Source: a virus. From it: a stretch of DNA of 64,000 nucleotides. Both the position numbers and the translations under genes were made by a program. Of the stretch, positions 1-64,000 are shown piece after piece. Below the pieces are notes generated by a model. That model did no database searches. It saw only the letters and a list, made by a program, of their open reading frames with translations, and was not told the origin of the DNA. How positions within the stretch are numbered: the first letter of the stretch is position 1; each line of letters opens with the position of its first letter. The stretch lies in the IMG/VR virus record IMGVR_UViG_3300045988_130750, positions 32,001 through 96,000 of that record; one strand, 5' to 3'.

Positions 1-574
1 CCCTCATGATTATCCATCTCTGGACTTCCCATGATTTGAGAGAGTTTTGATATACATTACTGTATAAAAGGTCTTTACTTAAACCATCACCAGCAGCATT
101 TTTAATTTCAATTTCAGCTTTAAATATGTATCCTGTCGAACCCATCATTGTATCAATATTATCATTTGCAAGTCTCTCCAAAGTGGTAAAAGTTTGTTCA
201 GCCTGACTGCCGCTACCGCTTGCAATATACGTCCAATAGTTGTTAAATAACATATTTTTTGACATTATGATTATGTCGATAAGAGTGGATTTACCAAATC
301 CACGGCTACATACCAACAATACATTGGGGCAAGTCCAACTTTGTTGAACTATCCATGCTTGTGCATCCAAAAGTTCTATATTGAAAAAGTCGTTTATAAA
401 GCGAACAGGATTACATTGATAATATTTTTGCATATATGCTATTTTTATCAACGAATCTATTTTTCTTGAAGACATAGCATAAGTGCCAGGTTTTACATAA
501 ATAATATCCTCTTGAATACATTGGTCATCGTACTTAATCACATCTAACGGATCAGAAATATCTTTAAACCTCAT
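1..574 (-). CDS. terL: Terminase large subunit, N-terminal part (gene continues past left edge)
   Basis: Open frame from ATG at 574-572 to the window edge; absent from the ORF track because no stop lies in the window. Begins MRFKDISDPLDV. Walker-A-like LLVCSRGFGKST. Start overlaps the stop of the upstream ORF. Confidence 0.7.
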   Translation of the reverse strand, partial: MRFKDISDPLDVIKYDDQCIQEDIIYVKPGTYAMSSRKIDSLIKIAYMQKYYQCNPVRFINDFFNIELLDAQAWIVQQSWTCPNVLLVCSRGFGKSTLIDIIIMSKNMLFNNYWTYIASGSGSQAEQTFTTLERLANDNIDTMMGSTGYIFKAEIEIKNAAGDGLSKDLLYSNVYQNSLKSWEVQRWIIMR

Positions 575-1865
575 TGTTCTCATCCTCACTTTCTGAATCA
601 TCAGATTCGTCAGATGCTTGTTCTGAGAAACAAGAGAATAAGTCATTTAAGTCAACTAAGTTCATATCAAGAGATATATTTTTATCTTTTAAATAATCTT
701 TAATGTCAAGATTTTCTCTAAGTAAAATACGAGATATTTCAATATATTTATCCAAATCTCTTTGCAAATCAACGATTTTTTGTCGTTGTTCTGCAACCAT
801 ATCAGACCATTCAGATTCATCAAGAGCAAGTGTTTTCATAATAGAAGCATTACTCAAATCCATTACTTGTTTCATAGCTTTACAAGTTTCTAAATCAAAA
901 CCATTGACTTCACCTTCACGAAGATTAAGTTCTTTTATTTTTTTGATTTTTCCTGTCCACGTATTTTCACCTTTTTTCGCATTTTTATTATGCTTGAGTG
1001 AAATACAACTATCTTGTGCCAAACTTGTAATAACAGAGGTAATTTTACCTTTGCTTTCTTGCAATGATTTTATTGTTGCAGAATTACGTTCAATATTGGA
1101 AATATCACTCATTAATTTAGCAACAGTATCATCTATTTTTGATTGCTGTAAGAAACCACGAACAATAGAAATAGCAGAAGATGTGCGCATCATATCTTCA
1201 TTTGCATCTTCACTTGAATCGAGAATTCCCAATAATTGAGAATATAAAAATGGTTGGTCTGCAATATCTTCTTTTTCAAATGGATCATAACTCAATAGTC
1301 GAATGACATCATCTTTGTTTTTCAAGAAACTATCATATGTATCCAATCCTGCATGAGTTTCAATTAACTGTTCTTCAGTTGTTTCTTCTTTTGGAGAATC
1401 AACAGTAACAGTAGATTTAAATATATCCGAATCCTTGAAAGTATCGCCATTATATTGCCCCATAGCAACGTTTTTTACATATGATAAGTATCCATTAGAA
1501 CGAACCTTGCCTGACGCAAGATTCTCAGATTCTTGAACACTGGAATCCCATAACTTTGTATAGAAAGGTTTGTTAAGATACCGCATAGCTTCAATTACTG
1601 AAGTTTTATCAGGATCGTGTTCGACTTTATCCTTACCGATTTTAAGAGCAATCTTACGTGCACAGTCTTTACAAATAGGAGTAAGCCCACTTTTATTTAG
1701 CGGATCTGTACTGACATAAAATTTATCTCGTGCCTTATGTGTATCACACATATAACACCAAGCACCATCTTTTAGAGTTTGCACTCTATCTTCAAGTGTT
1801 TCTATTTTCTTTCTCAGTTGAGCAGCCGTCAATTTCGTTTCGGTTGCATTACTTTTCGTAGCCAA
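564..1865 (-). CDS. Hypothetical protein directly upstream of terL (possible small terminase/DNA-binding subunit); CxxC...CxxC N-terminus, acidic C-terminal tail
   Basis: 433-aa ORF with TTG start and AAGGAGG upstream. Overlaps the terL start. Function is inferred from position only. Confidence 0.75.
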   Translation of the reverse strand: MATKSNATETKLTAAQLRKKIETLEDRVQTLKDGAWCYMCDTHKARDKFYVSTDPLNKSGLTPICKDCARKIALKIGKDKVEHDPDKTSVIEAMRYLNKPFYTKLWDSSVQESENLASGKVRSNGYLSYVKNVAMGQYNGDTFKDSDIFKSTVTVDSPKEETTEEQLIETHAGLDTYDSFLKNKDDVIRLLSYDPFEKEDIADQPFLYSQLLGILDSSEDANEDMMRTSSAISIVRGFLQQSKIDDTVAKLMSDISNIERNSATIKSLQESKGKITSVITSLAQDSCISLKHNKNAKKGENTWTGKIKKIKELNLREGEVNGFDLETCKAMKQVMDLSNASIMKTLALDESEWSDMVAEQRQKIVDLQRDLDKYIEISRILLRENLDIKDYLKDKNISLDMNLVDLNDLFSCFSEQASDESDDSESEDENNEV

Positions 1866-1884
1866 TCAACAGCCACCTCCTTTT

Positions 1885-1922
1885 ATTCAAATAAAATAGA
1901 AGAGTACCAACAGATACTCTTC
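1885..1922 (-). terminator. Rho-independent terminator after the 1923-3782 gene
   Basis: 8-bp stem GAAGAGTA (1899-1906) / TACTCTTC (1915-1922), directly after the stop, followed on the minus strand by a T-rich run. Confidence 0.6.
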
Positions 1923-3782
1923 TTAATAACCAACTACATATTTTTCTTTTATTAGTTCCAATTCATTATTATCATTCAATTCATAATTGAAAGAATGATA
2001 ATTTTCTAATTTTCCATTATTTTTTATGTATAACTCTATGAGTTTTTTACATAATTCAAAATTTTCATTTATGTCTTTTTCCCAAAGATACAAAACTTCA
2101 ATTCCATACTTATTTTTAATATAGGTATGTTTACGTTTATCCTTTATTAAATTTCCCTTAATACCAGAAGTGTTTGATTTATCAGACAAGAGAGGACTAC
2201 AATGCCAAAAATCACCTTGTACCTCGATCATTAAATGATAATCAGATAAATAATGGTCTACTAAATAATATTTACAATCGTATTCACCAATATATTTAAT
2301 ATCCATTTCGTCCAATAAATCATTTATCATTTGTTGTGGCTTTGAAGTTTCAATACTATTCTTCGTACCTTCAAGTGTTACCCATCTGATATAATCCTTA
2401 GTTTTCTTGACTCCCATTCGTCTAGCATATCTTTCTAATTGATCAACAGTTCGACCAGGAAATTTATCAATAAAATCACTTGTTCTATTGTTTGGATATA
2501 ATTGCCGAATCATTTCTCGTTCATTCTCAGAGAATAATTCATCTTTCCTATATATTCCAAATACATTAACAGCTCTATATTGAACAGATGATTCATCTTT
2601 ACCTAATATCTTGGCAATGTCAGAAACAGAATAATCCATATTTCTATAATTATCTTTTAAGAATTGATCTTGTTCTGAAGTCCAACCAGTAACAAATTCT
2701 TCATCTTTCTTAATACCAAGACTATTTATTTTCCCATACAAGCCAGATAAGCTCATATCATCTTTAAAATATTTATTATAGAATTTTTCTGTATTCATAT
2801 ATGGATATTCATTAAATAATAATTCTAATTTATCCTCAGTCCAATATACCTCACCGTTTCTAAAACGATTTGTTACAACTAAACCAAGTTCTGCTTTCTT
2901 TTTATCTATCTGTCCAATTTTTCTATCAGGGAAGAATTTTTCAATCAGAACATCAGCAGAATATGTATTATAATATTTCTTCAATATATCAATTTCTTCA
3001 TCAGTCCATTCTCTCGGTTTTTCATTCCTTAATAAACCAATAGAATTAGCTTTACCAGTAATTTCTGAAATTGTTCGATTGGGAATATATTTATTGTGAA
3101 TTTCTTCTAAAGAAATATCTTGTGAATAGTATTTGTTAAGATATGAGATTTCTTCATCAGTCCAAGAAATGTAATCTTGTTTAAGATTTAATTCACCAGC
3201 TCTGTGTAAAATTGCACTATATGTTTTTGAAAAATAATTTATCAAGTCATCATTCTTTACAGTTCCATAAATTTGCTTTAATAAATTATCTTCCTCAACA
3301 GTCCATACAATTTCTGCTTTATTGAGAGATAATTTTCTCCCTCTTGCTTCAATGGCACGAACAGTTTTATTTGGTAAGAACAAATCATGTAATTCTGTAT
3401 TAGTATAATTTGCAAATTTATCTTTAAGGATTTCGTCTTCTTCAATCGACCATACACAACTGACTTTATGTTTTAAGTGTAAAACGCTTGCTTTACTTGT
3501 TACTTGTGATAATGTCAACTGTGGAAAATAATTCTTTTGAATGTCTTTTACATACATTCCATTTTCATATTTCTCTGTCAGTAGAGCAATATCTTCATCA
3601 GACCATCTAAAAGTTTTTGATTCTAATCCAAGTGTTTTTATTCTTCCTCGTACACTTGGAACTGTTCTTTCGGGAAAATATTTTTCTACAATTTCTGGAT
3701 ATGACATTTTATCATATACCTGTTTTAATATTTCATCTTCTTGAATTGTCCATTTTTTACTTGCCATAATTATTTCGCTCAC
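1923..3782 (-). CDS. Homing-endonuclease-like protein: 8-9 tandem Myb/SANT-like repeats fused to a Vsr/DUF559-type PD-(D/E)xK nuclease domain
   Basis: 619-aa ORF. Repeats W[ST]xE[ED]xxLxxxY about every 50 aa. C-terminus DHYLSDYHLMIEVQGDFWHC...GIEVLYLWEKDI resembles the Vsr/DUF559 core. Confidence 0.8.
   Translation of the reverse strand: MSEIIMASKKWTIQEDEILKQVYDKMSYPEIVEKYFPERTVPSVRGRIKTLGLESKTFRWSDEDIALLTEKYENGMYVKDIQKNYFPQLTLSQVTSKASVLHLKHKVSCVWSIEEDEILKDKFANYTNTELHDLFLPNKTVRAIEARGRKLSLNKAEIVWTVEEDNLLKQIYGTVKNDDLINYFSKTYSAILHRAGELNLKQDYISWTDEEISYLNKYYSQDISLEEIHNKYIPNRTISEITGKANSIGLLRNEKPREWTDEEIDILKKYYNTYSADVLIEKFFPDRKIGQIDKKKAELGLVVTNRFRNGEVYWTEDKLELLFNEYPYMNTEKFYNKYFKDDMSLSGLYGKINSLGIKKDEEFVTGWTSEQDQFLKDNYRNMDYSVSDIAKILGKDESSVQYRAVNVFGIYRKDELFSENEREMIRQLYPNNRTSDFIDKFPGRTVDQLERYARRMGVKKTKDYIRWVTLEGTKNSIETSKPQQMINDLLDEMDIKYIGEYDCKYYLVDHYLSDYHLMIEVQGDFWHCSPLLSDKSNTSGIKGNLIKDKRKHTYIKNKYGIEVLYLWEKDINENFELCKKLIELYIKNNGKLENYHSFNYELNDNNELELIKEKYVVGY
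2372..3752 (-). repeat. Coding tandem repeat array (about 50-aa Myb/SANT-like units) inside the 1923-3782 gene
   Basis: Units start WTIQEDE, WSDEDI, WSIEEDE, WTVEEDN, WTDEEIS, WTDEEID, WTEDKLE, WTSEQDQ, plus a divergent FSENERE. Boundaries are approximate. Confidence 0.7.
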
Positions 3783-4055
3783 TTTCTTGCTCGCTTATTT
3801 ATAAAAAGATGGAAGAGTGGTGCGAGCGATTACCAACTCATATGGCTCATGACTTCCATATGTCTTCCATCCATAATCCAACTACCTGCAATCGAAACAG
3901 TAACGATCCTCTCATAGTTGGCTATATATTTATTCTCTTTTTAAATTCCATCACAATATAAAAAGAAGCCACTTCATACGAAATGACTTCTCATAATTTC
4001 CAATATTAAATTTCCAATGAAAGTGCAATTTACATTGAAAAGAGTAGCACTGTGG

Positions 4056-4604
4056 CTACTCTCTATCACTCATATTTCTAATTGTTGTATATGGAATATC
4101 ATGACTGTCTAATAAATCACAAACATATTTACCTAATCCAGTGTCATCAACGTAAACAGTCATATTACCTTTATTACAGTAAGAAGTAATTGTATATATA
4201 AAAATTGCTTTATCTTTCTTTAAATCAAAACGAAATTTCCTTCTACCAACATATACAAGTGTCACATCAGTTCCATAGTCAATATACATTGTTGTACTAT
4301 CACCAACAGTCCATTTTTTATGATTTCTAATTTCGCCAGAATGATTCTGTTCCCAAACAGCAACTTCGTTATGCCCATCTGTTTCGTATTCAGAATATTC
4401 TAAATGCCAATCATACTCTTTAATTAAAGACAATGTATCTTTTAAAAGTCGAAGAGTATCAATTGTCATTTTATTTCTAAATGCACAATTATCTGGATCA
4501 GCTTCTGCGCTTACATATTTATTGTATCTTTCTGTAAGAGCCTTTGCGTCCTTGATTAACGTGTCAACAGTTTCATCAAAAATATTTTTGTTTCCTTTAT
4601 TCAT
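4056..4604 (-). CDS. Hypothetical protein
   Basis: 182-aa ORF with GGAGGAAAATTAAATG start context, followed by a hairpin at 4041-4062. Confidence 0.75.
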   Translation of the reverse strand: MNKGNKNIFDETVDTLIKDAKALTERYNKYVSAEADPDNCAFRNKMTIDTLRLLKDTLSLIKEYDWHLEYSEYETDGHNEVAVWEQNHSGEIRNHKKWTVGDSTTMYIDYGTDVTLVYVGRRKFRFDLKKDKAIFIYTITSYCNKGNMTVYVDDTGLGKYVCDLLDSHDIPYTTIRNMSDRE

Positions 4605-4665
4605 TTAATTTTCCTCCAAGCAGTAAGTTGCAAGCTATTATTTGTTAATACAATTTTGTACTTAG

Positions 4666-4738
4666 CACACCTTCTACGATTTGAACATAGACCTGACGAT
4701 TTTGGAGATCGTTGCTCTACCAATTAAGCTAAAGGTGT
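4666..4738 (-). tRNA. tRNA-Trp: tRNA-Trp (anticodon CCA)
   Basis: Hand-folded cloverleaf. Acceptor ACACCTT/AAGGTGT, anticodon arm ACGAT-CTCCAAA-ATCGT, T loop TTCAAAT. Confidence 0.85.
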
Positions 4739-4834
4739 ATATAACAAAAGAGCCATCTCAACACATGAAATGACTCTTTCTTAACACAGTATTAAATTTA
4801 CCAATCAGTCGCCAAACTGATTATAACTGTATAG

Positions 4835-4914
4835 GGCGGTAGGGTAGTGATGAACTACCAGGGATAAAACCGTATGTGCACCACAGCAAAATCCTTCGAC
4901 ATCAGGCTTACCGC
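4835..4914 (-). other. Degenerate tRNA-like element between tRNA-Glu and tRNA-Trp
   Basis: Acceptor-like GCGGTA/TACCGC and T-arm-like GGTAG-TTCATCA-CTACC. No clean D arm or anticodon arm; the best is a weak stem with loop GTGCACA. Confidence 0.3.
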
Positions 4915-4918
4915 ATAA

Positions 4919-4991
4919 TGACTCTGGCGTGACTTGAACACAGCATTACCACCTTGAAAGGGTGGTGTCCTTACCTTTAGACCACAGAGCC
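4919..4991 (-). tRNA. tRNA-Glu: tRNA-Glu (anticodon UUC)
   Basis: Acceptor GGCTCTG/CAGAGTC, anticodon arm CCACC-CTTTCAA-GGTGG. The T stem has one C-C mismatch. Confidence 0.75.
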
Positions 4992-5052
4992 ATATTTATT
5001 TTTCATAACCTTTACAGAGTGCTTTGAAAAATATAAAGTCAAGTATCTCTAA

Positions 5053-5124
5053 CTGACTCGGTAGGGATTGAACCTACGACATGCAGATTAACAGTCTGCC
5101 GTTCTACCACTGAACTACGAGCCA
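5053..5124 (-). tRNA. tRNA-Asn: tRNA-Asn (anticodon GUU), G3:U70 in acceptor stem
   Basis: Acceptor TGGCTCG/CGAGTCA, D arm GTTC-AGTGGTA-GAAC, anticodon arm GCAGA-CTGTTAA-TCTGC, T arm GTAGG-TTCAATC-CCTAC. Confidence 0.9.
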
Positions 5125-6236
5125 ATAAAATCAGCATAAAGCACTAACTATCTGATATTGGATTGTACACATCCAGTTATTTAGAATAGGAATACCTAGA
5201 AAATTCCCATTCATACTTACTCATTATTCTTCCCATATTTTCAGTCTTCGGAGCAAAGACCTCTTGACAATGTTTAATGTCTCTTATCCGACAGACCGCC
5301 CAGTAATCATTCGCTATTTCTATCTCAAAAACTCGGATACGAATTTAGCGATAAATCCATACCTTACAAAACTAAATAGAAAAGTTTTCAATCTAAATAT
5401 TTTAAAAAAATAATCCAGCTTCGTTGCCGATCTCATCAATAATGATAGTCTTTTGGACTTAGTATATTTATACAATCTTCCAATGCGGAATTATTTTAAT
5501 CTCATTAACGCAGAGAAGCACGAACACCATTCCATTATAGGTTGGAATAAACCGATTATCCGTGGTGTTGTTAGGATATAACATTATCTCACTAAGTTTC
5601 GTGCGCACTAGAGTCGCTAAACTGTCAGCTCTACCTAGCGAGATAGTAAGACTTACAATCTACAGGACGTAGAAATGCCAAAACATGTTAATTGTCTACT
5701 AAGGCAAGACTTCTCCATAACACCGCCAATGAGCAGTAGCAGTGGGAAGTTTTAGACCATTCCAAGGTGAAATATTTCTGCAAACCGACCATTATATTTA
5801 TGTCGCATATCGGTTAGCGACAGCTCACTTGTAAAAATCTGTCAACGGATTGACAGACCGCCCTCACTTCTTTTGGATGTGAGCAGCTTGTTGTATTTTA
5901 TTATTCTCCAAACACTTGTTGCATGTCCTTGTTTCTGCTATAATATTCTTCTCCCTATATGGACTAAGGAGGAATTGCCCATGAAAGCAGTTTTGAATCT
6001 GTCCCGTCCAACTGAAATAAGCAGCTAAAAGGACATGTAATAAAGCGGAATCGAAACCGCTTAAAGTGTGTATCCGTGTTAAGAAAGATCAAGTTGGTAA
6101 CTTGCTTTGTTACATAATAGGCGTAGTAACAATGCCACAACGGAGGTTGGAAAATAAATTCGACATGGGACGACCTCACCAATCGTCTCATTTGAAGTAT
6201 ATGTTTGAGGATTTATCAAGGGTTAGATGAAAGCTT
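5125..6236. ncRNA. ORF-free, hairpin-rich region next to the tRNA cluster; candidate large structured RNA (class and strand unresolved)
   Basis: No credible ORF. Many stems, e.g. TCTGTCAA-TCCG-TTGACAGA at 5838-5857 and GCGG-AATCGAAA-CCGC at 6046-6061. 9-bp long-range pair 5922-5930/6029-6037. 12-nt direct repeat GACAGACCGCCC at 5290 and 5852. Confidence 0.35.
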
Positions 6237-7262
6237 CTAAAATCCAAACATGGAATTTATAGTATCTTCCGAATGATCCTTCAAGTATCCCTGTGTGGTA
6301 CTCGGATCTGAATGATGGGCAAATACTTGAACTTGTTCTAATGGAAACTTTTTAGGATTTCCATTCTCATCAAGTAATCGCATATCTGTTCCTTGTGAAA
6401 GACACTCTAACCTAGAATGGCGCATCGTATGTGTAAATATATTACATGGCTCGCCACGCACTTCAGAAAGTATTTTAGAAATACTTACAATTCTGTCGTA
6501 GAGTACACTAGAATCAGCAATAGGTTGTTTGTGATCACCAGAACCTTTAATCCATAATGAATCAATATCATCGTCTCCACGCCATTCTAAATATTTTCTA
6601 ATCAATTCTTTAGTATCATCTAAATATACAAGAGGAAACTTCTTACCTCGTTTACCAATAACAACATTCGTTTTATTTCCATCCAATAATCCATGTTTTT
6701 GTATCTGAAACAACTCGTTTTTTCTGCCAGCAGAATCAAAACCTATGCTCCACAATACGGCTAGTTGCCACTTTTCTTGTGATACTAAAATATCACGAAC
6801 TTTAATAAATTCATCATATGTAAAGAAAAAATCATCATCATCGTCTTTTACACGAGATTTTGGAATACCACGAACTTTTTTGGCATAATTGACCTCATAT
6901 TCATAGTCATCATCATCTTCACAGAATGTAAGCAAACTGTTAATAGAACTTTTAAGTCTATTTGTTCTTGCTGCTGACATTTCACATTCTTCTGTAAAAT
7001 ACAAACTCAAATTACGAAAATCCTTCTTCTTTAATTCGAGAACACAACGATTGTCTAACTCCTTGAGTATGTAAATCATAATAATCCGTAGATCATTGTG
7101 ATATCCTGATATCGTACCTTTACTCATTTTTCGTTGTTTGTATTCTTGAAGAAAATCATCCATTATTCGTTTATTCTCTTTATTAACTTGTTCCCATAAT
7201 TCAGGAGTATAAAAATTATGATATATTCGACCTCTATTTCCCAAAATCTCACTTCCTTTCAA
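6237..7262 (-). CDS. Tyrosine recombinase / phage integrase family
   Basis: 341-aa ORF. C-terminal catalytic pattern THTMRHSRLE...FAHHSDPSTTQGYL (R..H-x-x-R..Y). The start may be the internal TTG at 7244. Confidence 0.8.
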   Translation of the reverse strand: MKGSEILGNRGRIYHNFYTPELWEQVNKENKRIMDDFLQEYKQRKMSKGTISGYHNDLRIIMIYILKELDNRCVLELKKKDFRNLSLYFTEECEMSAARTNRLKSSINSLLTFCEDDDDYEYEVNYAKKVRGIPKSRVKDDDDDFFFTYDEFIKVRDILVSQEKWQLAVLWSIGFDSAGRKNELFQIQKHGLLDGNKTNVVIGKRGKKFPLVYLDDTKELIRKYLEWRGDDDIDSLWIKGSGDHKQPIADSSVLYDRIVSISKILSEVRGEPCNIFTHTMRHSRLECLSQGTDMRLLDENGNPKKFPLEQVQVFAHHSDPSTTQGYLKDHSEDTINSMFGF

Positions 7263-7287
7263 ATCAAAAGAAGCGAAGTAGTAATAA

Positions 7288-8475
7288 CTAGATCACTTCT
7301 TGATAGTCAATAACATTTCTTCCCCATTTAATATCATCTTTATATTTCAATTCACCAATTTTTGATACTTTATTCCAATTGATATTATTCTTAATAAAAG
7401 ACTCAATATTTTTTCTAAGTGCAATAGAATCTTCAACTAGAATTTTATGTATGTTTTCTTTAGTTAGATCACAGGGGAAGAGTATATAATAATTTAAATT
7501 GTTTTCTTTTAACATAGATTGTTTTTCGGATAACTTTTGACGATAAATTTCTTTAGAATTGCTACATGTTATTTCTTTGTTAGAAAAGAAATGGTTCTTA
7601 TACGATTCAATAACTCCAGCAATTTCAATATAAATATTTTTACCATTAATATTAATTAAATAATCACAGTTCATATTTTTATTGTAATTTGGAATAAAAG
7701 ATGAATATTTTACATCTCTTTGATAGTCAACGCCATATTTAAGACCAAAATCACGTAAACACTTAGAAAAAAGATATTCAAATTGACTTGTTACATGTTC
7801 GCCGTCTAGAAAATCAAAAGTAATTCCTCTACCTTGTTTCCCAAGATTTATATTTTCTTTTGATAAAATAGTTTGCAAATCGCAATTGTAATACTTCTTA
7901 ATCGTTTTTTGTAATGTATCAGCATTTAGCCAATTATGATTATTGTCAATTTCTGATGTTGTTATAAAATTACGATTATCATTTTTAACATAGACACAAA
8001 TATCAAGTATCATTTTATCTAGTTCATCTTTAGATAAAGATTTATCTATCATTGATTCTTGAACTATTTCTAATCCAAGTTCCTTTTTCATATTATTAAT
8101 TGTTCCCCAATATTTTTTGATTCCTTCTATGGGTGGATGGTAACATCCTCTTCCTCTAAAGTCATCATACATTAAAGGTCTATCTTTTTCTGATTGTAAT
8201 TTGTAAATCAGTTTTATCATTTTATTCTTTGATGGTGTTTTACCTTTTGCTACAAAACCACACCAATCAACAAAATCAGCCCAAGTTTTAACTGATTCAT
8301 CTGGACAATTATTTATATACCATCTACCATCAGGTAAGTTAAAAGGCTCTTTCCGCAATAAATCATATTTTATTGGTTTGCCTAATTCTTCACTTTTTTG
8401 AACATATTCCCTTACATAATGGTCGTAATCTTCGATATTAAATTCTCTCTGTTTTGTACTTCCCATATTTTTCAC
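7288..8475 (-). CDS. Homing-endonuclease-like protein (two HEAR-like N-terminal repeats, PD-(D/E)xK-like C-terminus)
   Basis: 395-aa ORF. Repeated xxPxxW..F..WCGF / KKYWGTINNMKKELGL modules. C-terminus DYLININGKNIYIEIAG resembles a restriction-endonuclease-fold core. Confidence 0.6.
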   Translation of the reverse strand: MKNMGSTKQREFNIEDYDHYVREYVQKSEELGKPIKYDLLRKEPFNLPDGRWYINNCPDESVKTWADFVDWCGFVAKGKTPSKNKMIKLIYKLQSEKDRPLMYDDFRGRGCYHPPIEGIKKYWGTINNMKKELGLEIVQESMIDKSLSKDELDKMILDICVYVKNDNRNFITTSEIDNNHNWLNADTLQKTIKKYYNCDLQTILSKENINLGKQGRGITFDFLDGEHVTSQFEYLFSKCLRDFGLKYGVDYQRDVKYSSFIPNYNKNMNCDYLININGKNIYIEIAGVIESYKNHFFSNKEITCSNSKEIYRQKLSEKQSMLKENNLNYYILFPCDLTKENIHKILVEDSIALRKNIESFIKNNINWNKVSKIGELKYKDDIKWGRNVIDYQEVI

Positions 8476-8685
8476 CTATGCCTTTCCCTATGCCAACAAC
8501 TAAAAATAGAACAGTAGAAGAGAGGCATAGGTTCTCATATACTTGGTAGCTACTCCAAGTACCTACTGTTCCATAAATCCTCCAACCAGCTATGACACCA
8601 ATCAGAAGCACATATATTTGTTCTCTATTTGTCGCACGACAAATATCAAAAACTTGTTCATATCACATTACTTGAACAAGTTAAG

Positions 8686-8757
8686 CTGGCTCGGTAGGGA
8701 TCGAACCTACGACATCCTGATTAACAGTCAGGCGTTCTACCTCTGAACTACGAGTCA
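8686..8757 (-). tRNA. tRNA-Asn: tRNA-Asn (anticodon GUU), A3-C70 mismatch in acceptor stem
   Basis: Acceptor TGACTCG/CGAGCCA, anticodon arm CCTGA-CTGTTAA-TCAGG, T arm GTAGG-TTCGATC-CCTAC. Confidence 0.85.
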
Positions 8758-8799
8758 ATACAAAAAGAGTGCGCAGCATAAACCACACACTCTAAAAAT

Positions 8800-9474
8800 T
8801 TAAAAAATAAAATCAAGCAAATCAAATAATCTTCCAACCGAATTATATTCGTCAAAATCACTTAAATCAATCGGCTTACTAGAATAAAATTCACGCTTTT
8901 CATATCCATTAACATCACTTTTAACAGAAGTAAATCCGTGAATATTTCCGTTTTCATCTTTATCAAATGTAATATTCTTATGAGAATCATCACTTACGTC
9001 ACTGCAACTGCAATTCTTACAATTGCCATCACAATCATCGTCTACATCTTCAGCGTCCTCACCAATGTTGAATTCATGAATAATGCATCCAGAATATTTA
9101 TTGTCCTTGACAAAAGCTGAACTTACATCTCCATGAATAAATACAATGTCTGTCTCATCCATATTGATATAAGTATCACTTCCCTCATACTTGGCAGCCC
9201 GAACACATACATTCATTTCAGAATCAATACTAAGAATAAATGCATCATCATAACCGTCCAAATAAGGATCATTCAAATCGTTACAAGAAGCAAGTTTAAA
9301 ATTCGTATTTTTAATAACAGAATTAAGAACATCTTTCATCACATCATACTTAGCCACAACTACAATTTCTGAACAATCATCGTCATAATCTCTTGTACAA
9401 ACATCCAGCTTGTCAAAAGTATCTGCTAAAAATTCAGCAAAATCATTTGTATCTGTAAAACCAAATGTTTTCAA
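8800..9474 (-). CDS. Hypothetical acidic Cys-rich protein
   Basis: 224-aa ORF in the co-directional leftward array. DDDCDGNCKNCSCSD cluster. Confidence 0.7.
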   Translation of the reverse strand: MKTFGFTDTNDFAEFLADTFDKLDVCTRDYDDDCSEIVVVAKYDVMKDVLNSVIKNTNFKLASCNDLNDPYLDGYDDAFILSIDSEMNVCVRAAKYEGSDTYINMDETDIVFIHGDVSSAFVKDNKYSGCIIHEFNIGEDAEDVDDDCDGNCKNCSCSDVSDDSHKNITFDKDENGNIHGFTSVKSDVNGYEKREFYSSKPIDLSDFDEYNSVGRLFDLLDFIF

Positions 9475-9495
9475 TATATTTTCACCACCTTAGAA

Positions 9496-9780
9496 TTAGA
9501 GCTGTTTTGCAGACTTTGACATCTTAAAGCAAATCTCATCATGCTGTGGAGTTACATATTCCTCGCCCTTGCGATCACCCATCATAATTTTTCCTCTACG
9601 CTCTGGAACTGTCTTAACCTTAAACTTTCCAAGTTTTCCAACTGCAACTGATTCTGCGTGATTTGCTGTTAATGTCTCTGTGATTACATCAGCAAAAGCA
9701 TCAAGAATAACTGAGATGTCCTTCTGTGAAGCTCCCTCAACTTTATTTACTACTGCCTTTAATACCTCGTTCTTTGTCAT
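9496..9780 (-). CDS. HU/IHF-family DNA-binding protein
   Basis: MTKNEVLKAVV...GKLGKFKVKTVPERRGKIMMGDRKGEEYVTP matches the HU arm pattern GFGxFxV..R.aR.G. ATG at 9780 has AAGGAG 9 nt upstream; the track start at 9804 is a TTG. Confidence 0.8.
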   Translation of the reverse strand: MTKNEVLKAVVNKVEGASQKDISVILDAFADVITETLTANHAESVAVGKLGKFKVKTVPERRGKIMMGDRKGEEYVTPQHDEICFKMSKSAKQL

Positions 9781-9957
9781 TTTAATTTTCTCCTTTTTTC
9801 TCAACTATTTATTTTTTTAATACAAAAAGAGGGTAGTGTTTCATTTGAGTACACTCCCTCCGATACATACAATTGTGACAGCAACATCACAATTTCTATA
9901 CAATCGGACTAATTAAAAGTAGAAAATTAGCCCAATTTTCATAGTTACTTATACATA

Positions 9958-9986
9958 ATATAAAAACCAAGTCACTCGTACTTGGT
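9958..9986 (-). terminator. Rho-independent terminator after the 9987-10982 gene
   Basis: Stem ACCAAGT (9966-9972) / ACTTGGT (9980-9986), followed on the minus strand by TTTTT. Confidence 0.75.
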
Positions 9987-10982
9987 CTACTTTGTCATGA
10001 AATTAGTAATAATTCTTGTCTTGGAATCAATAATGTCACCATTTGAATCCAATGCAAGATACATAAACCCGTTCTGATTTGGAATTATAAGTTTACCGTT
10101 GTTATAATCCAGCTTATCCAAATCACACACACAACCTTGCTCATACATTTTTATTCCACCTTGAGTAAAACTTCCTACTTTATGGGTATGAGCCATTACG
10201 ATTCCAGTAAATGTGCGATCTACACGCAAGAAATAATTGACTGCCTTTTCTGTTGTTTTTAACATACCAGATGAATAATTTAATGGGTGACAGAAAATTA
10301 CATTACCTTCTTTTATCCACCATTCTTTATCATAAACGATTTCAATATTTGAATCTTCAAACACTTCACGAATAGAAGAGTATTGTGTCTGGGTTTTATT
10401 TCTTTCATCATTAACTTTGAATCCATCGTCTACAATCATTTCTAGCGGATCTGTTGGAATGATGCCAAGTAATTCATTTGATAATCTATCAGAACAGTAT
10501 CTTTGCATACGGTATTCATGATTTCCCATCACAAACATTACCTTTTTAGGTGTAGTCAGATTGATTAAATCAATAATATACTGTCTTCCTAAAACAAGTT
10601 CTTCATCAAGATTTATTTTGAATTTTTTAGGAAATGCAGAACATGAAAAACAATCCAATAAATCACCATTGACTATTAAAGTGTCTATAATTCCCTTATA
10701 ACCTGAAAAAATATCAATAGGTAAATTAAACGGAATATGAACATCTGACACACATAAAATTCTTTCAGATGCACCCTCACAGTTGTGAATATAATTATCA
10801 TACTCTTCATATCCAACAGCCTGTTTTCTAAGCTGATCTGGTGTAATATTCAATCCAAGCATATCTCGAATTTCAATCCAATCCATATCTGTCTCTTTAC
10901 GTTTCTTTGCAAGACAACATCTTAATTTCCATTCAAAATCTGTTTCATTTTCTAATCTATGTAAGTCGATTATAATGTCCAC
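9987..10982 (-). CDS. Calcineurin-like metallophosphoesterase
   Basis: Motifs CVSDVHIP, NGDLLD, MGNHEYR and MAHTH in canonical order. Confidence 0.8.
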   Translation of the reverse strand: MDIIIDLHRLENETDFEWKLRCCLAKKRKETDMDWIEIRDMLGLNITPDQLRKQAVGYEEYDNYIHNCEGASERILCVSDVHIPFNLPIDIFSGYKGIIDTLIVNGDLLDCFSCSAFPKKFKINLDEELVLGRQYIIDLINLTTPKKVMFVMGNHEYRMQRYCSDRLSNELLGIIPTDPLEMIVDDGFKVNDERNKTQTQYSSIREVFEDSNIEIVYDKEWWIKEGNVIFCHPLNYSSGMLKTTEKAVNYFLRVDRTFTGIVMAHTHKVGSFTQGGIKMYEQGCVCDLDKLDYNNGKLIIPNQNGFMYLALDSNGDIIDSKTRIITNFMTK

Positions 10983-10992
10983 CTACTCTCTA

Positions 10993-11220
10993 TTACTCTT
11001 CATCAGACGGAACATCCAGCTCCTCATCTGTTTTTAATGCAACAGTAAAATCAATTACCTGATTCTTAAATGATGTAAGCAGATCGGCTACTTTTACTTC
11101 CTGCTCCATATCATTTTCATCAGTATATGTAATAGTAGTACAATCCTCTGAGAGTGTACCTGCCTTTACTGTCAACTTATCTGTAGTTGTTCTTGTAAAT
11201 TTTAATTTACTAGCTGCCAT
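10993..11220 (-). CDS. Hypothetical small acidic protein
   Basis: 75-aa ORF with GGAGGAAAAGGAATTATG start context. Confidence 0.7.
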   Translation of the reverse strand: MAASKLKFTRTTTDKLTVKAGTLSEDCTTITYTDENDMEQEVKVADLLTSFKNQVIDFTVALKTDEELDVPSDEE

Positions 11221-11241
11221 AATTCCTTTTCCTCCATAAAA

Positions 11242-11553
11242 TTAAAAATTCCCACCAGAACGCTTTCTGCCAGGATTATAATACATTTGTTTCGTTTTAT
11301 TCTGTTTTACTTCAATATACTCACGAATCTTCCTAATATAATTTTCATCATAGCTTAAACGAATATGTGACTCCAAATAATAACATCCACAACGAGTAGG
11401 AATTTTATTAGATAACACATTGTCTATAAGCCTATATGACGGGTTAAGATTTGAGAGATGAGTATGCTTTTCTGTATCTTCTTTTCTGCTAATACGATAG
11501 CCATTTTCTGTTCTGTCAATATAAAACCCTTTATAGTGAACTGCCCATTGGCT
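11242..11553 (-). pseudogene. Start-less 103-codon reading frame abutting the IS right end (probable 3' remnant of a disrupted gene)
   Basis: My own translation gives SQWAVHYKGFYIDRTENGYRISRKED...NPGRKRSGGNF*. It is open from the stop at 11554-11556 but has no ATG/GTG/TTG until near the end, so it is absent from the ORF track. Confidence 0.45.
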
Positions 11554-12871
11554 TTAGACAATGGACTTCTTGCTTCATCGTCCTCGTAACCTACTAACTC
11601 CACAAGCGTAAATTCCGATAGTTCCTACCGTACTAAATATCCGTTATGCTGCTTCCAACAGCCTTAATCCTTCATTGAGAATGTTCTTTGCAGCGTTTAT
11701 ATCTCTGTCATGCTTCGTCCCACACTTAGGACAAATCCATTCTCTTACAGATAAATCTTTGGTATTCTTATTGACATATCCACAAATATTACAAAGCTGA
11801 CTAGACGGAACATATCTGCCAATTTTGATATATGTACGCCCATTCCATTCAGCCTTATATGTGAGCTGCCTTGTCAATTCATACCATCCACAATCTGTAA
11901 TTGCTTTAGCAAGATTATGATTCTTTACCATATTAGATACTGCTAAATCCTCACTAACTATCACTTGGTTTTCGCTGATAAGCCGATGTGAAATCTTATG
12001 CAGATTATCAATTCTAGTATTGCGAATCTTTTCGTGCACTCTTGCAAGTTTTATTCTTTGCTTTTGATAATTCTTACTACCTTTTGTTTTATGAGATAAT
12101 TTACGCTGTTCTTTTGCAAGTTTGTTCTCATATTTTTTTATAGTCCGAATATTATTAAATTTTTCTCCATCAGAAGTGATAAGTAAATCCTTAATACCTA
12201 AATCAATACCGACTATACTGCTTGTTTCTGGAAGAACTTCATGGTCAGTTTTGACCAATACAGATACAAAATACTTCCCACTTGGAACTTGTGAAATGGT
12301 GGCTGATTTTATTTTACCGACAAACTCTCTATGAACTTTTGCCTTGACCCATTTCAGTTTTGGAAGTTTGATTCTGTTATTCTCAAAAGAAACTTCGATA
12401 TTTCCATTTGTGAAGTTTGTCTTATAAGACTTTTTATTGTCTCGCTTGCTCTTAAATTTCGGATAACCTGCATGTTCTTTGAAAAATTTCTGATACGCTG
12501 AATCCATGTTAATGACTGCATTATCTAACGCAAATTTATCTACTTCTTTTAACCATAAATATTCGGTTTTCAGAGTCTTGTTCTTCCAGTTATTACAATC
12601 AATCTTACTTAAAGATTCTTTTTTGGTTTCATAAAGATTCCTCCTATATGCAAGCGTCTGATTATATACAAATCTACAACAACCAAAAGTTTTCTGAATC
12701 TGAATTTCTTGCTCTTTGTTTGGATATAGTCTGTATTTATAGGCTTTAAGCATTCACTACTCACCCCATTCTAATATATTCTCTTTTTATTGTGCTTCTC
12801 ACCCATCAGCTAAAGCTAATGGGATTGCGAACCGATTCTTATTTTTTAATTCGATTTTTCATAGACAAAAC
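11540..12871 (-). mobile_element. IS200/IS605-family TnpB-only element (boundaries approximate)
   Basis: tnpB has about 115 nt of upstream and about 100 nt of downstream non-coding ends. Each end carries a subterminal hairpin: CCCATcAGC-TAAA-GCTaATGGG near 12802-12822 and CCATTG-GCTTTAGA-CAATGG near 11545-11564. It interrupts the local gene order. Confidence 0.5.
11644..12753 (-). CDS. tnpB: TnpB (OrfB) RNA-guided nuclease, IS200/IS605 family
   Basis: Begins MLKAYKYRLYPNKEQ. RuvC motifs VGIDLG and VSEDL. Zinc ribbon CNICGYVNK...CPKCGTKHDRDINAAKNI. Confidence 0.9.
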   Translation of the reverse strand: MLKAYKYRLYPNKEQEIQIQKTFGCCRFVYNQTLAYRRNLYETKKESLSKIDCNNWKNKTLKTEYLWLKEVDKFALDNAVINMDSAYQKFFKEHAGYPKFKSKRDNKKSYKTNFTNGNIEVSFENNRIKLPKLKWVKAKVHREFVGKIKSATISQVPSGKYFVSVLVKTDHEVLPETSSIVGIDLGIKDLLITSDGEKFNNIRTIKKYENKLAKEQRKLSHKTKGSKNYQKQRIKLARVHEKIRNTRIDNLHKISHRLISENQVIVSEDLAVSNMVKNHNLAKAITDCGWYELTRQLTYKAEWNGRTYIKIGRYVPSSQLCNICGYVNKNTKDLSVREWICPKCGTKHDRDINAAKNILNEGLRLLEAA

Positions 12872-13042
12872 CTACTTAACATATTTATCTTCAATGTAAC
12901 GTTTTCTTGCAACACCTTTGGTACGATAGTAGCCGACCTGTTCGCCTCTGCGGTCTACATAACCTCGTTTAGTATTACGAATTACACCTTCAGATAATAA
13001 TTTTTCAATTTCACTTTTAGAAATCTGTTTGATAATTTTCAC
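12872..13042 (-). CDS. Hypothetical small basic protein (start uncertain)
   Basis: The track ORF 12872-13111 would start inside tRNA-Lys. The in-frame GTG at 13042 (VKIIKQISKSE...) avoids the overlap. Confidence 0.5.
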   Translation of the reverse strand: MKIIKQISKSEIEKLLSEGVIRNTKRGYVDRRGEQVGYYRTKGVARKRYIEDKYVK

Positions 13043-13080
13043 TTCCTTTGATTTATTTTCTGCTGAATAGCAGAAGAGAG

Positions 13081-13155
13081 TGAGCGTGGAGGGATTTGAA
13101 CCCATCGACAACTCGATTAAAAGTCGAGTGCTCTACCAAACTGAGCTACACACTC
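13081..13155 (-). tRNA. tRNA-Lys: tRNA-Lys (anticodon UUU)
   Basis: Acceptor GAGTGTG/CACGCTC, D arm GCTC-AGTTTGGTA-GAGC, anticodon arm CTCGA-CTTTTAA-TCGAG. The T stem is imperfect (3 GC pairs plus mismatches). Confidence 0.7.
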
Positions 13156-13531
13156 AAAGAGAAAATCAGTGACCATACCACAAGAATTGTAGCACAGCCA
13201 CCGATTATAGAAAGGTAAGGTACAAAATGAATATGTACTTGAAGTGTTTACATTTTATTATTCTCTGTTCTATCAGCTAAGAAAGGCTGATTTCATTGTT
13301 TTAGCCTTTCGGCATAGCCCTCAATTAAGAGGGCTTAGTATTTTTTTATAAAACGATCGTTGCTTATTTATATTCCGCATTTGCATGTAAGCGGAGAGGT
13401 ACTAAGATAAAGAAAAATCCTTTCTCCTCATTATACAACTTAACGAAGTTGTTAAAAATGCACTAAAATCAATGGTTTCGGAACATTAAAATTGTCTAGG
13501 TGTCCCTAAAAAACACTATTTTTGAACAAAA

Positions 13532-16141
13532 TTAATAATTTTCCGAGAAACATTTTAGCAAATTTGCACTATTGATATCATATAATGCCTTGATTAAAAT
13601 AGATTTTCTTTTCTTGATTTTTGATTTTAACTTATACTGATTTTGCTTTTGAGAAATAGAAACACAGAAAGCTCTATCAATCAACCAACTAAATAATCCA
13701 ATATAATTCTTAGATACATAAACTTTTTTTATATCCTGAATCATATTATCAAAATCCATTTTTAAAAGAAAATAAGAATCTTCATTTTCAGAGCTAATAG
13801 TAGAATAATATTTGTTCATATACATTTCTATTATTTCTTCAACTTTTTTACATGTTTTTCTGTTCTTTTCTATCTCAAATTTCTTGAAAAAATATTGGAT
13901 TGGAATTGTAGATTCATTTGACCTGAATTGGTCGAGTTTTAGATTATAAAGATAATTCATAGGACAAACAAGATTATAATTGATATTTTTTTCTTTAAAA
14001 TCTCTTCTAATAACTTTCCAGAAAGCAGGATATTTGTTATTTTCAACATCCATATCTTTTTTTATACGCTTTATTTCAGAACCAACATCAACATCAAAAA
14101 GACGTTTTGCTGAATCTATAGCGATCTGAGCTAATACACTGAGTATACAAACATAATCCTTATATTTCTGTTCATCAAACGTACAATCATAAGTCTGAGC
14201 AAGTTGCGCAAGATTACTTGATTCGCCTATATCTAATTGTGAAGCTGCTAATTTATTATCTAATCTCGCAAAATCTTTCATAGTGCTATCATATACATTT
14301 GAATCTTTAGGAATATTATTTACAATGGTTAAATATTTTTCCTTACAATTTTTCGCATGTAATACGATGTCGGCTTGGTTTGTAGTATAAATACTATCAC
14401 TATCCATGTCACTACCATTGTTACGGTCTTGAAAATCAGTACCATTCATGTTTACAGCAATAATCTGGTCACAAAATTTAAAATACTTCTTGAATCTGTC
14501 ATTATATACATTATGTAAATACCCAAGATTATACTTTCCATTAAACGGACTTCTAAACTCAGCAAGATATTCATTATCATTAAATCTGGTGGTATAACAT
14601 TGAGTTGCTAAATCTTCAACAGAAAATGTATCATCTTTATCAACATCACAGGAATTACCAGTCGCACCATACAGCAACATTGCATATGGTGAACCAACTA
14701 TCACCAAATTATCTGCATTTTGAATTACTTTACCACTCTTGAAATTTAAAACATATGTCATAATAATTGCCTTTTTACGATCCCTGAAATAAGAACTTCT
14801 AAGAAAATCTCGATTCTGTTCACATAAAGCAATTAATGCTTCGTAATCGTTTGAAAAGTTAATATTTTTCCTCAAATAATCAAGAAAGAAATCATCATCG
14901 GTCTTTAACCTATTGATATATTCAATACTTTCCTTGCATACATTTTCCATAATTTCAACATCAAGAGAATTTACCATCTGGTAACTCATACGCTGCACAG
15001 TTCCAAGCTTACTTGGATGAGCAGTTTTAACAATACCAAACATACAGTCGTTCTCATAAACTTTATTACACCAATAGTCATATGACACGTCATACTTAAT
15101 CCATTTCATTGCGTTATCAGTTGTAATAAGTTCTATATCTTTTACATAATGCTCATTTCCCCACATATCTTTTACTGTGGCAGAATAGTAGTCATCACCA
15201 AAATAATCACGGAAAAATAATTGAATGTTGCTACAGAAAGCAGCCATTTTACAGAAATGATGTCTAAGAAGAATATAACCATTTCCCCAATTTGGAAAAA
15301 TAGAAGAGTCGATTAAAGCCTGTCCATCAAATAACGTATTTTTTAATTTATAATCTTTAATAGCTTTCGCAATACAATGTTTATTTTCATCTATTTCAAC
15401 AGAAATAACATTTGTGTTAAAATACCTATCAACATCTTTTAATACCAAAATATTTTTAGGATTGATTTTAACTTTTCCAACAATTCCGCTACATACGAGA
15501 GAAGAGTATGCGCTAATCCCAACAATATCCGCATTATGTTTTGGAAGTTTTATTCCCATTCTAAGATAATTAATTGCCTTGTTATACAATTTATCTCTTA
15601 TAAACATACAAGTACCTTTTTTTGCTTTACCTGTACTTCTATATAACATTTTATAATGGATAACTTCTGTTTTAATAATATCACCGTTCCTTTTACGAGT
15701 AATATATTCTACATTAACTCCATTATTATAAAATTCTTCTCTTATTGTATCTGCTGATAATGAGAAATAATCTGTTTTATGATTAACAGCAAAATTATAT
15801 AAACTTATTATTTTCTTTTTCTTATTCGTCTGTAGTTCTATTAGTTTTTTACTTCCAGAGCTAATTGCCTTTTTATATTCAATTCTTGCATTTTTTGCTA
15901 TTTTTCTAATATGAGCTATTTCCTCATCATAAGAACGTGTACCAAAATTAAATTCCAAGCATATTAAGTCTCTCGTAGATTCATCATTCCATACCTTCAA
16001 TTTGTTCTCACACATAAAGTCTTTAAATAAGCTATTTACGAACATTGCGTCTTTATAATCATAATGATCACGAAGTCCTTTATTATATTCATAAAGAGTT
16101 GCAGCTTCAATATTTTTTATTTTAATTCCAAATTCACTCAT
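13532..16141 (-). CDS. YonO-like single-polypeptide RNA polymerase (double-psi beta-barrel, RdRP/multisubunit-RNAP related)
   Basis: 869 aa. FRSPFNGKYNLG...IIAVNMNG...NGSDMDSDSIY reproduces the R-x-P ... N-x-x-D-x-D-x-D catalytic pattern; DMDSD is encoded at 14396-14410. The size and the HU-like neighbour match SPbeta yonO/yonN. Confidence 0.55.
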   Translation of the reverse strand: MSEFGIKIKNIEAATLYEYNKGLRDHYDYKDAMFVNSLFKDFMCENKLKVWNDESTRDLICLEFNFGTRSYDEEIAHIRKIAKNARIEYKKAISSGSKKLIELQTNKKKKIISLYNFAVNHKTDYFSLSADTIREEFYNNGVNVEYITRKRNGDIIKTEVIHYKMLYRSTGKAKKGTCMFIRDKLYNKAINYLRMGIKLPKHNADIVGISAYSSLVCSGIVGKVKINPKNILVLKDVDRYFNTNVISVEIDENKHCIAKAIKDYKLKNTLFDGQALIDSSIFPNWGNGYILLRHHFCKMAAFCSNIQLFFRDYFGDDYYSATVKDMWGNEHYVKDIELITTDNAMKWIKYDVSYDYWCNKVYENDCMFGIVKTAHPSKLGTVQRMSYQMVNSLDVEIMENVCKESIEYINRLKTDDDFFLDYLRKNINFSNDYEALIALCEQNRDFLRSSYFRDRKKAIIMTYVLNFKSGKVIQNADNLVIVGSPYAMLLYGATGNSCDVDKDDTFSVEDLATQCYTTRFNDNEYLAEFRSPFNGKYNLGYLHNVYNDRFKKYFKFCDQIIAVNMNGTDFQDRNNGSDMDSDSIYTTNQADIVLHAKNCKEKYLTIVNNIPKDSNVYDSTMKDFARLDNKLAASQLDIGESSNLAQLAQTYDCTFDEQKYKDYVCILSVLAQIAIDSAKRLFDVDVGSEIKRIKKDMDVENNKYPAFWKVIRRDFKEKNINYNLVCPMNYLYNLKLDQFRSNESTIPIQYFFKKFEIEKNRKTCKKVEEIIEMYMNKYYSTISSENEDSYFLLKMDFDNMIQDIKKVYVSKNYIGLFSWLIDRAFCVSISQKQNQYKLKSKIKKRKSILIKALYDINSANLLKCFSENY

Positions 16142-16160
16142 CTATAAATAAATCACCACC

Positions 16161-16418
16161 TTAATCAAATAATTGCTCCCAAAATTCTTCTTCTGAATCA
16201 TAACCGTCATAATTGATATTTTCAGCAAATTCACTATTACAACGAGAATTTGCTTTCATGTAACAATCTTTTATATTGCCACATTGTATGCAATTATAAT
16301 TGTTGCCGATTAAGTCTTCGGAGCATTCTCTCTTTGAAATATAATCTGTGATCAAATCAGTCATTGATTCCAAGTCATCTTCGCTAAATTGTTTATTCAT
16401 ATAAAAATCTCCTTCCAC
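16161..16418 (-). CDS. Hypothetical acidic Cys-containing protein
   Basis: 85-aa ORF in the leftward array. Confidence 0.65.
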   Translation of the reverse strand: MEGDFYMNKQFSEDDLESMTDLITDYISKRECSEDLIGNNYNCIQCGNIKDCYMKANSRCNSEFAENINYDGYDSEEEFWEQLFD

Positions 16419-16450
16419 TTATATATTCTCCAAATGAAATTCCTATTTGC

Positions 16451-16675
16451 TCAATAATCTTTATTCATTTCTTTGATTTTATAACCTAAAAATTTAGCCA
16501 AATCTCTTGCATAATTCACACATTCCCAATGAGCATATTCATAATCACCATTAACAATATATTCTTCACCATCATAAATACCTTCGTTACAAATAGAACA
16601 TACCTCTTTTATTTGTAATGATTCTGTATTAGGACATCTTGGATGACAAGGATGTTTTCTACATATTTCACACAT
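16451..16675 (-). CDS. Hypothetical zinc-finger protein
   Basis: 74 aa. CEICRKHPCHPRC and CSIC...HWEC cysteine/histidine pairs. Start overlaps the upstream stop. Confidence 0.7.
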   Translation of the reverse strand: MCEICRKHPCHPRCPNTESLQIKEVCSICNEGIYDGEEYIVNGDYEYAHWECVNYARDLAKFLGYKIKEMNKDY

Positions 16676-17253
16676 TATTTATTTTCACCTAAATCTAACC
16701 AAACTTCCCAATATCCGTTACAATATTTTGTTCTTAAATCATCATAGTGAAATTTGAGAATATCAAGAATTTGATATATATAATAACAATAATCAATTTG
16801 ACCAGACTGAATATTACGAAGAACATCATTTATGTAAGCACAATATTCTTGCCAATTTGTTGCACCATGATAAGTACTCATTGTTTCTTCGTTCCAATAC
16901 CCTGTCTCTTTGGAATACTTCATATTCTGACCTAATTTTGTAATGCCTGATACTGGTTTAACAAAAAGTTTTCTAATATTAAACTCCTTCTGCCATTTAT
17001 CATCCGTAAGAGTAGAAGATGGTCTACCATTTGTATTACTTACAAGTTTCATTTCTCTAAGTTCTTCAAGTGTCATTGACTGATAATTTTTCATTTCTTT
17101 TTTCTGTCGCTCCTTTTTAATAATTGTTTTTTCGAGGTTATCTGCCTCTATGTATTTATTTATTCTCTTTTTGTTTGGTGTTTCTGTAGAAAAATCATCA
17201 ATATCAATTTCACCTGCAAATGTGTTATGGTTCTGTGTGTAGCTTGTTTTCAT
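16675..17253 (-). CDS. Hypothetical protein
   Basis: 192-aa ORF in the leftward array. Confidence 0.7.
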   Translation of the reverse strand: MKTSYTQNHNTFAGEIDIDDFSTETPNKKRINKYIEADNLEKTIIKKERQKKEMKNYQSMTLEELREMKLVSNTNGRPSSTLTDDKWQKEFNIRKLFVKPVSGITKLGQNMKYSKETGYWNEETMSTYHGATNWQEYCAYINDVLRNIQSGQIDYCYYIYQILDILKFHYDDLRTKYCNGYWEVWLDLGENK

Positions 17254-17332
17254 ATTTTAATAATTCTCCTTTAGTTTTTAAAATAATTTTGTTCATTGCA
17301 ATCAACTCCTTTGAGTGCTGCGTTATTAGTTC

Positions 17333-18112
17333 CTATATTTTATTATTCTCCAAAAGCTCTATCTGTTTTTTTATTTCTTTATCTGGACAATATTCTTTAT
17401 CAATTCTTTGACCGTGTTCATCATGAATAAAATGTCTATAATCAGCAAATACCTTTGGAGTAGTAGTGTATTTTTCTTTGCCATCCTTAATATATTTTTC
17501 TCTCTTCATAGGCTGATATTTTACAATTTTGAGTGCTTCTAAAATGTTAATTATGCGACTAATATATCTTTCAGAAAGTCCAATATCTTCTGAAATAGTC
17601 TTAAAATATCTATAACAACATAGTGGTTTTCTATCCATTCGATTCAAATTGACACGAATATAAGAGAGTACAAGTAGAATATAAGCTGATGATATTCTTG
17701 CAGTATCAATCTCTTTATCCTTCAATTCTTCTTTGAAATTTAATATTGCATCCAACTCATCAAAATAAATAATTCCAAACTTATCAGGTACATCGAATTT
17801 TTTTATATTAAGTTTTACTTGCTGATATTTGACCGAATTGGTCTTTTCTTTTAGACATTTCTCAAAATCTGGACACGATTCAAAGTATTCATAATGAGAG
17901 AGAAGTGATAGAACTTCATAATATTTCTGATTTATCTTTCCATCTCTGTAGTTAGGTTTCAGTTTAGACCAATGACAAAGTTCTGTTGTAGAAAATGCCA
18001 CTGTGTCATCAAGTGAACGCCTTGCACAAAGATATGAGAAGATTATTACGCGTTTAGATGAGAGATCCTTATCATAAATGATTTCTCGTGGAATTTTTAC
18101 ATAGTTTGGCAA
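17333..18112 (-). CDS. Hypothetical protein, possible winged-helix DNA-binding/replication-organiser type
   Basis: 259-aa ORF. N-terminal YVKIPREIIYDKDLSSKRVIIFSYL and a later ERYISRIINILEALKIVKYQ helix. The functional guess is weak. Confidence 0.6.
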   Translation of the reverse strand: MPNYVKIPREIIYDKDLSSKRVIIFSYLCARRSLDDTVAFSTTELCHWSKLKPNYRDGKINQKYYEVLSLLSHYEYFESCPDFEKCLKEKTNSVKYQQVKLNIKKFDVPDKFGIIYFDELDAILNFKEELKDKEIDTARISSAYILLVLSYIRVNLNRMDRKPLCCYRYFKTISEDIGLSERYISRIINILEALKIVKYQPMKREKYIKDGKEKYTTTPKVFADYRHFIHDEHGQRIDKEYCPDKEIKKQIELLENNKI

Positions 18113-18131
18113 GACGTATCACCTCACTATG

Positions 18132-19004
18132 TTAATCTACATAAAGTTGGCAAGCAATTTTAAGTAAAACATTTCCTTGTTGCATATCATTAACTATAAA
18201 GTCAACCTTTGGATAATTCCAATCAGGATGTTCAAGATTATTTTCTTTGAATTTTTTATCTGCCTTTTCCCAATCTTTATAAAAATTAGGAAATGTCTTT
18301 GAAAATTCTTTATACATTGGAGTCCATTTAGCGGAACTATTCATGCCACAAATTCGCTTTACCTCCTCTTTATAATCTTCTACTCTTTTTACAGAAACGT
18401 TTTTTCGAGCAATTTTATATTCTTTTTCTTTTTTTTCATATCTGATAATAGACTCCCTTATCTTATCTTGATTACTCTCAAAATATGTAATAATGTCTTT
18501 ACTAAATGTGATTTTTTTCTTTGAAATATGAATATAATTAAGTAATTCTTTATCTACAGATTCATCAAAAGTTGACTTAATAAAATACGAGTTTCTAAAT
18601 TCGTTAATTTTCATATCAAAAATTCCATGCTCATATAAATAATATTTAAGATTAGTAGGAGCAAACCCTGGAATATTTAACTCTCTGCATAAACTGCGAA
18701 TATCAAGAATATCATTGACTTCTGGTGGTTTAAGTTCTGAATTATTTAAGTTATTGACAGTAATTTCATCTTTTTTTTGTTCTTCTAAGATAGAAATTCT
18801 CTCAAGCAAATTCTTGATAGCTTTATTGATTTCGTTATTTTCTTCTCTATGCTTTAAATTGTAATTACTAAGATCCAAATGAAGTTTGTTTACTTCTGCT
18901 TGAATTTCTTTATTTACAAATTGATTGATAATTCCTGTCTCATTGGTTGTAGACTCATCTACAATTCTTTTGACATCCTGTTCATTTACAATAAGTTTAC
19001 CCAT
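18132..19004 (-). CDS. Hypothetical coiled-coil protein
   Basis: 290-aa ORF. Start overlaps the stop of the ParB-like gene. Confidence 0.7.
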   Translation of the reverse strand: MGKLIVNEQDVKRIVDESTTNETGIINQFVNKEIQAEVNKLHLDLSNYNLKHREENNEINKAIKNLLERISILEEQKKDEITVNNLNNSELKPPEVNDILDIRSLCRELNIPGFAPTNLKYYLYEHGIFDMKINEFRNSYFIKSTFDESVDKELLNYIHISKKKITFSKDIITYFESNQDKIRESIIRYEKKEKEYKIARKNVSVKRVEDYKEEVKRICGMNSSAKWTPMYKEFSKTFPNFYKDWEKADKKFKENNLEHPDWNYPKVDFIVNDMQQGNVLLKIACQLYVD

Positions 19005-20182
19005 TAGTTCAATTCCTCCATATCAATTATATTTTTATTTGTAGTAACACCGATTGTTTCAGCCATTGTTTCACACCAATCATTCACCATATATATAATA
19101 TTCTCTAAATTTTTTCTTAAAGCTGTATTATCTTTTATAACAGGTAGAATTTTGGAATATCTTAATGGCGATAGAGTAGTAGATAATAATTTTTCTATTT
19201 CATTTACAAGAGTTGTAATGTCTTTTGAAATCTCAATAACGTTATAATCTCCACTTGGATCTAAATTCAAAGTTGCTATATCATTTTTCAATTTTATGTA
19301 TTCTTCGGATTCTTTTTTATATGATTGCAAAAGACTTTCATTAAATTCATTAGAAGATTTTAATGTACTATTCATAATTTCCAAGTTATTGATTTTCGTC
19401 TTTAAGTTAGAAATCTGAGACATGGCTTTTTTATATTTATTCTCTAAATCATAATCAGTTTTATCAATTATTTTTTCTTTGGCAGATTGTGATTTTAGCT
19501 GATTTATCTCGTTAATATATTTTTGAACTTCATTTTTAGTGATTTTCTTAGTTGTGTCCATAGAAGATATAAGTTCAATTTGTTCATCTTCAGATAAATT
19601 TCGCATTATGGCAAGGGCAGTAGTAGGCATTACTATTCCTGTATCAACAAGGTCTTTCAACTCTGGTATCATTTCAGTGAGCTTTTTGTAGTTTTGAAGA
19701 GATTGAACAGATATACCTATTTCTTTTGCTATATCCGCCTCAGTTTTTGGAGTCTTATAATTATTAGATGACTCCTCATATTGATTCCCATAATATCCAG
19801 ATCCGCCTTGTTTTATATCATAAATTCTTTCAAGTTCTTTAATACATTTGCCGAGTTTAATTGCATTAGGATTACCAATACCACGTTGACGAATATTAGT
19901 TTCTATGAGATCAGCAAGGATTTCGTCATCTGAATCATATATTTTAATTTCAGCATTAACCTGTTTCTCTCCAAGTTCTTTCAACCCCCTGACTCTTTGA
20001 TGTCCTGATACTATAGTTTTATCTTGAGTTATTACAATTGGTTCTACGTTCCCAGTTTTTCCATTTTTTATTCGTTCTCGCATAGAATCCAGAAATTGTT
20101 CCCAATTAGAACCAGTAATATCATCAAAAAATTCATTGTTTCTTGGATGAGGTTTTAATTCACCTATATTTATTGGTTGCAT
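19004..20182 (-). CDS. ParB/Srx-fold N-terminal domain protein with HTH and long coiled-coil tail
   Basis: MQPINIGELKPHPRNNEF...EPIVITQDKTIVSGHQRVRGLKELG is a ParB-like nuclease-domain pattern. ATG at 20182 has AAAGGAAAG upstream; the track start is 20254. Confidence 0.75.
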   Translation of the reverse strand: MQPINIGELKPHPRNNEFFDDITGSNWEQFLDSMRERIKNGKTGNVEPIVITQDKTIVSGHQRVRGLKELGEKQVNAEIKIYDSDDEILADLIETNIRQRGIGNPNAIKLGKCIKELERIYDIKQGGSGYYGNQYEESSNNYKTPKTEADIAKEIGISVQSLQNYKKLTEMIPELKDLVDTGIVMPTTALAIMRNLSEDEQIELISSMDTTKKITKNEVQKYINEINQLKSQSAKEKIIDKTDYDLENKYKKAMSQISNLKTKINNLEIMNSTLKSSNEFNESLLQSYKKESEEYIKLKNDIATLNLDPSGDYNVIEISKDITTLVNEIEKLLSTTLSPLRYSKILPVIKDNTALRKNLENIIYMVNDWCETMAETIGVTTNKNIIDMEELN

Positions 20183-20326
20183 TTTTCTTTCCTTTCTTCT
20201 AAAACATAATTTACAGTTACAATTTGTGAGATGAGAGTGTGGTAAGTGATTCAATTAGTTATTCTCTTTTTATTTATGAAATATATGGTATAATATTTGC
20301 ATCAATACAAGAGAGGAGATGAGATT

Positions 20327-20497
20327 ATGGCTAAAACCGATAAAGAAATTACATCAGAAATCGTTTGTGAATTCATCCGTGCTTGGGGAACACAAGATAA
20401 CTGTATACCAATTAAAATGGACGTGCTTCCAGAACTAATAAAGAAAACTTACAACACAGTTCATTCTTTAGAAAAATCTGATTCTGATGAAGAATAG
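20327..20497 (+). CDS. Hypothetical small protein, lone rightward gene in the leftward arm
   Basis: GAGAGGAG SD precedes ATG at 20327. Extended -10 TGGTATAAT at about 20286-20294. The 3' end overlaps the convergent ORF 20461-20676. Confidence 0.55.
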   Translation: MAKTDKEITSEIVCEFIRAWGTQDNCIPIKMDVLPELIKKTYNTVHSLEKSDSDEE

Positions 20498-20676
20498 TCT
20501 TTATGTGGTTTAATCGTTGCTCTTGCTTTTACCAATGAAGCGAGGGCTTCGATTTCATCACATTGCTTTATTGAGCCTTCTCCATACATACTACTGATAT
20601 TCTTAGAAATTGTCTCAATAAGGTTTGTTACACAATTGTCAATTCTTTCACTATTTGTCATTTTGAATTCCTCCAT
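20461..20676 (-). CDS. Hypothetical small protein
   Basis: 71-aa ORF with GGAGGAATTCAAAATG start context. Confidence 0.6.
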   Translation of the reverse strand: MEEFKMTNSERIDNCVTNLIETISKNISSMYGEGSIKQCDEIEALASLVKARATIKPHKDYSSSESDFSKE

Positions 20677-20763
20677 AATAAATATTTATTTTGTCACATT
20701 GTAATATTCTCCATCTTAACTTTCAAAAGTTATGAACTTTTACATTTATGAAATTGTCAAAAA

Positions 20764-20995
20764 TTCATTTAGGTACATACAGCATGTACCTAAAAGTGAA
20801 AAAATACTTCATTTGGGTACATGCCAGCTATCAATTTTGTGCAGTCTATATCTATATAGACTCATATTATCAAGAGAAGAATATTCCGTTTGTATTTCGC
20901 TTACGCTACATACAAACTCCATAATTTTTTGTTTGATTGTTATTGATTGATTTAGGTATATGGTGTTTTGGATTGATAGTTTCATTTGGGTACAT
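20764..20995. promoter_or_regulatory. Regulatory region with three TTCATTTRGGTACAT copies and two perfect palindromes
   Basis: Copies at 20764-20778, 20808-20822 and 20981-20995. Palindrome TTTAGGTACAT-ACAGC-ATGTACCTAAA at 20768-20794. Palindrome AGTCTATAT-CT-ATATAGACT at about 20844-20863. Confidence 0.5.
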
Positions 20996-21014
20996 ATATG
21001 ATGCACCTATAGTT

Positions 21015-21416
21015 TTATTCTCCATCTGGATTATTATTCTGTCCCAAATCAACATACTTCTCTTTAAAAATATCCTCTACAAAGAATACTGGTAATTTGT
21101 CATGGTATTTTTCATATAATTCCTCGCCTGATATACTTATTACACAAAAATGTTTATCTTCTTCTTGTCTTTGTTTTTGCAATGATTCAATTTCTTTTGA
21201 ATATTTACCACTTTTAAGATATTCACCTATTTTCCCACAAATAGTACAATAACTGCTTAATTGTGTATGTATACTATTCTTTCCTGCAAATGAAAATGGA
21301 TTTTGAATCAGACATTCTTCATAATGATGTTTGTGCTTTGATTTCTTCTTTGCTTTGGATATATTGCTTTCTCTCTGTTTAAGATATTTTGGTATCTCTA
21401 TTTCATATTTGTTCAT
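21015..21416 (-). CDS. Hypothetical zinc-ribbon protein
   Basis: 133-aa ORF. HKHHYEECL...CTICGKIG. Confidence 0.7.
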   Translation of the reverse strand: MNKYEIEIPKYLKQRESNISKAKKKSKHKHHYEECLIQNPFSFAGKNSIHTQLSSYCTICGKIGEYLKSGKYSKEIESLQKQRQEEDKHFCVISISGEELYEKYHDKLPVFFVEDIFKEKYVDLGQNNNPDGE

Positions 21417-21516
21417 TTGGTTTTTTATTCCTTTCTATATTGATACTTATATATTCTCCACATAAAAATAAAAGGCAGATGATTTCTCATCTACCTTTAA
21501 TAATATAATGCGTATT

Positions 21517-22572
21517 TTATTCTTCTGTTTCTTCCTCAATAATATAATCAGCACATAACCAATCTGATTCTGGCTTTGCAATTAATCTTGCATCCATATA
21601 AGCCATTTCCATAGTAAGACATGTTTTTGCTTGATAATGATTGCCTCTTCGTTTTTCAAGAACCAATGCAATATCTGGTTTATCATCCTTTGTAAAACAT
21701 AATGGAATCATTAATTGGATCTTTTCTTGATAATAGTGCGGAATGGCTAACTTATAATTGGCAGTTACTTTTTGTATAGCAGTATCAATATAACCTTTTA
21801 ATACCTCTAATGGTCTTTCACTTTCTTTGATACAGTTTGGTAATCTGTTGTATGTATTTAAGTCATCTAATATGTGATTATAATTAGGATGTACCTTACA
21901 ATGCCAATCAAATACTAGAAGAGTAGTATCCTGAAAATAATCTGCTCTTTCGGGAAAATCTGCATCAACATCAAGAGATGTTAATTCATATTCATCTTTA
22001 AATCCTTTAAAATACCATTTTTGTACCGAATCATCAGTTAAATATCTTTGATTTAATTCGCCATATGCATAAATTGGTATATAACGATCAGTGAATAAAC
22101 CAGTATTAAATAAACAATATTCATCAGTTTCAATGATTTTGTGTTCACGCTGTAATTGATAAAATGTGTTTAATAGATAATTTTTTAGAATTGCATTATC
22201 ATTTTTATTTTCAAAATTCCAGGACTCTTTTATAGCTTTTTCAGCAAGCGATTGAATTTGAGAATTATAATCTCCCCAATACATATAATCATATAATTTT
22301 ATAAGTTCCATATATTCCATGCCTTCTTTCTGAAAAGTTTCTTTTAGTATAGCATTTTTTCTTGATATAGAAAAGAATTTTTCTGGAATCTTAAGTTCTT
22401 TATAAAATGTTTCATAAGGATTATCTGTATATTCTTGAATATGACGTGCTGATAATCCTTTTTGAAAAATTGCTTTTTGATACGCTTCTTTTTCTGATTC
22501 AGCATAAATTACAATTATGTTTTTGTATACATTTCCGAATTCTTCCGTTGTTGGTACTAAATATGTGTTCAT
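21517..22572 (-). CDS. Hypothetical protein (C-terminus reminiscent of DUF3825)
   Basis: 351-aa ORF. The C-terminal CLTMEMAYMDARLIAKPESDWL resembles the DUF3825 signature as I remember it. Confidence 0.65.
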   Translation of the reverse strand: MNTYLVPTTEEFGNVYKNIIVIYAESEKEAYQKAIFQKGLSARHIQEYTDNPYETFYKELKIPEKFFSISRKNAILKETFQKEGMEYMELIKLYDYMYWGDYNSQIQSLAEKAIKESWNFENKNDNAILKNYLLNTFYQLQREHKIIETDEYCLFNTGLFTDRYIPIYAYGELNQRYLTDDSVQKWYFKGFKDEYELTSLDVDADFPERADYFQDTTLLVFDWHCKVHPNYNHILDDLNTYNRLPNCIKESERPLEVLKGYIDTAIQKVTANYKLAIPHYYQEKIQLMIPLCFTKDDKPDIALVLEKRRGNHYQAKTCLTMEMAYMDARLIAKPESDWLCADYIIEEETEE

Positions 22573-23089
22573 GTGTTAATTCCTTTCGTTGAATATATTT
22601 TATTGGTTCATGGTTATATATTCTCTGTTTGGAACTTTATTTTACTTAAAATTTATTTTTCCGTATTTTTTATGAGTAGTAGTGAGATATGAGATATGAT
22701 TTCTGTATGGTTTTAATGTACCCCCTATGTATGGGAGTAAATTAAAGAAAATGAGGATGATTTTCGATTTTAGGTTGTTAGGTATGCAATTTATCATTGA
22801 GGTAGTTTTGATTGAAATTTGAGTCGATTTCGTGTGATTTAGTCTAAGGATTGGGGTGTTGGGATTAGCTGGTGAGTGCTTGGTAATGATGTAAGAAATG
22901 AGATATGGGATTTTTTAGAATTTTTGAATTAAATTTGATTTGAGAATTTATGTCACGATTATTTGATAATTTTCGTGAAAACTGGTTATCGGTGAAAATG
23001 CTTATAAATAAGGAAGAAAGTTGCGTTGGTTGGATGATTTTTGGTATGATAAAGTTTTAAAAAATTGGGTGTGAAGAGGGTAAAATAGT

Positions 23090-23122
23090 TGAAAAATAAA
23101 AAGCAGATAGAGATATCTGCTT
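23090..23122 (-). terminator. Rho-independent terminator after the 23130-24164 gene
   Basis: Stem AGCAGAT (23102-23108) / ATCTGCT (23114-23120), followed on the minus strand by TTTTTATTTTT. Confidence 0.7.
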
Positions 23123-23129
23123 TAAAATT

Positions 23130-24164
23130 TTATTTATTGGGATTAGTAATCCTATGATTTTTCATATTTAATTTTTTATCATAATTACATAAATTATAAA
23201 TATTTCCTTGTCTTAATCTGGTTTGCACTGTTTGTATAGAACAATCAAGCTTATTGGAAATTTTTTCTACTGAATATCCTTTATTCCATAATTTACAATA
23301 TTTTGATACTACATTCTGTGTTGCAAATTTGCTACATTCAAATTCGGATATATTTGAAAAATCAATAAAAGTTAATACAGATTTTGCTATATTATATAGA
23401 TTGTTTTGATCTCTTGCATCTATAACATAATATGATAGTCCATTTTTTATAGCTGTATCATATTTTAATTTATCTGATGATATACATTCAAGGTATTGTT
23501 GTTCAGCAGTTCTCTGTTCTCTATTTGGATTTTTAATTGGTTCGTAATGTTGTACTCCGTTTATTTCGACAATAGCATTATATTTTGGAAGATATACGTC
23601 ATACCATCTATTTTGTAACCAATTAAATTCTTTTTGAACTTCAAATTCTATTCCAGCTTGTATAAATATGGAAAATATAAATCTTTCAGTCCAAGAACTT
23701 CTAATTCCACAAACAGGACAAGATGATAATATCTCTTCACGAGTTTCATATTTATATCCACAGGATAAACATTTTAATTTATATCCTCTTGCAGTTTCAT
23801 AACCTTTTGATGATTTTACAGAAATCCTACATTGCTCAATTACTTTAGATTTTTGAAAATCTTTGTCTATAATATTTCCAACATTATATTTATATTTTCT
23901 TGTATTTACATTTTTATTGAGAAAAGTAGGGATTCTTAATTGAAGTAAATTTGATGTAGAAGTTGTCATTATATTGTCTTGATATTGAATTGTAATGAGA
24001 TTTTTCCGATTAATAGATTCATAATCTATAATTTTAATTATTCCTTCTAAGTCATCATATTGAAATGGTAACTCCTTGCCTATATTCTCTTTCCAATAGA
24101 AGTGTCCTTTATTATTACCTGAAGTATATTTCGTGAGAGTAGAAGTGTCTAAGTATTTTGTCAT
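23130..24164 (-). CDS. Homing-endonuclease-like protein (zinc ribbon + PD-(D/E)xK/DUF559-like core + C-terminal HTH)
   Basis: 344 aa. CLSCGYKYE...CPVCG, then RWYDVYLPKYNAIVEINGVQHYEP, then the C-terminal IQTVQTRLRQGNIYN. Confidence 0.6.
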   Translation of the reverse strand: MTKYLDTSTLTKYTSGNNKGHFYWKENIGKELPFQYDDLEGIIKIIDYESINRKNLITIQYQDNIMTTSTSNLLQLRIPTFLNKNVNTRKYKYNVGNIIDKDFQKSKVIEQCRISVKSSKGYETARGYKLKCLSCGYKYETREEILSSCPVCGIRSSWTERFIFSIFIQAGIEFEVQKEFNWLQNRWYDVYLPKYNAIVEINGVQHYEPIKNPNREQRTAEQQYLECISSDKLKYDTAIKNGLSYYVIDARDQNNLYNIAKSVLTFIDFSNISEFECSKFATQNVVSKYCKLWNKGYSVEKISNKLDCSIQTVQTRLRQGNIYNLCNYDKKLNMKNHRITNPNK

Positions 24165-24523
24165 TTAATTCCTCCTTAAATAGAAAATGTTTTTGTTACA
24201 TTTATTTATTCTCTATTCGATTGGAGTTTTATTTAAAAAATTGATATCGAAAAAGTATTTGATTTTCTTGGTGATTTTTTGATATGTGATTAATTTTTAA
24301 TAATGAAAAATTTTAAAAAATGACTATTTAGGTGTTTAAAACGCTTATTTATAAGGGGATTTCACGATACGGTATACGATAAGAGTAATTTCTGTTAAAA
24401 TTATGATTTTTGCTTAATTTTCTTGGGATTTCAGAAGTTAAAATCTGAAGTGTGTGTCGAGATGAATCAGCTATATGGATTCCAGAAAAAACAAGCTGCG
24501 GATCTAGTTTTTAGTACCCCGGT

Positions 24524-24646
24524 CAAACACTTGTTCGATAAAACATACCATAATAGTACAATATTAGAGTATGTTTTTATTAGAACGTTTGTTCGATATA
24601 ATCAGATCTGGACTATTAGAGCAGAATGTACTAGAACGTATGTTTG
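24524..24646 (+). promoter_or_regulatory. Cluster of three LexA (Cheo-type) boxes, one overlapping a TATAAT
   Basis: CAAACACTTGTTCG at 24524-24537. AGAACGTTTGTTCG at 24582-24595, immediately before TATAAT at 24597-24602. AGAACGTATGTTTG at 24633-24646. Consensus is CGAAC-N4-GTTCG. Confidence 0.6.
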
Positions 24647-24806
24647 GATATATTTTTGTATCGTTTCAAATCCCCACTTTTATGTTAAAATCAATCAAAA
24701 AATGGTCATTACTCACCACTTTCCACCCAAAAACCTATATAAAAATGGGATAACTCACCACTTTGATATAAAATCAGATAAATTTTAAAAAATATTTAAA
24801 AAGTAG

Positions 24807-24835
24807 TTGACAAGTAGTGATAAAAGTATTATTAT
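24807..24835 (+). promoter_or_regulatory. Sigma-A-type promoter flanked by AAGTAGT half-sites
   Basis: TTGACA at 24807-24812, a 17-nt spacer, TATTAT at 24830-24835. AAGTAGT lies on both sides of the -35. Confidence 0.55.
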
Positions 24836-24902
24836 ATAGTCAAGTCAAGAGGATACAACATGATGGTTGAAACGACATTGACAAAAATATTTTAAATAAC
24901 TA

Positions 24903-24931
24903 TTGACAAACTACTTACAAAGTAGTACAAT
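24903..24931 (+). promoter_or_regulatory. Promoter of the RHH gene with an operator in the spacer
   Basis: TTGACA at 24903-24908, a 17-nt spacer containing the inverted repeat CTACTT-ACA-AAGTAG (24911-24925), TACAAT at 24926-24931. Confidence 0.65.
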
Positions 24932-24955
24932 CTAATTATCAAATAAAGGAGGGAT

Positions 24956-25153
24956 GTGATTACCACGGCAGACAAAAAACAATTAAATACTCCGATACAA
25001 GCTGATATTCTGGATAATTTCAGATTAACTTGTAAAGAGTATAATCTTAATATGAATGTTGTTTTAGAAGCATTACTAAAAGATTTTAGCAATGGCAATT
25101 ATAGTATTATCATCAATAGAGGCAATGATATACAGGTCAAGAAAAATATTTAA
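24956..25153 (+). CDS. Ribbon-helix-helix (Arc/CopG-like) regulator
   Basis: GTG start after AAAGGAGGGA. KQLNTPIQADILDNFRLTCKEYNLNMNVVLEALLKDF fits a strand-helix-helix pattern. Confidence 0.6.
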   Translation: MITTADKKQLNTPIQADILDNFRLTCKEYNLNMNVVLEALLKDFSNGNYSIIINRGNDIQVKKNI

Positions 25154-25155
25154 AA

Positions 25156-25189
25156 ACTACTTGACAAGTAGTAAACAACATGATATATT
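25156..25189 (+). promoter_or_regulatory. Promoter whose -35 is embedded in the perfect palindrome ACTACTTG-A-CAAGTAGT
   Basis: Palindrome at 25156-25172. TTGACA at 25161-25166, a 17-nt spacer, TATATT at 25184-25189. Confidence 0.65.
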
Positions 25190-25442
25190 ATAGTCACAGG
25201 GTAACAAAAAACCCTGTACCACCTAAAAAGATAGTACAGGGCATTTGAAAAGATTGTATAAGTGTATATACAACCTAATCAGAACAATTAGATTATACAA
25301 TTCTTTTCAATAGCTGTCAAGTCCGGCAGTAATAAATCCCTTATTATAAACCAGCACTAAAAATCATAAATAAGTACATTGATAATTGAATAAAGGCTTT
25401 ACACTATGGTATAATACCACTAACGAAAGAAGGTGGTAGAAA

Positions 25443-25580
25443 GTGAGTGAATACATGACGGGTAAAGAAGTAGTAAACCTTATAACAGCTCTCGAAAAAG
25501 AAGGTATGACAGCCGAAAAGATTATTGAAATAATCAAGTATATTGAAACGGCAGACCCGAAAGACCCTAGTAACAATTAA
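25443..25580 (+). CDS. Hypothetical 45-aa protein (below the track cutoff)
   Basis: GTG at 25443 lies 5 nt after GAAGGTGG. Reads VSEYMTGKEVVNLITALEKEGMTAEKIIEIIKYIETADPKDPSNN*. Extended -10 TGGTATAAT upstream, terminator downstream. Confidence 0.5.
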   Translation: MSEYMTGKEVVNLITALEKEGMTAEKIIEIIKYIETADPKDPSNN

Positions 25581-25607
25581 CCAATAGTAACTCTATAAAC
25601 CCTATCT

Positions 25608-25655
25608 AAGGTGTAAAGTCTTTATTGAATTATCAAGGCTTTACACCTTTTTAAT
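25608..25655 (+). terminator. Rho-independent terminator
   Basis: AAGGTGTAAAGTC (25608-25620) pairs with GGCTTTACACCTT (25637-25649), then TTTT. Confidence 0.7.
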
Positions 25656-26248
25656 TATGTTAGCACATCTGTAGACCGGACACCGAACCGGACTTGATAC
25701 CATTAGTCAAGATAGAACCATCCAAGAACGATGTAAAACCTCACGGCTACTTGTACAGCCTACCCGAAGTGGTATAAAAAAAGCTATCATATATAGCAAC
25801 GTACATAGGCACTTGATAGCAGTTATCAAGAGGTCGGATTAATACCTTAAAGAAACAATCCAGTCAAGCCACACTATAGCAGGCACGTAGTAGCAGGAAC
25901 GATAGTTACCTCATAAGTAGTGAAGTCGCTACTTATTACCATTCCGGCGTTGTGTAACCGGCAAGATAGCAACTCATAAACGTATTTAAAAATTCTTTTG
26001 AGTGTTTCACTCATTCAGTGATAGTAAACATTAAATTATATACGAGGTTTATTCTATCACATTTCCAGGTTTGTTTCAAACCATAGAATCTTTAAATATA
26101 GTACCGCTTTTTATGTCAAGCGTTAAAAAATGATAATAAGACATAGTTATAGCAGTGTTCGCAAGCTATGACAAAAATATATACTTTGCACATTATAATA
26201 ATTATCAAGAAGTAACCTATAAGACCAGGCGAAAAAGTTTAAAAATCA

Positions 26249-26336
26249 GGTCATAAAGTGCCAGGCACATTCTACGCTTTTTGAGCGGTGCGTATTAAAA
26301 CGCTTTAGGAAGTCGGTTCAAATCCGACTATGACCT
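26249..26336 (+). other. tRNA-like structure 1 (perfect 7-bp acceptor + canonical T arm, non-tRNA interior)
   Basis: GGTCATA (26249-26255) pairs with TATGACC (26329-26335). T arm GTCGG-TTCAAAT-CCGAC. The 56-nt interior has a direct repeat ACGCTTT x2 competing for one GCGT. Confidence 0.5.
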
Positions 26337-26389
26337 TTTACCCAAAAATATATTGCACTCATGCGTTAAATGGGAGAAAGAAGGATATT

Positions 26390-27187
26390 ATGTTAAAATC
26401 TGAAAAATTCTATTCAAAAACTAATGCACTCAAAGACACTACTTTTGACTTTGCAGGTCATGTTCGTACACTTGTACGCCACACTGAATTATCACGGATG
26501 CAGGATAAGAAGTCATTCAAGGATGGCAAAAAAGCCCTTGAGGATTTACACGCTAATATTGACGTTATGACTTGCGAAAAGTCTATTATCAATGAGGCTT
26601 TAGGTGTAGACGCTGGGCAGTTCATCAAAGACCGTGAAGAGATTATTGCACTTAAGGAAGAAATTGCAAGCCTTCCTATTACTATTGACCAGGTAACTGC
26701 ATTGTGTCCTACTGACCGTGTGCATATTACTTTGATGGCTCATGCTATCTATAAGAATGTACAGCTTGATGCGGATATTTTCGATACTGAAAAAGGCGGT
26801 GTTGATATTTCTAAAGCTATTCACGCTTACTACAGTAAAGGCTCTATTAAGGACTTAAAGGATGCTTTGCGTCCAATATTCAATAAGTTAATCGGTTCTG
26901 AAGGTGACCATTTCTACGGCATTAAACCCAAAAAGTCCGACTTTACCGAAAAAGACCTTCGCAACTTCCTTGCTACTTTTGGCGGTTCTGCTAAACGTGA
27001 GCAGGTCAAGTCTAAAAAGGATGGAGTAGAAACAATCACATTCAAGGATTTTAACTATACAGACAAATCAGGCAATAAAAAAGTACAGATTACAGCCTTT
27101 ACAACTCTTTGTGCAGTAGTCCTTGATAATGCATCAAAACACGAAGTTATTAAACCAGAAGAGAAGAAGAAAGAAGAAGCAAAATAG
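26390..27187 (+). CDS. Hypothetical protein, Lys-rich tail
   Basis: ATG at 26390 after GGGAGAAAGAAGG; the track start at 26330 would lie inside the tRNA-like element. Visibly higher G+C than neighbouring genes. Confidence 0.7.
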   Translation: MLKSEKFYSKTNALKDTTFDFAGHVRTLVRHTELSRMQDKKSFKDGKKALEDLHANIDVMTCEKSIINEALGVDAGQFIKDREEIIALKEEIASLPITIDQVTALCPTDRVHITLMAHAIYKNVQLDADIFDTEKGGVDISKAIHAYYSKGSIKDLKDALRPIFNKLIGSEGDHFYGIKPKKSDFTEKDLRNFLATFGGSAKREQVKSKKDGVETITFKDFNYTDKSGNKKVQITAFTTLCAVVLDNASKHEVIKPEEKKKEEAK

Positions 27188-27235
27188 GATAACGGCTCAC
27201 GCTGGGTTAGCAGGGTTCGATTCCCTGCTTATCCT
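27187..27235 (+). other. tRNA-like structure 2 (acceptor + D-like + T arm, no anticodon arm)
   Basis: GGATAA (27187-27192) pairs with TTATCC (27229-27234). T arm CAGGG-TTCGATT-CCCTG. The D-loop-like GCTCACGCTGGGTTAGC has no room for an anticodon stem. It starts on the last base of the upstream TAG stop. Confidence 0.5.
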
Positions 27236-27295
27236 TTAAAAACTATAAACGCAAATTAGGGCTACAAGTCTGCCCATTTTTAAGGAGGAATCACC

Positions 27296-27769
27296 ATGAT
27301 TAAGCATGAACCAAAATTTTATGTGCGACTTTGCAAGGGGAAATCTGTAAATTTCCCTGATAATTTTACAATCTATCCTGGTTCGATTTATGGACGTTTT
27401 CAAGACTCAAAAGGCAAACGTATTTTCTGGGTGTGTGATTCTTACACACTATCAGATGATAAACTTCCAGTGCATATTTTTAATGGATTATACTGGAAAT
27501 TATGCCTAGTTTCTGTGGATCATCCATGCTATCAGTGGGTAAAGTCTGCGATTGAATCAATGGGTAAAGTGCCTAAAATTCAAAAGGAAAATGTAACTTT
27601 TGATGATTGTAAAAATATGATGAAGTCATATTCTTTGCATAAAAAAGGAATTGGTTCACGGATTAACACGCACCAAATCAACAACCCGTTGCAATGGAAT
27701 GAGGTCACTGAAACTGCGCATTGGTATGGTAAAGGAAACGCAAGCGTAGTTGCGTCAAATATTAGATAG
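27296..27769 (+). CDS. Hypothetical protein
   Basis: 157-aa ORF with AAGGAGGAATCACCATG start context. Confidence 0.75.
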   Translation: MIKHEPKFYVRLCKGKSVNFPDNFTIYPGSIYGRFQDSKGKRIFWVCDSYTLSDDKLPVHIFNGLYWKLCLVSVDHPCYQWVKSAIESMGKVPKIQKENVTFDDCKNMMKSYSLHKKGIGSRINTHQINNPLQWNEVTETAHWYGKGNASVVASNIR

Positions 27770-27784
27770 TTGGAGGGAAATACT

Positions 27785-28024
27785 ATGCTTAACACACTTG
27801 ATATGTACGGGATTTGTCACGAAATTTACAGGGATTTTAGGGGAAAATCTGTCTATGAAAAGACAGATGAAAATATACTTAATGTTATTTTTATGCTTTA
27901 TAATACAACAGAGATAGACTGCGAAGAAATTCGAGATTTATGGATTGAGTACCTTACAAAAGGGAGTTTGTCTATTCCTACAATGATACAACGTGCAAAA
28001 ATGCGCAGTTATAAGGCAAGCTAA
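27785..28024 (+). CDS. Hypothetical small protein
   Basis: ATG at 27785 after GGAGGG; the track start at 27770 is a TTG. Confidence 0.7.
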   Translation: MLNTLDMYGICHEIYRDFRGKSVYEKTDENILNVIFMLYNTTEIDCEEIRDLWIEYLTKGSLSIPTMIQRAKMRSYKAS

Positions 28025-28033
28025 ATACTTGCC

Positions 28034-28083
28034 TTCCGTCTTACGGTGAAAGTCCGTAACCGATGAGCAGAAGCGAAACGGAA
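28034..28083 (+). ncRNA. Hammerhead ribozyme type-III-like motif (one core deviation, U4 to C)
   Basis: TTCCGT-C | TTACGG-TGAAAGT-CCGTAA | CCGATGA | GC-AGAA-GC | GAA | ACGGAA. GUC cleavage triplet, A15.1-U16.1 pair, G10.1-C11.1 pair. The core is CUGAUGA/GAAA except at position 4. Confidence 0.45.
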
Positions 28084-28158
28084 ATTGTAAAGGAGGCTGA
28101 TTATATGGTATCATATTAACTAGGCTATATGCCTAATAAACACAAATGGAGGATTACC

Positions 28159-28422
28159 ATGTTAAAAATCAATGAATGGTCTGTAAACCGTAGAATAGAA
28201 TCTTTACGTCAGATGGATAAAATGCTATCTGAAATGAACGTAGGATCTCGCTATACTATATGGCAGGAATACGGTGGAGGACTAAAGGCAACCGCAGACG
28301 AAACACGCGCAAACTGGAAACGCATTGCAGAAGATGATGAGCTATATCAAAATGCATTATTCTGTTATATGGTTTGCACACTTGAAAAGCAAACTCTCAA
28401 AGGTTGGGAAAACGTAAAATAG
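28159..28422 (+). CDS. Hypothetical small protein
   Basis: ATG at 28159 after AATGGAGG; the track start is 28129. Confidence 0.65.
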   Translation: MLKINEWSVNRRIESLRQMDKMLSEMNVGSRYTIWQEYGGGLKATADETRANWKRIAEDDELYQNALFCYMVCTLEKQTLKGWENVK

Positions 28423-28514
28423 TCTGCGAATTAGGGCAAGGGAAACTTTGCCCTTTTACAAAATGGAAATTATATGCTAGAATTGGAGGTGAAAAAACAT
28501 TGGAGGCATATAAA

Positions 28515-28811
28515 GTGAAAGTAAGTTATAATAGGCTTTTTAACAAGTTAAAAGAAAATAGCGTAACACAAAAGCAATTTAGGGAAACCGTTGGAATTGG
28601 TGGAACTACTATGGCAAAACTAAAAAACAATGAATCAATCACGATAGATACTATATGTAACATTTGTGATTATTTTCGCTGTATGCCTGATGAAATAATG
28701 GAATTTATTCCAGAATCCAATTATCCAGCAGACATTATAGAAAAGCAAAGACAAAAAGAAGAGGTACAATCTCAAATCGCCTCTCTCCAAGCAAAACTAA
28801 AACAAATGTAA
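28515..28811 (+). CDS. XRE-family helix-turn-helix protein
   Basis: GTG at 28515 after TGGAGG. VTQKQFRETVGIGGTTMAKLKNNESITIDTICNICDYF is a Cro/C1-type HTH. The longer track ORF starts at 28404. Confidence 0.7.
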   Translation: MKVSYNRLFNKLKENSVTQKQFRETVGIGGTTMAKLKNNESITIDTICNICDYFRCMPDEIMEFIPESNYPADIIEKQRQKEEVQSQIASLQAKLKQM

Positions 28812-28864
28812 ATAACCATCACCCACAAAGCACCCACGTAGGCAAACTACAAGGAGTAAGGATA

Positions 28865-29155
28865 ATGAGTAAAGCGAAAATAAATCCCAGGGGTTCTTCC
28901 TGGGATGAACTTGAGAAACAGTTGTTTAGTCCACAAGAGATTGCAGAAAGTGAAGCTAGAGTTGCAATTATCAACGAAATGATAAACGCAAGGGAAGAAA
29001 ATGGAATCACACAAAAACAACTTGAAGTAATGAGTGGAATTAAACAACCTGTTATTTCAAGAATGGAAAAGGGAATGACTGATCCACAGTTATCCACGGT
29101 TTTAAAGATTTTAAATTCATTAGGAAAAACAATTAAAATTGTACCTATGAAATAA
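28865..29155 (+). CDS. XRE-family HTH protein (antitoxin-like architecture)
   Basis: 96 aa. ITQKQLEVMSGIKQPVISRMEKGMTDPQLSTVLKILNSLG. Confidence 0.75.
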   Translation: MSKAKINPRGSSWDELEKQLFSPQEIAESEARVAIINEMINAREENGITQKQLEVMSGIKQPVISRMEKGMTDPQLSTVLKILNSLGKTIKIVPMK

Positions 29156-29250
29156 AAAAAGAAAATACATTGCGTAAAAATAAAATGAATAAATTACGGA
29201 GATACTCTGTATATTAGGTATAATATGCAGAGGATAATTAAATGAGCAAT

Positions 29251-29291
29251 AGCATCTAATGGAAACAAAAATCTGTTAGGTGCTATTTTTA
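29251..29291 (+). terminator. Rho-independent terminator (could also end a short transcript from TATAAT at about 29218)
   Basis: AGCATCTAA (29251-29259) pairs with TTAGGTGCT (29276-29284), then ATTTTTA. Confidence 0.5.
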
Positions 29292-29325
29292 TACCCAAAA
29301 ATGCAAATCAAAAGGAGGAAACCAC

Positions 29326-29553
29326 ATGAAAGCGAAAGTAATTTACATCATCGCAACAGCAGCACTCACATTATCAGCCTTTTTTACAGGCAAATTCACA
29401 GCACCAACCGTAATAAAAACGGAAACACCTACAGCATCGCAAACAAATAACTCTGACATGCTCAATATGAATACTGTCACAGATTTTGAAGCAACAAAAA
29501 CAGGATTAATGCTTTATACAAGCAATGGTGACGGATATTATTGGGAAAAATAA
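29326..29553 (+). CDS. Small secreted/membrane-anchored protein
   Basis: AAAGGAGG SD. Hydrophobic N-terminus MKAKVIYIIATAALTLSAFF. Confidence 0.7.
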   Translation: MKAKVIYIIATAALTLSAFFTGKFTAPTVIKTETPTASQTNNSDMLNMNTVTDFEATKTGLMLYTSNGDGYYWEK

Positions 29554-29588
29554 AATGGAAAAGAGAATAAAGGCAAAGGAGGTGTAAG

Positions 29589-29927
29589 ATGAAAAATATA
29601 TTATTTACAATTAAAACTGTCTATAGTGAAGAAAATTACTTTTTAAAGGCAAATGAAGAACAACCGATTGAATCACAAATTGACAACGCATTAGCAGAGA
29701 TATGTTTCTGCGATGCTTATGAGATTATCTCATATAAAGAAGTACCAAATGAATACGTTGAGCAAAGGGGAAGTCTCATAAAAGAATATGAGAAATTTTC
29801 TAACGAATCGGTTGAAGATACTTTTATGAATTGGAAATATGCAACTTTAGAAATAATTCAAAGCGAAATTGAATGCATAAAGCAAAGGAGGATGAAAGAT
29901 GTCAGAAAAACAGAAAGCAATTCATAA
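29589..29927 (+). CDS. Hypothetical protein
   Basis: 112-aa ORF with AAGGAGGTG SD. Confidence 0.7.
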   Translation: MKNILFTIKTVYSEENYFLKANEEQPIESQIDNALAEICFCDAYEIISYKEVPNEYVEQRGSLIKEYEKFSNESVEDTFMNWKYATLEIIQSEIECIKQRRMKDVRKTESNS

Positions 29928-30075
29928 TGCCTATTGCGACTATGAAGTAACAAAGGCAAAACAACCGTCACGGATTTATTCTGTTCGATTAGAAGTAAAA
30001 CGTAAACCACAGGGAATTAAAACTTATAACATGAGTAGAGCGATATTAGCAAGACAGTTAGCATCGCTTTTTTAA
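29899..30075 (+). CDS. Hypothetical 58-aa protein (below the track cutoff)
   Basis: AAAGGAGG lies 7 nt before ATG. Reads MSEKQKAIHNAYCDYEVTKAKQ...ARQLASLF*. Overlaps the previous ORF end. Confidence 0.55.
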   Translation: MSEKQKAIHNAYCDYEVTKAKQPSRIYSVRLEVKRKPQGIKTYNMSRAILARQLASLF

Positions 30076-30089
30076 AGGAGGAAAAATAA

Positions 30090-30380
30090 ATGCAAACAAT
30101 AACTTATACAGAAATGCCAAATGGAGCACGGTATTTATCTACAGAAGGCAAACAGATGGATATTATGAACGTTTTAACACAAAAGGAATTTAAAGAGAAA
30201 TTCCCGGAAGTCTCCACATATGGAATTGAAATGCATATGCCTGTATTCCTCGAAAATGGAGAAATCCTCTTAGATACACAATGGAACGGAGAACAATATC
30301 TTGTAAATGGAAAATCATACTCACCGTTTTATAAGGAAACAGAAGAAGATACGGAAATTATTGGCTACTATGAAGATTAA
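30090..30380 (+). CDS. Hypothetical protein
   Basis: 96-aa ORF with AAAGGAGG SD. Confidence 0.7.
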   Translation: MQTITYTEMPNGARYLSTEGKQMDIMNVLTQKEFKEKFPEVSTYGIEMHMPVFLENGEILLDTQWNGEQYLVNGKSYSPFYKETEEDTEIIGYYED

Positions 30381-30401
30381 GACAAAGGGAGGAAAACGCA
30401 A

Positions 30402-30623
30402 ATGTTTCATTTTAGAATCATCACCACACCAGACGGAAACCAGATCATAGACAGAAATTTGTCTACACCATACGAATCACTCACACCAACACAAATGGTT
30501 GAGTACACAGAAATAGATAATCAGCTTACGATCATGGATAGATTGGAACGCAAAGCAAGGGAAAGAGCAAAACAAAAACAGAAATGGTGTAAAAGACTTG
30601 CATCGGCTTGTGGACTGTTATAG
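30402..30623 (+). CDS. Hypothetical protein
   Basis: 73-aa ORF with AGGGAGG SD. Confidence 0.7.
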   Translation: MFHFRIITTPDGNQIIDRNLSTPYESLTPTQMVEYTEIDNQLTIMDRLERKARERAKQKQKWCKRLASACGLL

Positions 30624-30635
30624 AAGGAAGAAATC

Positions 30636-30758
30636 ATGGAAGAATTGTTATTAAATCGAATGTTAAAGGCAAATTATTATGCATTGTTTATAGCAATTAC
30701 AAAGAATATGAGTGCTAAGAGTGCATTAAAATTACTAGGGATTTACCCTGAAAAATAG
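30636..30758 (+). CDS. Hypothetical 40-aa protein (below the track cutoff)
   Basis: ATG after GAAGGAAG. Reads MEELLLNRMLKANYYALFIAITKNMSAKSALKLLGIYPEK*. Confidence 0.4.
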   Translation: MEELLLNRMLKANYYALFIAITKNMSAKSALKLLGIYPEK

Positions 30759-30773
30759 AGGAGGAAGGCAAAA

Positions 30774-30896
30774 ATGAATAAAATGAAAGGCTATACCGTT
30801 CCAAACGGTTACATGGGATATGTGAATGGAAAATATATGTTGTTTGAAACAGAAAAAGCATACCATGAATATCTTCTTATGGAGGTCGAAGTATGA
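30774..30896 (+). CDS. Hypothetical 40-aa protein (below the track cutoff)
   Basis: GAGGAGGAAGG SD. Reads MNKMKGYTVPNGYMGYVNGKYMLFETEKAYHEYLLMEVEV*. The stop overlaps the next ATG. Confidence 0.5.
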   Translation: MNKMKGYTVPNGYMGYVNGKYMLFETEKAYHEYLLMEVEV

Positions 30897-31045
30897 GCGA
30901 AAAACAAGTAAGAGAAATCAAACGCAATCTTTGCATAAACTGTTGTGATAAACATTTTTGTCACGGAATGCAAAGTTGTAAAGATGCAAACGAATATTTA
31001 AAGAAGGGAAGTGATTTGAATGGCAAATTTAATTCACTTATTTAA
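30893..31045 (+). CDS. Hypothetical 50-aa Cys-rich protein (below the track cutoff)
   Basis: ATGA overlap with the previous ORF. Reads MSEKQVREIKRNLCINCCDKHFCHGMQSCKD... Confidence 0.5.
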   Translation: MSEKQVREIKRNLCINCCDKHFCHGMQSCKDANEYLKKGSDLNGKFNSLI

Positions 31046-31217
31046 AGTGGGTCAGGAAGTCCGTTGCAATATGGATGGTACTTTTTATAAGGGAACTGTA
31101 AAAGAAACATATACAGATCATATTATTGTAGACATTCCAGAAATATCAGATCATTGTTGGTTTGAAAATAATCTTAATATGGATTGTGTATATCCAGAAA
31201 ATAACTTTAGTAACTAA
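31020..31217 (+). CDS. Hypothetical small protein (KVGQEV...G.V SH3-like paralogue family)
   Basis: 65-aa ORF. Similar N-terminal pattern to the ORFs at 33417, 37482, 42295 and 51636. Confidence 0.6.
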   Translation: MANLIHLFKVGQEVRCNMDGTFYKGTVKETYTDHIIVDIPEISDHCWFENNLNMDCVYPENNFSN

Positions 31218-31281
31218 ACGGCAAGGGAAACCAAGCCGTTATTTTTATGCAAAAAAATCAAATTCAAGGAGGATATAAAAA

Positions 31282-32214
31282 ATGGGTAAAACAAGAAAGG
31301 TAGAACCAAGTGTAATTGAAAAAGAAATGCAGGAATCACGGAACAAGGCAAAATTTGTTGATGAAGTAGAAAGAATTTCAATCGAACAAATGGTTGAGAG
31401 TTCAAAGGCAAATAACAGGATTGGAGACAAAATTCTTATGGTAATCAATCCATTATATGTGCATATTCCAGAATGGCAGAGACAATGTGATGTTATTGCA
31501 GCAACGGAAATTGGAACGCATTATGATAAACACAAATGGGAAATCCCGAAATTATTATATTTTGATGGAAAACTTTGGTGTGTAGATGGTATGCATAGAA
31601 TTTATGGAGCTTATAAGGGAAATATAAAATCTGTTATCTGTGAAATTATTGAATGCTCTATGAAAGATGCTATTGAATTATTTTTAGGGCAGACAGATGA
31701 CAGACGGAAAATGTCACAAGTTGATTATTACAAAGCTGCCATTGCTCTTGGTGATGAAAGATATATTGGGTTAAAAACCATTTGCAATAGTCATAATGTG
31801 GCTGTAAAGGGAGATCCAATTGAAAATCAGGTTGGTATTTTCACACCGATTAAAGATGGTATTCGGTCAATCGAAAAGAATGGAACAGAATTACTTGATA
31901 GGATTATTAATCTTATCACTGATTTGCAGTGGAATGGGTATGCAGATACATACAATGGGAAGGCATATACAGCAAAATATATCAGGGTGATGCATTCACT
32001 ATATGCATATTATGAAGGCAGAACAGAACAAATGGAGAATATCTTAAAAGAGAAATGCATTGGTACAGAGTTTTTTGTAGAAAATATTATGAACTTGGAA
32101 CAGTGTGCAGTATTTGATTATCTGTCAGAAATTGTTCGCTATGAAATGGAAAGTCCATTTACAGAAAAGAAACGTAAAACAACAAAGAAAACAGCAAAGG
32201 TAAATGTAATATAA
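31282..32214 (+). CDS. ParB-fold / DGQHR-like domain protein
   Basis: AAGGAGG SD. IPEWQRQCD...LWCVDGMHRIYG resembles the ParB/DndB-type (DGQHR) core. Confidence 0.6.
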   Translation: MGKTRKVEPSVIEKEMQESRNKAKFVDEVERISIEQMVESSKANNRIGDKILMVINPLYVHIPEWQRQCDVIAATEIGTHYDKHKWEIPKLLYFDGKLWCVDGMHRIYGAYKGNIKSVICEIIECSMKDAIELFLGQTDDRRKMSQVDYYKAAIALGDERYIGLKTICNSHNVAVKGDPIENQVGIFTPIKDGIRSIEKNGTELLDRIINLITDLQWNGYADTYNGKAYTAKYIRVMHSLYAYYEGRTEQMENILKEKCIGTEFFVENIMNLEQCAVFDYLSEIVRYEMESPFTEKKRKTTKKTAKVNVI

Positions 32215-32252
32215 AAAAGAATAACATTATAATAAGGAAAGGATTGAATCAT

Positions 32253-32453
32253 ATGGCATATAGAAAAACGAAACAGTTAAGAGAATTTGAGCCTATTTTA
32301 TATAAGAACGGTTACAGATTCGCACGGTGTAAGGGAAGTCATTTTATTTATATGAATCGGACAACTCATAAAACGATTGTAGTAAATAAGGATTTAAACA
32401 AAATGGTAAAAGAACGATTAATAAAGGATAATAATTTAGTGGAGGCAAAGTAA
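32253..32453 (+). CDS. hicA: HicA-like mRNA interferase toxin
   Basis: MAYRKTKQLREFEPILYKNGYRFARCKGSHFIYMN...TIVVNKDLNKMVKERLIK matches the HicA pattern (G[FY]...KGSH). Confidence 0.65.
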   Translation: MAYRKTKQLREFEPILYKNGYRFARCKGSHFIYMNRTTHKTIVVNKDLNKMVKERLIKDNNLVEAK

Positions 32454-32454
32454 T

Positions 32455-32694
32455 ATGACAAGAGAAGATTTTACAGAACGGAAAGTAGAAACATTGGAAA
32501 GATTAAACAGTATATCAGAATCTTTGACCTCTGCAACCATGAATCATTATGATAAAAGTGAGGATGCAGATTTAGAAGAAATCGCAGACAGCGTAAGTGC
32601 GGATGTGGAATCCATCAAAGGATATCTTGAACAGCTTGAAAGCATGATTGGAGATATTGAAGAATTACAGTGTTATGAAAGTAACATTGAATAA
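32455..32694 (+). CDS. Hypothetical acidic protein immediately after hicA-like gene (possible cognate antitoxin, not HicB-like)
   Basis: 79-aa ORF. GGAGGCAAAGTAATATG; the start lies 1 nt after the hicA stop. Confidence 0.65.
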   Translation: MTREDFTERKVETLERLNSISESLTSATMNHYDKSEDADLEEIADSVSADVESIKGYLEQLESMIGDIEELQCYESNIE

Positions 32695-32771
32695 GACGAA
32701 GATTGTTAAGTGAAATGAGAAGAGAAATTACAAAGGTGTAATTCATAAGATTGGAAAGGATGGATATAAAA

Positions 32772-32906
32772 ATGAACAAATTTTTAATTGAAATTGAATG
32801 TGACGGAGATATTAATGTCGAAGGAATGGAAAATCTATTAAAAAATATGATGGATAATCAAGTTAATTGTACAGAAACGACAATTGTTGTGAGAGAAGAT
32901 GAGTAA
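32772..32906 (+). CDS. Hypothetical 44-aa protein (below the track cutoff)
   Basis: GGAAAGGATGGATATAAAAATG. Reads MNKFLIEIECDGDINVEGMENLLKNMMDNQVNCTETTIVVREDE*. Confidence 0.5.
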   Translation: MNKFLIEIECDGDINVEGMENLLKNMMDNQVNCTETTIVVREDE

Positions 32907-32938
32907 ATGTGTATTTCATTAGAATTGGAGGAACAGAT

Positions 32939-33118
32939 ATGGAATTTTCAGAAATGGATGAAGTAAGAGTAAGAACTTATGGTGGTGCTATTGGCACTAT
33001 TGAAAGGGTTATATATGAAATGGTAGATAGTAAGGAAACAGATAATGTATATTGCTATGAAATGGAAATCAATGGTAAACATGGAGTCATAGTCTATCCA
33101 GACGAGATTGACGAATAA
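32939..33118 (+). CDS. Hypothetical small protein
   Basis: ATG at 32939 after TTGGAGG; the track start at 32909 is a GTG inside the intergenic motif. Confidence 0.65.
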   Translation: MEFSEMDEVRVRTYGGAIGTIERVIYEMVDSKETDNVYCYEMEINGKHGVIVYPDEIDE

Positions 33119-33170
33119 AGCTGATTGTAGAATAGTAAATGCGTGTTTCATTAGAAGGTAGGTGAAGGAT

Positions 33171-33383
33171 ATGAAAGTAACAAAGAAATTAGAAGAATTG
33201 TTAGAAAAAGCATCTAAAAAACTTGATGCTGCACAAGATGCTAGAAGCGAAGTTATGGACTATCTTGAGGAGCATTATGGGATAGATACAAGAGAGGAAT
33301 ATGAAGAAATAGAAGATCAATGTACATGGTGCTATGGAATTGATAAAGATAGTGTAAGAAAATTGATTGAAAAGGCAAAATAA
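33171..33383 (+). CDS. Hypothetical small acidic protein
   Basis: ATG at 33171 after GGTAGGTGAAGG. Confidence 0.65.
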   Translation: MKVTKKLEELLEKASKKLDAAQDARSEVMDYLEEHYGIDTREEYEEIEDQCTWCYGIDKDSVRKLIEKAK

Positions 33384-33416
33384 ATTCGCATTTCTTTAGA
33401 AGATTGGAGAAATAAA

Positions 33417-33593
33417 ATGAAATTTAATAAAGACGACAGAGTATTTCATAGAGGATTAAAAAGATATGGAATATATGTAGATGATGATTGGGCTTCCGAT
33501 GATAGTTGTTATGTTAAGTTTGACAACGAGGATAATCCGGATGATGTATTGTGTGTATCGAAAAACTGGTTAGATAACGTAAAGGAGAAATAA
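33417..33593 (+). CDS. Hypothetical 58-aa protein (below the track cutoff; DRVFH paralogue of 42295-42525)
   Basis: TTGGAGAAATAAAATG. Reads MKFNKDDRVFHRGLKRYGIYVDDDWASDDSCYVKFDNEDNPDDVLCVSKNWLDNVKEK*. Confidence 0.6.
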   Translation: MKFNKDDRVFHRGLKRYGIYVDDDWASDDSCYVKFDNEDNPDDVLCVSKNWLDNVKEK

Positions 33594-33595
33594 AA

Positions 33596-33793
33596 ATGGG
33601 ATTAGAAGAGATTTTAAAAGAACTTGGAGCAGACATTCCCTTTGATGAGAAAGGAGATTTAACTTCAAATGGAGCTGACGCATATGAGAAGTTAATCAAT
33701 GTAGTAACAGGATTAAATAGTATTGGTGCTATTCAAGAGAAACCAGATGACATTGAAAGTTATTGTGATGAAATAGTGAGATTGGGATTCTAA
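33596..33793 (+). CDS. Hypothetical small protein
   Basis: 65-aa ORF with AAAGGAG SD. Confidence 0.7.
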   Translation: MGLEEILKELGADIPFDEKGDLTSNGADAYEKLINVVTGLNSIGAIQEKPDDIESYCDEIVRLGF

Positions 33794-33834
33794 TGAAACT
33801 AAGATTTCTTGGTATGATTGGAGGCAAAAAATCA

Positions 33835-34047
33835 ATGGAAAATAAACCTTATGCAATAGCAGTACGAATTTATGAATTAAATGGAACAACGATGGCAGAT
33901 ATTAAAACTTCTCCCTGTGATGGTTTGAGAACAGAAACGATAACATGGACAAAACCAGACGAAAGAGAAAGATTTTATTATAATGGTTATACGTTGATTT
34001 ATGATGAACGAATCAAAAATATAAAACCTTTTGAAGAAATTAAATAA
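33835..34047 (+). CDS. Hypothetical small protein
   Basis: ATG at 33835 after TTGGAGG; the track start is 33793. Confidence 0.65.
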   Translation: MENKPYAIAVRIYELNGTTMADIKTSPCDGLRTETITWTKPDERERFYYNGYTLIYDERIKNIKPFEEIK

Positions 34048-34060
34048 GGAGTGAAGCGAA

Positions 34061-34276
34061 ATGACAAACATTGAAAAGTCAAAAGAGGACGCACGGAACT
34101 TAAATGAACTCACGGATCATTTGATTAAATTACTTGAATCGGATGACAAGCGGTTCTCATTTGAATTTTGTGCAGGTGGCACAATGGAGATTTACGACAA
34201 AGAAAAAGAAATTGGGTATGCAGTTCATATTGTACCGATTGAATATGATGAGAACGGAAAAGCAATAAATTTATAA
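34061..34276 (+). CDS. Hypothetical small protein
   Basis: 71-aa ORF with AAGGAG SD. Confidence 0.7.
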   Translation: MTNIEKSKEDARNLNELTDHLIKLLESDDKRFSFEFCAGGTMEIYDKEKEIGYAVHIVPIEYDENGKAINL

Positions 34277-34286
34277 AGGAGACGAA

Positions 34287-34460
34287 ATGAATTACTTAGA
34301 GTATATTATCTATCATAATTGTGATAAAGGCAGAATCGTAGTACGACACACACAAAGATTTTTCACGAGTTATGAAGAAGCGAAAGCAAATGCAGAACAT
34401 TGGATAAAACAGAATTATCCGAATGAAGATGCAAACAATTTTGAAATATATGTTAAATAA
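34287..34460 (+). CDS. Hypothetical 57-aa protein (below the track cutoff)
   Basis: AAGGAGACGAAATG. Reads MNYLEYIIYHNCDKGRIVVRHTQRFFTSYEEAKANAEHWIKQNYPNEDANNFEIYVK*. Confidence 0.55.
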   Translation: MNYLEYIIYHNCDKGRIVVRHTQRFFTSYEEAKANAEHWIKQNYPNEDANNFEIYVK

Positions 34461-34466
34461 CGCAAA

Positions 34467-34505
34467 GGCAGTTAGGAGAATAAATACCTAGCTGCCTATT
34501 TTATT
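34467..34505 (+). terminator. Rho-independent terminator
   Basis: GGCAGTTAGG (34467-34476) pairs with CCTAGCTGCC (34487-34496), then TATTTTATT. Confidence 0.6.
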
Positions 34506-34520
34506 ACAAGAAAGTGAGGA

Positions 34521-34784
34521 ATGAACATGAAACAATTTGATTTACCTGTAGTAAATAATATACGAAAATCATTTTACGGAAAAGCGAAAGTAACAGAGTT
34601 AGACAATGGAGACATTGAGCTGACAAGCTACAATACAGTCGTTTGCAGAATACATAATGGAGTTTTTCAGAGATTGTGGAATGGGTATTCAGCAACGACA
34701 ATGAGACATATCAATGCTTTTATTGGCTTCTATGGAATTGAAGGTGGAGGCAAAGCATGGTGGAACAGTTTAGAGATTGAATAA
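34521..34784 (+). CDS. Hypothetical protein
   Basis: 87-aa ORF with GTGAGGAATGAACATG context. Confidence 0.7.
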   Translation: MNMKQFDLPVVNNIRKSFYGKAKVTELDNGDIELTSYNTVVCRIHNGVFQRLWNGYSATTMRHINAFIGFYGIEGGGKAWWNSLEIE

Positions 34785-34803
34785 ATTAAGGAGGAAACGA
34801 ATT

Positions 34804-35070
34804 ATGAGCAAATGGTTATATGATCCTGAAAAGGATTTACGGAATGGAAAAGAGTTTACTTATAACTTACCTATACATGAGAATGACACATTATTCAATG
34901 GTTTTACATATAGAGAAATCATGGATGTAATAGTTGCAAATTGTGGTCACAATGTCACAGAAGCACAATTTGATAAAGAGTTAAAGGATTTTCTTGATAT
35001 GCGAATTGAAGAGATGAAAGAAAATCTGATGTTGTGCAAGGCAAATATGTTAAAAGAGATTAGAAAGTAA
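34804..35070 (+). CDS. Hypothetical protein
   Basis: ATG at 34804 after TAAGGAGG. Confidence 0.7.
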   Translation: MSKWLYDPEKDLRNGKEFTYNLPIHENDTLFNGFTYREIMDVIVANCGHNVTEAQFDKELKDFLDMRIEEMKENLMLCKANMLKEIRK

Positions 35071-35083
35071 GGAGGAAATTATT

Positions 35084-35833
35084 ATGCGTAAGATTCTTAA
35101 CCCATGTAAATGTAAGGTATATACAAGATCGGGAAAAGAAGCAGATAAAAATGCATTTGTAAAAATTGAATACAATAATTCAAAGTTAAGTATTAGTGGT
35201 GTGGTTGCACCATTATCAAATGGAGATTGCCTTGGCTCTGCTGGTCAGTGCGTAGATGAAATCAGAAATGGAATTCCTACAGATGAATGGACAACAGAAA
35301 TGCTTAATAAATTATGTGATATTTGGGACAGATGGCACTTAAATGATATGCGTCCATATTGTCCACATATGGAGGAGCTTGGGTGGGTTAAACATACACA
35401 GGATAAAGTGAAAATTGAAAAATGGACACTTACAAGAGAAGCCTCTCAGAAAAAGAAAGAAGCTGAGAACAGAGCATTAGAGTGTCTGAGAAATGGAGAA
35501 CCATTTTATCTAACAAAAGATGAAATTGCATATGCAAATATGAAATATTCTATTGATATTTATAATGACGAAGACATAGAAAATAAATGTGGAAAGTTAT
35601 ATAAAGATGCGTATGAATTAAAAGAAAAAGATTGTTTAGGACACTCAAACACAGAATATAAAACAAGAGGTTGGATTTCATATAAAGATCATGAGTTAGG
35701 TTTTCTTAGTAGACCTTGCCCTGTATGTGGTTATAAATATGGAACTGCATGGAAAATGGAAGATGTACCTGATGAAATAATTAAATGGTTAGAAAGTTTA
35801 CCTGAAACAAAGGTAAAACCAGCTTGGGTATAA
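35084..35833 (+). CDS. Hypothetical protein with C-terminal zinc ribbon (CPVCGYKYG)
   Basis: 249-aa ORF with TAAGGAGG SD. Confidence 0.75.
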   Translation: MRKILNPCKCKVYTRSGKEADKNAFVKIEYNNSKLSISGVVAPLSNGDCLGSAGQCVDEIRNGIPTDEWTTEMLNKLCDIWDRWHLNDMRPYCPHMEELGWVKHTQDKVKIEKWTLTREASQKKKEAENRALECLRNGEPFYLTKDEIAYANMKYSIDIYNDEDIENKCGKLYKDAYELKEKDCLGHSNTEYKTRGWISYKDHELGFLSRPCPVCGYKYGTAWKMEDVPDEIIKWLESLPETKVKPAWV

Positions 35834-35847
35834 GGAGGTAAAACATT

Positions 35848-36033
35848 ATGTTGAAAATTGAAATTAAAACAGGTGGTGCAGCTTATAGTGATGATGATGT
35901 ACTTACATATGAAGGTAGATATGAGTTGAAGAGAAACTTAACAGATATTGCACAGTTAATTACAAATGGATGTGATAGTGGTTACATCATGGATATTAAC
36001 GGAAACAAAGTAGGTAACTGGTCGGTTGAATAA
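35848..36033 (+). CDS. Hypothetical small protein
   Basis: 61-aa ORF with TAAGGAGG SD. Confidence 0.7.
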   Translation: MLKIEIKTGGAAYSDDDVLTYEGRYELKRNLTDIAQLITNGCDSGYIMDINGNKVGNWSVE

Positions 36034-36077
36034 CCAAATGAAAGAGTACTTTCATAGAAAGGTAAAAGGTGATAATT

Positions 36078-36329
36078 ATGAAAAAATATGTAGTAATTTG
36101 TTATTCGGTTCACAATAAAGAAATTGCAAGCCATGATGCATTTGAAAATGAGGATGATGCATACGCATTTCTTGAAAAAGATGCACAGAATACTTACGAG
36201 GAAGAAATGAATAATTCTGACGAAGAAGGAAAAGAGCAGGTCGATTTTACAATAAGTGATGATGGTTCAGCATATCTTTCATCTCACGATGGAGAATATG
36301 AATGGACTTGGGAAGTTATAGAGGCATAA
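36078..36329 (+). CDS. Hypothetical acidic protein
   Basis: ATG at 36078 after AAAGGTGA. Confidence 0.65.
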   Translation: MKKYVVICYSVHNKEIASHDAFENEDDAYAFLEKDAQNTYEEEMNNSDEEGKEQVDFTISDDGSAYLSSHDGEYEWTWEVIEA

Positions 36330-36361
36330 AGAATTAGCAATTTCATTTTAAGATTGGAGGA

Positions 36362-36838
36362 ATGAGCATGGAAAATATTACAGTAAGAGAATGGGTAAAT
36401 AAATTTAATAATAAAGAGTTTGAGTCTAAAAACAGAGCAGTTCAGTGTAATGCAGGTTGGTATGATTGGTTTTGTTCAGATGATGCGTTGGCTGGAAGAT
36501 TAAAGAAGATGGGAAACATTATAAAGGATATTAAGAGTGATTACATTCTTGATAATTTTAGAGTATGGTTTAAAAATAATTGTCCTTGCTCTTATCCATT
36601 GTATGATGATTTTAGATTTGAACCAATAATGGAAAACGGAGAAGATTCAGATGATTTAATTCGTGATCAATTATATTTTGGAGTACAGTGTGGGCATCCA
36701 TTTGGAAGTGAGCATATGTATAAAATATTTACAGCAAGGAATGGATACTCAGTTGAATTTAAATGTAAAAATAAAAAGGAAGTATTAAATGTAATTGAAC
36801 AACTTGCAGAAGATTTTCAGAAAGAAATGGAGGTGTAA
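36362..36838 (+). CDS. Hypothetical protein
   Basis: 158-aa ORF with TTGGAGG SD. Confidence 0.75.
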   Translation: MSMENITVREWVNKFNNKEFESKNRAVQCNAGWYDWFCSDDALAGRLKKMGNIIKDIKSDYILDNFRVWFKNNCPCSYPLYDDFRFEPIMENGEDSDDLIRDQLYFGVQCGHPFGSEHMYKIFTARNGYSVEFKCKNKKEVLNVIEQLAEDFQKEMEV

Positions 36839-36840
36839 GT

Positions 36841-37206
36841 ATGGTAACAGAAAATGGAATGGTTATGATGACTCTTAGCGAATATCAAAGCTTAAATGCA
36901 ACAAAAAATAAAATAGAGGAACTTGAAAAGTCAAATGAAATGCTACGAAAAGCAATGTTACAGTTGACTGGTAAAGGCAATACAACGGATATTAAAGTTT
37001 CTCGTTCAGATTTTGTTAAAATGCACGATATGGCAGTGAACGAAATGTTTGAGACAAATAGTGAAGAGAACGATGTTTATGGACATAATATCACAGTACA
37101 TTGGCATGGAATGTATTGCAGTTGTTCAGATGGAGCAACACCAAGTAATTATATAATTCCTGCAATAGTGGATTGTGATAACGAATTAGATTGGAAGGAT
37201 GAATAG
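36841..37206 (+). CDS. Hypothetical protein
   Basis: 121-aa ORF with GGAGGTG SD. Confidence 0.7.
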   Translation: MVTENGMVMMTLSEYQSLNATKNKIEELEKSNEMLRKAMLQLTGKGNTTDIKVSRSDFVKMHDMAVNEMFETNSEENDVYGHNITVHWHGMYCSCSDGATPSNYIIPAIVDCDNELDWKDE

Positions 37207-37208
37207 AA

Positions 37209-37475
37209 ATGTTACAACTAACAGAGGATGGATACAAATTTATAAGCGAGAATGGAATTGAGTATGATATTCTCGAAGGTGTGACAATTGGTGTTTCGCC
37301 ACGAAAGACAAGTGATATGATATTTATTCTGCTAAACAATGCAGATTATAACGTAGAAAATCATTTTGTTGGATATTTATTTGGCGCATGTTTGTTTTCT
37401 GAAAGAGAAACTGAATATGAAGAAAGCATTGCAGAACTTGTAGATAAATATGAAAAAGAAAATGGATTGGAGTGA
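37209..37475 (+). CDS. Hypothetical protein
   Basis: 88-aa ORF, tightly packed. Confidence 0.65.
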   Translation: MLQLTEDGYKFISENGIEYDILEGVTIGVSPRKTSDMIFILLNNADYNVENHFVGYLFGACLFSERETEYEESIAELVDKYEKENGLE

Positions 37476-37481
37476 TTGTTT

Positions 37482-37679
37482 ATGAAGTATAAAATAGGCG
37501 ATAAATTTATGATAGAAATGAGAACTGGTTTTCTACTAAATAGTTTCGTTAGAAGAGAAATTGAAATTACAAAAATAATTGGTAATCTCCTATGGTTCAA
37601 ATATGAGTTACCTAATGGTGGTTACAGGGAAATGTTTGGTTATGAAAAAGATTTAGATGGAATGATCATAACTGAATAA
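37482..37679 (+). CDS. Hypothetical small protein
   Basis: ATG at 37482 after TTGGAGTGA. Confidence 0.65.
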   Translation: MKYKIGDKFMIEMRTGFLLNSFVRREIEITKIIGNLLWFKYELPNGGYREMFGYEKDLDGMIITE

Positions 37680-37715
37680 ACAAGAGTTTCAAGGCAAGAT
37701 TGGAGGAAAATAAAT

Positions 37716-38111
37716 ATGCTAAAAGAAAATTTAATAAAATGGTTTAATTATTGCAACGCAATAGCAGAAGATATTGTGGAAAATAATAAATCGAAAGAAA
37801 TACAAGAGTACGCACAAAAGTTTGCAGAAATTGAAAGTCCTTTGGTTGGTGGTACTGATGCAGATTGGATTCGCATTAACGCTGGGGATATTTATATATT
37901 CTTATGTGACGATGGGCAAATTGGTTATCAAGTTGACCCATTAGCTGAATACGGTGGAGAACTTATTGATATGTGGAATTGTTCAAAAGATGATTTTATA
38001 AAAGAAATCTTATCGTTAGAAAATGCACCAATTATTAGAGATGGAGTTACTTTCTTTGAATCAGAAAAATCTGTTGATGAGCCACCTATGTATATGCCAA
38101 TGAAACGATGA
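37716..38111 (+). CDS. Hypothetical protein
   Basis: 131-aa ORF with TTGGAGG SD. Confidence 0.75.
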   Translation: MLKENLIKWFNYCNAIAEDIVENNKSKEIQEYAQKFAEIESPLVGGTDADWIRINAGDIYIFLCDDGQIGYQVDPLAEYGGELIDMWNCSKDDFIKEILSLENAPIIRDGVTFFESEKSVDEPPMYMPMKR

Positions 38112-38141
38112 TTTACTGAGTTTAGAGGAGAGTAGATAAAA

Positions 38142-38300
38142 ATGTTTAGAAGAAAAGCAAAATGGATTTATTGGAGAGAAAAAGGAATAAAGCAATGCAA
38201 ATGCTCGAAATGCAAAGTATCTTACGGTTGTATGGATACACCATACTGTCCTAATTGTGGTCGGAAAATGGTTGGAGCCATAAAAGGCAAAGAAGTTTGA
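38142..38300 (+). CDS. Hypothetical 52-aa zinc-ribbon protein (below the track cutoff)
   Basis: GAGGAGAG SD. Reads MFRRKAKWIYWREKGIKQCKCSKCKVSYGCMDTPYCPNCGRKMVGAIKGKEV*. Confidence 0.55.
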   Translation: MFRRKAKWIYWREKGIKQCKCSKCKVSYGCMDTPYCPNCGRKMVGAIKGKEV

Positions 38301-38333
38301 ATCGAAAATTTGAAGTGAAAGCGAGGTATAAAA

Positions 38334-38507
38334 ATGTTAAGTGAAGATTTTAAAGGAAAAAGATGTGCAGGGTGTAGACAATGTGTTCATGCAAATTATG
38401 ATAAAATGAAGTGCTATCCTAATTCGGGAGATTGCAAGAAAGAATACGATTTGACAGAAGAAGATTTTCACACAGAAACAAGATGTGATTTTTTCAAAAG
38501 TAAATAA
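38334..38507 (+). CDS. Hypothetical 57-aa Cys-rich protein (below the track cutoff)
   Basis: GCGAGGTATAAAAATG. Reads MLSEDFKGKRCAGCRQCVHANYDKMKCYPNSGDCKKEYDLTEEDFHTETRCDFFKSK*. Confidence 0.5.
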   Translation: MLSEDFKGKRCAGCRQCVHANYDKMKCYPNSGDCKKEYDLTEEDFHTETRCDFFKSK

Positions 38508-38590
38508 ATCTATTGAATCGGGAGCTACTGTATATTATTAAATAGAAATTTATGATATAATAAAAGAAAATGAAAACGGAGGTAGATAAT

Positions 38591-39343
38591 ATGTTAGGTT
38601 CATTATTATTTTTGGGAGCTTTGGGAATTAGTGGAATTCATTGTGGTGTAGAAAATTATCAGATAAAGAAAGAAAGTGCAAAATTTGACAAAAATGGAAA
38701 TATAACATATTTTGATCGAAAGGGTCAGGATTATATAAATCATGAAAAAGTTTATAGAAGTACACAATATGACAAAAATAACCAAGAGCATCATCAGACT
38801 ATTGGTGTTAATAGTGGAATAGTATATCATGACGATTATGATGATAGATCAAAATGGAAAAGAGATATGTCAAATGACAATAAAAGAAATGCAATTGAAT
38901 ATGGATACCCTGTTTACGAAAATTATGACCCTAGATTTAATAAATTTGTAACAACTGAAATTGCAACAGGGAAGGTTATTGCTTGTATATTCCGAGATCA
39001 GTATAGCAAAGAATGTAGAAAATTTTATGTACATGATGATATGATTAATAAATATGGACAGTGTGCATATAACATGTCATCACCTAATGATTTCGGTGTA
39101 ATTATTACAGAAGAAGAATATAATAAAATCAAGTCTGCTGGAGTATCACCAACTTTTAGTCTTGTTCCAAATATGGAAGTATATAACCAATTAACGAAGT
39201 TAACTGATAAATTAGCAGATGAGGCATATGAAGCAGATGTTAGAAAATATTGGGGAACGGTAGGTAATAAGGCAGATGAGATAATAGAAAACTATTATAA
39301 AACAAAATATGGTTCAGATTATCAAAATCATATGAAAAAATAA
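38591..39343 (+). CDS. Membrane-anchored hypothetical protein
   Basis: ATG at 38591 after CGGAGG; the track start is 38570. Hydrophobic N-terminus MLGSLLFLGALGISGI. Confidence 0.7.
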   Translation: MLGSLLFLGALGISGIHCGVENYQIKKESAKFDKNGNITYFDRKGQDYINHEKVYRSTQYDKNNQEHHQTIGVNSGIVYHDDYDDRSKWKRDMSNDNKRNAIEYGYPVYENYDPRFNKFVTTEIATGKVIACIFRDQYSKECRKFYVHDDMINKYGQCAYNMSSPNDFGVIITEEEYNKIKSAGVSPTFSLVPNMEVYNQLTKLTDKLADEAYEADVRKYWGTVGNKADEIIENYYKTKYGSDYQNHMKK

Positions 39344-39562
39344 TTAAACTAAAAGGTTATTATAAACTGAATAAGCAGGGGGTGGAAATGTGCTCAAAAG
39401 ATATTATTGAGTTACTGAATGATGTTATGTAAAATGAAGGAATTGATGTATATATTAAAATATAGAATAAGTCAATTAAATGGAAACTGGTAAAATTGTA
39501 AAAGAATTACGGTATTAAATAATAGATTCATTGGAAAAAAGGGAACGAGGACTGAAGATATA

Positions 39563-39826
39563 TCAGTCCTCTTTTTGATGTAATTTTGGATCATCTGTGC
39601 GTCCAACAAGATAGTCAATAGAAACATCAAAGTAATCAGCGAGTTTAATCAGCATATCAAGACTTGGTTTTTTGTTTCCATTCTCAAAATTACCAATAGT
39701 TCCTCTTGTAGATTCAATTTCTTTACCAAGCTGCTCCATAGTAAGACCATTAGAAGTTCTCAATTCCTTTAGTCTTTCAGAAAAACTTGGAAAAAAGAAG
39801 AAAAACATAACATCACCTCTTGACAT
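39563..39826 (-). CDS. CI-like XRE-family repressor
   Basis: LKELRTSNGLTMEQLGKEIESTRGTIGNFENGNKKPSLDMLIKLADYF HTH. Divergent from the Cro-like gene. The start may be an internal Met. Confidence 0.75.
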   Translation of the reverse strand: MSRGDVMFFFFFPSFSERLKELRTSNGLTMEQLGKEIESTRGTIGNFENGNKKPSLDMLIKLADYFDVSIDYLVGRTDDPKLHQKED

Positions 39827-39871
39827 AAGTATTCAAATAGAATACAATAATGATGTATTCAAACGGAATAC
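39820..39871 (+). promoter_or_regulatory. Rightward promoter with two 17-bp operators GTATTCAAA-NN-GAATAC
   Basis: TTGACA at 39820-39825, a 17-nt spacer, TACAAT at 39843-39848. Operators at 39829-39845 and 39855-39871. Confidence 0.7.
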
Positions 39872-39892
39872 ATAACTGGAAAGGAGATAATT

Positions 39893-40108
39893 ATGAACCA
39901 GCTAAAACAAATCCGTTTGGAAAATAAATGGACTCAACAATATGTGGCAGATAAAATTAGTATTACAAAATCTGCATATTCAAACATTGAGAATCAGAAT
40001 AGAAGTCCATCACTAAAAGTAGCCATTCAATTACAAAATTTGTTTGGTCTATCAATTGAAAAACTGTTGGAAAATAAGAATAGCAACCCTACACCGACAA
40101 AAGTTTAG
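39893..40108 (+). CDS. Cro-like XRE-family HTH protein
   Basis: WTQQYVADKISITKSAYSNIENQNRSPSLKVAIQLQNLF. AAAGGAG SD. Confidence 0.75.
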   Translation: MNQLKQIRLENKWTQQYVADKISITKSAYSNIENQNRSPSLKVAIQLQNLFGLSIEKLLENKNSNPTPTKV

Positions 40109-40346
40109 AAGTTGCCATTCCACCCAATTTGAACTTAGTTCAAAGTCAATTATATTCTATCGTACTTTCTGGACTATTTCAAGTCAATTTTCCAAAAGAA
40201 TTGCACCTTGAAAACTGAATAGCAGATCGGCTATCTGTAAAAGCTGTCGTGAGGGAGTTGAAATACTCTCGATAATGTGCGAGCAAAATGGAGAATAAAA
40301 CATTAGAACATTATCAACAAATTTATATAAGAAAGGAAGATACGAT

Positions 40347-41099
40347 ATGAAAGAAGTATTAGAAACAAGAAATGAAATTGAAATTTTTAACAATGAAAAT
40401 TTCGGACAGATTAGAACTATTGTGATTGATGGAGAACCTTGGTTTATTGGAAAAGATATTGCGATTGCACTTGGTTACTCCGATCCAAAAGATGCATTGA
40501 AAAAGCATGTTTATACTGAAGATAAAGAGGTATTTCAAAAGGGGCGTTTTGCCACCTTAGAAAATATTGATAAATTAAGCATCCCAAATAGAGGAATGAC
40601 ATTTGTTAATGAGTCTGGTTTATATTCGTTGATTTTTGGAAGCAAATTAGATTCAGCAAAGCAGTTTAAAAGATGGGTAACATCAGAGGTTCTTCCATCA
40701 ATCCGAAAGACAGGTGGTTATGTTGCAACTCAATCTAATAAGGTAGAAACAATGCTTGAAGATATGGGATGTAATATGAAAGTTGTGTATGCTCAGATTA
40801 ACAATATGGAAAATATGTTAGGTGAGCAGACAGAAAAGTTAAATCAGGTTGTAGATAATATGACATTAACTACAAGACAGCAGCAGAGAATTTATAAAGC
40901 TGCAAAGGACAGAATTAACAATTTACTCGGTGGAGCACATTCTAAAGAATATAAAGCAAATTCGAAAAGCTATTTTATTAATCTTTGGAATGGCTTGAAG
41001 AGTAAATTTGGATGTGGCAGTTCATACAAGGATCTGAATCCTATTTACTTTGATGATGCAATGAGATTTATTCAGAATTGGATTTACGAAGAGAACTAA
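40347..41099 (+). CDS. Bro-N domain antirepressor-like protein
   Basis: FNNENFGQIRTIVIDGEPWFIGKDIAIALGYSDPKDALKKHV is a typical BRO N-terminal domain. Confidence 0.8.
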   Translation: MKEVLETRNEIEIFNNENFGQIRTIVIDGEPWFIGKDIAIALGYSDPKDALKKHVYTEDKEVFQKGRFATLENIDKLSIPNRGMTFVNESGLYSLIFGSKLDSAKQFKRWVTSEVLPSIRKTGGYVATQSNKVETMLEDMGCNMKVVYAQINNMENMLGEQTEKLNQVVDNMTLTTRQQQRIYKAAKDRINNLLGGAHSKEYKANSKSYFINLWNGLKSKFGCGSSYKDLNPIYFDDAMRFIQNWIYEEN

Positions 41100-41307
41100 G
41101 CAATACATATCATGAGTGCTGACAAGAAGCATTCAGCTTGTTCTATACTTCTCAAGTCAAAAGAAGTAGTGTATAATAATAAAGGTAGTCTAAAATCGAA
41201 AGAGATTAGATAGAGGTTGAGGTTTATAGCAAGTTACTTATGGTAACGAATGGAAAATAATTTCCAATGAATCCAAGTTTTCTTTTGAAACAGAAAGGAA
41301 TTATTTT

Positions 41308-41634
41308 ATGAAATATGCAAATAGATTAACTGATGAAGAATTAAGAGAAGTATATGGCTTATTTATTGATTCAGACGGAAAAATCAATGAACTAAATATT
41401 ACAAGAGATGAACGTTCTATTGGGCTTGAGGGATATGTAGAGATTCCTGAAATTGAAGAAGAGAGACTAAAAGAAGACCCGAATGCAACTATTATCATTG
41501 ATGATGATTATGAAATTACAGATTATGATGTCAAAGTATATCACCATTCAGGTAATTGTACGCCAGATTATAGAAAATGGATGTATAACAAATTTGGTGA
41601 TGAATATGCAAGAGATTACTTATTTAATGACTAA
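41308..41634 (+). CDS. Hypothetical acidic protein
   Basis: 108-aa ORF with AAAGGAATTATTTTATG context. Confidence 0.7.
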   Translation: MKYANRLTDEELREVYGLFIDSDGKINELNITRDERSIGLEGYVEIPEIEEERLKEDPNATIIIDDDYEITDYDVKVYHHSGNCTPDYRKWMYNKFGDEYARDYLFND

Positions 41635-41668
41635 GAAATCTAAGTTTCATGCCAAGAAGGGAGTAATA

Positions 41669-41881
41669 ATGGGTAGAAGTATTTATTTTACAAATAGAGA
41701 ATTACAACAACTTAGAAATTATGTGTTTGAAGCAGTTGATATTTTAGGTGAAGCATCAGAAACATATGAACAGGTGGACAAAGATATGGAAAATGGACTA
41801 GGTTCTGCTTTGCGAAAATTGTACAAAGGATGCAATGGTGAGGTGAAATATGCTAAATATAAAACAAAACGAGATTCTTAA
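41669..41881 (+). CDS. Hypothetical small protein
   Basis: ATG at 41669 after AAGGGAG. It is in frame with the tail of track ORF 41483-41881, whose 5' part overlaps the previous gene. Confidence 0.65.
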   Translation: MGRSIYFTNRELQQLRNYVFEAVDILGEASETYEQVDKDMENGLGSALRKLYKGCNGEVKYAKYKTKRDS

Positions 41882-41918
41882 TAGTAGGTAGACAATATAA
41901 TAATTATGTTGGAAGTGA

Positions 41919-42260
41919 AATTTAACTTTCAAAGGTGATGATTTTATAAAAAAGACCGAAAAATTTGAAATTATTAGATGGTATATAAAACACAATATCA
42001 ATATTACAAAAACAATAGATATAAATTCTATAGATAGACTAAGAGAACTTGAAGAAATCGTCAGAACAAATAAAAATGTTTTTGGCGAAGTATCAAGATG
42101 TTATCAATGTACATCTGATGGAAAGAGTTTTTGTAATAGATGTGCAAATTGTGTAGAATGGCATTGGAATTCTGACATTCCTGATGATGAATGTGTAGAT
42201 AATTATAGATTTAGATATCAATATTGGAAAACATTTTATGATATTGAGAATGAGAAATAA
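41919..42260 (+). pseudogene. 113-codon open frame with no canonical start (ATA where paralogous contexts have ATG)
   Basis: My own translation gives NLTFKGDDFIKKTEKFEIIRWYIKHN...CYQCTSDGKSFCNRCANCVEWHW...ENEK*. The SD AAAGGTGATGA is followed by an in-frame ATA. Absent from the ORF track. Confidence 0.4.
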
Positions 42261-42294
42261 CTGGAAATTCGACTTTCAAAGGAAGGTGATATAA

Positions 42295-42525
42295 ATGAAA
42301 TTTAAAGTAGGAGATAGAGTATTTCACAAAAATTTAAGATTATTTGGTACATTTGTTGGATATGCTTGGGAATCGAATGAAGAAGCTGATGTAGATTTTG
42401 AAATGGAAGATGGATATGTAGAACAAAGACATGTTTCCATAAATCAATTAGATAAACAGCCGAGTGATGAAGAAATCGGGAAATTGATAGCAAGATATAA
42501 TAGTGGCATTAAAGAGAAGAAGTAA
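42295..42525 (+). CDS. Hypothetical small protein (DRVFH family)
   Basis: 76-aa ORF with GGAAGGTGA SD. Confidence 0.7.
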   Translation: MKFKVGDRVFHKNLRLFGTFVGYAWESNEEADVDFEMEDGYVEQRHVSINQLDKQPSDEEIGKLIARYNSGIKEKK

Positions 42526-42543
42526 AAGATTGAGGTGATGTAG

Positions 42544-42741
42544 ATGGTAAATATGACACTTAAAGAACTGGTAGAATATGAAAGTACATTAAATAGTTTG
42601 CAGCAAGAATATGAAGGAAAATTGAGTAAATTATACGGAGAATCCGATACTTCAAGTGAAAAGAGGAGACTAACAATTGTTTTGAATCTTATTATTGAAG
42701 AAAGACAGAAAGTAAATCGTCAAAAATATAAACCAGTGTAG
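42544..42741 (+). CDS. Hypothetical small protein
   Basis: 65-aa ORF with TGAGGTGA SD. Confidence 0.65.
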   Translation: MVNMTLKELVEYESTLNSLQQEYEGKLSKLYGESDTSSEKRRLTIVLNLIIEERQKVNRQKYKPV

Positions 42742-42822
42742 TAAATGACGATTTCAAATGGATTTTTTGGATTGATTAGTCATATAATATATTAGAAATT
42801 ATTGAAAAATGGAGGTAATTGT

Positions 42823-43152
42823 ATGTTTACACTTAATAAAGGAATTAATTATGTAACAATGAAATGGTATATGGAGAATTTAAAAGAGAAAATTGATATC
42901 CGTGATGTCAATATTGCAAACTATAATACAACTGAATTAGAAAATGTTATCAAAGATATTATATCTAATATTAGTATTGGTAATATTGCTGTCACAGAAA
43001 AATATGTGGTGGTAGAAGGAAGAAAACGTATTTATGCCATTAATGCTTTTATTGATGGTAAAATCAAATTCTCAAATAAATATTATACAGAGTTATCAAA
43101 AGAAGAATTTGATATTTTCAATAATTATGAATTAGGAATTTTTGTTGGATAA
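42823..43152 (+). CDS. Small DUF262-like (ParB-fold) protein
   Basis: ATG at 42823 after ATGGAGG. VVVEGRKRIYAINAFIDGKIKF resembles the DUF262 DGQQR...F..G core. Confidence 0.55.
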   Translation: MFTLNKGINYVTMKWYMENLKEKIDIRDVNIANYNTTELENVIKDIISNISIGNIAVTEKYVVVEGRKRIYAINAFIDGKIKFSNKYYTELSKEEFDIFNNYELGIFVG

Positions 43153-43262
43153 TTCAAAAGAAAAATTGCTTTCTTGCTGAAAGCAAATCAAATACAGAAA
43201 TAAGTATTAGAAGCGAAAATTAATCGCTTCTTTTTTAATACAGAAAAATGAGGTGACGAAAA

Positions 43263-43550
43263 ATGAATATGGGAAATCCAAAAAGAGTGTCAAGATTTAT
43301 ATGTTGTAAACATTTAGGAGAGAATTATATAGGATCTGGCATACAGAGATATGGACATCAGAGAGAAAAATTTCATTGCAAGGATCTATTTTGTTTGCAA
43401 TGTAACGAAATTACAAAAAATTTAGAAATTCGATGGTGTGATGATTATTTGGAAGTATATGAAATGGCTCAACAAATTAGATCATGCTATTATACAGATA
43501 AAATGGAGAATAATAATGATAGAAAGGTGGTTGATGAACATGTGTTATAA
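43263..43550 (+). CDS. Hypothetical zinc-finger protein
   Basis: 95-aa ORF with TGAGGTGA SD. CCKH...HCKDLFCLQC...C. Confidence 0.65.
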   Translation: MNMGNPKRVSRFICCKHLGENYIGSGIQRYGHQREKFHCKDLFCLQCNEITKNLEIRWCDDYLEVYEMAQQIRSCYYTDKMENNNDRKVVDEHVL

Positions 43551-44553
43551 AGCAGAAGTTCAAAAGCGAAACGAAGAGAAGTTAAACAAAATGTTGAGAA
43601 ACGAGAATGTTCCTGATTTTATTCAAGATTATTTTTTATCTATTTCGAGCAGAGCAGCAAGAATAAATTATTGGACAACTATTCGTAACACATTGAATTG
43701 GTTAATTGAAAAGAAATATATTGAATGTAAATCAATATCTGATATTTCACCTGAAATATTAGATAAGGTAACGGATTCAAAAATTATTAGATATTTAGAT
43801 TATTTAAAGGAGACTGGAATTAAACTTAGTACATTAGTCACAAAGAAAAACCAGTTGAGTAGTTTCTGGCAGTGGATGAAAGATCGTCATTATTGCAAGG
43901 ACAATATAATACAGTTAATCAAATCAAATGAATATAAAGCAGTAAAGACAAATCGTATGAAAATGCAGAAAATGCCTTTGTATGAAGATATCCAGGAGAT
44001 GATTGAAAAAATAAACCATAAACCAGATGAGTTCATTAGAATTAGAAATATGTGTGTCCTTAGAGTTTTGCGTGGTACTGGTTTAAGAGAGTCAGAGTTA
44101 GCAAATCTTGATTTAGGGGATATATATTTAGATGAAAAATTTATAGATGCATATCATGTAAGACCGTATTCGCTTGTAACAAGTAAAGGAACTTATGATT
44201 ATTCAGATGAAGCTAAAGATATTGTTTATTTAACAAAAGATGCAATTTCAGCTTTAACCGAATGGATTGAATACAGAAATACACTTGATTTTATTATTGA
44301 CAAAGATGCATTATTTCTTAATAAAAATGGAAAGCGTATGAATGAAGATAACATCAAAGCAATGTTTAGAATCTACAGTGGTGGGAAATTAACACCGCAC
44401 ATGATGAGACACGAATATACAACAGTTCTTCAAAGAGAATCAAACGATCCTACATTTGTTAGAGAACAAGGCAGATGGAAGTCAAACGCAATGATGAATA
44501 ATGTGTATGATTCAGGAGCTAGTAGATCCGCAAGTGTTTTGGAGAATATGTAA
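43516..44553 (+). CDS. Tyrosine recombinase (XerC/D-integrase family)
   Basis: ATG at 43516 after TGGAG. ...LRGTGLRESEL... and TPHMMRHEYTT...GRWKSNAMMNNVY supply the R, H-x-x-R and Y. Confidence 0.8.
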   Translation: MIERWLMNMCYKAEVQKRNEEKLNKMLRNENVPDFIQDYFLSISSRAARINYWTTIRNTLNWLIEKKYIECKSISDISPEILDKVTDSKIIRYLDYLKETGIKLSTLVTKKNQLSSFWQWMKDRHYCKDNIIQLIKSNEYKAVKTNRMKMQKMPLYEDIQEMIEKINHKPDEFIRIRNMCVLRVLRGTGLRESELANLDLGDIYLDEKFIDAYHVRPYSLVTSKGTYDYSDEAKDIVYLTKDAISALTEWIEYRNTLDFIIDKDALFLNKNGKRMNEDNIKAMFRIYSGGKLTPHMMRHEYTTVLQRESNDPTFVREQGRWKSNAMMNNVYDSGASRSASVLENM

Positions 44554-44559
44554 ACGACA

Positions 44560-44733
44560 CTATTTATTGGTGTCGTTGTCAAACTTAGATACTTCATTTG
44601 TTACAAGATTACGAATCCAACCAGAAAGAGATCTACCATCTGCCGTTGCAATTTTTGCAGCTCTTTCTTTTACATCTTTAGAAAGAACTACCATAACCCT
44701 TGTGTTTTCATCTTTGATTTTTCCTTGTGGCAT
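44560..44733 (-). CDS. Ribbon-helix-helix protein (57 aa, below the track cutoff), divergent from the MazF-like gene
   Basis: My own translation gives MPQGKIKDENTRVMVVLSKDVKERAAKIATADGRSLSGWIRNLVTNEVSKFDNDTNK*. The RSLS..IR pattern is typical of CopG/RHH proteins. Confidence 0.6.
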   Translation of the reverse strand: MPQGKIKDENTRVMVVLSKDVKERAAKIATADGRSLSGWIRNLVTNEVSKFDNDTNK

Positions 44734-44819
44734 AGTAAGTATCTCCTTTATTAATATAAGTTGATTATAAGTTGTTGCAAACTATATGTCAATTATTTTT
44801 AAAAAATGACATAAACCTA

Positions 44820-44848
44820 TTGACAAGTTGATGACAACTTGCTATAAT
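44820..44848 (+). promoter_or_regulatory. Promoter of the MazF-like operon with palindromic operator
   Basis: TTGACA at 44820-44825, a 17-nt spacer, TATAAT at 44843-44848. Inverted repeat CAAGTTG-ATGA-CAACTTG at 44824-44841. A second inverted repeat, TATGTCA...TGACATA, lies upstream. Confidence 0.65.
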
Positions 44849-44904
44849 GCAAACTATCAAAGGTAATCCAAAGTACATAAACACAAAAGAGAGGAGGAGT
44901 ACAT

Positions 44905-45285
44905 ATGGATTTACAGAGATACGACATAATAAAGGCAAAAATTAATTATGAAGGAAATTCAGTACAAACGAATGAAAGACCTTATGTAATAGTAAGTAAT
45001 CCATTGGGTACAAAATATGCTCCGATTATAACAGTGATGCCTTTGACAAGTAAGATTAAAAAGACAAACATGCCTTGTCATGGATGTATTCAAGCAAATG
45101 AAAATAATGGATTAACATTATATTCTATGGCATTAGGTGAGCAGATCACAACAATCTCAAAAGATGAAGTGATCTCAAAAATTGGAACTATTACTGATGA
45201 TAAAAATAAAAGAATGGTAGATAAAGTATGTTTTAATTCTTTATTTTTTGGAACAGACTACAAGCTTGAGGAGGTAATGGCATAA
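44905..45285 (+). CDS. MazF/PemK-family endoribonuclease toxin
   Basis: YDIIKAKINYEGNSVQTNERPYVIVSNPLGTKYAPIITVMPLTSKIKK matches the PemK pattern (G..RP.v.vS....v.v.PlTs). Confidence 0.75.
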   Translation: MDLQRYDIIKAKINYEGNSVQTNERPYVIVSNPLGTKYAPIITVMPLTSKIKKTNMPCHGCIQANENNGLTLYSMALGEQITTISKDEVISKIGTITDDKNKRMVDKVCFNSLFFGTDYKLEEVMA

Positions 45286-45551
45286 TGTATGTAGATAAGG
45301 AAGTAGCAAAAAGGATAATTGATGAGGCTCCTGGTAAAATATGGATAGATTCATTTAATGGTATTACCTTTATTCATACAAGACCAAGACAGATAACTGT
45401 TGACGAAGGAAAGAGAATAATAAATAAGGCAAACACAATTGATTATCAAGATAATGATTTCTTTGGATTGCTTTCGCTGGATGGAGTGCAGGAATTTATT
45501 GTGCATAATATTAAGTTTCCTCAACATTCCAATGATATTTGCAAGTCCTGA
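45285..45551 (+). CDS. Hypothetical protein translationally coupled to the MazF-like gene
   Basis: 88-aa ORF with an ATAATG stop/start overlap. Confidence 0.65.
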   Translation: MYVDKEVAKRIIDEAPGKIWIDSFNGITFIHTRPRQITVDEGKRIINKANTIDYQDNDFFGLLSLDGVQEFIVHNIKFPQHSNDICKS

Positions 45552-45833
45552 AAATTGGACAGTCAATATAATATAATGCAAACAAAGAATGAAAAGAACG
45601 CTTTAATTGAAAAACTTAACGCAACAAAAAAGTTAGTAAACAGAAAAATTTGTTGCATTAACTTTTGCAGAAGAAAATGCGAGCCGCTATTTTGGCATGT
45701 AAACAATTAAGCATTTTTCAACAGTTTTAATCGAATTATATCACATAAAATACCAAAAAAACAGAAAATACAATGTTGAATGTATTAGAAAACCTTTTGA
45801 TTTTGCACTGAGTTTTTCATTTAAGGAATAAAA

Positions 45834-45887
45834 AGAACGTATGTACGAAAAAAAGTAATTGACAAATACGAACATATGTTCTATATT
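45834..45887 (+). promoter_or_regulatory. LexA-boxed sigma-A promoter
   Basis: AGAACGTATGTACG at 45834-45847. TTGACA at 45859-45864. A perfect CGAACATATGTTCT at 45869-45882 fills the spacer. TATATT at 45882-45887. Confidence 0.7.
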
Positions 45888-46095
45888 ATTCTTATAAAAA
45901 ATAAATATTGCAGTCTAACAAAATACAAACGGTATTGGCGTACCTCTTTTGATAGACTGCAAAGTAACACATATAGCAGAATTAAATTCCGCTTGATATT
46001 ATTGTACATAGATTTTATTAGAAAGTCAAGTTTTTAAACAATCAAGCATTTCTGCTAAATATTTCATATTTTACAATTTTAATTAAGAAAATTAT

Positions 46096-46167
46096 AGGAC
46101 TATCGCCAAGCGGTAAGGCACAGGACTTTGACTCCTGCATTCGCTGGTTCGAATCCAGCTAGTCCTG
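46096..46167 (+). tRNA. tRNA-Gln: tRNA-Gln (anticodon UUG)
   Basis: Acceptor AGGACTA/TAGTCCT, anticodon arm CAGGA-CTTTGAC-TCCTG, T arm CTGG-TTCGAAT-CCAG. Confidence 0.9.
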
Positions 46168-46204
46168 TTATATAATTTTACACTAAATCAAAAAAGAAAG
46201 AGGA

Positions 46205-46822
46205 GTGATAATATTGGCACAATATGTTATTACAGATGGTTCTCGTTGGATTATGAAAGATAAAAATGGGAAATTTGTTCCCACATCTTGCGAACCGCTG
46301 GCTGATGTATTTGGTAATAAGGAAGTTAATTCGGTGTATCAAAACAATTTGCCGAAGGCATTGAAATCGGTCTTTCATATCGAGAAGATTGATAAGCCTC
46401 CAAAGTTGGTAAAGCAAATTACACATGCGGAAGTACAAGAGAATACAGAAACGGTGTCGGTTGCAGAAAATATCCAATATTGGGTAGATAAGGTATCTGG
46501 TTTGAATGGACTTGCTGCTGAAGCATTACATAGAAAAGAAGAATTGATTAATCAGTTAAGTGAAGTTGATAAGGAACTTTGCGATATTAATCATTACATA
46601 GAATTTTGCAACTTAAATGCAGCTCAGGGTTATAAAGCATACAAAATGATCAAGGATCGGAGAATAAAGAGACGAAGTATTAAAAATGAGTTGGATGTTC
46701 TTAGTATTATTCTTGGAAAGAAAATATCTGAATCTGTCAGTGATGAATTACAAAAGATGATTAACGGATTAGATGGAAGAAAATATGAGCCAAGAGTAAT
46801 GAATGAGTTATTCGATTTCTAA
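46205..46822 (+). CDS. Hypothetical coiled-coil protein
   Basis: 205-aa ORF with AAGAGGAG SD. The start is either GTG 46205 or TTG 46214. Confidence 0.7.
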   Translation: MIILAQYVITDGSRWIMKDKNGKFVPTSCEPLADVFGNKEVNSVYQNNLPKALKSVFHIEKIDKPPKLVKQITHAEVQENTETVSVAENIQYWVDKVSGLNGLAAEALHRKEELINQLSEVDKELCDINHYIEFCNLNAAQGYKAYKMIKDRRIKRRSIKNELDVLSIILGKKISESVSDELQKMINGLDGRKYEPRVMNELFDF

Positions 46823-46836
46823 ATGAGGTGATAAAA

Positions 46837-47010
46837 ATGATTTGTAGAGATTGTCGTATTCCAATGCAAAATATAATGTCATTTTCATCGGACAAGCATG
46901 AAAAGTTTTGCAGGTGTCCGAAGTGTTTTGGAGAAACCAAGCACACAAAAATCAAAGATGATGACTTAGATTTTGTAGAAGTATTACATAGGGAAATGAA
47001 CAGGAAATAA
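46837..47010 (+). CDS. Small zinc-ribbon protein
   Basis: ATG at 46837 after TGAGGTGA. MICRDCRIPM...CRCPKCFGE. Confidence 0.65.
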   Translation: MICRDCRIPMQNIMSFSSDKHEKFCRCPKCFGETKHTKIKDDDLDFVEVLHREMNRK

Positions 47011-47016
47011 TGTAAG

Positions 47017-49125
47017 GTGGTGTATCAAGTGAACAAAATAGAACTTAACAAAGAACAACTCGCCATAATTGATGAGTATTGTTGCGATGGGATGAAGAAA
47101 CTAAAGAAGTTGTGCGATCCAATTATTATGAAAATTGGTGGGATTAGTGAAAAGGATCACGATGATATTTACAGTTTGGCGCAGTTTCTTCTATATAAAA
47201 GTGTGAAGAATTATGACAAGGATAATGCAAATGGAGCTTCATTTAAGACATTTCTTTACAATATTCTTAGTCGAAGAATTTATGCTACTTATATCAGAGA
47301 TAAGAACCGTCAGTGCCGAAGCAACACGAGAATCGGTAAGAATGGAGAAGTGATATTCATTCCAGATGTTTCGCTTGATGCAGCTACAGAAGAAACACAA
47401 GATATTAAAGAAAAAATTGCATCAGATTATAACGTAGAGGATGCGAGTGAATTTGATTTTACGGTTGATGAGAATGTTGAGAATTTTATGTCGTCATTAA
47501 GTAATATTCAAAGAAAAATACTTGAAATGAAAATGAAAGAAATCCCAACTGATAAGATTAGGTCAGAATTAGGGATTTCAGCAGCTAGGTATGCAAAAGA
47601 AATGGAATCTATCAAACTTAATGAAGGACTGTTAGTGTTTACGAAGAATAGAAAAGAATTTATCGAGGAGGATATGCATATGGAAGAAAGAGTAATGGGA
47701 ATTAGCGAGTCTGAAGGATATAGAATGGATAAGTATTCTATGTTTTCTTTACTTGATATGAAGAAAACAGGTGATATTAACTGTAAGTATATCTTACAGA
47801 GAAAGCCTTTTCAGTGGAGTAACGAGGAGAGAAACAGATATATTTGCAGAATTCTTTCTAATCTTCCAATTCCAGAGATTATTCTTTGTGAACAAAATGT
47901 AAAAGGCATGACGATTTCTCATTTGATTGATGGATTACAACGTTTGTCATATGCTGAAGCATTTAAAGAGAATCATTTCAAGGTTGGAGAGACAGGAGCT
48001 GAGAGGCATTTAATTCAGTATAGAGAGTACATTCATGATGAGAACGGAAATAGAGTTCTTGATGAAGATGGTATCCCAGAATTTGAATTAAAGGTGTGTG
48101 ATATTGTTGGAAAATCATATAAGGATTTGCCTGATGAATTGAAAAAGAGATTTAATAATTTCAATATCAATGTTACAAAATTTTTTAACTGTACAAATGA
48201 ACAGATTGCCGACCATATTCGAGATTACAACAATCACTCAGCTATGAATAATGAACAGTCTGGAATTGTATCAATCTCAACCGATACTGCAAGAAAGATC
48301 AAGACAATCACTGAGAAGTGTGGATTTTTAAAGAATTGTGGTAAATACACCACTACAAACAGGATCAAAGGTAAACTTGATAGAATGGTTGCAGAGATGA
48401 TTATGTTGCTTTTCCATCCGAATGATTGGAAATCTAATGTAAAAGCTACATATAAATATCTTGACGAAAATGCAAAGCAAGAAGAATTCGATACATTATC
48501 TTCTGAATTGGATATGCTTGAATCAGTGATTGAGAATGCTGGCGATGATATCAATGCAATGTTCACTACTACATATACTCCAATGTGGGTTGCAGTATTT
48601 CATAATTTCCTTACAAGCGGTAAAGATTTACATAATTTTGTTGATTTCTTAAATGCATATAATAGTGAACTTAAAGATACAGAAGTTAATGGTGTTTCAA
48701 TGGCAGATTTTAAGGATCAGCAGTCGAAGAAAAAGGCAACTATTACAGGTAAGGTTGATTTGCTTATTCAGCTTATGAATGACTATTTACATATTAATAC
48801 AACCGAAACAGAGAATGATAATACTGAACTTTCAGATGATACAATTCTTAATTTTGTGAAAGAAAATTATAAACCAGATGCAAATGAAGATGATATTAGT
48901 TTTTATTCTGATTTAGTTGATGATTGTGTAAAAATTGATGAACCTGTATATAAAGAATGCCATGCAGCATTAATTACTCTTATGGCATATGCTTGTTCAC
49001 AAGACAAAGATCAAGATTTTGAAAAATGGATTGATAATTACAAAACTAAGTCTGATTTTAGCCCATCGCAAAAGACCAATTTTACATATATGAAGAGAAG
49101 TTTTGATAATTATCTAAATGTATAA
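47017..49125 (+). CDS. Sigma-70-like N-terminal region fused to a DUF262 (ParB-fold, GmrSD-N-like) domain
   Basis: Region-2-like DDIYSLAQFLLYKSVKNYD...FKTFLYNILSRRIYATYIRDKNR. Region-4-like LSNIQRKILEMKM..IPTDKIRSELGIS. Then ILQRKPFQWSNEERNRYICRILSNLPIPEII...LIDGLQRLS. The start may be GTG 47029. Confidence 0.65.
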   Translation: MVYQVNKIELNKEQLAIIDEYCCDGMKKLKKLCDPIIMKIGGISEKDHDDIYSLAQFLLYKSVKNYDKDNANGASFKTFLYNILSRRIYATYIRDKNRQCRSNTRIGKNGEVIFIPDVSLDAATEETQDIKEKIASDYNVEDASEFDFTVDENVENFMSSLSNIQRKILEMKMKEIPTDKIRSELGISAARYAKEMESIKLNEGLLVFTKNRKEFIEEDMHMEERVMGISESEGYRMDKYSMFSLLDMKKTGDINCKYILQRKPFQWSNEERNRYICRILSNLPIPEIILCEQNVKGMTISHLIDGLQRLSYAEAFKENHFKVGETGAERHLIQYREYIHDENGNRVLDEDGIPEFELKVCDIVGKSYKDLPDELKKRFNNFNINVTKFFNCTNEQIADHIRDYNNHSAMNNEQSGIVSISTDTARKIKTITEKCGFLKNCGKYTTTNRIKGKLDRMVAEMIMLLFHPNDWKSNVKATYKYLDENAKQEEFDTLSSELDMLESVIENAGDDINAMFTTTYTPMWVAVFHNFLTSGKDLHNFVDFLNAYNSELKDTEVNGVSMADFKDQQSKKKATITGKVDLLIQLMNDYLHINTTETENDNTELSDDTILNFVKENYKPDANEDDISFYSDLVDDCVKIDEPVYKECHAALITLMAYACSQDKDQDFEKWIDNYKTKSDFSPSQKTNFTYMKRSFDNYLNV

Positions 49126-49249
49126 CAGAGAATAATTAAGTAAGAAACAGAAATTAGAAATCATCTTAGGACAATCCTCCGATTACATATGTCACTTCTG
49201 ACAATTCTTAAATGTTATTTTTGAAAGTATAATTTCTGTTTATATATAA

Positions 49250-49322
49250 AGCGGATTAGTGTAATGGTTTAGCAAGCAGAGCTTTGACCTCTGAGGTAAG
49301 AGTTCGATTCTCTTATCCGCTG
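49250..49322 (+). tRNA. tRNA-Gln: tRNA-Gln-like (anticodon UUG), divergent second copy
   Basis: Acceptor AGCGGAT/ATCCGCT, anticodon arm CAGAG-CTTTGAC-CTCTG, T arm AAGAG-TTCGATT-CTCTT. The D stem has one mismatch. Confidence 0.75.
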
Positions 49323-49326
49323 TTAT

Positions 49327-49399
49327 GGATCATTAGCTCAGTGGTTAGAGCAGTCGGCTCATAACCGAAAGGTCATAGGTTCGAGTCCTATATGATCCA
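49327..49399 (+). tRNA. tRNA-Met: tRNA-Met (anticodon CAU; could be Ile2 if lysidinylated)
   Basis: Acceptor GGATCAT/ATGATCC, D arm GCTC-AGTGGTTA-GAGC, anticodon loop CTCATAA, T arm ATAGG-TTCGAGT-CCTAT. Confidence 0.85.
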
Positions 49400-49558
49400 T
49401 TATAAATTAAAGAAAGGAGAAATAATATGTCATATTGGACTTATAACTTCTAAATTAAGAAAATTCATTATTGATGGAGATATTGGAAGTGAAGTAGATA
49501 AACTTGCCAAAATTTTTAGACCTGATTTAGAAGAAGATGAGATTATCACAAAAGAGCG

Positions 49559-49831
49559 TTGGATTTTACTGATGCTGTTGATAGTAGTTATTCAATTGAC
49601 AACGTAATTGAGTTAAAAGAATTATTTGACCTTATTTTGTATGATTCGCATAAATTAGGATATGAAGTATATATCGTGGTTTCTGCGAATGAGTATGAAC
49701 TAGCTGCTGATATGAATTGTTTAGATGTTGCCGAAGGTAAATATGTAACATTTGATGAATATGATAATTTTAAAAAGTTCATTATCAAGAGCAGAGAAAA
49801 GAAAAATAAGAGATATAAAGAAAAAGAATAG
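49559..49831 (+). CDS. Hypothetical protein (5' end unresolved, see finding on frame switching)
   Basis: 90-aa track ORF with TTG start. It is in the same frame as the SD-preceded ATG at 49427, but stops intervene. Confidence 0.5.
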   Translation: MDFTDAVDSSYSIDNVIELKELFDLILYDSHKLGYEVYIVVSANEYELAADMNCLDVAEGKYVTFDEYDNFKKFIIKSREKKNKRYKEKE

Positions 49832-49842
49832 GAGATGTAGAT

Positions 49843-50193
49843 ATGGCAAAATTAGAAGGATTTACAAAAGTAGCAGTCGTTAAATATGGAATGTGTCTAA
49901 CTCCGTATTATTTTGCAATTTATGATGATGGCAATGACTATCAGATTGGAGATATGGTTTTGTTTAGCGATTCATCTAACCCTAATAAAATTAATGAAAT
50001 TATTTCTGTAGAAGAATTTGCAAATAGAACAGGTAGAAATATTACAGCAGAGGTTATTGGAAAAGTAGACATTTCTGCTTATGAAAAGCGTGTTGAGCAG
50101 CGTAAGAAAAAAGAACAATTAAAGAAAGAGCTTCAGAAGGAACTCGATGAGAGTATTGCACAAGTAAGAATGAAACTTATGCGGAGATGTTGA
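49843..50193 (+). CDS. Hypothetical protein
   Basis: 116-aa ORF with TAGGAGA SD. Confidence 0.7.
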   Translation: MAKLEGFTKVAVVKYGMCLTPYYFAIYDDGNDYQIGDMVLFSDSSNPNKINEIISVEEFANRTGRNITAEVIGKVDISAYEKRVEQRKKKEQLKKELQKELDESIAQVRMKLMRRC

Positions 50194-50224
50194 AACAGTA
50201 TAAAAGTTTGTAGGAGTTGAAATT

Positions 50225-50500
50225 ATGAATCTTGAAGAAGAAAATATAAAATTAAAAATGGCATTGTTAAATATGATTGAACAGTTTTATGAATGGAAAA
50301 TCACCATAGAAGAAGCAAGAAAATATAATATCAAATGCAATCCAGAAAACGATTATGTTAATTGTTATTTTCATTTATTTGAATCTGCTGGTGAAAAGGC
50401 ATGGCAATTACTTGGGTTAAAAAATCCAATTGTAACTGTAGAAGATTTGTGGAAATTAGAAAAAGAATTAAGAAATAAATATAAGAATTGTAAAGTATGA
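50225..50500 (+). CDS. Hypothetical protein
   Basis: 91-aa ORF with TAGGAG SD. Confidence 0.7.
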   Translation: MNLEEENIKLKMALLNMIEQFYEWKITIEEARKYNIKCNPENDYVNCYFHLFESAGEKAWQLLGLKNPIVTVEDLWKLEKELRNKYKNCKV

Positions 50501-50574
50501 AAACTAAAATAATAGTTAATCATATATAAAATGTAGCTAAAAAGATACAATCATACTAATTTTAAGGAGAAGAT

Positions 50575-50976
50575 ATGAAGTTTAAAGGAATTGAGTTGAA
50601 GAACAATACAGAGGCAGAATTATTTATAGCTATTGAAATTGTTAATATTAATAACGAAGAAGAATTAAAAAAATATGGCAAAAAATTAATGAAAAACATA
50701 TATGATATTCTGAATTATGATAATTGTTATCCTTATATAGAATTTTTAGATTATAATCTTCCGAATGTTCGCTGTGAGGAAATTACATTCGATAAAAAAG
50801 GTGTCGAACTTTTAACAACTATCTATAATGATATTATAGAAGCGAATTTGCAAAATATAAATGTTATGATTGGTGTTCATATTGATGATGGTGAATGGTT
50901 TAAAAGAGAAGATGGTTCTGAATATAATGAAGATGTTGTTACTTTGGAAGAGTTTTTAAATAATATTGAATATTAA
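50575..50976 (+). CDS. Hypothetical protein
   Basis: 133-aa ORF with TAAGGAGA SD. Confidence 0.7.
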   Translation: MKFKGIELKNNTEAELFIAIEIVNINNEEELKKYGKKLMKNIYDILNYDNCYPYIEFLDYNLPNVRCEEITFDKKGVELLTTIYNDIIEANLQNINVMIGVHIDDGEWFKREDGSEYNEDVVTLEEFLNNIEY

Positions 50977-51029
50977 AAATAGCAATCTAATCTTTCTTTT
51001 GGTTATAGAAACAATAAGAAAGGATAAAA

Positions 51030-51182
51030 ATGATGAAAAGAGAATTAGAAGAACTGAATAATAAATATAAAGAAGCATGTATGGAAGATACTAGAAGAGA
51101 ACTGGTTTTAAAGCTAGAGCGATTTATTGACAACGATACCATTCCAGTAATTGGCGATGAGTATATTATGTACTGGAGATAA
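51030..51182 (+). CDS. Hypothetical 50-aa protein (below the track cutoff)
   Basis: AGAAAGGATAAAAATG. Reads MMKRELEELNNKYKEACMEDTRRELVLKLERFIDNDTIPVIGDEYIMYWR*. Confidence 0.5.
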   Translation: MMKRELEELNNKYKEACMEDTRRELVLKLERFIDNDTIPVIGDEYIMYWR

Positions 51183-51229
51183 AACAAGAAATGTGGTTTT
51201 CAAGTGAAGTGAAGTTTGGAGGTGAAATC

Positions 51230-51418
51230 GTGAAGAAAGTGTCAGGATATATTAGTGTTAGAGCATTAGGAACTTATAATTATGAATTTTATGTTGATGA
51301 TGATGCAACGGATGAAGAAATCGAACAGAAAGTAGCAGAGTATGAACAGCTTAGTCATTGGCACGATGTAGAAGAAGGATATGAGACTTATACTGAAACG
51401 AGATATAGAAAAAGATGA
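51230..51418 (+). CDS. Hypothetical small acidic protein
   Basis: GTG at 51230 after TTGGAGGTGA; the track start is 51191. Confidence 0.6.
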   Translation: MKKVSGYISVRALGTYNYEFYVDDDATDEEIEQKVAEYEQLSHWHDVEEGYETYTETRYRKR

Positions 51419-51448
51419 ATGTTTTGCTTCAAGTGAAAGGAGATAACA

Positions 51449-51592
51449 ATGTATAGAGTCGAATGGTTAGATTTTGACGGAGAAACTAAGACAGCTAGAG
51501 GATTTAAAACAAGTGAAGAAGCACATGAATGGATTAGAACACATCATTTCGATGATTCTGAGTTTCCTATGGTGTTTTATGATGGAAAGTAA
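51449..51592 (+). CDS. Hypothetical 47-aa protein (below the track cutoff)
   Basis: AAAGGAGATAACAATG. Reads MYRVEWLDFDGETKTARGFKTSEEAHEWIRTHHFDDSEFPMVFYDGK*. Confidence 0.55.
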   Translation: MYRVEWLDFDGETKTARGFKTSEEAHEWIRTHHFDDSEFPMVFYDGK

Positions 51593-51635
51593 AAACGAGA
51601 AAAGAAATTTCTCTTTCAAATGGAGGTAAAATGTA

Positions 51636-51836
51636 ATGAAAACAGGAGATACTATAGAACTTATAGAAGATACAAGCTTTTATAAAAAAGGTAGAAAAGC
51701 TCATTTTATAAAAAAATCCGATAGAAACCATAATAATATAGAAATTGTATGGTTTGGAGAAGAACATGCATACAAGGAATTTGGAGATGTAGACGAGTAT
51801 CCAATTAAGTTGTTTAAAAAGGTTGATGCAGAGTAA
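51636..51836 (+). CDS. Hypothetical small protein
   Basis: 66-aa ORF with ATGGAGG SD. Confidence 0.7.
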   Translation: MKTGDTIELIEDTSFYKKGRKAHFIKKSDRNHNNIEIVWFGEEHAYKEFGDVDEYPIKLFKKVDAE

Positions 51837-51877
51837 TTATTAATGTAGGAAGAAAATTCGGATTCAAATGGAGGTAA

Positions 51878-52162
51878 ATGGTGTATAAAGAATTAAAACA
51901 AAACGAAAACTTTAATGATACATATTCATCATGGATCATTGCTTATTGTTTAGATACTAATTCGTTTTTTATTACAAATCAGAGACATTTCTTTTGGGAA
52001 TATGACACAGAGTTTTTACGAGAAAGAGATGCTATTGATTATTTTAGAAACCATATAGACGAATTTGCACGAATTAGAAAAGATATTCTTGCGAATTCAG
52101 GAGGCTGGAAGTCAAATAGTGATATTTTTTTAGAAAATACACAAGAACGATTTCCAATATAA
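51878..52162 (+). CDS. Hypothetical protein
   Basis: 94-aa ORF with GTG start after ATGGAGG. Confidence 0.65.
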   Translation: MVYKELKQNENFNDTYSSWIIAYCLDTNSFFITNQRHFFWEYDTEFLRERDAIDYFRNHIDEFARIRKDILANSGGWKSNSDIFLENTQERFPI

Positions 52163-52207
52163 CAGGAAGAAATTCACGTTTCATAGGAAATTTTGGAGGT
52201 TAAGACA

Positions 52208-53236
52208 ATGACAATTGAGCAAATTAAGGACAAATTAAAATCAAAAGAGTATGACTTCCTGAGAACAGATAAGAATTTGGGTGACAATATCATTATCTTA
52301 ACTCTTGGTGGAAGTCATGCATATGGAACTAATAATGAGGGTAGTGACTTAGATATTCGTGGTTGTGCTTTAAATAGCAAGATGCAAATTCTTACAAACG
52401 AGAATTTTGAGCAGTTTGTAAATAATGAAACAGACACGACTATTTATGCATTTAATAAGTTAGTTGCTTTATTAAGCAATACAAATCCTAACACAATTGA
52501 GATGCTTGGAAATAAGCCAGAACATTATTTCTATGTATCTCCTATTGGTCAGGAACTTATTGACAATGCACATTTATTCTTATCAAAAAGAGCTTGTCAT
52601 TCATTTGGTGGATATGCGAATCAGCAGCTCTATAGATTGAATCAGAAAGCAGCACATCAGATGTCTCAGTCAGAATTGGAGAAACACATTTTAAAGACGC
52701 TTGAATTTATGCAGACAGATTTTACAAAGAAATACACACCATATTCAGATGATTCAATGAAGTTATATATTGATAAGGCTGTACAGGAAGGATATGACAC
52801 AGAGATTTTTATGGATGTGAACCTTACTCATTATCCATTGAGAGATTATTGCTCTATGTGGAATGAACTTCAGAACACAGTTCGTCAGTATGGAAAGATT
52901 GGTAAAAGAAATGAGAAAGCTATTGAGCATGGTAAGATTGCAAAACATTCAATGCATCTCATTCGACTTTATATGATGTGCTTAGATATTCTTGAAAAAG
53001 AGAGAATAATCACATATAGAGAAGATGAACATGATTTGCTTATGGATATTCGTAATGGTAAATATCTCGACAGCAACGATCAGCCAATTCCTGAGTTCTT
53101 TGAAATGGTAAATGACTATGAGAAGAGATTGGATTATGCAAAGAAAAATACTAATCTTCCTGACAATCCAGACTACAAGAAAATCAATGAGTTTGTTGCA
53201 AGTGTAAACGAAAGGGTGGTTAAGGGTGAAATCTAA
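52208..53236 (+). CDS. RlaP-like (Pol-beta superfamily) nucleotidyltransferase
   Basis: ATG at 52208 after TTGGAGG. ILTLGGSHAYGTNNEGSDLDIRGCAL is the GS-x-AYG...SDxDxRG signature of the predicted nucleotidyltransferase family linked to RNA repair. Confidence 0.65.
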   Translation: MTIEQIKDKLKSKEYDFLRTDKNLGDNIIILTLGGSHAYGTNNEGSDLDIRGCALNSKMQILTNENFEQFVNNETDTTIYAFNKLVALLSNTNPNTIEMLGNKPEHYFYVSPIGQELIDNAHLFLSKRACHSFGGYANQQLYRLNQKAAHQMSQSELEKHILKTLEFMQTDFTKKYTPYSDDSMKLYIDKAVQEGYDTEIFMDVNLTHYPLRDYCSMWNELQNTVRQYGKIGKRNEKAIEHGKIAKHSMHLIRLYMMCLDILEKERIITYREDEHDLLMDIRNGKYLDSNDQPIPEFFEMVNDYEKRLDYAKKNTNLPDNPDYKKINEFVASVNERVVKGEI

Positions 53237-54602
53237 ATTAAAAATTAAAATCCCATCTGGTGCAAATGAGATTATTCATACACTCCAAGATAAAGGATAT
53301 GAAGCATATTTAGTTGGTGGATGTGTTCGTGATAGCATTCTGAAAAGACCAATTCACGATTATGATATTACAACATCTGCTACACCTGATGAGATGATGG
53401 AAGTATTCAAAGGTAAAAGAATTATTGAAACTGGCTTACAGCATGGAACAATAACAATTGTCATTGATGGCGAACCATACGAGGTAACAACTTACAGAAT
53501 TGATGGTAATTATTCTGACAATCGCAGACCAGACAAAGTAACATTTACACGAAGCCTTGAAGAAGATTTAAAGCGTAGAGATTTTACAATCAATGCAATG
53601 GCATACAATGATGAAGTTGGTCTTGTAGATCCGTTTAATGGCATGGAAGATATTAAATACCACAAGATTAGATGTGTTGGCAGAGCAGAAGACAGATTTT
53701 CAGAAGATGCATTAAGAATTTTACGTGCTATTCGATTTGCCTCACAGTTGGGATTTGTCCTTGAACCTGATACAGATTGGAATATCTCTAAAATGTATAA
53801 GAATTTGGAGAATATATCTATTGAAAGGATCAATAGTGAGTTCTGTAAAATTGCTGCATCGAGTGATTTCTGTGTACAAATGGTCTTATATCACGAAGTA
53901 TTCTCATTGTTCATTCCTGAAATTAAAGATATGTTTGGCTTTCAACAGAATAATCCATATCACATGTATGATGTATGGAATCATACAGTACATGCAGTAC
54001 AAGCTTATGAATGTGATTGTGAACCCGACTTGAACCCAAGAGATTTGATTACATCATTGGCTGTATTTTTTCATGATATTGGAAAGCCACATTGTTATCA
54101 AGATGGCGAGGATGGTATTAGACATTTCAAAGGTCACGGAAGAGTAAGTGCTGATATGACTGATACAATTATGAAAAGACTTCGTTTTGATAATGATACA
54201 AGAGAAAAAGTAGTGCAGCTTGTTTATTATTATGATGCAACTTTTGAGGTAGGAAAGAAATATGTCAAGAGATGGCTTAGTAAAATTGGAGAAGAACAGT
54301 TCAGAAGGTTATTAGATGTTCGTAGAGCTGATATTAAAGCACAAGCAGACATTAATCAGGAAACAAGATTACAGAAGATTGATAATATCGAATACATTTT
54401 AGAAGAAGTCTTACAAGATGATGAATGTTTTTCTCTAAAGGATTTAGCAGTTAATGGTAAGGATTTAATTACTATTGGATATAAGCCAGGAAAAGAAATT
54501 GGTGAGGTATTAAATAATCTGTTGGATTCAATCATTAGTGGAGAATATATAAATGAGAAAGAAAAATTATTAGAAATAGCAAAGAGGAGATTATATGGTT
54601 AA
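53226..54602 (+). CDS. cca: CCA-adding tRNA nucleotidyltransferase with HD domain
   Basis: YLVGGCVRDSILKRPIHDYDITT, RDFTINAMAY, EDALRILRAIRFASQLGF and the HD motif FFHDIGKP. The start overlaps the upstream stop. Confidence 0.85.
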   Translation: MKSKLKIKIPSGANEIIHTLQDKGYEAYLVGGCVRDSILKRPIHDYDITTSATPDEMMEVFKGKRIIETGLQHGTITIVIDGEPYEVTTYRIDGNYSDNRRPDKVTFTRSLEEDLKRRDFTINAMAYNDEVGLVDPFNGMEDIKYHKIRCVGRAEDRFSEDALRILRAIRFASQLGFVLEPDTDWNISKMYKNLENISIERINSEFCKIAASSDFCVQMVLYHEVFSLFIPEIKDMFGFQQNNPYHMYDVWNHTVHAVQAYECDCEPDLNPRDLITSLAVFFHDIGKPHCYQDGEDGIRHFKGHGRVSADMTDTIMKRLRFDNDTREKVVQLVYYYDATFEVGKKYVKRWLSKIGEEQFRRLLDVRRADIKAQADINQETRLQKIDNIEYILEEVLQDDECFSLKDLAVNGKDLITIGYKPGKEIGEVLNNLLDSIISGEYINEKEKLLEIAKRRLYG

Positions 54603-55512
54603 ATTATTCACACACACAGATCTTGATGGTATAGGTTGTGCAGTTTTGGCAAAACTTGCATTTGGTAAAGATGTAGATATTTCATACTGTGATTATGATA
54701 ACATTGATTCAAATGTCAGGGACTTTATTGATAGTGAAACAGAATTTGATATGTGTATTATTACAGATATCAGAGTAAATGAAGATACAGCGAAAATTAT
54801 TGATGACAGATTTGATAATTTCTATTTATTAGATCACCGTCCAATAGCTCTAGGACTTGATAAGTATCTTTGGTGTTCTGTGACTATCGAGTATGAAGAT
54901 AAGGAGCTTGGAGTTATTAAAACCAGTGGAACAGAAATGTTTTATTATTGGTTAATCGAGAATGGTTATTTGAAAGATTCAGATATATTAAGAAGATTTG
55001 CTGAACTTGTGAGAGATTATGACACTTGGAGATGGTCAGAACTTGGTGAAGATGGTGTTATTTGTAAGCAGGTGAACGATTTACTATATCTGTATGGTCG
55101 AGACGATTTTATTCATTGGTGCGTTACCGAGATACGTGGTGAAATATTCCCATTATTATCTGCTAAAGATGAGGTTGTTCTAAAGATTAAGCAGGATGAA
55201 ATTGATAAATATATCGAAGAGAAGAACGAAACTATGTTTACCAGTCCTATGTGTGGTAAGGTTTGTGGTTTTGTATTTGCAGATAGGTTTGTTAGTGAAT
55301 TAGGTAATAGACTTTGTAAAATGCATCCTGAAATTGATTTTGTGGCAATGATTGATATTGATGGTTGTACGGTATCTTATAGAACAGTTAAAGAAGATAT
55401 TGATCTTGGTAAAGACGTAGCAAGTTTATTTGGTGGTGGTCATCCAAAAGCTGCTGGTTCAGAATTTAGTCAGAGTATTAAGTTGAAAGTTATTGAGGAA
55501 ATCTTTAAATAG
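54595..55512 (+). CDS. DHH/DHHA1-family phosphoesterase (NrnA/RecJ-like)
   Basis: LFTHTDLDGIGCAV, LLDHRP (DHH position) and SLFGGGHPKAAGS (DHHA1 GGGH). Overlaps the cca stop. Confidence 0.75.
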   Translation: MVKLFTHTDLDGIGCAVLAKLAFGKDVDISYCDYDNIDSNVRDFIDSETEFDMCIITDIRVNEDTAKIIDDRFDNFYLLDHRPIALGLDKYLWCSVTIEYEDKELGVIKTSGTEMFYYWLIENGYLKDSDILRRFAELVRDYDTWRWSELGEDGVICKQVNDLLYLYGRDDFIHWCVTEIRGEIFPLLSAKDEVVLKIKQDEIDKYIEEKNETMFTSPMCGKVCGFVFADRFVSELGNRLCKMHPEIDFVAMIDIDGCTVSYRTVKEDIDLGKDVASLFGGGHPKAAGSEFSQSIKLKVIEEIFK

Positions 55513-55525
55513 TGAGGTGAAATAA

Positions 55526-55999
55526 ATGTTTTTAAGTGACACAGATAAAACTGGATATCCAGTTGGTACATTTAAACTTGGTCAAAAAATATATCATATT
55601 AAGGACAAGGAACACAGATTTAAATTTCATAAAAAGTGTGAATATTGTGAAAGTACAGGACGTGTATTGATAAAAGGTAAAGAATTTATATGCCCTGCTT
55701 GTAAAGGCGAGTACATATATAAGGAGGTAGTTGAAAAGATTATTGACGATTATAATATAAGAATCGGCAGCATCATTAGTCTTCAAAATAAGAAAAACAC
55801 TTATGAATTTTATGCCACTAGTTCAGATAGTTGTGGTTTACAAATCCAGATATGTGATGATGGTAGTAATACATATTTTGGAACAAAAGAGGAAGCTAAA
55901 GAGGCTTGCGAAAAGTTCAATAAAGAACATAATGTTGATTTATATTTGGAGGAATATAATCGTGCAAGTGTTAGAGAAAACATAAGAGATGGATTCTAA
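55526..55999 (+). CDS. Hypothetical zinc-ribbon protein
   Basis: 157-aa ORF with GTGAGGTGA SD. CEYCESTG...CPACKG. Confidence 0.7.
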   Translation: MFLSDTDKTGYPVGTFKLGQKIYHIKDKEHRFKFHKKCEYCESTGRVLIKGKEFICPACKGEYIYKEVVEKIIDDYNIRIGSIISLQNKKNTYEFYATSSDSCGLQIQICDDGSNTYFGTKEEAKEACEKFNKEHNVDLYLEEYNRASVRENIRDGF

Positions 56000-56015
56000 G
56001 TGAAGGTGAAAGAGT

Positions 56016-56471
56016 GTGAAATTAAAGGATAAAATACGAGATAAATTGAGACATTGGTTATTAGAGGATGACTTGTTTCAAGTGGAAGCAGCTAAAAAAT
56101 CATATAAAGATGCAATAGAAAAATGTAAAGACGCAGAGGGTAGATATAGATATGCTAATATTCAATTATCTGACGCAGCCGTTACATATAAAAATTCTTA
56201 TAAATTAGTTGATGATTGTCATAAAATGATGAATTCGATGATAAATGTTGGAACTGATGTCGGTTTTTATTCAGAAGACCATTCTTGGGCGGTTGTGTGT
56301 ATCAAAGGACATCCTGAATATGTGAAGTTTATTCCATTATCACATAGAGACGCACGTGATGTACTTGAATTTTTAAAGCATTTTAGATATTCAAACAGAG
56401 TAATTGATTCGCCTTTTGCATTTAGAGATATGGTTGACCGTTGTATTATGGAGAATCCGTTTGGAAAGTAA
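56016..56471 (+). CDS. Hypothetical protein
   Basis: 151-aa ORF with GTG start after GAAGGTGA. Confidence 0.65.
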   Translation: MKLKDKIRDKLRHWLLEDDLFQVEAAKKSYKDAIEKCKDAEGRYRYANIQLSDAAVTYKNSYKLVDDCHKMMNSMINVGTDVGFYSEDHSWAVVCIKGHPEYVKFIPLSHRDARDVLEFLKHFRYSNRVIDSPFAFRDMVDRCIMENPFGK

Positions 56472-56482
56472 AGTGAGGTGAA

Positions 56483-56779
56483 ATGGTGAAAATAACAATT
56501 GATATTCCAAGAGGATATGAAAGAGATTTTATCGCTGATCAGTTTAAGGATTTCTTTTCCAGAGTAATTGCAGATATTAACTGCGATGGAATGTGTGGTA
56601 ATTATGAAAAAGAAATCGCAGAAATGTTTTTAGAGGCATTTGATAAAGCTATTGTTGGTGATGTTAATCTAAATGCAAATGTTATTCCAGTTGCAAATAT
56701 ATCTTTTAACGAAGAAGATATACAGAAGATGATTCAAGATAAATTAAAGAAGTTTCAAATAGAGAATAATCTAATATAG
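56483..56779 (+). CDS. Hypothetical protein
   Basis: 98-aa ORF with GTGAGGTGA SD. Confidence 0.7.
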   Translation: MVKITIDIPRGYERDFIADQFKDFFSRVIADINCDGMCGNYEKEIAEMFLEAFDKAIVGDVNLNANVIPVANISFNEEDIQKMIQDKLKKFQIENNLI

Positions 56780-57010
56780 AAGTAATTCTATTCACGGCTG
56801 ATCAGCCAAATTTTCCAAATAAAAGTAACAAGAAATATTTTTTTCATTATTCTCTGTCAAAATACACTATTTTGCAGAGGTTACGTAACCATAATTACCT
56901 AGGAGTTACTGCTTAATTCCTTTCTTCTTAATACTATTTTGTTGTAAAATCACTCGAAAATAGACACGTCTGCCTAATCGAATGAAAAAAATAATTCTCA
57001 AGGGCTACGA

Positions 57011-57892
57011 GTGTTAAGTTTATGTGGTGGCGTAGAAACAGGATTATATGCGTTACAACAACTTGGAATACCTATAAGAGAATATCATACATATGAAATT
57101 TTACCAGAAGCCATAGCAGTTTCTCAGTGCCATTTTCCGTTTGTGGTACATCATGGCGATTTATATGAAGCGGATTTTGAACAATTCAAAGGATTTGATC
57201 TTCTGTTGGCAGGAACTTGTTGCCAGTCACTTTCAAGAGTACGAATTGAAAGTAAAGAAGTCAATAATGGTCTTGATGGTAAGTCAGGAATTTTCTTTAA
57301 AGCGATTGAGTGTCTTAGGGTAATTCAACCCAAATATTTCATGTTTGAAAATGTAATACCAAGCAGTGATGAAGATTTGAAAACAATGACAGAATGTATT
57401 GGTGTTGAACCTATTTTGATTGATTCTGGAATTTTTTCAGCTCAGAATCGTGAGAGATATTATTGGACAAACATACCACTAGGCGAATTGCCTGAAGAAT
57501 CTTCATTAGTTTTGAAAGATATTATGGAGAATAATGTAGATGAGAAGTATTTCTACAAGAAGGACTTTGAGATTTTGGATATGAATAAGCGTGTATGTGC
57601 TGAATTAAAAGTTAATTCTATGGAAATGAATAGAAGAATTTATAATCCAGATTTTAAGTGCAGCACATTAACTTGTATCAATGGTGGATACCACGAAAAG
57701 AAAGTATTAGATAGTGGCAGACCAAGAAAACTTACAGAAATTGAATATGAGAGATTGCAGGGATTATCTGATAATTTCACAAAAGTTCAGCTCAAAAGTC
57801 GTTATTTATCATACTCAAAAAGGTGCAGTCTGATGGGTAATGGTTGGAATGAACCAACAGTTGAATGGATCTTGAGCGGATTAAGAGAATAA
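57011..57892 (+). CDS. DNA (cytosine-5) methyltransferase (N-terminus/start anomalous)
   Basis: Motif I-like LSLCGGVETG, catalytic GTCCQSLS, FMFENV, QNRERYYW and GNGW. The frame is open from 56978 but the only start is GTG 57011. An out-of-frame ATG+A7 lies at 56982. Confidence 0.75.
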   Translation: MLSLCGGVETGLYALQQLGIPIREYHTYEILPEAIAVSQCHFPFVVHHGDLYEADFEQFKGFDLLLAGTCCQSLSRVRIESKEVNNGLDGKSGIFFKAIECLRVIQPKYFMFENVIPSSDEDLKTMTECIGVEPILIDSGIFSAQNRERYYWTNIPLGELPEESSLVLKDIMENNVDEKYFYKKDFEILDMNKRVCAELKVNSMEMNRRIYNPDFKCSTLTCINGGYHEKKVLDSGRPRKLTEIEYERLQGLSDNFTKVQLKSRYLSYSKRCSLMGNGWNEPTVEWILSGLRE

Positions 57893-57945
57893 CATAATAT
57901 GAAGTTCCATTGAAAGTGGAATTTCTTGTGGAGAAAGGAGAGAAT

Positions 57946-58668
57946 ATGTATCCAGAATACGATGATTTTTATGAGCCAAGTGAAGGCGAAATGTTTTTTG
58001 ATGAAATGAAAGAAAAGTTCAGAGAGATTTTGCGTGAAGATGTAAACTCTGAAATCAGTAAATTAACAAAAGAAAATGCAGAATTAAGACAGAAAGTTAA
58101 AGAGTACAATGATAAAAATTGGGATCTGTCTCGTAGAGAAAATGATTTACAGTACAAAATGGACAATTACAAACGAGAGGTAGAAAACGATTTTTACAAT
58201 AAAACAATGGAAGAAGTTTTTGAGAAATTATTAGATGACTCAGAAGTGTGGTATGCAGAACATGTTCCTCATGAGAAACCAAAATGTAATTTATGTAACG
58301 AGGAAAGAAAACTCGTTGCAGTATATCCAAATGGTGAAACTGTGACCAAGGAGTGTGAATGTTCTCGACCAACATATATTTATGAGCCAATAATTTCATT
58401 GAATAAAGAGATTAAATTTCATAAAGCATATAAGCCAAGATACAGTGATAAAAAGAAAATCTATTTTACTAAAAATCACAGACCAAACAAGGATTATGCA
58501 GATGCGTATGATTATTATAGTGAATTCAGAATAGAAAATATTTTTGATGATTTTAATGATGATGTAATTGCATATCACAATGGTAAAAGATATGGAGAAA
58601 AAATTGCATTCAGGAGCAAAGAGGCTTGTCAGAAATATTGTGATTGGCTTAATAAGGAGAATAAGTAA
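57946..58668 (+). CDS. Hypothetical coiled-coil/zinc-binding protein
   Basis: ATG at 57946 after AAAGGAGAG; the track start is 57910. Confidence 0.7.
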   Translation: MYPEYDDFYEPSEGEMFFDEMKEKFREILREDVNSEISKLTKENAELRQKVKEYNDKNWDLSRRENDLQYKMDNYKREVENDFYNKTMEEVFEKLLDDSEVWYAEHVPHEKPKCNLCNEERKLVAVYPNGETVTKECECSRPTYIYEPIISLNKEIKFHKAYKPRYSDKKKIYFTKNHRPNKDYADAYDYYSEFRIENIFDDFNDDVIAYHNGKRYGEKIAFRSKEACQKYCDWLNKENK

Positions 58669-59454
58669 ATGGCATATATAAAAGAATATTGGCAGAATAA
58701 AGAACAGAGAGCAGAAACTGCTCGCAAACATACAAAAGAGATGCAGAATAAATATGGTTGTTGCATTCAAACTTCAATTTTGGGTACAAAAATTTATGAC
58801 ACGGATTCATTTGATAGGGATTTTGAAGAGGATATCGAAGACAAAGATACCAAGATTATTGTAGAGAATATTGATAGTGTAAGTGCTGTAATGAAATACG
58901 GCAATCCAAGTACAGCAGTTCTTAATTTCTCATCATATAAAAATCCAGGTGGAATGTTTTTGAACGGTAGTAAAGCACAGGAAGAGTGTTTGTGTCATGA
59001 ATCATTCTTATACAATGTATTAAGTCAATTTGTATTAGAATTTTATGATTGGAATAATCGACACAAGAATAAGGCTTTATATTTGAACAGAGGATTATTT
59101 TCTCCTGGTGTTTGGTTCTTTAGAGAGAATGATCATGTAGAGTGTAATGTTATTACTTGTGCTGCTCCAAATAAGTCGGCAGCACAAAAATATCAGAATG
59201 TGTCAGACGAAGAGAATATTAAAGTATTAAGAAGTCGAATTAGGTTTGTTCTTGATATGGCGAAGGATAATAACGTAAATACTCTTATCTTAGGAGCATA
59301 CGGATGTGGAGTGTTTGGACAAGATGGGACAGAAGTAGCGAATATATTTAAGGAATATCTGACAACTACTTATAAGTGCTTTGACACTGTGATATTTGCA
59401 GTTCCAAGTGGTAGAGATGGCAACTATGAAAAGTTTGCAAAAGTTTTTGAGTAG
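58669..59454 (+). CDS. Macro-domain protein of the TIGR02452 / microbial PARG-like type
   Basis: AVLNFSSYKNPGGMFLNGSKAQEECLCHESFLY, ITCAAPN and LILGAYGCGVFGQD reproduce that family's three signatures. Confidence 0.75.
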   Translation: MAYIKEYWQNKEQRAETARKHTKEMQNKYGCCIQTSILGTKIYDTDSFDRDFEEDIEDKDTKIIVENIDSVSAVMKYGNPSTAVLNFSSYKNPGGMFLNGSKAQEECLCHESFLYNVLSQFVLEFYDWNNRHKNKALYLNRGLFSPGVWFFRENDHVECNVITCAAPNKSAAQKYQNVSDEENIKVLRSRIRFVLDMAKDNNVNTLILGAYGCGVFGQDGTEVANIFKEYLTTTYKCFDTVIFAVPSGRDGNYEKFAKVFE

Positions 59455-59487
59455 TATAAGAAACATAGATTTCTTTTGGAGGTTTAA

Positions 59488-59679
59488 ATGGGATTAATTG
59501 AAAAATATGAAAAAAGAAAACTAAGATATGAGAAGCAACTTTCTCAAATGTCAGATGATAGTGAACTATCAGAGTATGGATTTTGGGATAAAGGGTATCT
59601 GCGTGGGAAAATTGCAATATGTGATGACATTATAGACGATTTGAATAATATCTTAATTAAGTACAATAAAAAGCAATAG
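59488..59679 (+). CDS. Hypothetical small protein
   Basis: 63-aa ORF with TTGGAGG SD. Confidence 0.7.
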   Translation: MGLIEKYEKRKLRYEKQLSQMSDDSELSEYGFWDKGYLRGKIAICDDIIDDLNNILIKYNKKQ

Positions 59680-59702
59680 TGTCAAATTTAAAGGAGAATA
59701 AT

Positions 59703-59963
59703 ATGGCAGGATTTGTCTCAAAACAACCAAATGGATTATATTGTAGATTTTCGACCGTTACGGATTGCCCTACAGCATGGAATATGACACGAGAAGATTA
59801 TATCAATATGAAAATGCAGGAAGCAAAAGAAGACGCTGAGAATGTGTTGGATAATTATTTAAAGCCGTTTGATATGGTGCTAGATATGTATTATCCAAAC
59901 AATATGACAAAAGAGAAATTTAATGAGTTCCTTGAAGAAACTGGCTATAGTAAAGGAGAATAA
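59703..59963 (+). CDS. Hypothetical protein
   Basis: ATG at 59703 after AAAGGAGA. Confidence 0.65.
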   Translation: MAGFVSKQPNGLYCRFSTVTDCPTAWNMTREDYINMKMQEAKEDAENVLDNYLKPFDMVLDMYYPNNMTKEKFNEFLEETGYSKGE

Positions 59964-59968
59964 ATCAT

Positions 59969-60238
59969 ATGAAGAAGAAGATTTTAGCAGTTGTATTAGG
60001 ATTAACACTGTGTTTTGGAATGACTGGATGTACTAAAGGTGATATCGAACCTGAAAATAGTGATATTGGAAATAAATATATAGACTTAGTAACAATCTAT
60101 AAAGGTGATGCATATACTGAAGTTCTCTATGATAAGAATACTAAAGTTATGTATTTTGTAAAAAGATCAGGTTATCAATTTGGAATCACACCTATCTATA
60201 ATTCAGATGGGACAGTTAAATTGTATGATGAAGAATAA
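59969..60238 (+). CDS. Lipoprotein
   Basis: MKKKILAVVLGLTLCFGMTGC signal peptide with an L-x-G-C lipobox. AAAGGAGA SD. Confidence 0.75.
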   Translation: MKKKILAVVLGLTLCFGMTGCTKGDIEPENSDIGNKYIDLVTIYKGDAYTEVLYDKNTKVMYFVKRSGYQFGITPIYNSDGTVKLYDEE

Positions 60239-60239
60239 T

Positions 60240-60368
60240 ATGATAGATAACAAATTACGTCAGCAATATAGACAGGCTGCTGTCATTTTAAGAATAGAAT
60301 TTAAGGAAACTTGTTTGTACAGATTGTGCGAAGAAGTTGTGAAGAAGTTGAGTGAGATTTTGAATTGA
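60240..60368 (+). CDS. Hypothetical 42-aa protein
   Basis: ATG at 60240, directly after the lipoprotein stop. It is the tail of track ORF 60180-60368. Confidence 0.45.
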   Translation: MIDNKLRQQYRQAAVILRIEFKETCLYRLCEEVVKKLSEILN

Positions 60369-60382
60369 TAAAGGAGAATAGT

Positions 60383-60709
60383 ATGGCAGATTATAAGATT
60401 GGTCAGATTTTGACATCAACAGAAGAAGTAGAAATTGAAAAAGCATTATCAGGAGAAAGGGTAAAAATTCCAAAGGGTAATAAAGTAATCATTGGTGCAG
60501 ATAAATTGGCACATCATATCAGAAATGGTTTTATTCAGCCATTGGCAGAAGGTTTAATAGTAGAAGGATATGATACTGCTGGCATTGCAGAATATCTTTA
60601 TATTGTACTTAGAAATCATTTACCTATTGATGAAATGATGGAAGGATATGAAATCACCAAGCAGGAAGTTATTGATGAAATTGAATGTGCTTTAGATGAA
60701 ATTTTCTAG
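60383..60709 (+). CDS. Hypothetical protein
   Basis: ATG at 60383 after AAAGGAGA. Confidence 0.7.
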   Translation: MADYKIGQILTSTEEVEIEKALSGERVKIPKGNKVIIGADKLAHHIRNGFIQPLAEGLIVEGYDTAGIAEYLYIVLRNHLPIDEMMEGYEITKQEVIDEIECALDEIF

Positions 60710-60752
60710 TTAACAGCAAACCGAATTTTCTTGGTGATTTAGGAGGTGAAAG

Positions 60753-61061
60753 ATGAGTAAAAACTATGAATTAGAGTTATATAAATTACTAATCAATCCA
60801 GAAGAAGACGATATTGACATCTCATATGTAGATGAATTCGGATGGGTTAATGATACAGAATTTTGTGTTTGGATTAATCTTAGTTGGTTTAATGAATTTA
60901 TCAAACGATTGAATGATATTTTCGGTTATTCATTATTTGATGAAGGTGGAATTGAAGCAAGAATTGGTAGTGATTATGTCTGTATCGACTTAGAAGAAGT
61001 TATTTCTGGATACGGTATTGATCTTGAAGAGGTATTTCCAAGAAGTAAATACACACATTAA
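60753..61061 (+). CDS. Hypothetical acidic protein
   Basis: 102-aa ORF with TAGGAGGTGA SD. Confidence 0.7.
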   Translation: MSKNYELELYKLLINPEEDDIDISYVDEFGWVNDTEFCVWINLSWFNEFIKRLNDIFGYSLFDEGGIEARIGSDYVCIDLEEVISGYGIDLEEVFPRSKYTH

Positions 61062-61112
61062 GAGAATAATACATTGAAAGAAATCTTTCATTTGATGGCA
61101 GGAGGTGAACGA

Positions 61113-61328
61113 ATGGGTAAAATTAGTAAACAGACATTTATTGTAGAAGTTGCAACTGATAAAGATTCTTTTGAAGATTGGTTAGCAGAGAAGTGTTCAG
61201 AAATATACAATATGGCAATTGATGATTTTGTAGAAGCTATTGATGAAGAAGATAGAGACGAATATTTGGTTGACGATATGAGAAGAATCGAAGAATTAGC
61301 AGAAAAAGTCAAAGGAAGTAGAGAATAA
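61113..61328 (+). CDS. Hypothetical acidic protein
   Basis: ATG at 61113 after CAGGAGGTGA. Confidence 0.65.
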   Translation: MGKISKQTFIVEVATDKDSFEDWLAEKCSEIYNMAIDDFVEAIDEEDRDEYLVDDMRRIEELAEKVKGSRE

Positions 61329-61389
61329 TTAACTGAATAATACGAAAGGAGTGAGTGGCAGCCTTAAAGAAATTTCGCTCTGAGTAGTA

Positions 61390-62004
61390 ATGAAAACAGA
61401 TGAATATTTAAGATCATATATCAGAAAATATTTTTATCAACATTTAGATATTTGCAAATGTGATATATGTGGAAGTACGCATGATTTACAAGTACATCAT
61501 TCTGATATTCAATTTTTTGAGATGGTTGATAAGACTATGCAAGATCTAAATTTGAAATACTATTCTGATATTGAATTCTATTCAGACAATGAAAAGGATT
61601 TAATTATTACATACATTTTAGGATTACATATGAGAAGTAGATATCAGATATTATGCAAATCATGTCATACTAAAATACATCAGCAGGATGTCAAACGAAG
61701 AAAACAAATACTATCTAATATGCCAGAAATTATCAATTTTATACTTTTGCATAAAGACACAAGGTTATTTCAGGATGGAAAAATCGAATTGTTTAAATTG
61801 ATTAAACATGATTATTCGTCAATAAGGTATGTAAGTACAAATGAAATCAATATGTTTTTTGAAAAATATGATATTCCATTTAGATTATATGATAGAGACG
61901 ATAATGGAAAGAGATATATTGATAAAAGAAGAAGGTTGCCAAACGGAGAAATTAATAATAACAGGGATAAAGCATATTGGATATTGAAAAATATTATCCA
62001 ATGA
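61390..62004 (+). CDS. HNH endonuclease
   Basis: CDICGSTHDLQVHHSD...CKSCHTKIH is an HNH/zinc-finger pattern. Confidence 0.75.
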   Translation: MKTDEYLRSYIRKYFYQHLDICKCDICGSTHDLQVHHSDIQFFEMVDKTMQDLNLKYYSDIEFYSDNEKDLIITYILGLHMRSRYQILCKSCHTKIHQQDVKRRKQILSNMPEIINFILLHKDTRLFQDGKIELFKLIKHDYSSIRYVSTNEINMFFEKYDIPFRLYDRDDNGKRYIDKRRRLPNGEINNNRDKAYWILKNIIQ

Positions 62005-62041
62005 AACTCGCATTTCATCACTTGGAAAGGAGAATAATACT

Positions 62042-62770
62042 ATGAGTTTAACACATAGAGAAGAAGTAAATCTTTACGAAGCAATTCAGAAATCATTTCC
62101 TAAAATCCTCATTAAAGATTTAGCAGAACACGAAAGAATTTGCCCTGTCTGTAATGGTCTTGGAATGAGAATTGAAGACAATGTTTATGGTATTAAGGGT
62201 GATGATTCTGAAGCTGGCAGAAAATATCATTTCCCATATAAGCATCAAGCACTTTCATTCTGTCGGAGCTGTTTCAATGGTGTACAGAGATTATGTCCTT
62301 ATTGTGGACAACCATATAAGAATCAGTCATATATGCATTGCGACTGCGAAGGACAGAAGAAAGCTGATGAAGAAGAGAAAATAAAGAAATGGAACGAAAA
62401 GGTTTCTAAAGCAGTTCCAGTTGAAGAAAAAGATGTGGACACAATGCTTTACTGTGAGGAATTTGATGAGTATTACGATACTGTTGATGATTTCTTTGAC
62501 GATTACGCAGTGAATTATTTGGACGAAGAAGTATATACAAAACCTGAGAGATTATGGGTATGCAGTGTAGAAAATATTCATATTGATGCTGATAATGTAG
62601 TTGACAATGCTTGCGAAGAGTTACATGAAGACGCTTATGAACAGTGTGATATTGGTGGTCTGCAAAATTTGTTAGATATCTGGTGTAAAGATCAGACGGG
62701 AGCTACTACATATTATCCATGTTATAAGCAGTATGTTTTGATTGATTGGGATGAGTTTGAAGGAGAATAA
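62042..62770 (+). CDS. Hypothetical multi-CxxC zinc-binding protein
   Basis: 242-aa ORF with AAAGGAGA SD. CPVCNGLG, CRSCFNG, CPYCG. Confidence 0.7.
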   Translation: MSLTHREEVNLYEAIQKSFPKILIKDLAEHERICPVCNGLGMRIEDNVYGIKGDDSEAGRKYHFPYKHQALSFCRSCFNGVQRLCPYCGQPYKNQSYMHCDCEGQKKADEEEKIKKWNEKVSKAVPVEEKDVDTMLYCEEFDEYYDTVDDFFDDYAVNYLDEEVYTKPERLWVCSVENIHIDADNVVDNACEELHEDAYEQCDIGGLQNLLDIWCKDQTGATTYYPCYKQYVLIDWDEFEGE

Positions 62771-62774
62771 TACC

Positions 62775-63098
62775 ATGAAGAAACAAAGAAAACCAAAATG
62801 TGGTTATCAAATTGATAAATGCCCTATCTGTAAAGCAAAAACATTTGAGTATTGTTCTTATTCTGAATTCGGATGGGGAACAGTAGAACAGCATGGAAGT
62901 TGCAGTAGGTGTGGTTTTATAGTTGAACAAGCATACTCATCAACATTTTGTTGTTTTTGGGATATTGAGAAAGGATTCAAACATCCAAACGGAACATATT
63001 ATGCTAAAAATGTTAAAAAGCATAAAAGAATAAGAAGAAAACTTGGTATCAAAAATACGGATTATGAGATTAACCCAGAGTGGCTTAACTACATTTAA
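62775..63098 (+). CDS. Hypothetical zinc-ribbon protein
   Basis: ATG at 62775 after AAGGAGA. CPICKAK...CSRCG. Confidence 0.65.
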   Translation: MKKQRKPKCGYQIDKCPICKAKTFEYCSYSEFGWGTVEQHGSCSRCGFIVEQAYSSTFCCFWDIEKGFKHPNGTYYAKNVKKHKRIRRKLGIKNTDYEINPEWLNYI

Positions 63099-63188
63099 AG
63101 GATAACAAGAAACCTGTCTTTCTTTGGTTCGTAACAGAGAATTAATAAATAATAAAGTGATTTCTTTGGTTTTGTAGGAGGTGATTTG

Positions 63189-63521
63189 ATGTCGAAGATA
63201 AATTATCGTGTATGTGATATTTGTGGAAATAGAATTCCTGGTTTTGAATTTGATATTACAGGGATTGCCAAAAGATATATTAATGGCTGTCGAATTTGGA
63301 ATAAACTATTTAACAGATTGGATATCTGTGATGATTGCATTGATAAAATCAAGCGATTGTCCATAGATAAGAAAGATGAAGAGAAATACATAAAAGAAAT
63401 TTTTGATAAAGCAAAAGATTATGATAATCCAAATTTAAAGTCTGCTTATTATCAAGGTATTGAAGATACACTAAATGTTTTGAGTCATAAGAGATTAAAG
63501 AATTTGCCAAAACTAAGATGA
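63189..63521 (+). CDS. Hypothetical zinc-ribbon protein
   Basis: ATG at 63189 after TAGGAGGTGA. CDICGN...CDDC. Confidence 0.65.
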   Translation: MSKINYRVCDICGNRIPGFEFDITGIAKRYINGCRIWNKLFNRLDICDDCIDKIKRLSIDKKDEEKYIKEIFDKAKDYDNPNLKSAYYQGIEDTLNVLSHKRLKNLPKLR

Positions 63522-63616
63522 AATTTTGGTTTCTTTGGTTGTCACGAAAACTATACAATATTCGGGACAAGCTAAGTAAAACCACGTTTCCTTTGGTTGT
63601 GAAAGTAGGTGAGAAT

Positions 63617-64000
63617 TTGAAAAATATATTTTTAGAAGCTGCTACGAATTACGACAAGATGAGTGATTCAGAAAAAGCAGAAGCAAATGATAATATCAGA
63701 AAACAATTTGACAATATCATTCATGGCAATCATCCGAAAACAGAACGAGAAAAAGAGATTGATAAACTTGCAAGAGAAGAATTAGAGGAGTACAGACGAA
63801 AGAAGAAAGCCTTTTATACCAACCCCATTCATTGGGATAATAATAAACGTAGAAGACATGGACTTCCTGTATTAAGAGGTAGAATCAATAAACACCGTTT
63901 AAAAGAATATCCAGGATTCCATCCATCTGTACGACTCTTTTGTATGATGGAAGACTTATTCGATGAGATACTGATTACAACTATGGAGGATGGTTTTAAT
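63617..64000 (+). CDS. Hypothetical protein, 5' part (runs off right edge)
   Basis: TTG start after AGTAGGTGAG, open to the window end. Reads LKNIFLEAATNYDKMSDSEKAEAND... Not in the track because there is no stop. Confidence 0.5.
   Translation, partial: MKNIFLEAATNYDKMSDSEKAEANDNIRKQFDNIIHGNHPKTEREKEIDKLAREELEEYRRKKKAFYTNPIHWDNNKRRRHGLPVLRGRINKHRLKEYPGFHPSVRLFCMMEDLFDEILITTMEDGFN

Follow-up and report, generated by a model that had tools for sequence, protein, structure and literature searches.

Two conserved tRNA mimics without a usable anticodon flank one early phage gene and may mark its mRNA for processing

Why is a single early gene of an uncultured gut phage bracketed by two structures that resemble tRNAs, and are these structures tRNA genes, the remnants of such genes, or elements of the gene's own messenger RNA? 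The question arises from 64,000 nucleotides of the IMG/VR virus record IMGVR_UViG_3300045988_130750 (positions 32,001 to 96,000; this whole stretch is referred to here as the window), in which an initial annotation described an acceptor stem stacked on a T arm at two places, denoted TLS1 and TLS2, one on each side of the gene. Both are there as described: TLS1 has its acceptor, its T arm and a 56-nt interior (26256-26311), and TLS2, whose T arm proves to be 6 bp long, starts on the last base of the gene's TAG stop codon (27185-27187). The coordinates of both elements and of the features around them are collected in Table 1.

Table 1. Positions in the window of the two tRNA mimics, the gene that they flank, and nearby or related features.
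Feature	Position	Strand	Description or basis
Putative regulated promoter of the TLS1-gene transcript	26188-26213	+	operator-like half-palindrome (..ATTATCAAG), overlaps TATAAT 26194-26199
TLS1, 87-nt five-helix tRNA mimic	26249-26335	+	sequence, fold, covariance model, covariation
TLS1 acceptor	GGTCATA 26249-26255 / TATGACC 26329-26335	+	7 bp
TLS1 D-like hairpin	26258-60/26266-68	+	loop CCAGG; covariation
TLS1 hairpin 2	26275-77/26285-87	+	U-rich loop; covariation
TLS1 hairpin 3	26290-93/26300-03	+	loop AUUAAA; covariation
TLS1 T arm	GTCGG 26312-26316 / CCGAC 26324-26328	+	5 bp, loop TTCAAAT
Small hairpin CUCAU-GCGUUAA-AUGGG	26358-26374	+	ends at the gene's Shine-Dalgarno region
Flanked early gene, 265-aa protein	26390-27187	+	ATG 26390 with Shine-Dalgarno
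TLS2, 48-nt three-helix tRNA mimic	27187-27234	+	sequence, fold, covariance model, covariation
TLS2 acceptor	GGATAA 27187-27192 / TTATCC 27229-27234	+	A27186-U27235 is the seventh pair
TLS2 inner hairpin	27193-96/27201-04	+	loop UCAC; covariation
TLS2 linker	GGUUA 27205-09	+	
TLS2 T arm	GCAGGG 27210-27215 / CCCTGC 27223-27228	+	6 bp, loop TTCGATT
Hairpin GGGC-UACAAGUCU-GCCC, then AUUUUU	27259-27281	+	just before the next gene's Shine-Dalgarno 27282-27288
Hairpin GGCAAG-CUAAAUA-CUUGCC	28015-28033	+	contains the upstream gene's TAA stop
Hammerhead-like element	28034-28083	+	directly after the 28015-28033 hairpin
Hammerhead-like stem III, site and stem I	UUCCG/CGGAA; GUC ends 28040; 28041-28059	+	
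Hammerhead-like core, stem II and GAAA	CCGAUGA 28060-28066; 28067-28074; 28075-28078	+	
RlaP RNA-repair nucleotidyltransferase	52208-53236		Pfam; adjoins CCA-adding enzyme gene
CCA-adding-type tRNA nucleotidyltransferase with HD domain	53226-54602	+	PolyA_pol E 4e-39, tRNA_NucTran2_2 E 3e-15
Protein with weak sub-threshold DHHA1 match	54595-55512		Pfam; adjoins CCA-adding enzyme gene

Each element places an acceptor on a T stem closed over a GTTCRANNC T loop, with 7+5 bp in TLS1 and 6(7)+6 bp in TLS2. The discriminator positions are U26336, which is unpaired after the TLS1 acceptor and could alternatively pair with A26248, and U27235; neither element encodes CCA, and the bases that follow the discriminator U are UUUACC for TLS1 and UUAAAA for TLS2. 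TLS1 ends 54 nt before the ATG. Minimum free energy folding gives z-scores of -3.58 (TLS1) and -3.15 (TLS2), and both elements are assigned to the + strand, as is the gene, since G-U pairs become A-C mismatches on the other strand. The covariance models R1 (82 bits, E 4e-18 on TLS1) and R2 (62.4 bits, E 2e-15 on TLS2) each find one copy in the 64-kb window. When both strands of the window are scanned simply for a T arm joined to a 7-bp acceptor, the only matches are TLS1, TLS2, six real tRNAs, two of the six also in extended alternative registers, and one more, presumably due to chance, at 51573-51633.

Conservation and covariation in related phages had been set beforehand as the test of these elements, and were found for both. 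For TLS1, 97.3% of the cells in the comparison are paired and two-sided changes occur in 18 of 22 pairs, while none of 500 shuffles did as well and slid controls gave 30-42%; all seven acceptor pairs covary, with both strands of the acceptor present. The three helices of TLS2 are similarly maintained (96.7% paired, two-sided changes in 12 of 19 pairs), six of its seven acceptor pairs covary with both strands present, and more acceptor and T-arm variants are found elsewhere in the relatives. These compensatory changes are kept in dozens of related phages, with homologues of the flanked gene product down to 39% protein identity. Covariation is thus decisive: TLS1 and TLS2 are real, lie on the strand of the gene and are conserved as tRNA mimics that have no usable anticodon; they are neither chance structures nor relics.

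The same comparison revises the view of the TLS1 interior, which had been held unable to form a D arm, but in which the relatives reveal a covarying D-like hairpin of 3 bp whose loop, (C)CAGG, is conserved, followed by two more covarying hairpins. The interior had also been seen as a switch in which two copies of ACGCTTT compete for one GCGT; the copies (26274-26280 and 26300-26306) and the GCGT (26290-26293) are present, but the competition is not conserved, because the two hairpins differ wholly in sequence across other phages. Conservation of the long form of TLS1 extends beyond its helices to an AGUCUA spacer, the hairpin-3 loop and a UUURAGAR stretch. That loop has UUAA in the IMG/VR variants and UUCAA in one metagenome variant; pairing of UUAA with a GUUAAA before the Shine-Dalgarno sequence was considered and rejected on account of the UUCAA variant and of several TLS1-bearing phages in which the downstream motif is absent. 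Variants without hairpin 3 persist (relatives L025 and L026). In 11 of 20 TLS1 variants a hairpin of 5-7 bp begins 1-4 nt past the discriminator, and the window type of TLS1 has no such hairpin directly downstream.

What is constant across the relatives is the stack itself (7+5, 6+6 or 5+6 bp), a T loop of the form GGTTCRAWTCC and a loop or linker that contains GG. By contrast, the mimics vary in their body, which ranges from an 87-nt five-helix form through forms of about 65 nt with four helices and about 50 nt with three to a bare minihelix of 38-40 nt. The R2 model overlooks divergent TLS2 elements (L033, L074 and L075-77), which were found by a stem/loop script. The distance from stop codon to TLS2 varies between -1 and +46 nt, with overlap in roughly 25 loci, and the overlap seen in the window was accordingly set aside as a feature of general significance.

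The distribution of the mimics is narrow. About half of the matches from the TLS1 pattern search of IMG/VR were due to chance and were removed by the structure filter; the structurally complete copies that remained all lie directly 5' of a homologue of the 265-aa protein, as do 24 of 24 genuine matches to the TLS1 core motif in a metagenome scan. The R1 and R2 searches place mimics at the gene for the 265-aa protein and at no other cistron, so that the suggested tRNA-style punctuation of one operon narrows to the flanking of one gene.

The 265-aa protein itself has no Pfam or PHROG family, and its relatives form 86 unnamed clusters among 5.8 billion proteins. Its AlphaFold model is confident (pLDDT 89); Foldseek searches with the model gave no match in the PDB and only uncharacterised Siphoviridae proteins in BFVD. 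Among 50,697 deposited phages there is no tblastn match to the protein and no DNA similarity to the region 25600-29200, and this phage group is known from metagenomes only. The host is probably a member of the Bacillota, because the ribosome-binding sites are strong and of AGGAGG type and there are matches to the HDV-F-prausnitzii ribozyme family. An in-frame ATG at 26330, within the TLS1 acceptor strand, was rejected as an alternative start, being missing in relatives.

Upstream of TLS1 the sequence suggests a regulated promoter, overlapped by the third copy of a repeat, CTTGATA-N-TATCAAG, whose other copies are at 25690 and 25809; GCACATTAYAATAAT of this region is kept in relatives, and a sigma-70 scan gives weak matches only. 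Pairing in the small hairpin before the Shine-Dalgarno sequence is maintained in relatives through diverse combinations (CUCAU/AUGAG, CCCAU/AUGGG, CCCAC/GUGGG, UCUG/CAGA and GCUAUG/CAUAGC). The hairpin at 27259-27281, which precedes the next gene (ATG 27296), is not called as a terminator in a terminator scan, and its loop motif GCUAYAAGUCU is conserved 3' of TLS2. The operon was thought by eye to be richer in G+C than its flanks, and this is borne out, with 35-40% over 25.5-28.5 kb, 25-29% upstream and 32-35% downstream.

Could the mimics nevertheless be tRNAs, or what is left of them? Neither element is called in the window by ARAGORN or by the Rfam tRNA and tmRNA models, and RF00005 (model threshold 29 bits), searched over 3 kb, finds no match to either even with the cutoff relaxed to E <= 10; for tmRNA we note also that both acceptor strands lie within 48-87 nt. 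The only Rfam match is a weak one of the mascRNA-menRNA model RF01684 to TLS2 (27188-27233; 16.5 bits, E 8.3, against a gathering threshold of 42.5 bits). A decoding role for TLS1, as a tRNA with a long extra arm that is either tRNA-Lys(UUU) or a suppressor of ochre codons (UUA), could be read from its homologues, which ARAGORN reports as tRNA-Lys(ttt) in L040, L074 and L042, tRNA-Stop(tta) in L071 and tRNA-??? in L010, and from the real tRNAs that are the next-best matches of R1 in the window. Yet the supposed anticodon differs even among close relatives (UUU, UUA or undefined), and the invariant 7-nt anticodon loop with U33 is absent, hairpin 2 having a loop of 4-8 nt on a stem of only 3-5 pairs. 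There are 4-6 nt rather than one between the D-like and the 'anticodon' helices and 7-8 nt before the T stem, hairpin 3 can be deleted, and TLS2 has a tetraloop hairpin or nothing in place of an anticodon arm. The absence of a decoding anticodon arm, noted from the outset, therefore holds for both mimics, and we regard decoding as largely refuted and very improbable. Descent from tRNA genes is very likely, as TLS2 resembles this phage's tRNA-Met in its acceptor (GGAUCAU/AUGAUCC) and in a variable-loop-like AGGUC, but that the elements are now functionless, decaying tRNA genes or relics of attachment sites is refuted by the covariation of both acceptor strands and hardly credible. Nor is the 3' half of either (22 nt of TLS2, 21 nt of TLS1) matched exactly in any of 185,579 species genomes, among which the true host strain is perhaps absent.

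A clue to function comes from the ribozymes of the same operon. The hammerhead-like fold reported at 28034 comprises three stems, a GUC site and a core, but a C stands where the core of a type III hammerhead (RF00008; CUGAUGA...GAAA, with an NUH cleavage site) needs U4, it scores 12.4 bits on the type II model, below the Rfam thresholds, and its activity is uncertain. This C variant is conserved in many phages, and the element with its preceding hairpin is conserved in many relatives, including some whose TLS-flanked gene product is only 39% identical. In four relatives (L024, L025, L027 and L028) TLS2 is replaced by a strong hairpin and a hammerhead with a complete core, in exactly the same place, with the stop-codon region on one side and the downstream hairpin, its loop motif retained, on the other; the L024 copy matches Hammerhead_3 with 23.6 bits (E 0.007 in 300 nt; gathering score 48.5). 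In L040 and L070, HDV-like ribozymes above the Rfam gathering score are intergenic in this operon.

The phage is also equipped to handle tRNAs. ARAGORN finds eight tRNAs in the window, none with an encoded CCA; after most of them comes UUA or a comparable short trailer rich in U and A. They stand singly between reading frames of the same strand, so that their excision must already cut mRNAs. The reading frame proposed as a CCA-adding enzyme is predicted as such by its Pfam matches, and it may be linked to the mimics, as may the adjoining RlaP gene.

RNase P, RNase Z and CCA-adding enzymes recognise an acceptor/T-arm stack with a GG-containing loop, and we tentatively propose, with slightly less than even confidence, that TLS1 and TLS2 are non-decoding tRNA mimics in the mRNA of one early gene that are processed as pre-tRNAs. 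The acceptor stacked on a canonical T arm would form a tRNA elbow with the GG loop, and both elements would be handled by the enzymes through which the phage's own tRNAs, which lack CCA, are matured. An RNase Z-type enzyme would cut after the unpaired U past each acceptor stem, with RNase P perhaps acting at the 5' edge, and a CCA-adding enzyme of the host or of the phage may extend the new 3' end. The message would thereby be freed from its leader and from downstream cistrons, with TLS2 kept on its 3' end as an exonuclease-resistant cap that would affect mRNA stability, and TLS1 would come free as a stable small RNA. This proposal gains indirect support because TLS2 is exchanged for a hairpin and hammerhead in one subgroup, because HDV-like ribozymes share the operon in relatives, because the phage tRNAs lack CCA and have the same kind of trailer as the mimics, and because the CCA-adding enzyme adjoins RlaP. 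We note also that the hairpin just past the TLS1 discriminator in some variants is placed as a hairpin would have to be to protect the 5' end that an RNase Z cut would create; that the window-type TLS1 lacks it counts against processing, as do three other points. General punctuation leaves unexplained that mimics occur at one gene only; the conservation of long-form TLS1 exceeds what RNase P and RNase Z should need, which suggests a specific fold or binding partner; and where TLS2 overlaps the stop codon, in roughly 25 loci, cleavage by RNase P at its 5' edge would take away part of the TAG, so that the message would lack both a stop and a 3' hairpin.

An alternative is that the mimics act mainly in trans, as small RNAs that bind a tRNA-binding protein as decoy, inhibitor or cofactor, either after release or within the mRNA. 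The partner could be a tRNA-targeting defence enzyme, a factor of translation or tRNA modification, or the 265-aa protein itself, and such a role is compatible with processing while placing the selected function elsewhere. The exclusive link to one protein family, the conserved junction strands and hairpin-3 loop of long-form TLS1, and the early location of the region near a promoter and among HTH regulators all favor it. Transfer RNAs for Lys, Glu, Gln and Asn are common targets of anticodon nucleases, and their presence in the phage tRNA set indicates that the phage is under tRNA-related pressure. We nonetheless consider a mainly trans-acting role rather improbable, as a self-cleaving ribozyme, a plain hairpin or a terminator can stand in for TLS2, the body of both mimics is plastic down to a bare minihelix, and the predicted structure of the 265-aa protein has no recognisable RNA-binding fold. 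The mimics might instead work uncut, as structured 5' and 3' caps that block exonucleases, as attenuators that pause RNA polymerase, or as a translational operator; the thrS operator of E. coli, for example, is bound by a repressor that recognises tRNA shape. The placement of TLS1 in the 5' untranslated region and of TLS2 right after the stop, the covarying hairpin that adjoins the Shine-Dalgarno sequence, the plain terminators at the TLS2 site of the distant homologues L085 and L087, and a terminator scan that flags the TLS2 T arm with its U-rich tail as terminator-like are all consistent with this. But caps and terminators need neither a conserved T-loop sequence nor an elbow-forming GG, the U tract that follows TLS2 has only three nucleotides, with the acceptor strand between it and the T arm, and the substitution of TLS2 by a self-cleaving ribozyme points to cutting; action without cleavage thus seems distinctly unlikely.

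Processing of the mimics as pre-tRNAs may be part of a broader strategy, which we put forward as speculative and on balance doubtful: the phage would use tRNA mimics, interchangeable with ribozymes, as cis marks that route one early mRNA to tRNA maturation. The message would be excised from a polycistronic precursor with a tRNA-shaped 3' end, which the phage's CCA-adding and RNA-repair enzymes would tag and rebuild, giving a bacterial mRNA a maintained end. Equally novel would be the possibility that released mimics serve as decoys against tRNA-targeting host defences. The elements, which are absent from Rfam 15, would be the first family of tRNA-like cis elements with covariation support to be recognised in phage mRNAs. 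The exact exchange of TLS2 and a hammerhead suggests that many small self-cleaving ribozymes of phages may act to separate and cap cistrons, and the carriage of CCA-adding and RNA-repair genes by some gut phages may go beyond the upkeep of their own tRNAs. The bare minihelix forms of 38-50 nt are compact natural processing tags that could serve in bacterial synthetic biology.

Our search of the literature on phage tRNA-like processing elements yielded analogies and no description of such elements. The 3' tRNA-like structures of plant RNA viruses and the tRNA-like domain of tmRNA share with the phage mimics the imitation of acceptor and T arm without a decoding anticodon arm, and a GG-containing stand-in for the D loop. 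The viral structures differ in lying at a genome 3' terminus, ending in CCA and having pseudoknotted acceptors, and tmRNA in the long body with a tag reading frame that separates its acceptor strands; ARAGORN and Rfam match neither the tmRNA nor the viral models here. TLS2 also recalls the mascRNA of MALAT1 and its MEN-beta counterpart (RF01684), which are small tRNA-like folds on the 3' side of a longer transcript and are recognised by RNase P, RNase Z and the CCA-adding enzyme. These belong, however, to vertebrate nuclear long noncoding RNAs in which a triple helix shields the upstream 3' end, whereas there is none upstream of TLS2, and at 16.5 bits against 42.5 there is no homology between the two.

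Transcript ends are defined by tRNA-shaped units in the punctuation of polycistronic animal mitochondrial transcripts, and by small ribozymes in the tRNA-theta ribozyme units of phages (PMC10879173); among these are gut phages whose tRNAs lack CCA and that encode a CCA-adding enzyme, the same setting as here. In both, however, the units are decoding tRNAs, whose 3' trailers the theta ribozymes trim, whereas the phage mimics are non-decoding and flank an mRNA; the terms 'tRNA-like' and 'hammerhead' are absent from the text of PMC10879173. The closest known kind is that of the t-elements of plant mitochondria, non-canonical tRNA-like structures with an acceptor stem and a GGTTCRANYCC motif at the 5' and 3' ends of mRNAs. 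Cutting by RNase Z and RNase P and C/A tailing by the CCA-adding enzyme have been proposed and partly shown for them, and they sometimes lie so near the coding region that the message is left without its stop codon (Forner et al. 2007, PMC1920247). The T arms of TLS1 (GGTTCAAATCC) and TLS2 (GGTTCGATTCC) conform to that motif, each is closed by a covarying acceptor-like stem, and each lies just 5' or 3' of a coding region, as t-elements do. Unlike t-elements, which are organellar and dispersed at several genes, the phage mimics belong to a DNA phage of a bacterium and consist of two elements at one gene family, where they are marked by strong covariation and by interchange with a hammerhead.

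Both anticodon-less tRNA-like structures that the initial annotation described, TLS1 and TLS2, are present in the sequence on either side of a gene for a 265-aa protein. In TLS1 a 7-bp acceptor, GGTCATA/TATGACC, is stacked on a 5-bp T arm of sequence GTCGG-TTCAAAT-CCGAC, and U26336 occupies the discriminator position. In TLS2 A27186 and U27235 extend the acceptor (GGATAA/TTATCC) by a seventh pair; the T arm, GCAGGG-TTCGATT-CCCTGC, has 6 bp, and the element opens on the final G of the flanked gene's TAG stop. Fold z-scores are -3.6 for TLS1 and -3.2 for TLS2. ARAGORN and Rfam call neither element in the window, where eight ordinary tRNAs are found, and the sole Rfam match is a weak one of TLS2 to mascRNA (16.5 bits). 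When both strands of the 64 kb are scanned for a T arm with a closing 7-bp stem, the matches are TLS1, TLS2, six real tRNAs, of which two match in extended alternative registers as well, and 51573-51633, presumably by chance. Even when filtering is disabled, covariance models find a single copy of each element in the window, and rank the phage's real tRNAs next.

The interior of TLS1, initially thought unable to form D or anticodon arms, forms three hairpins joined by the conserved single strands UU, AGUCUA and UUURAGAR. Hairpin 1 (3 bp, conserved (C)CAGG loop) is a shrunken D arm with a loop GG that could meet the T loop; hairpin 2 has 3-5 bp and a U-rich loop of 4-8 nt, and hairpin 3 has 4-5 bp and nearly always UUAA in its loop. 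The two ACGCTTT copies in the window phage, which had been proposed to compete for one GCGT as a switch, belong to separate stems, one forming the 5' side of hairpin 2 and the other the 3' side of hairpin 3; in other phages these hairpins are unrelated in sequence (for example CCC/GGG and UACGG/CCGUA), and the switch reading fails because competition for GCGT is not conserved. TLS2 is a three-way junction of acceptor, one hairpin, linker and T arm, in which the hairpin often has a GNRA-like tetraloop cap (GCAA, GUAA) and the linker AGGUGU resembles a variable loop; some phages lack the inner hairpin and are left with a minihelix of 38-40 nt whose 9-nt bulge includes GG. The most divergent branch has a four-helix TLS1 of ~65 nt, and in one contig a pair of minihelix elements precedes the gene, with none after it. 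The acceptor/T stack and its canonical T loop are invariant throughout. A deletion variant of TLS1, without hairpin 3 and with a shortened T loop (GGGTCATTCC), is found in the related loci L025 and L026 (3847-3913) and at six metagenome loci (L181, L185, L187, L193, L204 and L205), and its presence in several independent assemblies indicates that it is either tolerated or decaying; it is accompanied in L025 by a hammerhead in place of TLS2, and in L026 by only a hairpin after the gene.

About 50 related loci were retrieved via the flanked protein from IMG/VR, ENA, Logan and NCBI assemblies, as phage contigs of 50-215 kb with protein identities from 100% to 28%. TLS1 lies 5' of the gene in all but the three most divergent contexts (L038, L085 and L087), with acceptors that include GGTCATA/TATGACC, AGTCGCA/TGCGACT, AGCCGTG/CACGGCT, TCCCATG/CATGGGA, AGCTATA/TATAGCT and AGCCGGG/CCCGGCT. 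In a structure-based alignment of 19 distinct TLS1 sequences (a MAFFT version was also made), 97.3% of cells are paired and 18 of the 22 pairs show two-sided change; none of 500 shuffles equals the observed percentage paired, covariation score or count of two-sided pair changes, and pairing falls to 30-42% when the 3' partners are slid by 1-3 columns. For TLS2, 96.7% are paired, with two-sided change in 12 of 19 pairs, and divergent examples identified by script combine acceptor and T arm as GGTATA/TATACC with GTGGG/CCCAC, GGTCAC/GTGACC with GGACGG/CCGTCC, GGGTG/CACCC with CCGGGG/CCCCGG, and AAACCAT/ATGGTTT with GGGCGG/CCGCCC. The G-U pairs show that both RNAs lie on the same strand as the gene. 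Strict perfect-stem criteria find both elements in 34 of 51 loci, and most of the remainder are single-mismatch or deletion variants still recognised by the model. Across IMG/VR, full structures with the TLS1 core motif occur solely in contigs of this phage group; among 27 matches in the metagenome collection, 24 have a homologue of the flanked protein (38-75% identity) directly downstream, and the other three, with neither structure nor gene, are ascribed to chance. These comparisons make a well-supported case that TLS1 and TLS2 represent an undescribed RNA family, and a matching model is absent from Rfam 15.

Features of the window discussed in the text
Feature	Position	Strand	Remarks
Phage tRNAs	4665-13155; 46095-49400	-; +	scattered between same-strand ORFs, not all clustered
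TLS1	26249-26335	gene's strand	from sequence; G-U pairs
Small hairpin CUCAU-GCGUUAA-AUGGG	26358-26374		adjoins Shine-Dalgarno region of flanked gene
TLS2	27187-27234	gene's strand	from sequence; G-U pairs
Hairpin with loop motif GCUAYAAGUCU	27259-27281		directly 5' of ribosome-binding site of gene after TLS2
Hairpin containing upstream gene's stop codon, then hammerhead-like element	28015-28083		
Protein with GmrSD_N domain	47092-49125		between tRNA genes
RlaP-family RNA-repair nucleotidyltransferase	52208-53236		flanks CCA-adding enzyme
CCA-adding-type enzyme with HD domain	53226-54602		
Protein with weak DHHA1 match	54595-55512		E 6.5e-4, 20.6 bits, under Pfam's 25.9-bit cut-off

The start codon of the flanked gene is ATG 26390, preceded by a ribosome-binding site; an in-frame ATG at 26330 sits within the acceptor strand and is missing from relatives. 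Its protein has no Pfam or PHROG family and 86 unnamed relatives among 5.8 billion proteins. The small hairpin near its start keeps its pairing across changes in relatives (CCCAU/AUGGG, CCCAC/GUGGG, UCUG/CAGA, GCUAUG/CAUAGC) and may be a translational control element, and the GCUAYAAGUCU loop, also present in L024 (~4790-4822) in the hairpin preceding the hammerhead in the L024 group, may be a site for a putative phage RNA-binding protein. Upstream of TLS1, ~600 nt (25658-26250) are gene-free and ~77% conserved in L010, L011 and L019, a block at 25802-25887 being conserved in L024 and L033 too; the operator-like palindrome CTTGATA-N-TATCAAG occurs three times in this stretch (25690, 25809 and 26188), its third copy overlapping a TATAAT. 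The corresponding gaps in relatives are 1.6-1.75 kb, beside a divergent DUF3825 gene. Leftward and rightward gene blocks part around 24.5 kb, and the AT skew switches sign there (~24300-25600); several near-consensus sigma-70 promoters are grouped at 24807-25415, and a strong hairpin with a T-run (25608-25656) closes the first small rightward unit ahead of the TLS1 region.

In four relatives (L024, L025, L027 and L028) TLS2 is absent and its place is taken by a strong hairpin and, after it, a hammerhead whose core is complete (GUC site, CUGAUGAG, CGAAAC), between the same flanks: the stop-codon region and the downstream hairpin with the GCUAYAAGUCU loop. Against Rfam Hammerhead_3 this hammerhead scores 23.6 bits, below gathering, with E 0.007 over the 300 nt searched. 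That a self-cleaving RNA substitutes for TLS2 is the strongest hint that this position needs cutting. The hammerhead-like fold noted initially at 28034 is kept in many relatives (for example L037 ~4620-4700, L042 ~5460-5540 and L078 ~5250-5330), preceded by a hairpin every time, with five pairs in stem III (UUCCG/CGGAA) and either GUC or GUU as its site, but its core is CCGAUGA, with C replacing U4, and scores poorly, so that self-cleavage by this variant is uncertain. The C variant is kept in phages with a TLS-flanked gene at only 39% identity, and the canonical CUGAUGA core is found solely at the TLS2 position of the L024 group. HDV-like ribozymes of the HDV-F-prausnitzii family (Rfam RF02682, gathering score 44) are intergenic in the same rightward operon of L040 (5566-5635, 44.1 bits) and L070 (4876-4945, 46.0 bits), with none in the window.

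All eight phage tRNAs (Trp, Glu, two Asn, Lys, two Gln, Met) lack an encoded CCA, and a short U/A-rich trailer, UUA or similar, comes after most of them; the corresponding sequences are U|UUUACC for TLS1 and U|UUAAAA for TLS2. RNase Z substrates in Bacillota are CCA-less precursors with U after the discriminator, and Lys, Glu, Gln and Asn tRNAs are the usual targets of anticodon nucleases. Because the tRNAs sit singly between same-strand ORFs, their release must already cut mRNAs. A 5-7-bp hairpin begins 1-4 nt past the discriminator in 11 of 20 TLS1 variants, with an A-run after it in L024 (3916-3935), L037 (2912-2930), L069 (2909-2926), L071 (2914-2929) and L074 (1096-1111); a 3'-side cut of TLS1 would call for a protective 5'-terminal hairpin at just this position. 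The window-type TLS1 lacks it and has UUUACCCAAAAA there instead. The gene initially assigned to a CCA-adding enzyme does encode one of that type, and 52208-55512 is a putative RNA-end repair module.

Two explanations are close to excluded. ARAGORN calls TLS1 homologues tRNAs in five of 12 relatives, as Lys-ttt three times and as Stop-tta and undefined once each; these inconsistent identities, taken with a loop of varying length and unusual spacers, mark TLS1 as a tRNA-shaped mimic with a long extra arm rather than a decoder, and we give very little credence to a decoding tRNA. Even less probable is a relic without function, as in the initial suggestion of an att core or tRNA remnant: the 3' halves of TLS1 and TLS2 have no exact match among 185,579 species-representative genomes and both acceptor strands covary, which removes the att-core and pseudogene readings.

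Our best reading, held tentatively, is that the elements are non-decoding tRNA mimics acting in cis. We infer that RNase Z, perhaps RNase P, and a CCA-adding enzyme would handle them as pre-tRNAs, parting the flanked gene's message from its leader and downstream cistrons, with TLS2 possibly retained as a 3' cap. Shown here are the structures, with their conservation and strand, the tie to this gene and the exchange with a ribozyme; all the enzymatic steps are inferred. This reading is weakened because the elements flank only this one gene, because conservation in long-form TLS1 goes far beyond the requirements of a minihelix substrate, and because, where TLS2 overlaps the stop codon, RNase P cleavage at its 5' edge would take away part of that codon. 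The same three points keep two rivals alive: that released mimics work in trans, serving as decoys or partners, perhaps together with the flanked protein, which we regard as rather unlikely, and that the elements act uncleaved as caps or operators, which seems to us improbable.

The closest match to the cis-acting pre-tRNA mimics is the plant-mitochondrial t-element, a tRNA-like processing signal with the same T-arm motif, non-canonical body and placement at mRNA ends. RNase Z/P cleavage and C/A tailing are described for plant t-elements, and at nad6 and ccmC an RNase P-type cut does remove part of the stop codon (PMC1920247). TLS1 and TLS2 share the motif, stems and placement; transcript ends, cleavage and tailing are the functional features that define t-elements. 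MALAT1/mascRNA and mitochondrial tRNA punctuation work in the manner proposed for TLS1 and TLS2 but are unrelated to them. The theta-ribozyme study of gut phages, in whose text 'tRNA-like' and 'hammerhead' do not occur, describes the same genomic setting as here, in which phage tRNAs lack CCA, a CCA-adding enzyme is enriched and small ribozymes occur (PMC10879173), and this setting could explain the purpose of phage self-cleaving ribozymes and phage CCA-adding enzymes.

Follow-up and report, generated by a model that had tools for sequence, protein, structure and literature searches.

Genomic Context of the Element

The window is the whole stretch of DNA that was analysed (64,000 nt). It corresponds to bases 32001–96000 of a complete 148,651-bp phage genome in IMG/VR with direct terminal repeats. 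A hammerhead motif lies between two small genes of the window, 9 nt after the upstream stop codon (Table 1), and all neighbouring genes share its strand. Neither the 79-aa nor the 87-aa flanking protein had a match in Pfam or PHROG, and two HTH regulators are encoded 3′ of the small flanking genes. The downstream gene most likely starts at the position given in Table 1, with its own GGAGG. BLAST against GenBank phages returned no match for the neighbourhood, for the window hammerhead or for one canonical copy.

Table 1. Features at the hammerhead locus (window coordinates).
Feature	Position	Strand	Remarks
Upstream gene	27785–28024	+	79 aa; stop codon TAA 28022–28024 in the hairpin loop
Hairpin GGCAAG-CTAAATA-CTTGCC	28015–28033	+	directly adjoins stem III
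Stem III, 5′ strand UUCCGU	28034–28039	+	last base U16.1; read from sequence
C17 of the GUC triplet	28040	+	predicted cleavage 3′ of this base; read from sequence
Stem-loop I UUACGG/UGAAAGU/CCGUAA	28041–28059	+	strands 28041–28046 and 28054–28059, loop 28047–28053
Core strand C3-C4-G5-A6-U7-G8-A9 (CCGAUGA)	28060–28066	+	C28061 replaces U4
Stem-loop II GC-AGAA-GC	28067–28074	+	GC 28067–28068, loop 28069–28072, GC 28073–28074; G10.1–C11.1 is G28067–C28074
Core G12-A13-A14 (GAA)	28075–28077	+	read from sequence
Stem III, 3′ strand ACGGAA	28078–28083	+	first base A15.1; A15.1–U16.1 is 28078/28039
Promoter-like site TTGTAA-18-TATCAT with TG	28085–28114	+	context, outside the ribozyme
SD AAGGAGG	28091–28097	+	in the spacer of the promoter-like site
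4-codon mini-ORF ATG GTA TCA TAT TAA	28105–28119	+	3′ of the SD AAGGAGG
Downstream gene	28159–28422	+	87 aa; start most likely; own GGAGG 28146–28150

The block at 28085–28135 is conserved in relatives and can be read in two ways, as a promoter-like site or as an SD with a mini-ORF. The length of the mini-ORF is constant over four sequence versions, namely MVSY-stop in the window and MVTL-stop, MAMP-stop and MVKL-stop in relatives. On the 3′ side of the mini-ORF is a hairpin that covaries; in the window it reads TAGGC-TATAT-GCCTA. Another hairpin, AGCAGGGTTCGATTCCCTGCT, which resembles a tRNA T-arm, is located at 27209–27229 directly 3′ of the gene 26330–27187; Rfam calls no tRNA there.

Structure of the Hammerhead Motif

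The motif has type III topology (III5′-H17-I-core-II-GAA-III3′), with helices I and II closed by hairpin loops, helix III open, and stems of 6, 2 and 6 bp. The conserved core bases C3, G5, A6, G8, A9, G12, A13 and A14 are all matched, and U4 of the CUGA uridine turn is the unmatched one. The A15.1–U16.1 pair, the G10.1–C11.1 pair and a non-G base at position 17 are also present, all of them invariant or allowed variants in the family. Reading of the sequence at 27700–28400 showed that the helices, the GUC site and the core coordinates in the initial annotation were exact, and the single core deviation that it had described, C for U4, was borne out at C28061.

A type III descriptor was built that allows at most one core mismatch and requires stems of at least 4/2/4 bp, G10.1–C11.1, A15.1–U16.1 and a non-G base at position 17. 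On both strands of the window, it matched the 28034–28083 element only. In 300 dinucleotide-preserving shuffles, the descriptor gave 0.017 matches per 64 kb, and no match had both stem I and stem III at 6 bp. A rate of 0.017 per window is by itself insufficient against chance over the approximately 250,000 windows scanned; chance is excluded because relatives show conservation and covariation.

The folding energy was unremarkable compared with shuffles (z −0.4 to −0.8, not significant). In nearest-neighbour folding together with the upstream hairpin, the hammerhead lies 0.9 kcal/mol above the MFE, with a stem III pairing probability of about 0.3–0.37, and the upstream hairpin can be extended by two pairs into stem III. 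Tertiary contacts would therefore be needed. A type II reading, with the upstream hairpin as stem III, was rejected, as no GAAA precedes the hairpin.

Relatives and Subfamily Membership

Relatives were recruited by an exact 31-mer search and by searches with the two flanking proteins. A nearly identical element is present in about 19 related phage contigs, one of which (L002) differs on both flanks. The core-only pattern CYGATGAGC-N4-GCGAAAC matched more than 115 IMG/VR stretches. Stems I and III were in register in 84 of 119 matches, compared with less than 1% expected for random flanks. Most in-register matches have the canonical core CUGAUGA, and some of them, for example L061, have the stem I and both loops of the window copy. 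Because canonical siblings share stem I and the loops, the window element is regarded as a hammerhead by descent. As judged from the compared sequences, it is a genuine type III hammerhead and belongs by descent to a large subfamily found in phages and prophages.

The subfamily has a common layout. Stem III of 4–8 bp is followed by GUC, rarely GUU, then by a 6-bp stem I with the loop U-R-N-R-A-G-U and by the core CYGAUGA. The 3′ part consists of stem II GC-ANNA-GC, in which loop II positions 1 and 4 are A, and then GAAAC. Position 17 is mostly C; U occurs in a few members (L004, L024, L154 and L070) and G never. The initial annotation had remarked that stem II is only 2 bp. Its length was correctly given; stem II is 2 bp throughout the subfamily, although the search pattern itself fixed the GC...GC stem, and a 2-bp stem II is common among natural hammerheads (Perreault et al. 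2011, PMC3088659). The sequence CCGAUGAGC was not found as text in the supplements of the same paper (PMC3088659).

Nine bacterial genome contigs carry the subfamily, mostly from Clostridia (Butyrivibrio, Roseburia zhanii BX1005, Lachnospiraceae, Caproicibacter and Eubacteriales), and the hosts are thus taken to be gut and rumen Firmicutes (Clostridia). Some loci with canonical members (L047 9181–9261; L052 6734–6781 and 126–660) also bear skipping-rope RNA, gut-2 RNA and a cluster of five tRNA genes. The core-only pattern also matched a separate group of hammerheads with a closed stem III (GAAAC-hairpin-GUC), apparently type I, from non-gut metagenomes (L046, L050, L062, L065, L112 and L114).

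Covariation of the Helices and Loops

Alignment A1 comprises 57 distinct sequences; for inclusion, a minimum of 5 of 6 pairs was required in stem I and of 3 pairs in stem III. In this alignment 95% of the cells are paired, a percentage that the inclusion rule inflates, and 9 of 14 pairs changed on both sides, a count that the rule does not inflate. The covariation score of A1 was 0.50. Shuffled alignments gave 0.11 (0 of 500 reached 0.50), and slid partners gave at most 0.14. All cells of stem I are paired and five of its six pairs are compensated, and four of the six pairs of stem III changed on both sides. The initial annotation had proposed helix conservation at homologous loci as a check, and stems I and III are preserved there with compensatory changes. 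Its identification of a hammerhead is thus supported by the canonical siblings and by covariation of helices I and III over the 57 distinct sequences.

The contact between loop I and loop II is what makes natural (extended) hammerheads fast. In the subfamily, nucleotide 2 of loop I and nucleotide 3 of loop II occur as A:G (37), G:A (21) and G:U (8), without exception in 66 unique sequences, a signal that relatedness inflates. Both loop-pair states occur on the stem I background UGCAGG. The window copy, with G in loop I and A in loop II, conforms to the rule. This covariation points to a tertiary contact between the loops, of which it would be the expected signature.

Detection by Covariance Models

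Rfam 15 cmscan of the whole window at gathering thresholds reported eight tRNAs only and no hammerhead. A search of 221 nt around the site at E ≤ 10 also gave no hammerhead (RF00008, RF00163, RF02276 and others), only noise matches to isrQ, rimP, RAGATH-35 and SNORA8. At gathering thresholds, no hammerhead was called in twelve loci with canonical CUGAUGA siblings either. The best Rfam match of the canonical member in L052 was 17.2 bits to Hammerhead_II (gathering 37), with a wrong alignment. The Rfam models do not cover this short-stem-II subfamily.

A covariance-model score below noise had been named in the initial annotation as an argument against a hammerhead. Such a result was formally obtained, but it is uninformative, and the test is invalid because the Rfam models also miss canonical members. 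Our own covariance model from A1 scored the window copy at 75.7 bits and found no genuine second copy in the phage. The only other match of this model, of 15.8 bits (G000:C1:100008–100054), was rejected because its stem III is broken and its core reads CAGAAGA.

Upstream Hairpin and Intercistronic Layout

In 83 of the 98 distinct contexts of the family, a hairpin lies upstream of stem III at a distance of 0–3 nt. The sequences of these hairpins are unrelated, and their mean z is −2.7. The window hairpin covaries in relatives (GGCAGA/TCTGCC and GGTAGA/TCTGC) and has a pairing probability of about 1.0. The end of the upstream ORF is usually at most 45 nt from stem III in the family, and an SD and a start codon usually follow 10–45 nt 3′ of the ribozyme. 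GGAG or GAGG is located in the 3′ strand of stem III, or a few nucleotides after it, in 23 of the 98 contexts. Coding of "KAD-stop" by the hairpin was considered as a universal feature and rejected, as it is true in some contexts only.

The order of stop codon, hairpin, ribozyme, SD and start codon in the family fits the "mRNA punctuation" that the initial annotation had suggested. Its description of the position was right in one part, as the element directly follows a stop codon. The "next SD" (28091–28097) serves only the 4-codon mini-ORF and lies within the spacer of the promoter-like site. The recurrent layout of hairpin, ribozyme and SD would turn "mRNA punctuation" into a concrete hypothesis of 3′-end capping and 5′-end protection.

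No intrinsic terminator was found at the site: the hairpin is followed by UUCCGUC without a U-tract, and the terminator scan was blank there. Relatives without the hammerhead have a true terminator at the same place, made of the same GGCAGA/TCTGCC stem and a U-run, with the same promoter-like sequence 3′ of it. In L005–L017 and L023 (about 2370–2500), which are without the 79-aa gene and the hammerhead, a 157-aa gene is joined directly to the 87-aa gene via that terminator. From these relatives, the gene, the hairpin and the ribozyme behave as an insertable cassette.

Two further contigs have unusual arrangements. The element of L090 (8429–8482, minus strand) has a 5′ half of the window type (C4), including the hairpin, and a 3′ flank of the L061 type. 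Its stem III is 3 bp and its loop I has AUG for AAG, and by its sequence it looks like the product of recombination inside the ribozyme. In L139, three twister-P5 ribozymes (1995–2052, 2993–3049 and 3743–3803, minus strand) are located within 2 kb of a C4 hammerhead (2435–2488, minus strand). On this small viral contig, one gene block is punctuated by ribozymes of several classes.

C4 Variant of the Core

U4 is usually treated as an invariant base of the hammerhead core. In IMG/VR stretches, position 4 is U in 75 and C in 52, and A and G do not occur; these C4 counts come from family-specific pattern scans in which stem II, G12–A14, part of loop I and most core positions were fixed. Transitions at positions 3, 5, 6, 8 and 9 were found in only five IMG/VR stretches, all of them G8A, and are at least 10 times rarer than C4. 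C4 is present in 22 of 67 unique IMG/VR elements, with at least 8 different stem I sequences. Six of these stem I sequences also occur with U4; independent origins of C4 were counted by such stem backgrounds, and recombination could inflate the count. An alignment of C4 members only was 97% paired with 7 compensated pairs.

Public metagenome contigs gave a similar set of data. The fold is kept in 105 of 108 C4 matches. These matches represent 57 unique C4 elements, spread over 17 stem I backgrounds, and within the window's own lineage they include the path C-G to U.G to U-A. Position 17 of the metagenome elements is C or U. No metagenome contig ended at the predicted cleavage site. At loci recruited via the flanking proteins and not by the motif, copies scored at least 69.9 bits or were absent, with no intermediate.

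These comparative data indicate that position 4 is a pyrimidine position in the subfamily and that the C4 lineages appear to be under selection for the whole motif. The initial annotation had left a choice between an active variant and a decayed copy, and the comparative data lean towards a maintained variant. The change of U4 to C is probably a tolerated and recurrent natural variant that slows cleavage without abolishing it. Laboratory results are less favourable. When a type III hammerhead was exhaustively mutagenised, activity was low for every single mutant in the CUGA turn (PMC9901934), and U4C "considerably decreases activity in vitro" (PMC3088659). A natural viroid hammerhead with U4C is functional in vivo, according to the citation of this work in a later paper (Ambros and Flores 1998, cited in PMC3088659). 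We consider it fairly likely that the window C4 copy is catalytically active. Its activity is rated as likely and not as demonstrated, because the laboratory data on U4 mutants point in the opposite direction to the comparative data.

Five members (L216–L220) have the core CUGAUAA (G8A), in which the C3–G8 pair is broken, and L217 is also without the GUC site. They may be either dead copies or an A+.C variant. A C4 copy was also found in a cultured isolate, Roseburia zhanii BX1005 (L170 7155–7183; NZ_JACOPH010000009.1); its hairpin is of the GGCAGA type, and its stem I has a single C.A mismatch.

Proposed Function and Alternative Explanations

Hammerheads have as yet no defined role in bacteria or phages, and for bacterial hammerheads the processing of polycistronic mRNA has been suggested, not proven (PMC6765202). 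In our opinion, the best explanation of the locus, and a reasonably probable one, is a genuine type III hammerhead of a large subfamily in phages and prophages of gut and rumen Clostridia, which would cleave itself between cistrons after C28040 and tolerate C4. The window element would most likely be an intercistronic processing signal.

We infer the cleavage, the chemistry of the ends and the effects on stability as follows. The polycistronic transcript would fold into a three-helix junction, stabilised by the contact between loop I and loop II, and the RNA would cut itself after C28040. The upstream message would be left with the hairpin 28015–28033, 7 nt (UUCCGUC) and a 2′,3′-cyclic phosphate. 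Its 3′ end would be terminator-like and resistant to exonucleases, and its formation would not require RNA polymerase to stop. The downstream RNA would carry a 5′-OH at U28041, which stem I would bury. In this way, the neighbouring cistrons could be uncoupled in stability and expression, and the simplest reading is that the ribozyme would replace termination by processing. Since a promoter-like site is located 3′ of the element in this clade, the downstream gene may have its own transcript, and cleavage may mainly serve the upstream message.

The most serious alternative is an inactivated hammerhead, in which U4C kills catalysis and the fold persists as a structural RNA, for example as a 5′ or 3′ stabiliser, a recognition site for RNase or protein, or a folding module. 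The low activity of U4 mutants in the laboratory would agree with it, as would the recombinant L090 with its broken stem III and altered loop I, and the five G8A members with a broken C3–G8 pair show that non-canonical cores persist. A core that had become irrelevant should drift, yet position 4 is always a pyrimidine and the other transitions remain at least 10 times rarer. There are also no half-decayed copies at the loci recruited by synteny, and position 17 is never G. We consider an inactivated element rather unlikely on this comparison. That an intergenic hairpin or terminator region resembles the hammerhead consensus by chance has a negligible probability. In favour of chance, the motif is small, Rfam is silent and the fold energy is no better than that of shuffles. 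The descriptor matched only 0.017 times per window, with 0 of 300 shuffles as good, no U-tract terminator was called at the site, and more than 100 homologous copies covary and include siblings with a canonical core. In terms of sequence evidence, the canonical siblings and the covariation of helices and loops effectively refute chance.

The locus might also be a module junction at the DNA level: the hairpin and the hammerhead would mainly be a hotspot of recombination at which small gene cassettes are shuffled, and the RNA activity would be incidental. Junctions of promoters and stem-loops shuffle cassettes in T4-like phages. At the present locus, the same element lies behind different upstream genes, the L002 copy is located between entirely different flanks, L090 is a chimera joined inside the element, and in some relatives a terminator and promoter replace the gene, the hairpin and the hammerhead. 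A recombination site needs neither compensatory pairs nor loop–loop covariation, and we consider this explanation improbable. It is also compatible with the ribozyme reading and would be no alternative to a ribozyme as such.

Returning to the self-cleaving hammerhead, a more tentative proposal concerns the meaning of C4. It is possible, and no stronger word is meant, that C4 hammerheads are a naturally selected and kinetically tuned subclass rather than damaged copies. Only a protonated C would mimic the uridine N3-H contact, and cleavage would be slower or dependent on pH or Mg2+, setting the amount of read-through RNA that is cut. Together with the hairpin, such an element would act as a "ribozyme terminator" that generates terminator-like 3′ ends and past which the polymerase continues. 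If true, a tuned C4 subclass with a hairpin would give bacterial and phage hammerheads a defined and testable job.

Comparison with Known Systems

Hammerheads are the best-studied small ribozymes, and the kind of element described here is already known, so that the surprise is moderate. The recurrence of C4, the loop–loop covariation and the hairpin layout offer a good experimental handle. The type III hammerheads of bacteria and prophages (Perreault et al. 2011, PMC3088659; RF00008, clan CL00010) share with the window copy the three-helix junction, GUC, the A15.1–U16.1 and G10.1–C11.1 pairs, the G5–A9 and G12–A14 core, the 2-bp stem II and an intergenic site in phages. The window copy differs from them by C at position 4 and by scores below those reported by Rfam, the latter also true of its canonical siblings. 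The fixed loops U-R-N-R-A-G-U and A-N-N-A and the abutting upstream hairpin are the subfamily's own.

The viroid U4C hammerhead (Ambros and Flores 1998, cited in PMC3088659) has the same substitution in the U-turn and, as far as the citing paper describes it, is much less active in vitro and sufficient in vivo. In that description it is one variant of an RNA replicon, whereas here a subfamily of DNA phages has C4 in about one third of its unique sequences, on many stem backgrounds. These natural sequences are evidence that position 4 accepts C, and C alone, in repeated cases and in an otherwise intact motif, which contrasts with laboratory mutagenesis.

The layout resembles that of intrinsic terminators in that a GC-containing hairpin follows the stop codon, and the upstream RNA after the predicted cleavage would consist of the hairpin plus 7 nt at its end. 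The window hairpin differs by having no U-tract; the 3′ end would arise by predicted RNA cleavage, and the polymerase would read on. Twister ribozymes and RAGATH RNAs of phage-like regions (Weinberg et al.; RF02684, RF03100) are found in a similar genomic neighbourhood, with unrelated folds and no overlap with the window hammerhead.

The phage subfamily described here lies outside current Rfam reports, and the C4 copy of Roseburia zhanii BX1005 (L170) is a possible experimental system outside metagenomes. The RAGATH-27 motif class was defined via its association with gene neighbourhoods of hammerhead and twister ribozymes. A RAGATH-27 RNA is present in the same phage outside the window (G000:C1:103298–103382; L223 7398–7482), with a score of 93.4 bits against a gathering threshold of 76.1.

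Follow-up and report, generated by a model that had tools for sequence, protein, structure and literature searches.

The rightward arm of the gut prophage DNA analyzed here (a 64,000-nt stretch, hereafter the window) is split into ordered slots by about 27 copies of a short dyad, all in a single orientation, with the consensus A-N-[G/T]AA[A/T]-N6-TTTC-N-T-N-N-G. In the left half, the only substitution accepted is T, at positions 1 and 4; the right half, TTTC, is strict. The copies and the genes that bear on their interpretation are the following (SD, Shine-Dalgarno sequence).

4767..4780, minus strand: dyad with a minus-strand tRNA gene on either side; its T16 and G19 agree with this orientation
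6237-7262: second integrase
13281..13294, minus strand: dyad GAAATCAGCCTTTC (minus-strand reading), followed by CAGAGAATAA
13532-16141: YonO-like RNA polymerase (RNAP)
32904..32917, plus strand: dyad TAAA-TGTGTA-TTTC; TAA is the stop of the upstream gene, and an SD follows
33136..33149, plus strand: dyad, centre TGCGTG, a type common to 27 related loci
33381..33394, plus strand: dyad, centre TTCGCA, shared type
33795..33808, plus strand: dyad, centre CTAAGA, shared type
36040..36053, plus strand: dyad, centre GAGTAC, in the extended palindrome ATGAAAG-AGTA-CTTTCAT
36331..36344, plus strand: GAAT variant, centre TAGCAA, shared type
37677..37690, plus strand: TAAA variant, centre CAAGAG, shared type
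41269..41282, plus strand: GAAT variant, centre CCAAGT, shared type
41635..41648, plus strand: dyad, centre TCTAAG
41917..41930, plus strand: dyad, centre TTTAAC, shared type
42264..42277, plus strand: dyad, centre TTCGAC
42742..42755, plus strand: TAAA variant, centre TGACGA, shared type; final site before the recombinase gene
43516..44553, plus strand: Xer-like tyrosine recombinase gene inside the array, encoding a candidate site-binding enzyme
49223..49236, plus strand: dyad GAAA-GTATAA-TTTC with TATAAT inside; tRNA gene 13 nt downstream, no SD
50983..50996, plus strand: probable degenerate site CAAT-CTAATC-TTTC in the spacer 5′ of gene 51030
51188..51201, plus strand: dyad, centre TGTGGT
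51604..51617, plus strand: dyad, centre TTTCTC, shared type
51852..51865, plus strand: degenerate GAAA-ATTCGG-ATTC, preceding an SD
52169..52182, plus strand: dyad, centre TTCACG, preceding the RlaP gene
56832..56845, plus strand: dyad match, centre TATTTT, within conserved non-coding sequence; type found in 68 loci, no SD
57912..57925, plus strand: dyad, centre GTGGAA, 1 base off the common type GCGGAA
59460..59473, plus strand: dyad, centre CATAGA, a type found in 63-64 related loci with many different flanks
60717..60730, plus strand: CAAA variant, centre CCGAAT, 1 base off type CCGAAG
61076..61089, plus strand: dyad, centre GAAATC, shared type
62003..62016, plus strand: dyad, centre CTCGCA, shared type
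63109..63122, plus strand: dyad, centre CCTGTC, shared type; then CAGAGAATTA and an AT-rich -10-like stretch
63520..63533, plus strand: dyad, centre TTTTGG, shared type
63577..63590, plus strand: TAAA variant, centre ACCACG, shared type

An earlier note on this DNA had listed 13 perfect copies and seven TAAA/CAAA variants, all of which (13/13 and 7/7) were found as written, together with its longer palindromes at 36038, 61075, 59458, and 63107. Both of its tandem pairs with TTTCYTTTGGTT are likewise present, but the member placed at 63161 is a right half only (TTTCTTTGG) and not a dyad. Its list omitted the canonical copies at 41635 and 41269 (a GAAT variant) and probably that at 50983, as well as copies lacking an adjacent SD at 49223 and 56832 and, on the minus arm, at 4767 and 13281. 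Three further candidates were rejected: 43160 belongs to a terminator hairpin, and 46363 and 62220 fall in coding sequence, probably by chance. The 43-nt slot from the 63520 site to the next one contains only the promoter-like CGAAAACTATACAAT, and back-to-back sites 19 to 43 nt apart occur.

GAAA-N6-TTTC has 22 matches in the window versus 4.23 ± 1.97 in shuffled sequences (shuffle maximum, 12), so that the recurrence proposed earlier indeed exceeds chance. It is also specific for the N6 spacing, which accounts for 19 matches in the rightward arm, where N4, N5, N7, and N8 yielded 2, 1, 0, and 2, respectively. Sixteen of these 19 copies are non-coding, although non-coding DNA makes up 18.6% of the bases (binomial P = 1e-9). 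Relative to the genes, the sites lie on the sense strand throughout, with the TTTC end 14 to 30 nt 5′ of the start codon (peak, 20 to 26). tRNA genes are also preceded by copies (49223 and 4767), and the site is kept in "emptied" slots with neither SD nor gene downstream; both observations weaken the idea of a strictly translational operator. The arms are mirror-symmetric as far as A(-2)/T(+16), and even the free positions -1/+15 vary in mirror fashion (A/T/G versus T/A/C). On the right side the site is asymmetric toward the gene, with T16 and G19, the latter having no mirror partner. The information content of the site is ∼16 bits.

Conservation was assessed in 157 IMG/VR loci and then in 43 further loci (∼190 related phage stretches overall). 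The N6 spacing prevailed in both sets, with 585 matches versus 89 to 196 at other spacings in the former and 224 versus 20 to 71 in the latter, taken together with window positions 25001-46000. Every border between slots carries a distinct centre, which hardly varies within the phage family. Some 31 centre types recur in one order in 143 related loci, with 2854 concordant and 9 discordant ordered pairs, and no type is present twice within a locus. Orientation is fixed, with 784 copies forward and 3 reverse. One-mismatch variants of the centres make up ∼8% of instances, equivalent to about 1 to 1.4% per base, compared with 17% at third-codon positions, and the centres have a GC content of 45% in DNA of 33% GC. 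At the RlaP site, 40 loci have the same centre, CGCACA, with a third-codon identity of 0.83 in the adjacent gene and an identity of 0.54 at positions 15 to 18; relatives whose RlaP protein is 97 to 100% identical either carry CGCACA there or lack the site. Sequence immediately outside the arms is scrambled among relatives. In a divergent lineage (L180), both halves are altered together, giving TAAAA-N6-TTTTA.

The element is best read as a site in double-stranded DNA at which a sequence-specific protein binds in two copies. The mirrored arms and the joint change of both halves in L180 favor the sequence-specific dimeric protein site that the earlier note had put forward, along with its view that half-site sequence and position matter beyond pairing. 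What that note had not seen is that relatives conserve the N6 centres, each tied to its position, in a collinear order, and that the sites border exchangeable cassettes. The genes in the slots are replaced by unrelated alternatives, up to 13 to 15 cassettes per slot, while the order of sites stays, and empty slots keep both bordering sites. Flank identity drops to random (30 to 40%) within ∼10 to 20 nt on either side of a site, and one and the same 14-mer adjoins many different upstream and downstream genes. The array is most reminiscent of docking sites for a recombinase or regulator, lined up to delimit gene slots whose content can be exchanged.

We tentatively prefer a reading in which a tyrosine recombinase uses the dyads as its core sites, the inverted arms flanking a crossover region of 6 bp. 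The candidate enzyme would be the catalytically intact Xer-like protein encoded within the array. Its best PDB matches are XerA, XerC-like, XerH, and XerD, and alleles of 40 to 81% identity, including one from L180, retain the catalytic residues R, K, HxxR, H/W, and Y. Strand exchange would need identical 6-bp centres, so the only partner of a site should be its same-numbered counterpart in a relative present in the same cell, as a co-infecting phage or a second prophage. A pair of these exchanges would replace one cassette without disturbing gene order, and the differing centres inside one genome would block deletions between adjacent sites. On this view, sites would fall between stop codon and SD simply because a densely packed operon offers no other non-coding room. 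Acinetobacter pdif sites have an 11-6-11 layout with diverse 6-bp spacers that must match for recombination, and module exchange via cointegrates has been proposed (PMC13141974). The phage dyads would likewise exchange cassettes like with like through matching centres. Several observations count against a recombinase. The arms are only ∼6 bp, with 5 bases specified, whereas those of Xer, Cre, and FLP span 11 to 13 bp; T16 is mirrored but G19 is unpartnered; and recombinase alleles only 40% identical occur with identical arms. Close homologues of the enzyme are found in only some contigs, and either the Xer-like protein or the 6237-7262 integrase could simply be the prophage integrase. The mosaic breakpoints at gene borders lacking the site, described below, count against a recombinase as well. 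Finally, the site in L180 abuts the SD, and the distance to the SD, kept narrow even in this lineage, hints at a role in expression.

The main rival, which we consider doubtful, is a dimeric phage DNA-binding protein that occupies all sites and silences the accessory/early arm. Bound during lysogeny or at a late stage of infection, it would act as a roadblock to host RNA polymerase elongating along the long rightward operons and would block initiation at any promoter that a site overlaps. HTH dimers classically leave footprints of this 4-N6-4 dyad form, and the arm encodes several HTH proteins. The phage is temperate, with relatives residing in Lachnospiraceae chromosomes, the sites are restricted to one arm, and the half-site change of L180 is lineage-specific. 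Promoter-like elements overlap some sites: 49223 contains TATAAT, 63520 and 13281 lie ∼17 nt 5′ of -10-like hexamers, and relatives have SPBRE-like promoters directly 5′ of some sites. In copy number, spacer placement, and orientation, the dyads resemble the stoperators of cluster A mycobacteriophages, present as 20 to 30 copies in short intergenic spacers in one orientation (PMC6550527). Such repression leaves unexplained why the homology breaks exactly at the arms and why the centres are GC-enriched and far better conserved than synonymous positions. Centre conservation could alternatively reflect tuning of operator affinity, but this would have to proceed slot by slot. Moreover, the dyad is absent from SPbeta and from the 24-26 kb divergent switch region, the expected location of CI/Cro-type operators.

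An element in the 5′ leader RNA, serving just 5′ of the SD as the binding site of a translational repressor or activator or as an endonuclease processing site, seems unlikely. It would target early-arm mRNAs in the manner of T4 RegA or RegB, with UUUC possibly toggling between upstream GAAA and the SD. The constant sense-strand position before start codons would suit this, as would the presence of the site in the leader regardless of the gene or promoter upstream and the MazF and HicA RNases encoded in the arm. UUUC can pair with an SD reading GGAG or GGAA, and does so in some minimum-energy folds, and pairing would survive the G-C to A-U change of L180. However, variants that break pairing (U.C and U.U) are tolerated, whereas A-to-G changes that keep G-U pairs are not. 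Outside the 4-bp arms neither covariation nor complementarity is seen, and pairing is avoided in the centre. Only 3 of 10 sites have the dyad hairpin in their minimum-energy fold, and folding at 8 of 10 (z-scores, -0.15 to -1.35) is no better than in shuffles. An Rfam search with the element returned no match, and neither the copies before tRNA genes and in SD-less empty slots nor the slot-specific centres are accounted for. The dyad therefore behaves, on this sequence evidence, as a sequence-specific site rather than an RNA hairpin, which speaks against the hairpin, processing signal, or hairpin-type promoter considered in the earlier note.

It is quite improbable that the arms have minor or lost function and that the islands persist as the few sequences shared between cassettes, at which recombinants are made and selected by homologous or microhomology-based events with no dedicated site-specific enzyme. 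This would liken the sites to T4 PeSLs, for which such recombination has been proposed. Mosaic breakpoints are indeed equally common at site-free gene borders (e.g., 53235, 55512, 58668, and 59691), so the site is not needed for mosaicism; deletions have also occurred between microhomologies (SD-like GGAGAA and gene-end AGAGAATAA), and the outer hexamers of the right arm (TTGCGG, CTATGG, and others) are reassorted from slot to slot. Against this, only 14 to 16 bp of identity is available, which is below the efficient range of known phage or host homologous recombination. In addition, the arms are invariant at 8 to 10 positions across >30 slots and ∼190 loci and are mirrored also in the divergent lineage, which implies direct selection for a binding function.

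A promoter for the YonO-like RNAP, or for host RNAP with a phage factor, that starts near G19 and supplies every cassette or tRNA with a separate short-leader transcript is very improbable: promoters do not usually show mirror symmetry or a free 6-bp centre, an N4-type hairpin promoter would require a stronger hairpin, slot-specific centre conservation and the back-to-back sites find no explanation, and SPbeta lacks the dyad, even though the extension toward the gene (T16 and G19), the presence of sites before both protein and tRNA genes, and an information content sufficient for ∼30 sites would fit. The SPbeta YonO promoter maps downstream of the RNAP gene, and YonO transcribes the late operon only (PMC5467207); the former parallels the single leftward-arm site at 13281, in favor of a promoter, and the latter argues against one. 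This site is the sole intergenic dyad of the leftward arm that precedes late genes and lies downstream of the YonO-like RNAP gene and upstream of a tRNA. Finally, the site in L180 abuts the SD, and the distance to the SD, kept narrow even in this lineage, hints at a role in expression.

The core GAAA-N6-TTTC occurred 22 times in the window, compared with 4.2 ± 2.0 times in shuffled sequences, and 19 of the 22 copies lay in the right arm, where the same half-sites spaced by N4, N5, N7, or N8 were found 2, 1, 0, and 2 times, respectively. According to our gene calls, which are heuristic, 16 of these 19 right-arm copies fall within the 18.6% of right-arm bases that are noncoding (P = 1e-9). The copies that the earlier note had listed between stop codons and Shine-Dalgarno (SD) sequences were all recovered at their coordinates, small corrections aside. 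Across 157 related loci and the window, the canonical context admitted just two core substitutions, a T replacing the G of position 1 and a T replacing the A of position 4. These variants preceded an SD in ∼47 to 49% of their occurrences (versus 50% for the perfect core), and all other single core changes did so in 0 to 22%, which is background. With its conserved flanks, the full site reads A(-2) N [G/T]AA[A/T] N6 TTTC N T(16) N N G(19), and the start codon follows 14 to 30 nt after the C of TTTC. The dyad copy at 49223 lies 13 nt before a tRNA gene, that at 4767 sits between tRNA genes on the leftward arm, and some relatives carry two sites 19 to 43 nt apart with no gene between them; a purely translational role of the dyad is therefore unlikely. 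Literature searches with motif strings found no paper on this element.

Leftward genes occupy 1 to 24 kb of the window, including that of a YonO-like single-chain RNA polymerase (13532-16141), and rightward genes form long strings of small genes from about 26 to 64 kb. These two divergent arms mirror the gene layout of Bacillus phage SPbeta, which likewise combines an arm with a YonO-type polymerase and a divergent arm of small genes. The right arm codes for Cro/CI-type HTH proteins, HicA, MazF, a BRO/ORF6C antirepressor, a GmrSD-N protein, a cluster of RlaP, CCA-adding enzyme, and DHH protein, and a tyrosine recombinase. Scans of the window placed strong sigma-A-type promoters at 24.8-25.3 kb, 39820, 44792/44820, and 45859 and detected few terminator-like hairpins, so that most dyad copies lie inside operons. 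Among GenBank phages there was no close DNA relative, only tRNA matches and distant protein matches. Hundreds of relatives were found in IMG/VR human-gut contigs of 90 to 195 kb. The contigs and chromosomes that hold remoter relatives are mostly assigned to Lachnospiraceae and other Clostridia, and one of them is a complete [Clostridium] asparagiforme chromosome. This occurrence in bacterial contigs and chromosomes identifies the phage as temperate. Candidate strains with a dyad-bearing prophage are Lactonifactor sp. BIOML-A5 (L208; 5 GAAA-N6-TTTC copies in 21 kb) and Lachnospiraceae bacterium MD308 (L183; 3 exact copies and 9 matching a relaxed pattern).

Comparison with the relatives unveiled a new feature of the dyads: their N6 centers are position specific, follow a fixed order, and border exchangeable cassettes, i.e., the genes inside the intervals (slots) between neighboring sites. 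Each center in the window is different, and the same centers recur across relatives as site types in the common order CAGATA > TGGATA > TGCGTG > TTCGCA > CTAAGA > TTGTAA > GAGAAC > GAACTG > TAGCAA > CAAGAG > CGATGA > CGGAAA > TAATAG > CCAAGT > TTTAAC > TGACGA > ... > TGGTAG > ATTCTC > GTTCGA > ACTTCG > TGAGAT > CGCACA > GCGGAA > CATAGA > CCGAAG > GAAATC > CTCGCA > CCTGTC > TTTTGG > ACCACG > GAAGCA. Types were defined by exact centers and checked by a one-mismatch census and a gene-anchored test. In the 143 loci that had two or more typed sites, drawn from a set of related loci that are nonindependent and in many cases come from one IMG/VR dataset, 2854 ordered pairs agreed with the common order and 9 did not, and the same type never occurred twice in one locus. 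Typed copies were oriented forward in 784 cases and reversed in 3. Distances between neighboring types varied widely (186 to 6939 nt for GCGGAA > CATAGA), and the DNA between them fell into up to 13 to 15 clusters sharing <15% of 12-mers. For each type, identity among instances dropped to random levels (30 to 40%) within ∼10 nt upstream and 10 to 20 nt downstream, the same 14-mer being joined in many combinations to many upstream gene ends or promoter-like sequences and to many downstream genes. Breakpoints are not specific to the sites, since site-less gene borders proved equally mosaic.

Two arrangements at slot edges are worth recording. At 63520-63590 of the window, nothing but the promoter-like sequence CGAAAACTATACAAT lies between two dyad sites that are 43 nt apart. 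In the related loci L122-L125 and L146, the same promoter-like sequence follows a single dyad. The arrangement in the window is either a promoter with a site on each side or an "empty slot." The sequence [ACT]AGAGAATAA was enriched, with 44 matches versus 19 expected when one mismatch was allowed (e.g., at 57883, 61060, 61319, 49126, 63135, and, on the minus strand, 13258). It frequently supplies a right-arm gene with its final codons and stop codon or comes after a dyad. In the relative L019, an emptied slot looks as if the DNA from an SD-like GGAGAA to a AGAGAATAA at a gene end had been deleted. The AGAGAATAA sequence may be a second boundary element; its distances to the dyad vary, which discards a coupling at fixed spacing.

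The centers themselves scarcely varied. One-mismatch variants of 31 types made up ∼8% of instances, i.e., ∼1.4% per base. Pairwise flank matching, in which repeated promoter-like flanks mixed the slots, was replaced by this census and by a comparison anchored on the RlaP gene. In 40 loci with the CGCACA center, third-codon identity of the adjacent gene was 0.83, and identity at positions 15 to 18 was only 0.54; these positions displayed discrete, multibase haplotypes (TTGC, CTAT, TTCG, TTGT, TTTG, and others) that recur at other slots. Where the same RlaP allele was accompanied by another center, the whole type had been replaced (TTCACG in the window, ACTTCG in L090, and GTTCGA in L106) rather than altered by a point change, and 5 loci with the same allele lacked any site. 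Recurrent centers had a GC content of 45%, compared with 33% for the loci. The variant rate, the RlaP-anchored data, and the GC content point to either slot-specific constraint or continual homogenization of these six nominally free bases, and the arm edges are most likely places of repeated sequence exchange. Bases 15, 17, 18, and -1 (e.g., window 52183-52186) are near-randomized among otherwise nearly identical relatives, for which local exchange, repair scars, and diversifying selection are candidate causes.

The reading that we rank first, tentatively, is that the dyads are heterospecific recombination sites for like-with-like cassette exchange, because of their inverted arms, 6-bp center, and orientation, the homology breaks, the Xer-like gene, and the precedent of pdif sites. 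Core sites of tyrosine recombinases consist of two inverted arms around a 6- to 8-bp asymmetric crossover region, with arms typically of 9 to 13 bp, or 7 bp in lambda core-type sites. The dyad (ANGAAA-N6-TTTCNT) has this geometry, i.e., inverted arms and a strictly 6-bp asymmetric center that is conserved per position and differs between positions, combined with uniform site orientation and sharp homology breaks at the arms. Its conserved arms, of ∼6 bp each plus G19 on one side, are at the low end of known sites. Two tyrosine recombinases are encoded in the 64 kb:

6237-7262, minus strand: tyrosine integrase (phrog_1), in the leftward arm
43516-44553, plus strand: Xer-like recombinase, inside the dyad array

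The best solved-structure relatives of the Xer-like recombinase are XerA, an XerC-like protein, XerH, and XerD. Alleles with only 40% identity retain the residues Arg, Lys, His-x-x-Arg, His/Trp, and Tyr; one such allele adjoins the RlaP gene in the Aminipila-assigned relative L180 (Aminipila sp. MAG contig DAMCXN010000009.1). At 455-18712, this locus carries 20 copies of the variant dyad TAAA-N8-TTTA, mostly as TAAAA-N6-TTTTA and most directly abutting the SD, with both halves changed together. The anatomy of the sites, their conservation pattern, their collinearity, and the turnover of cassettes are observed; from sequence, we infer that a protein binds the dyads, that the Xer-like protein is a candidate for the enzyme, and that recombination occurs at these sites. 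Strand exchange would need identical crossover regions. The Xer-like recombinase would then swap single cassettes like-for-like between coresident relatives, gene order would be kept, and there would be no deletions within a genome. Confidence in this reading is limited because the arms are short, mosaic breakpoints are as frequent at site-less borders, 40%-identical recombinase alleles coexist with identical arms, either tyrosine recombinase may simply be the integrase, and the unchanging proximity of the sites to the SD suggests a role in expression. A search for a long-arm dif-like site beside the recombinase gene found nothing convincing. In its widest form, i.e., a large Lachnospiraceae prophage family with built-in, phage-encoded exchange in which ∼30 heterospecific sites share common arms, each position has its own 6-bp crossover, and an Xer-like enzyme makes the swaps, the proposal is rather unlikely; if true, engineered recombinase-mediated cassette exchange, which relies on lox or FRT spacer variants, would have a parallel in nature.

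Of the systems described so far, the pdif or dif-module system of Acinetobacter plasmids comes closest; it depends on XerC-XerD and comprises many 11-6-11 Xer sites with differing spacers (PMC13141974, PMC6449649). In both cases, many recombinase-type sites with inverted arms and 6-bp spacers that differ between sites are present per replicon, and the accessory-gene modules that they flank are discrete and vary among related replicons. However, pdif arms are 11 bp long, with distinct XerC and XerD arms, whereas those of the dyad are ∼6 bp and mirrored; pdif orientation alternates between C and D modules, whereas dyads point one way (784:3); and pdif module order is shuffled, whereas dyad slots keep theirs. 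The pdif sites use host XerCD, whereas this phage carries its own Xer-like gene, and the dyads, for their part, occupy the spacers from stop codon to SD within prophage operons. Recombination has been demonstrated for pdif, only between identical or nearly identical spacers, with single-module exchange via cointegrates being proposed (PMC13141974); for the dyads, recombination is proposed from their sequence. Resemblance extends to chromosomal dif sites of single-recombinase Xer systems (XerH/difH and XerS/difSL), whose inner arms end in ...ATGAAAA and TTTTC... (PMC5357621). Several dyad copies read ATGAAA-N6-TTTCAT, and the recombinase matches XerA, XerH, and XerD in sequence. Nonetheless, dif is present once per chromosome, with 10- to 11-bp arms, FtsK control, and a role in dimer resolution, as opposed to ∼30 short-armed sites per phage.

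The main rival, which we regard as unlikely, holds that a dimeric repressor uses the dyads as a stoperator-like array of operators. Such an array accounts for the restriction of the sites to one arm, for copies that overlie promoter-like sequences, and for the drift among lineages but leaves the constrained centers unexplained. Three HTH proteins, encoded at 28500-28811, 28865-29155, and 39893-40108, are candidate binders under this reading. As with the stoperators of cluster A mycobacteriophages (L5 gp71 and Bxb1), dozens of short sites occupy short intergenic spacers within temperate-phage operons, in one orientation relative to transcription and with a consensus that drifts between lineages (PMC6550527, PMC9283540). 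Stoperators are, however, 13-bp asymmetric sites that are bound by a monomer, the immunity repressor, and occur in both genome arms, with neither a free center nor a position-specific core, whereas the dyad is symmetric around N6 and confined to one arm. Moreover, the stoperator site is present at the early lytic promoter as well, whereas the divergent promoter region at 24-26 kb contains no dyad copy; together with the symmetry and the free center, this led us to reject a stoperator site proper. SPbeta also has a repeated intergenic element, SPBRE, which is bound by MrpR (YopR), a protein with a tyrosine-recombinase fold (PMC10516654). As derived here from the SPbeta sequence, SPBRE is embedded in ∼10 promoters as a motif of ∼15 bp (AGACAAATACAAAWAATATGTATATAAT region) and is unrelated in sequence to the dyad, and SPbeta has no excess of GAAA-N6-TTTC (9 versus 4-10), so the two elements are not the same. 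MrpR has lost catalysis, whereas the Xer-like recombinase keeps all catalytic residues and has no significant similarity to MrpR/YopR (YopR E = 0.12) or YopP. Promoter-like sequences such as caACAAATACtatatatTGTATAaaaat lie directly upstream of CGCACA, GCGGAA, and CATAGA sites in the relatives L078-L121 and L001-L037 and resemble the SPbeta SPBRE promoter (AGACAAATACAAAtAATATGTATATAAT), indicating that both elements coexist; the window itself gave no significant match to SPBRE-like promoters. The dyads are further reminiscent of T4-type PeSLs, which are short, conserved repeats with a regulatory role that mark ORF borders in plastic phage regions and between which ORFs are inserted, deleted, or replaced (PMC2839356, PMC4122927). 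PeSLs are sigma-70 promoters with stable terminator hairpins, and homologous recombination among them yields mini-circles, whereas dyad centers differ, so that neighboring copies share ≤4 to 5 contiguous bases. This class was discarded, as our scans placed strong promoters and terminators elsewhere and the dyad has no sigma-A promoter or stable hairpin.

RNA-level roles, such as a hairpin operator or a processing site, fare less well and are quite unlikely. An RNA hairpin failed on variant spectrum, covariation, and folding alike. The N6 spacing is strict, the center is nonpalindromic, and the arms are mirrored out to -2/+16, including free positions (A, T, or G at -1; T, A, or C at +15). A-to-G changes in the left half, which keep G-U pairs, were not tolerated, whereas changes giving U.C or U.U mismatches were. 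Beyond the 4-bp arms, complementarity slightly exceeded expectation at the -1/+15 pair alone (0.40 versus 0.33); positions -3 to -6 showed no excess complementarity, and pairs inside the center were less complementary than chance. The dyad hairpin appeared in the minimum-energy RNA fold at 3 of 10 sites, with z-scores of -0.15 to -1.35 at 8 of 10, and an Rfam search of the window returned its 8 tRNAs with no family match to the dyad. A structured RNA element was thus rejected, as pairing is not kept by compensatory or wobble changes and no stable fold is formed. Passive linkers are very unlikely. Least probable is a promoter for the phage polymerase: N4-type hairpin promoters have a 5- to 7-bp stem and a 3-nt loop extruded from DNA, whereas the dyad stem is 4 bp and A/T-rich, with a 6-nt loop and no extension. 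A sigma-A promoter at the sites was likewise rejected, the strong consensus promoters being elsewhere. Finally, integron attC sites are imperfect palindromes of 55 to 140 bp with R''/L''-L'/R' boxes (GTTRRRY) that travel with each cassette, whereas the dyad spans 18 to 24 bp, lacks the GTTRRRY core, and stays with its slot.

Rare illegitimate joins that have passed through selection are the usual explanation of phage mosaicism; the family studied here has explicit, ordered, and addressable junction sites instead. If they are recombinase targets, temperate phages of abundant gut Firmicutes would possess a dedicated mechanism of accessory-gene exchange, with ∼30 natural orthogonal recombination sites for one enzyme that would be useful for genome engineering. 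If they are operators, they would constitute the first stoperator-like silencing system outside mycobacteriophages, with position-specific centers still needing an explanation. Under either reading, the array provides a coordinate system for comparing hundreds of otherwise unalignable phage regions.

Other loci of the window deserve mention. A 369-amino-acid protein (11644-12753, minus strand), encoded just downstream of the YonO-like polymerase gene, the dyad at 13281, and a tRNA, matches the PHROG "transposase" phrog_506 (E = 1e-138) and is possibly of the IS605/TnpB type. The 230-nt noncoding stretch at 56780-57010, which includes the AT-rich dyad match at 56832, is conserved in >60 relatives, and BLAST segment ends pile up there; it contains no ORF or Rfam match and may function as a promoter region or encode an unknown RNA. 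An RNA-repair-like cluster at 52208-55512 (RlaP, CCA-adding tRNA nucleotidyltransferase with an HD domain, and DHH phosphoesterase), along with 8 phage tRNA genes and homologues of the toxins MazF and HicA (at 44905-45285 and 32253-32453), points to an arms race of tRNA damage and repair. Last, the perfect sigma-A-type promoter TTGACAAATACGAACATATGTTCTATATT at 45859-45887 holds GAAC-ATAT-GTTC, which we take to be the Cheo (LexA) box pattern of Firmicutes, suggesting SOS control of this promoter ahead of the tRNA at 46096 and the gene at 46214.
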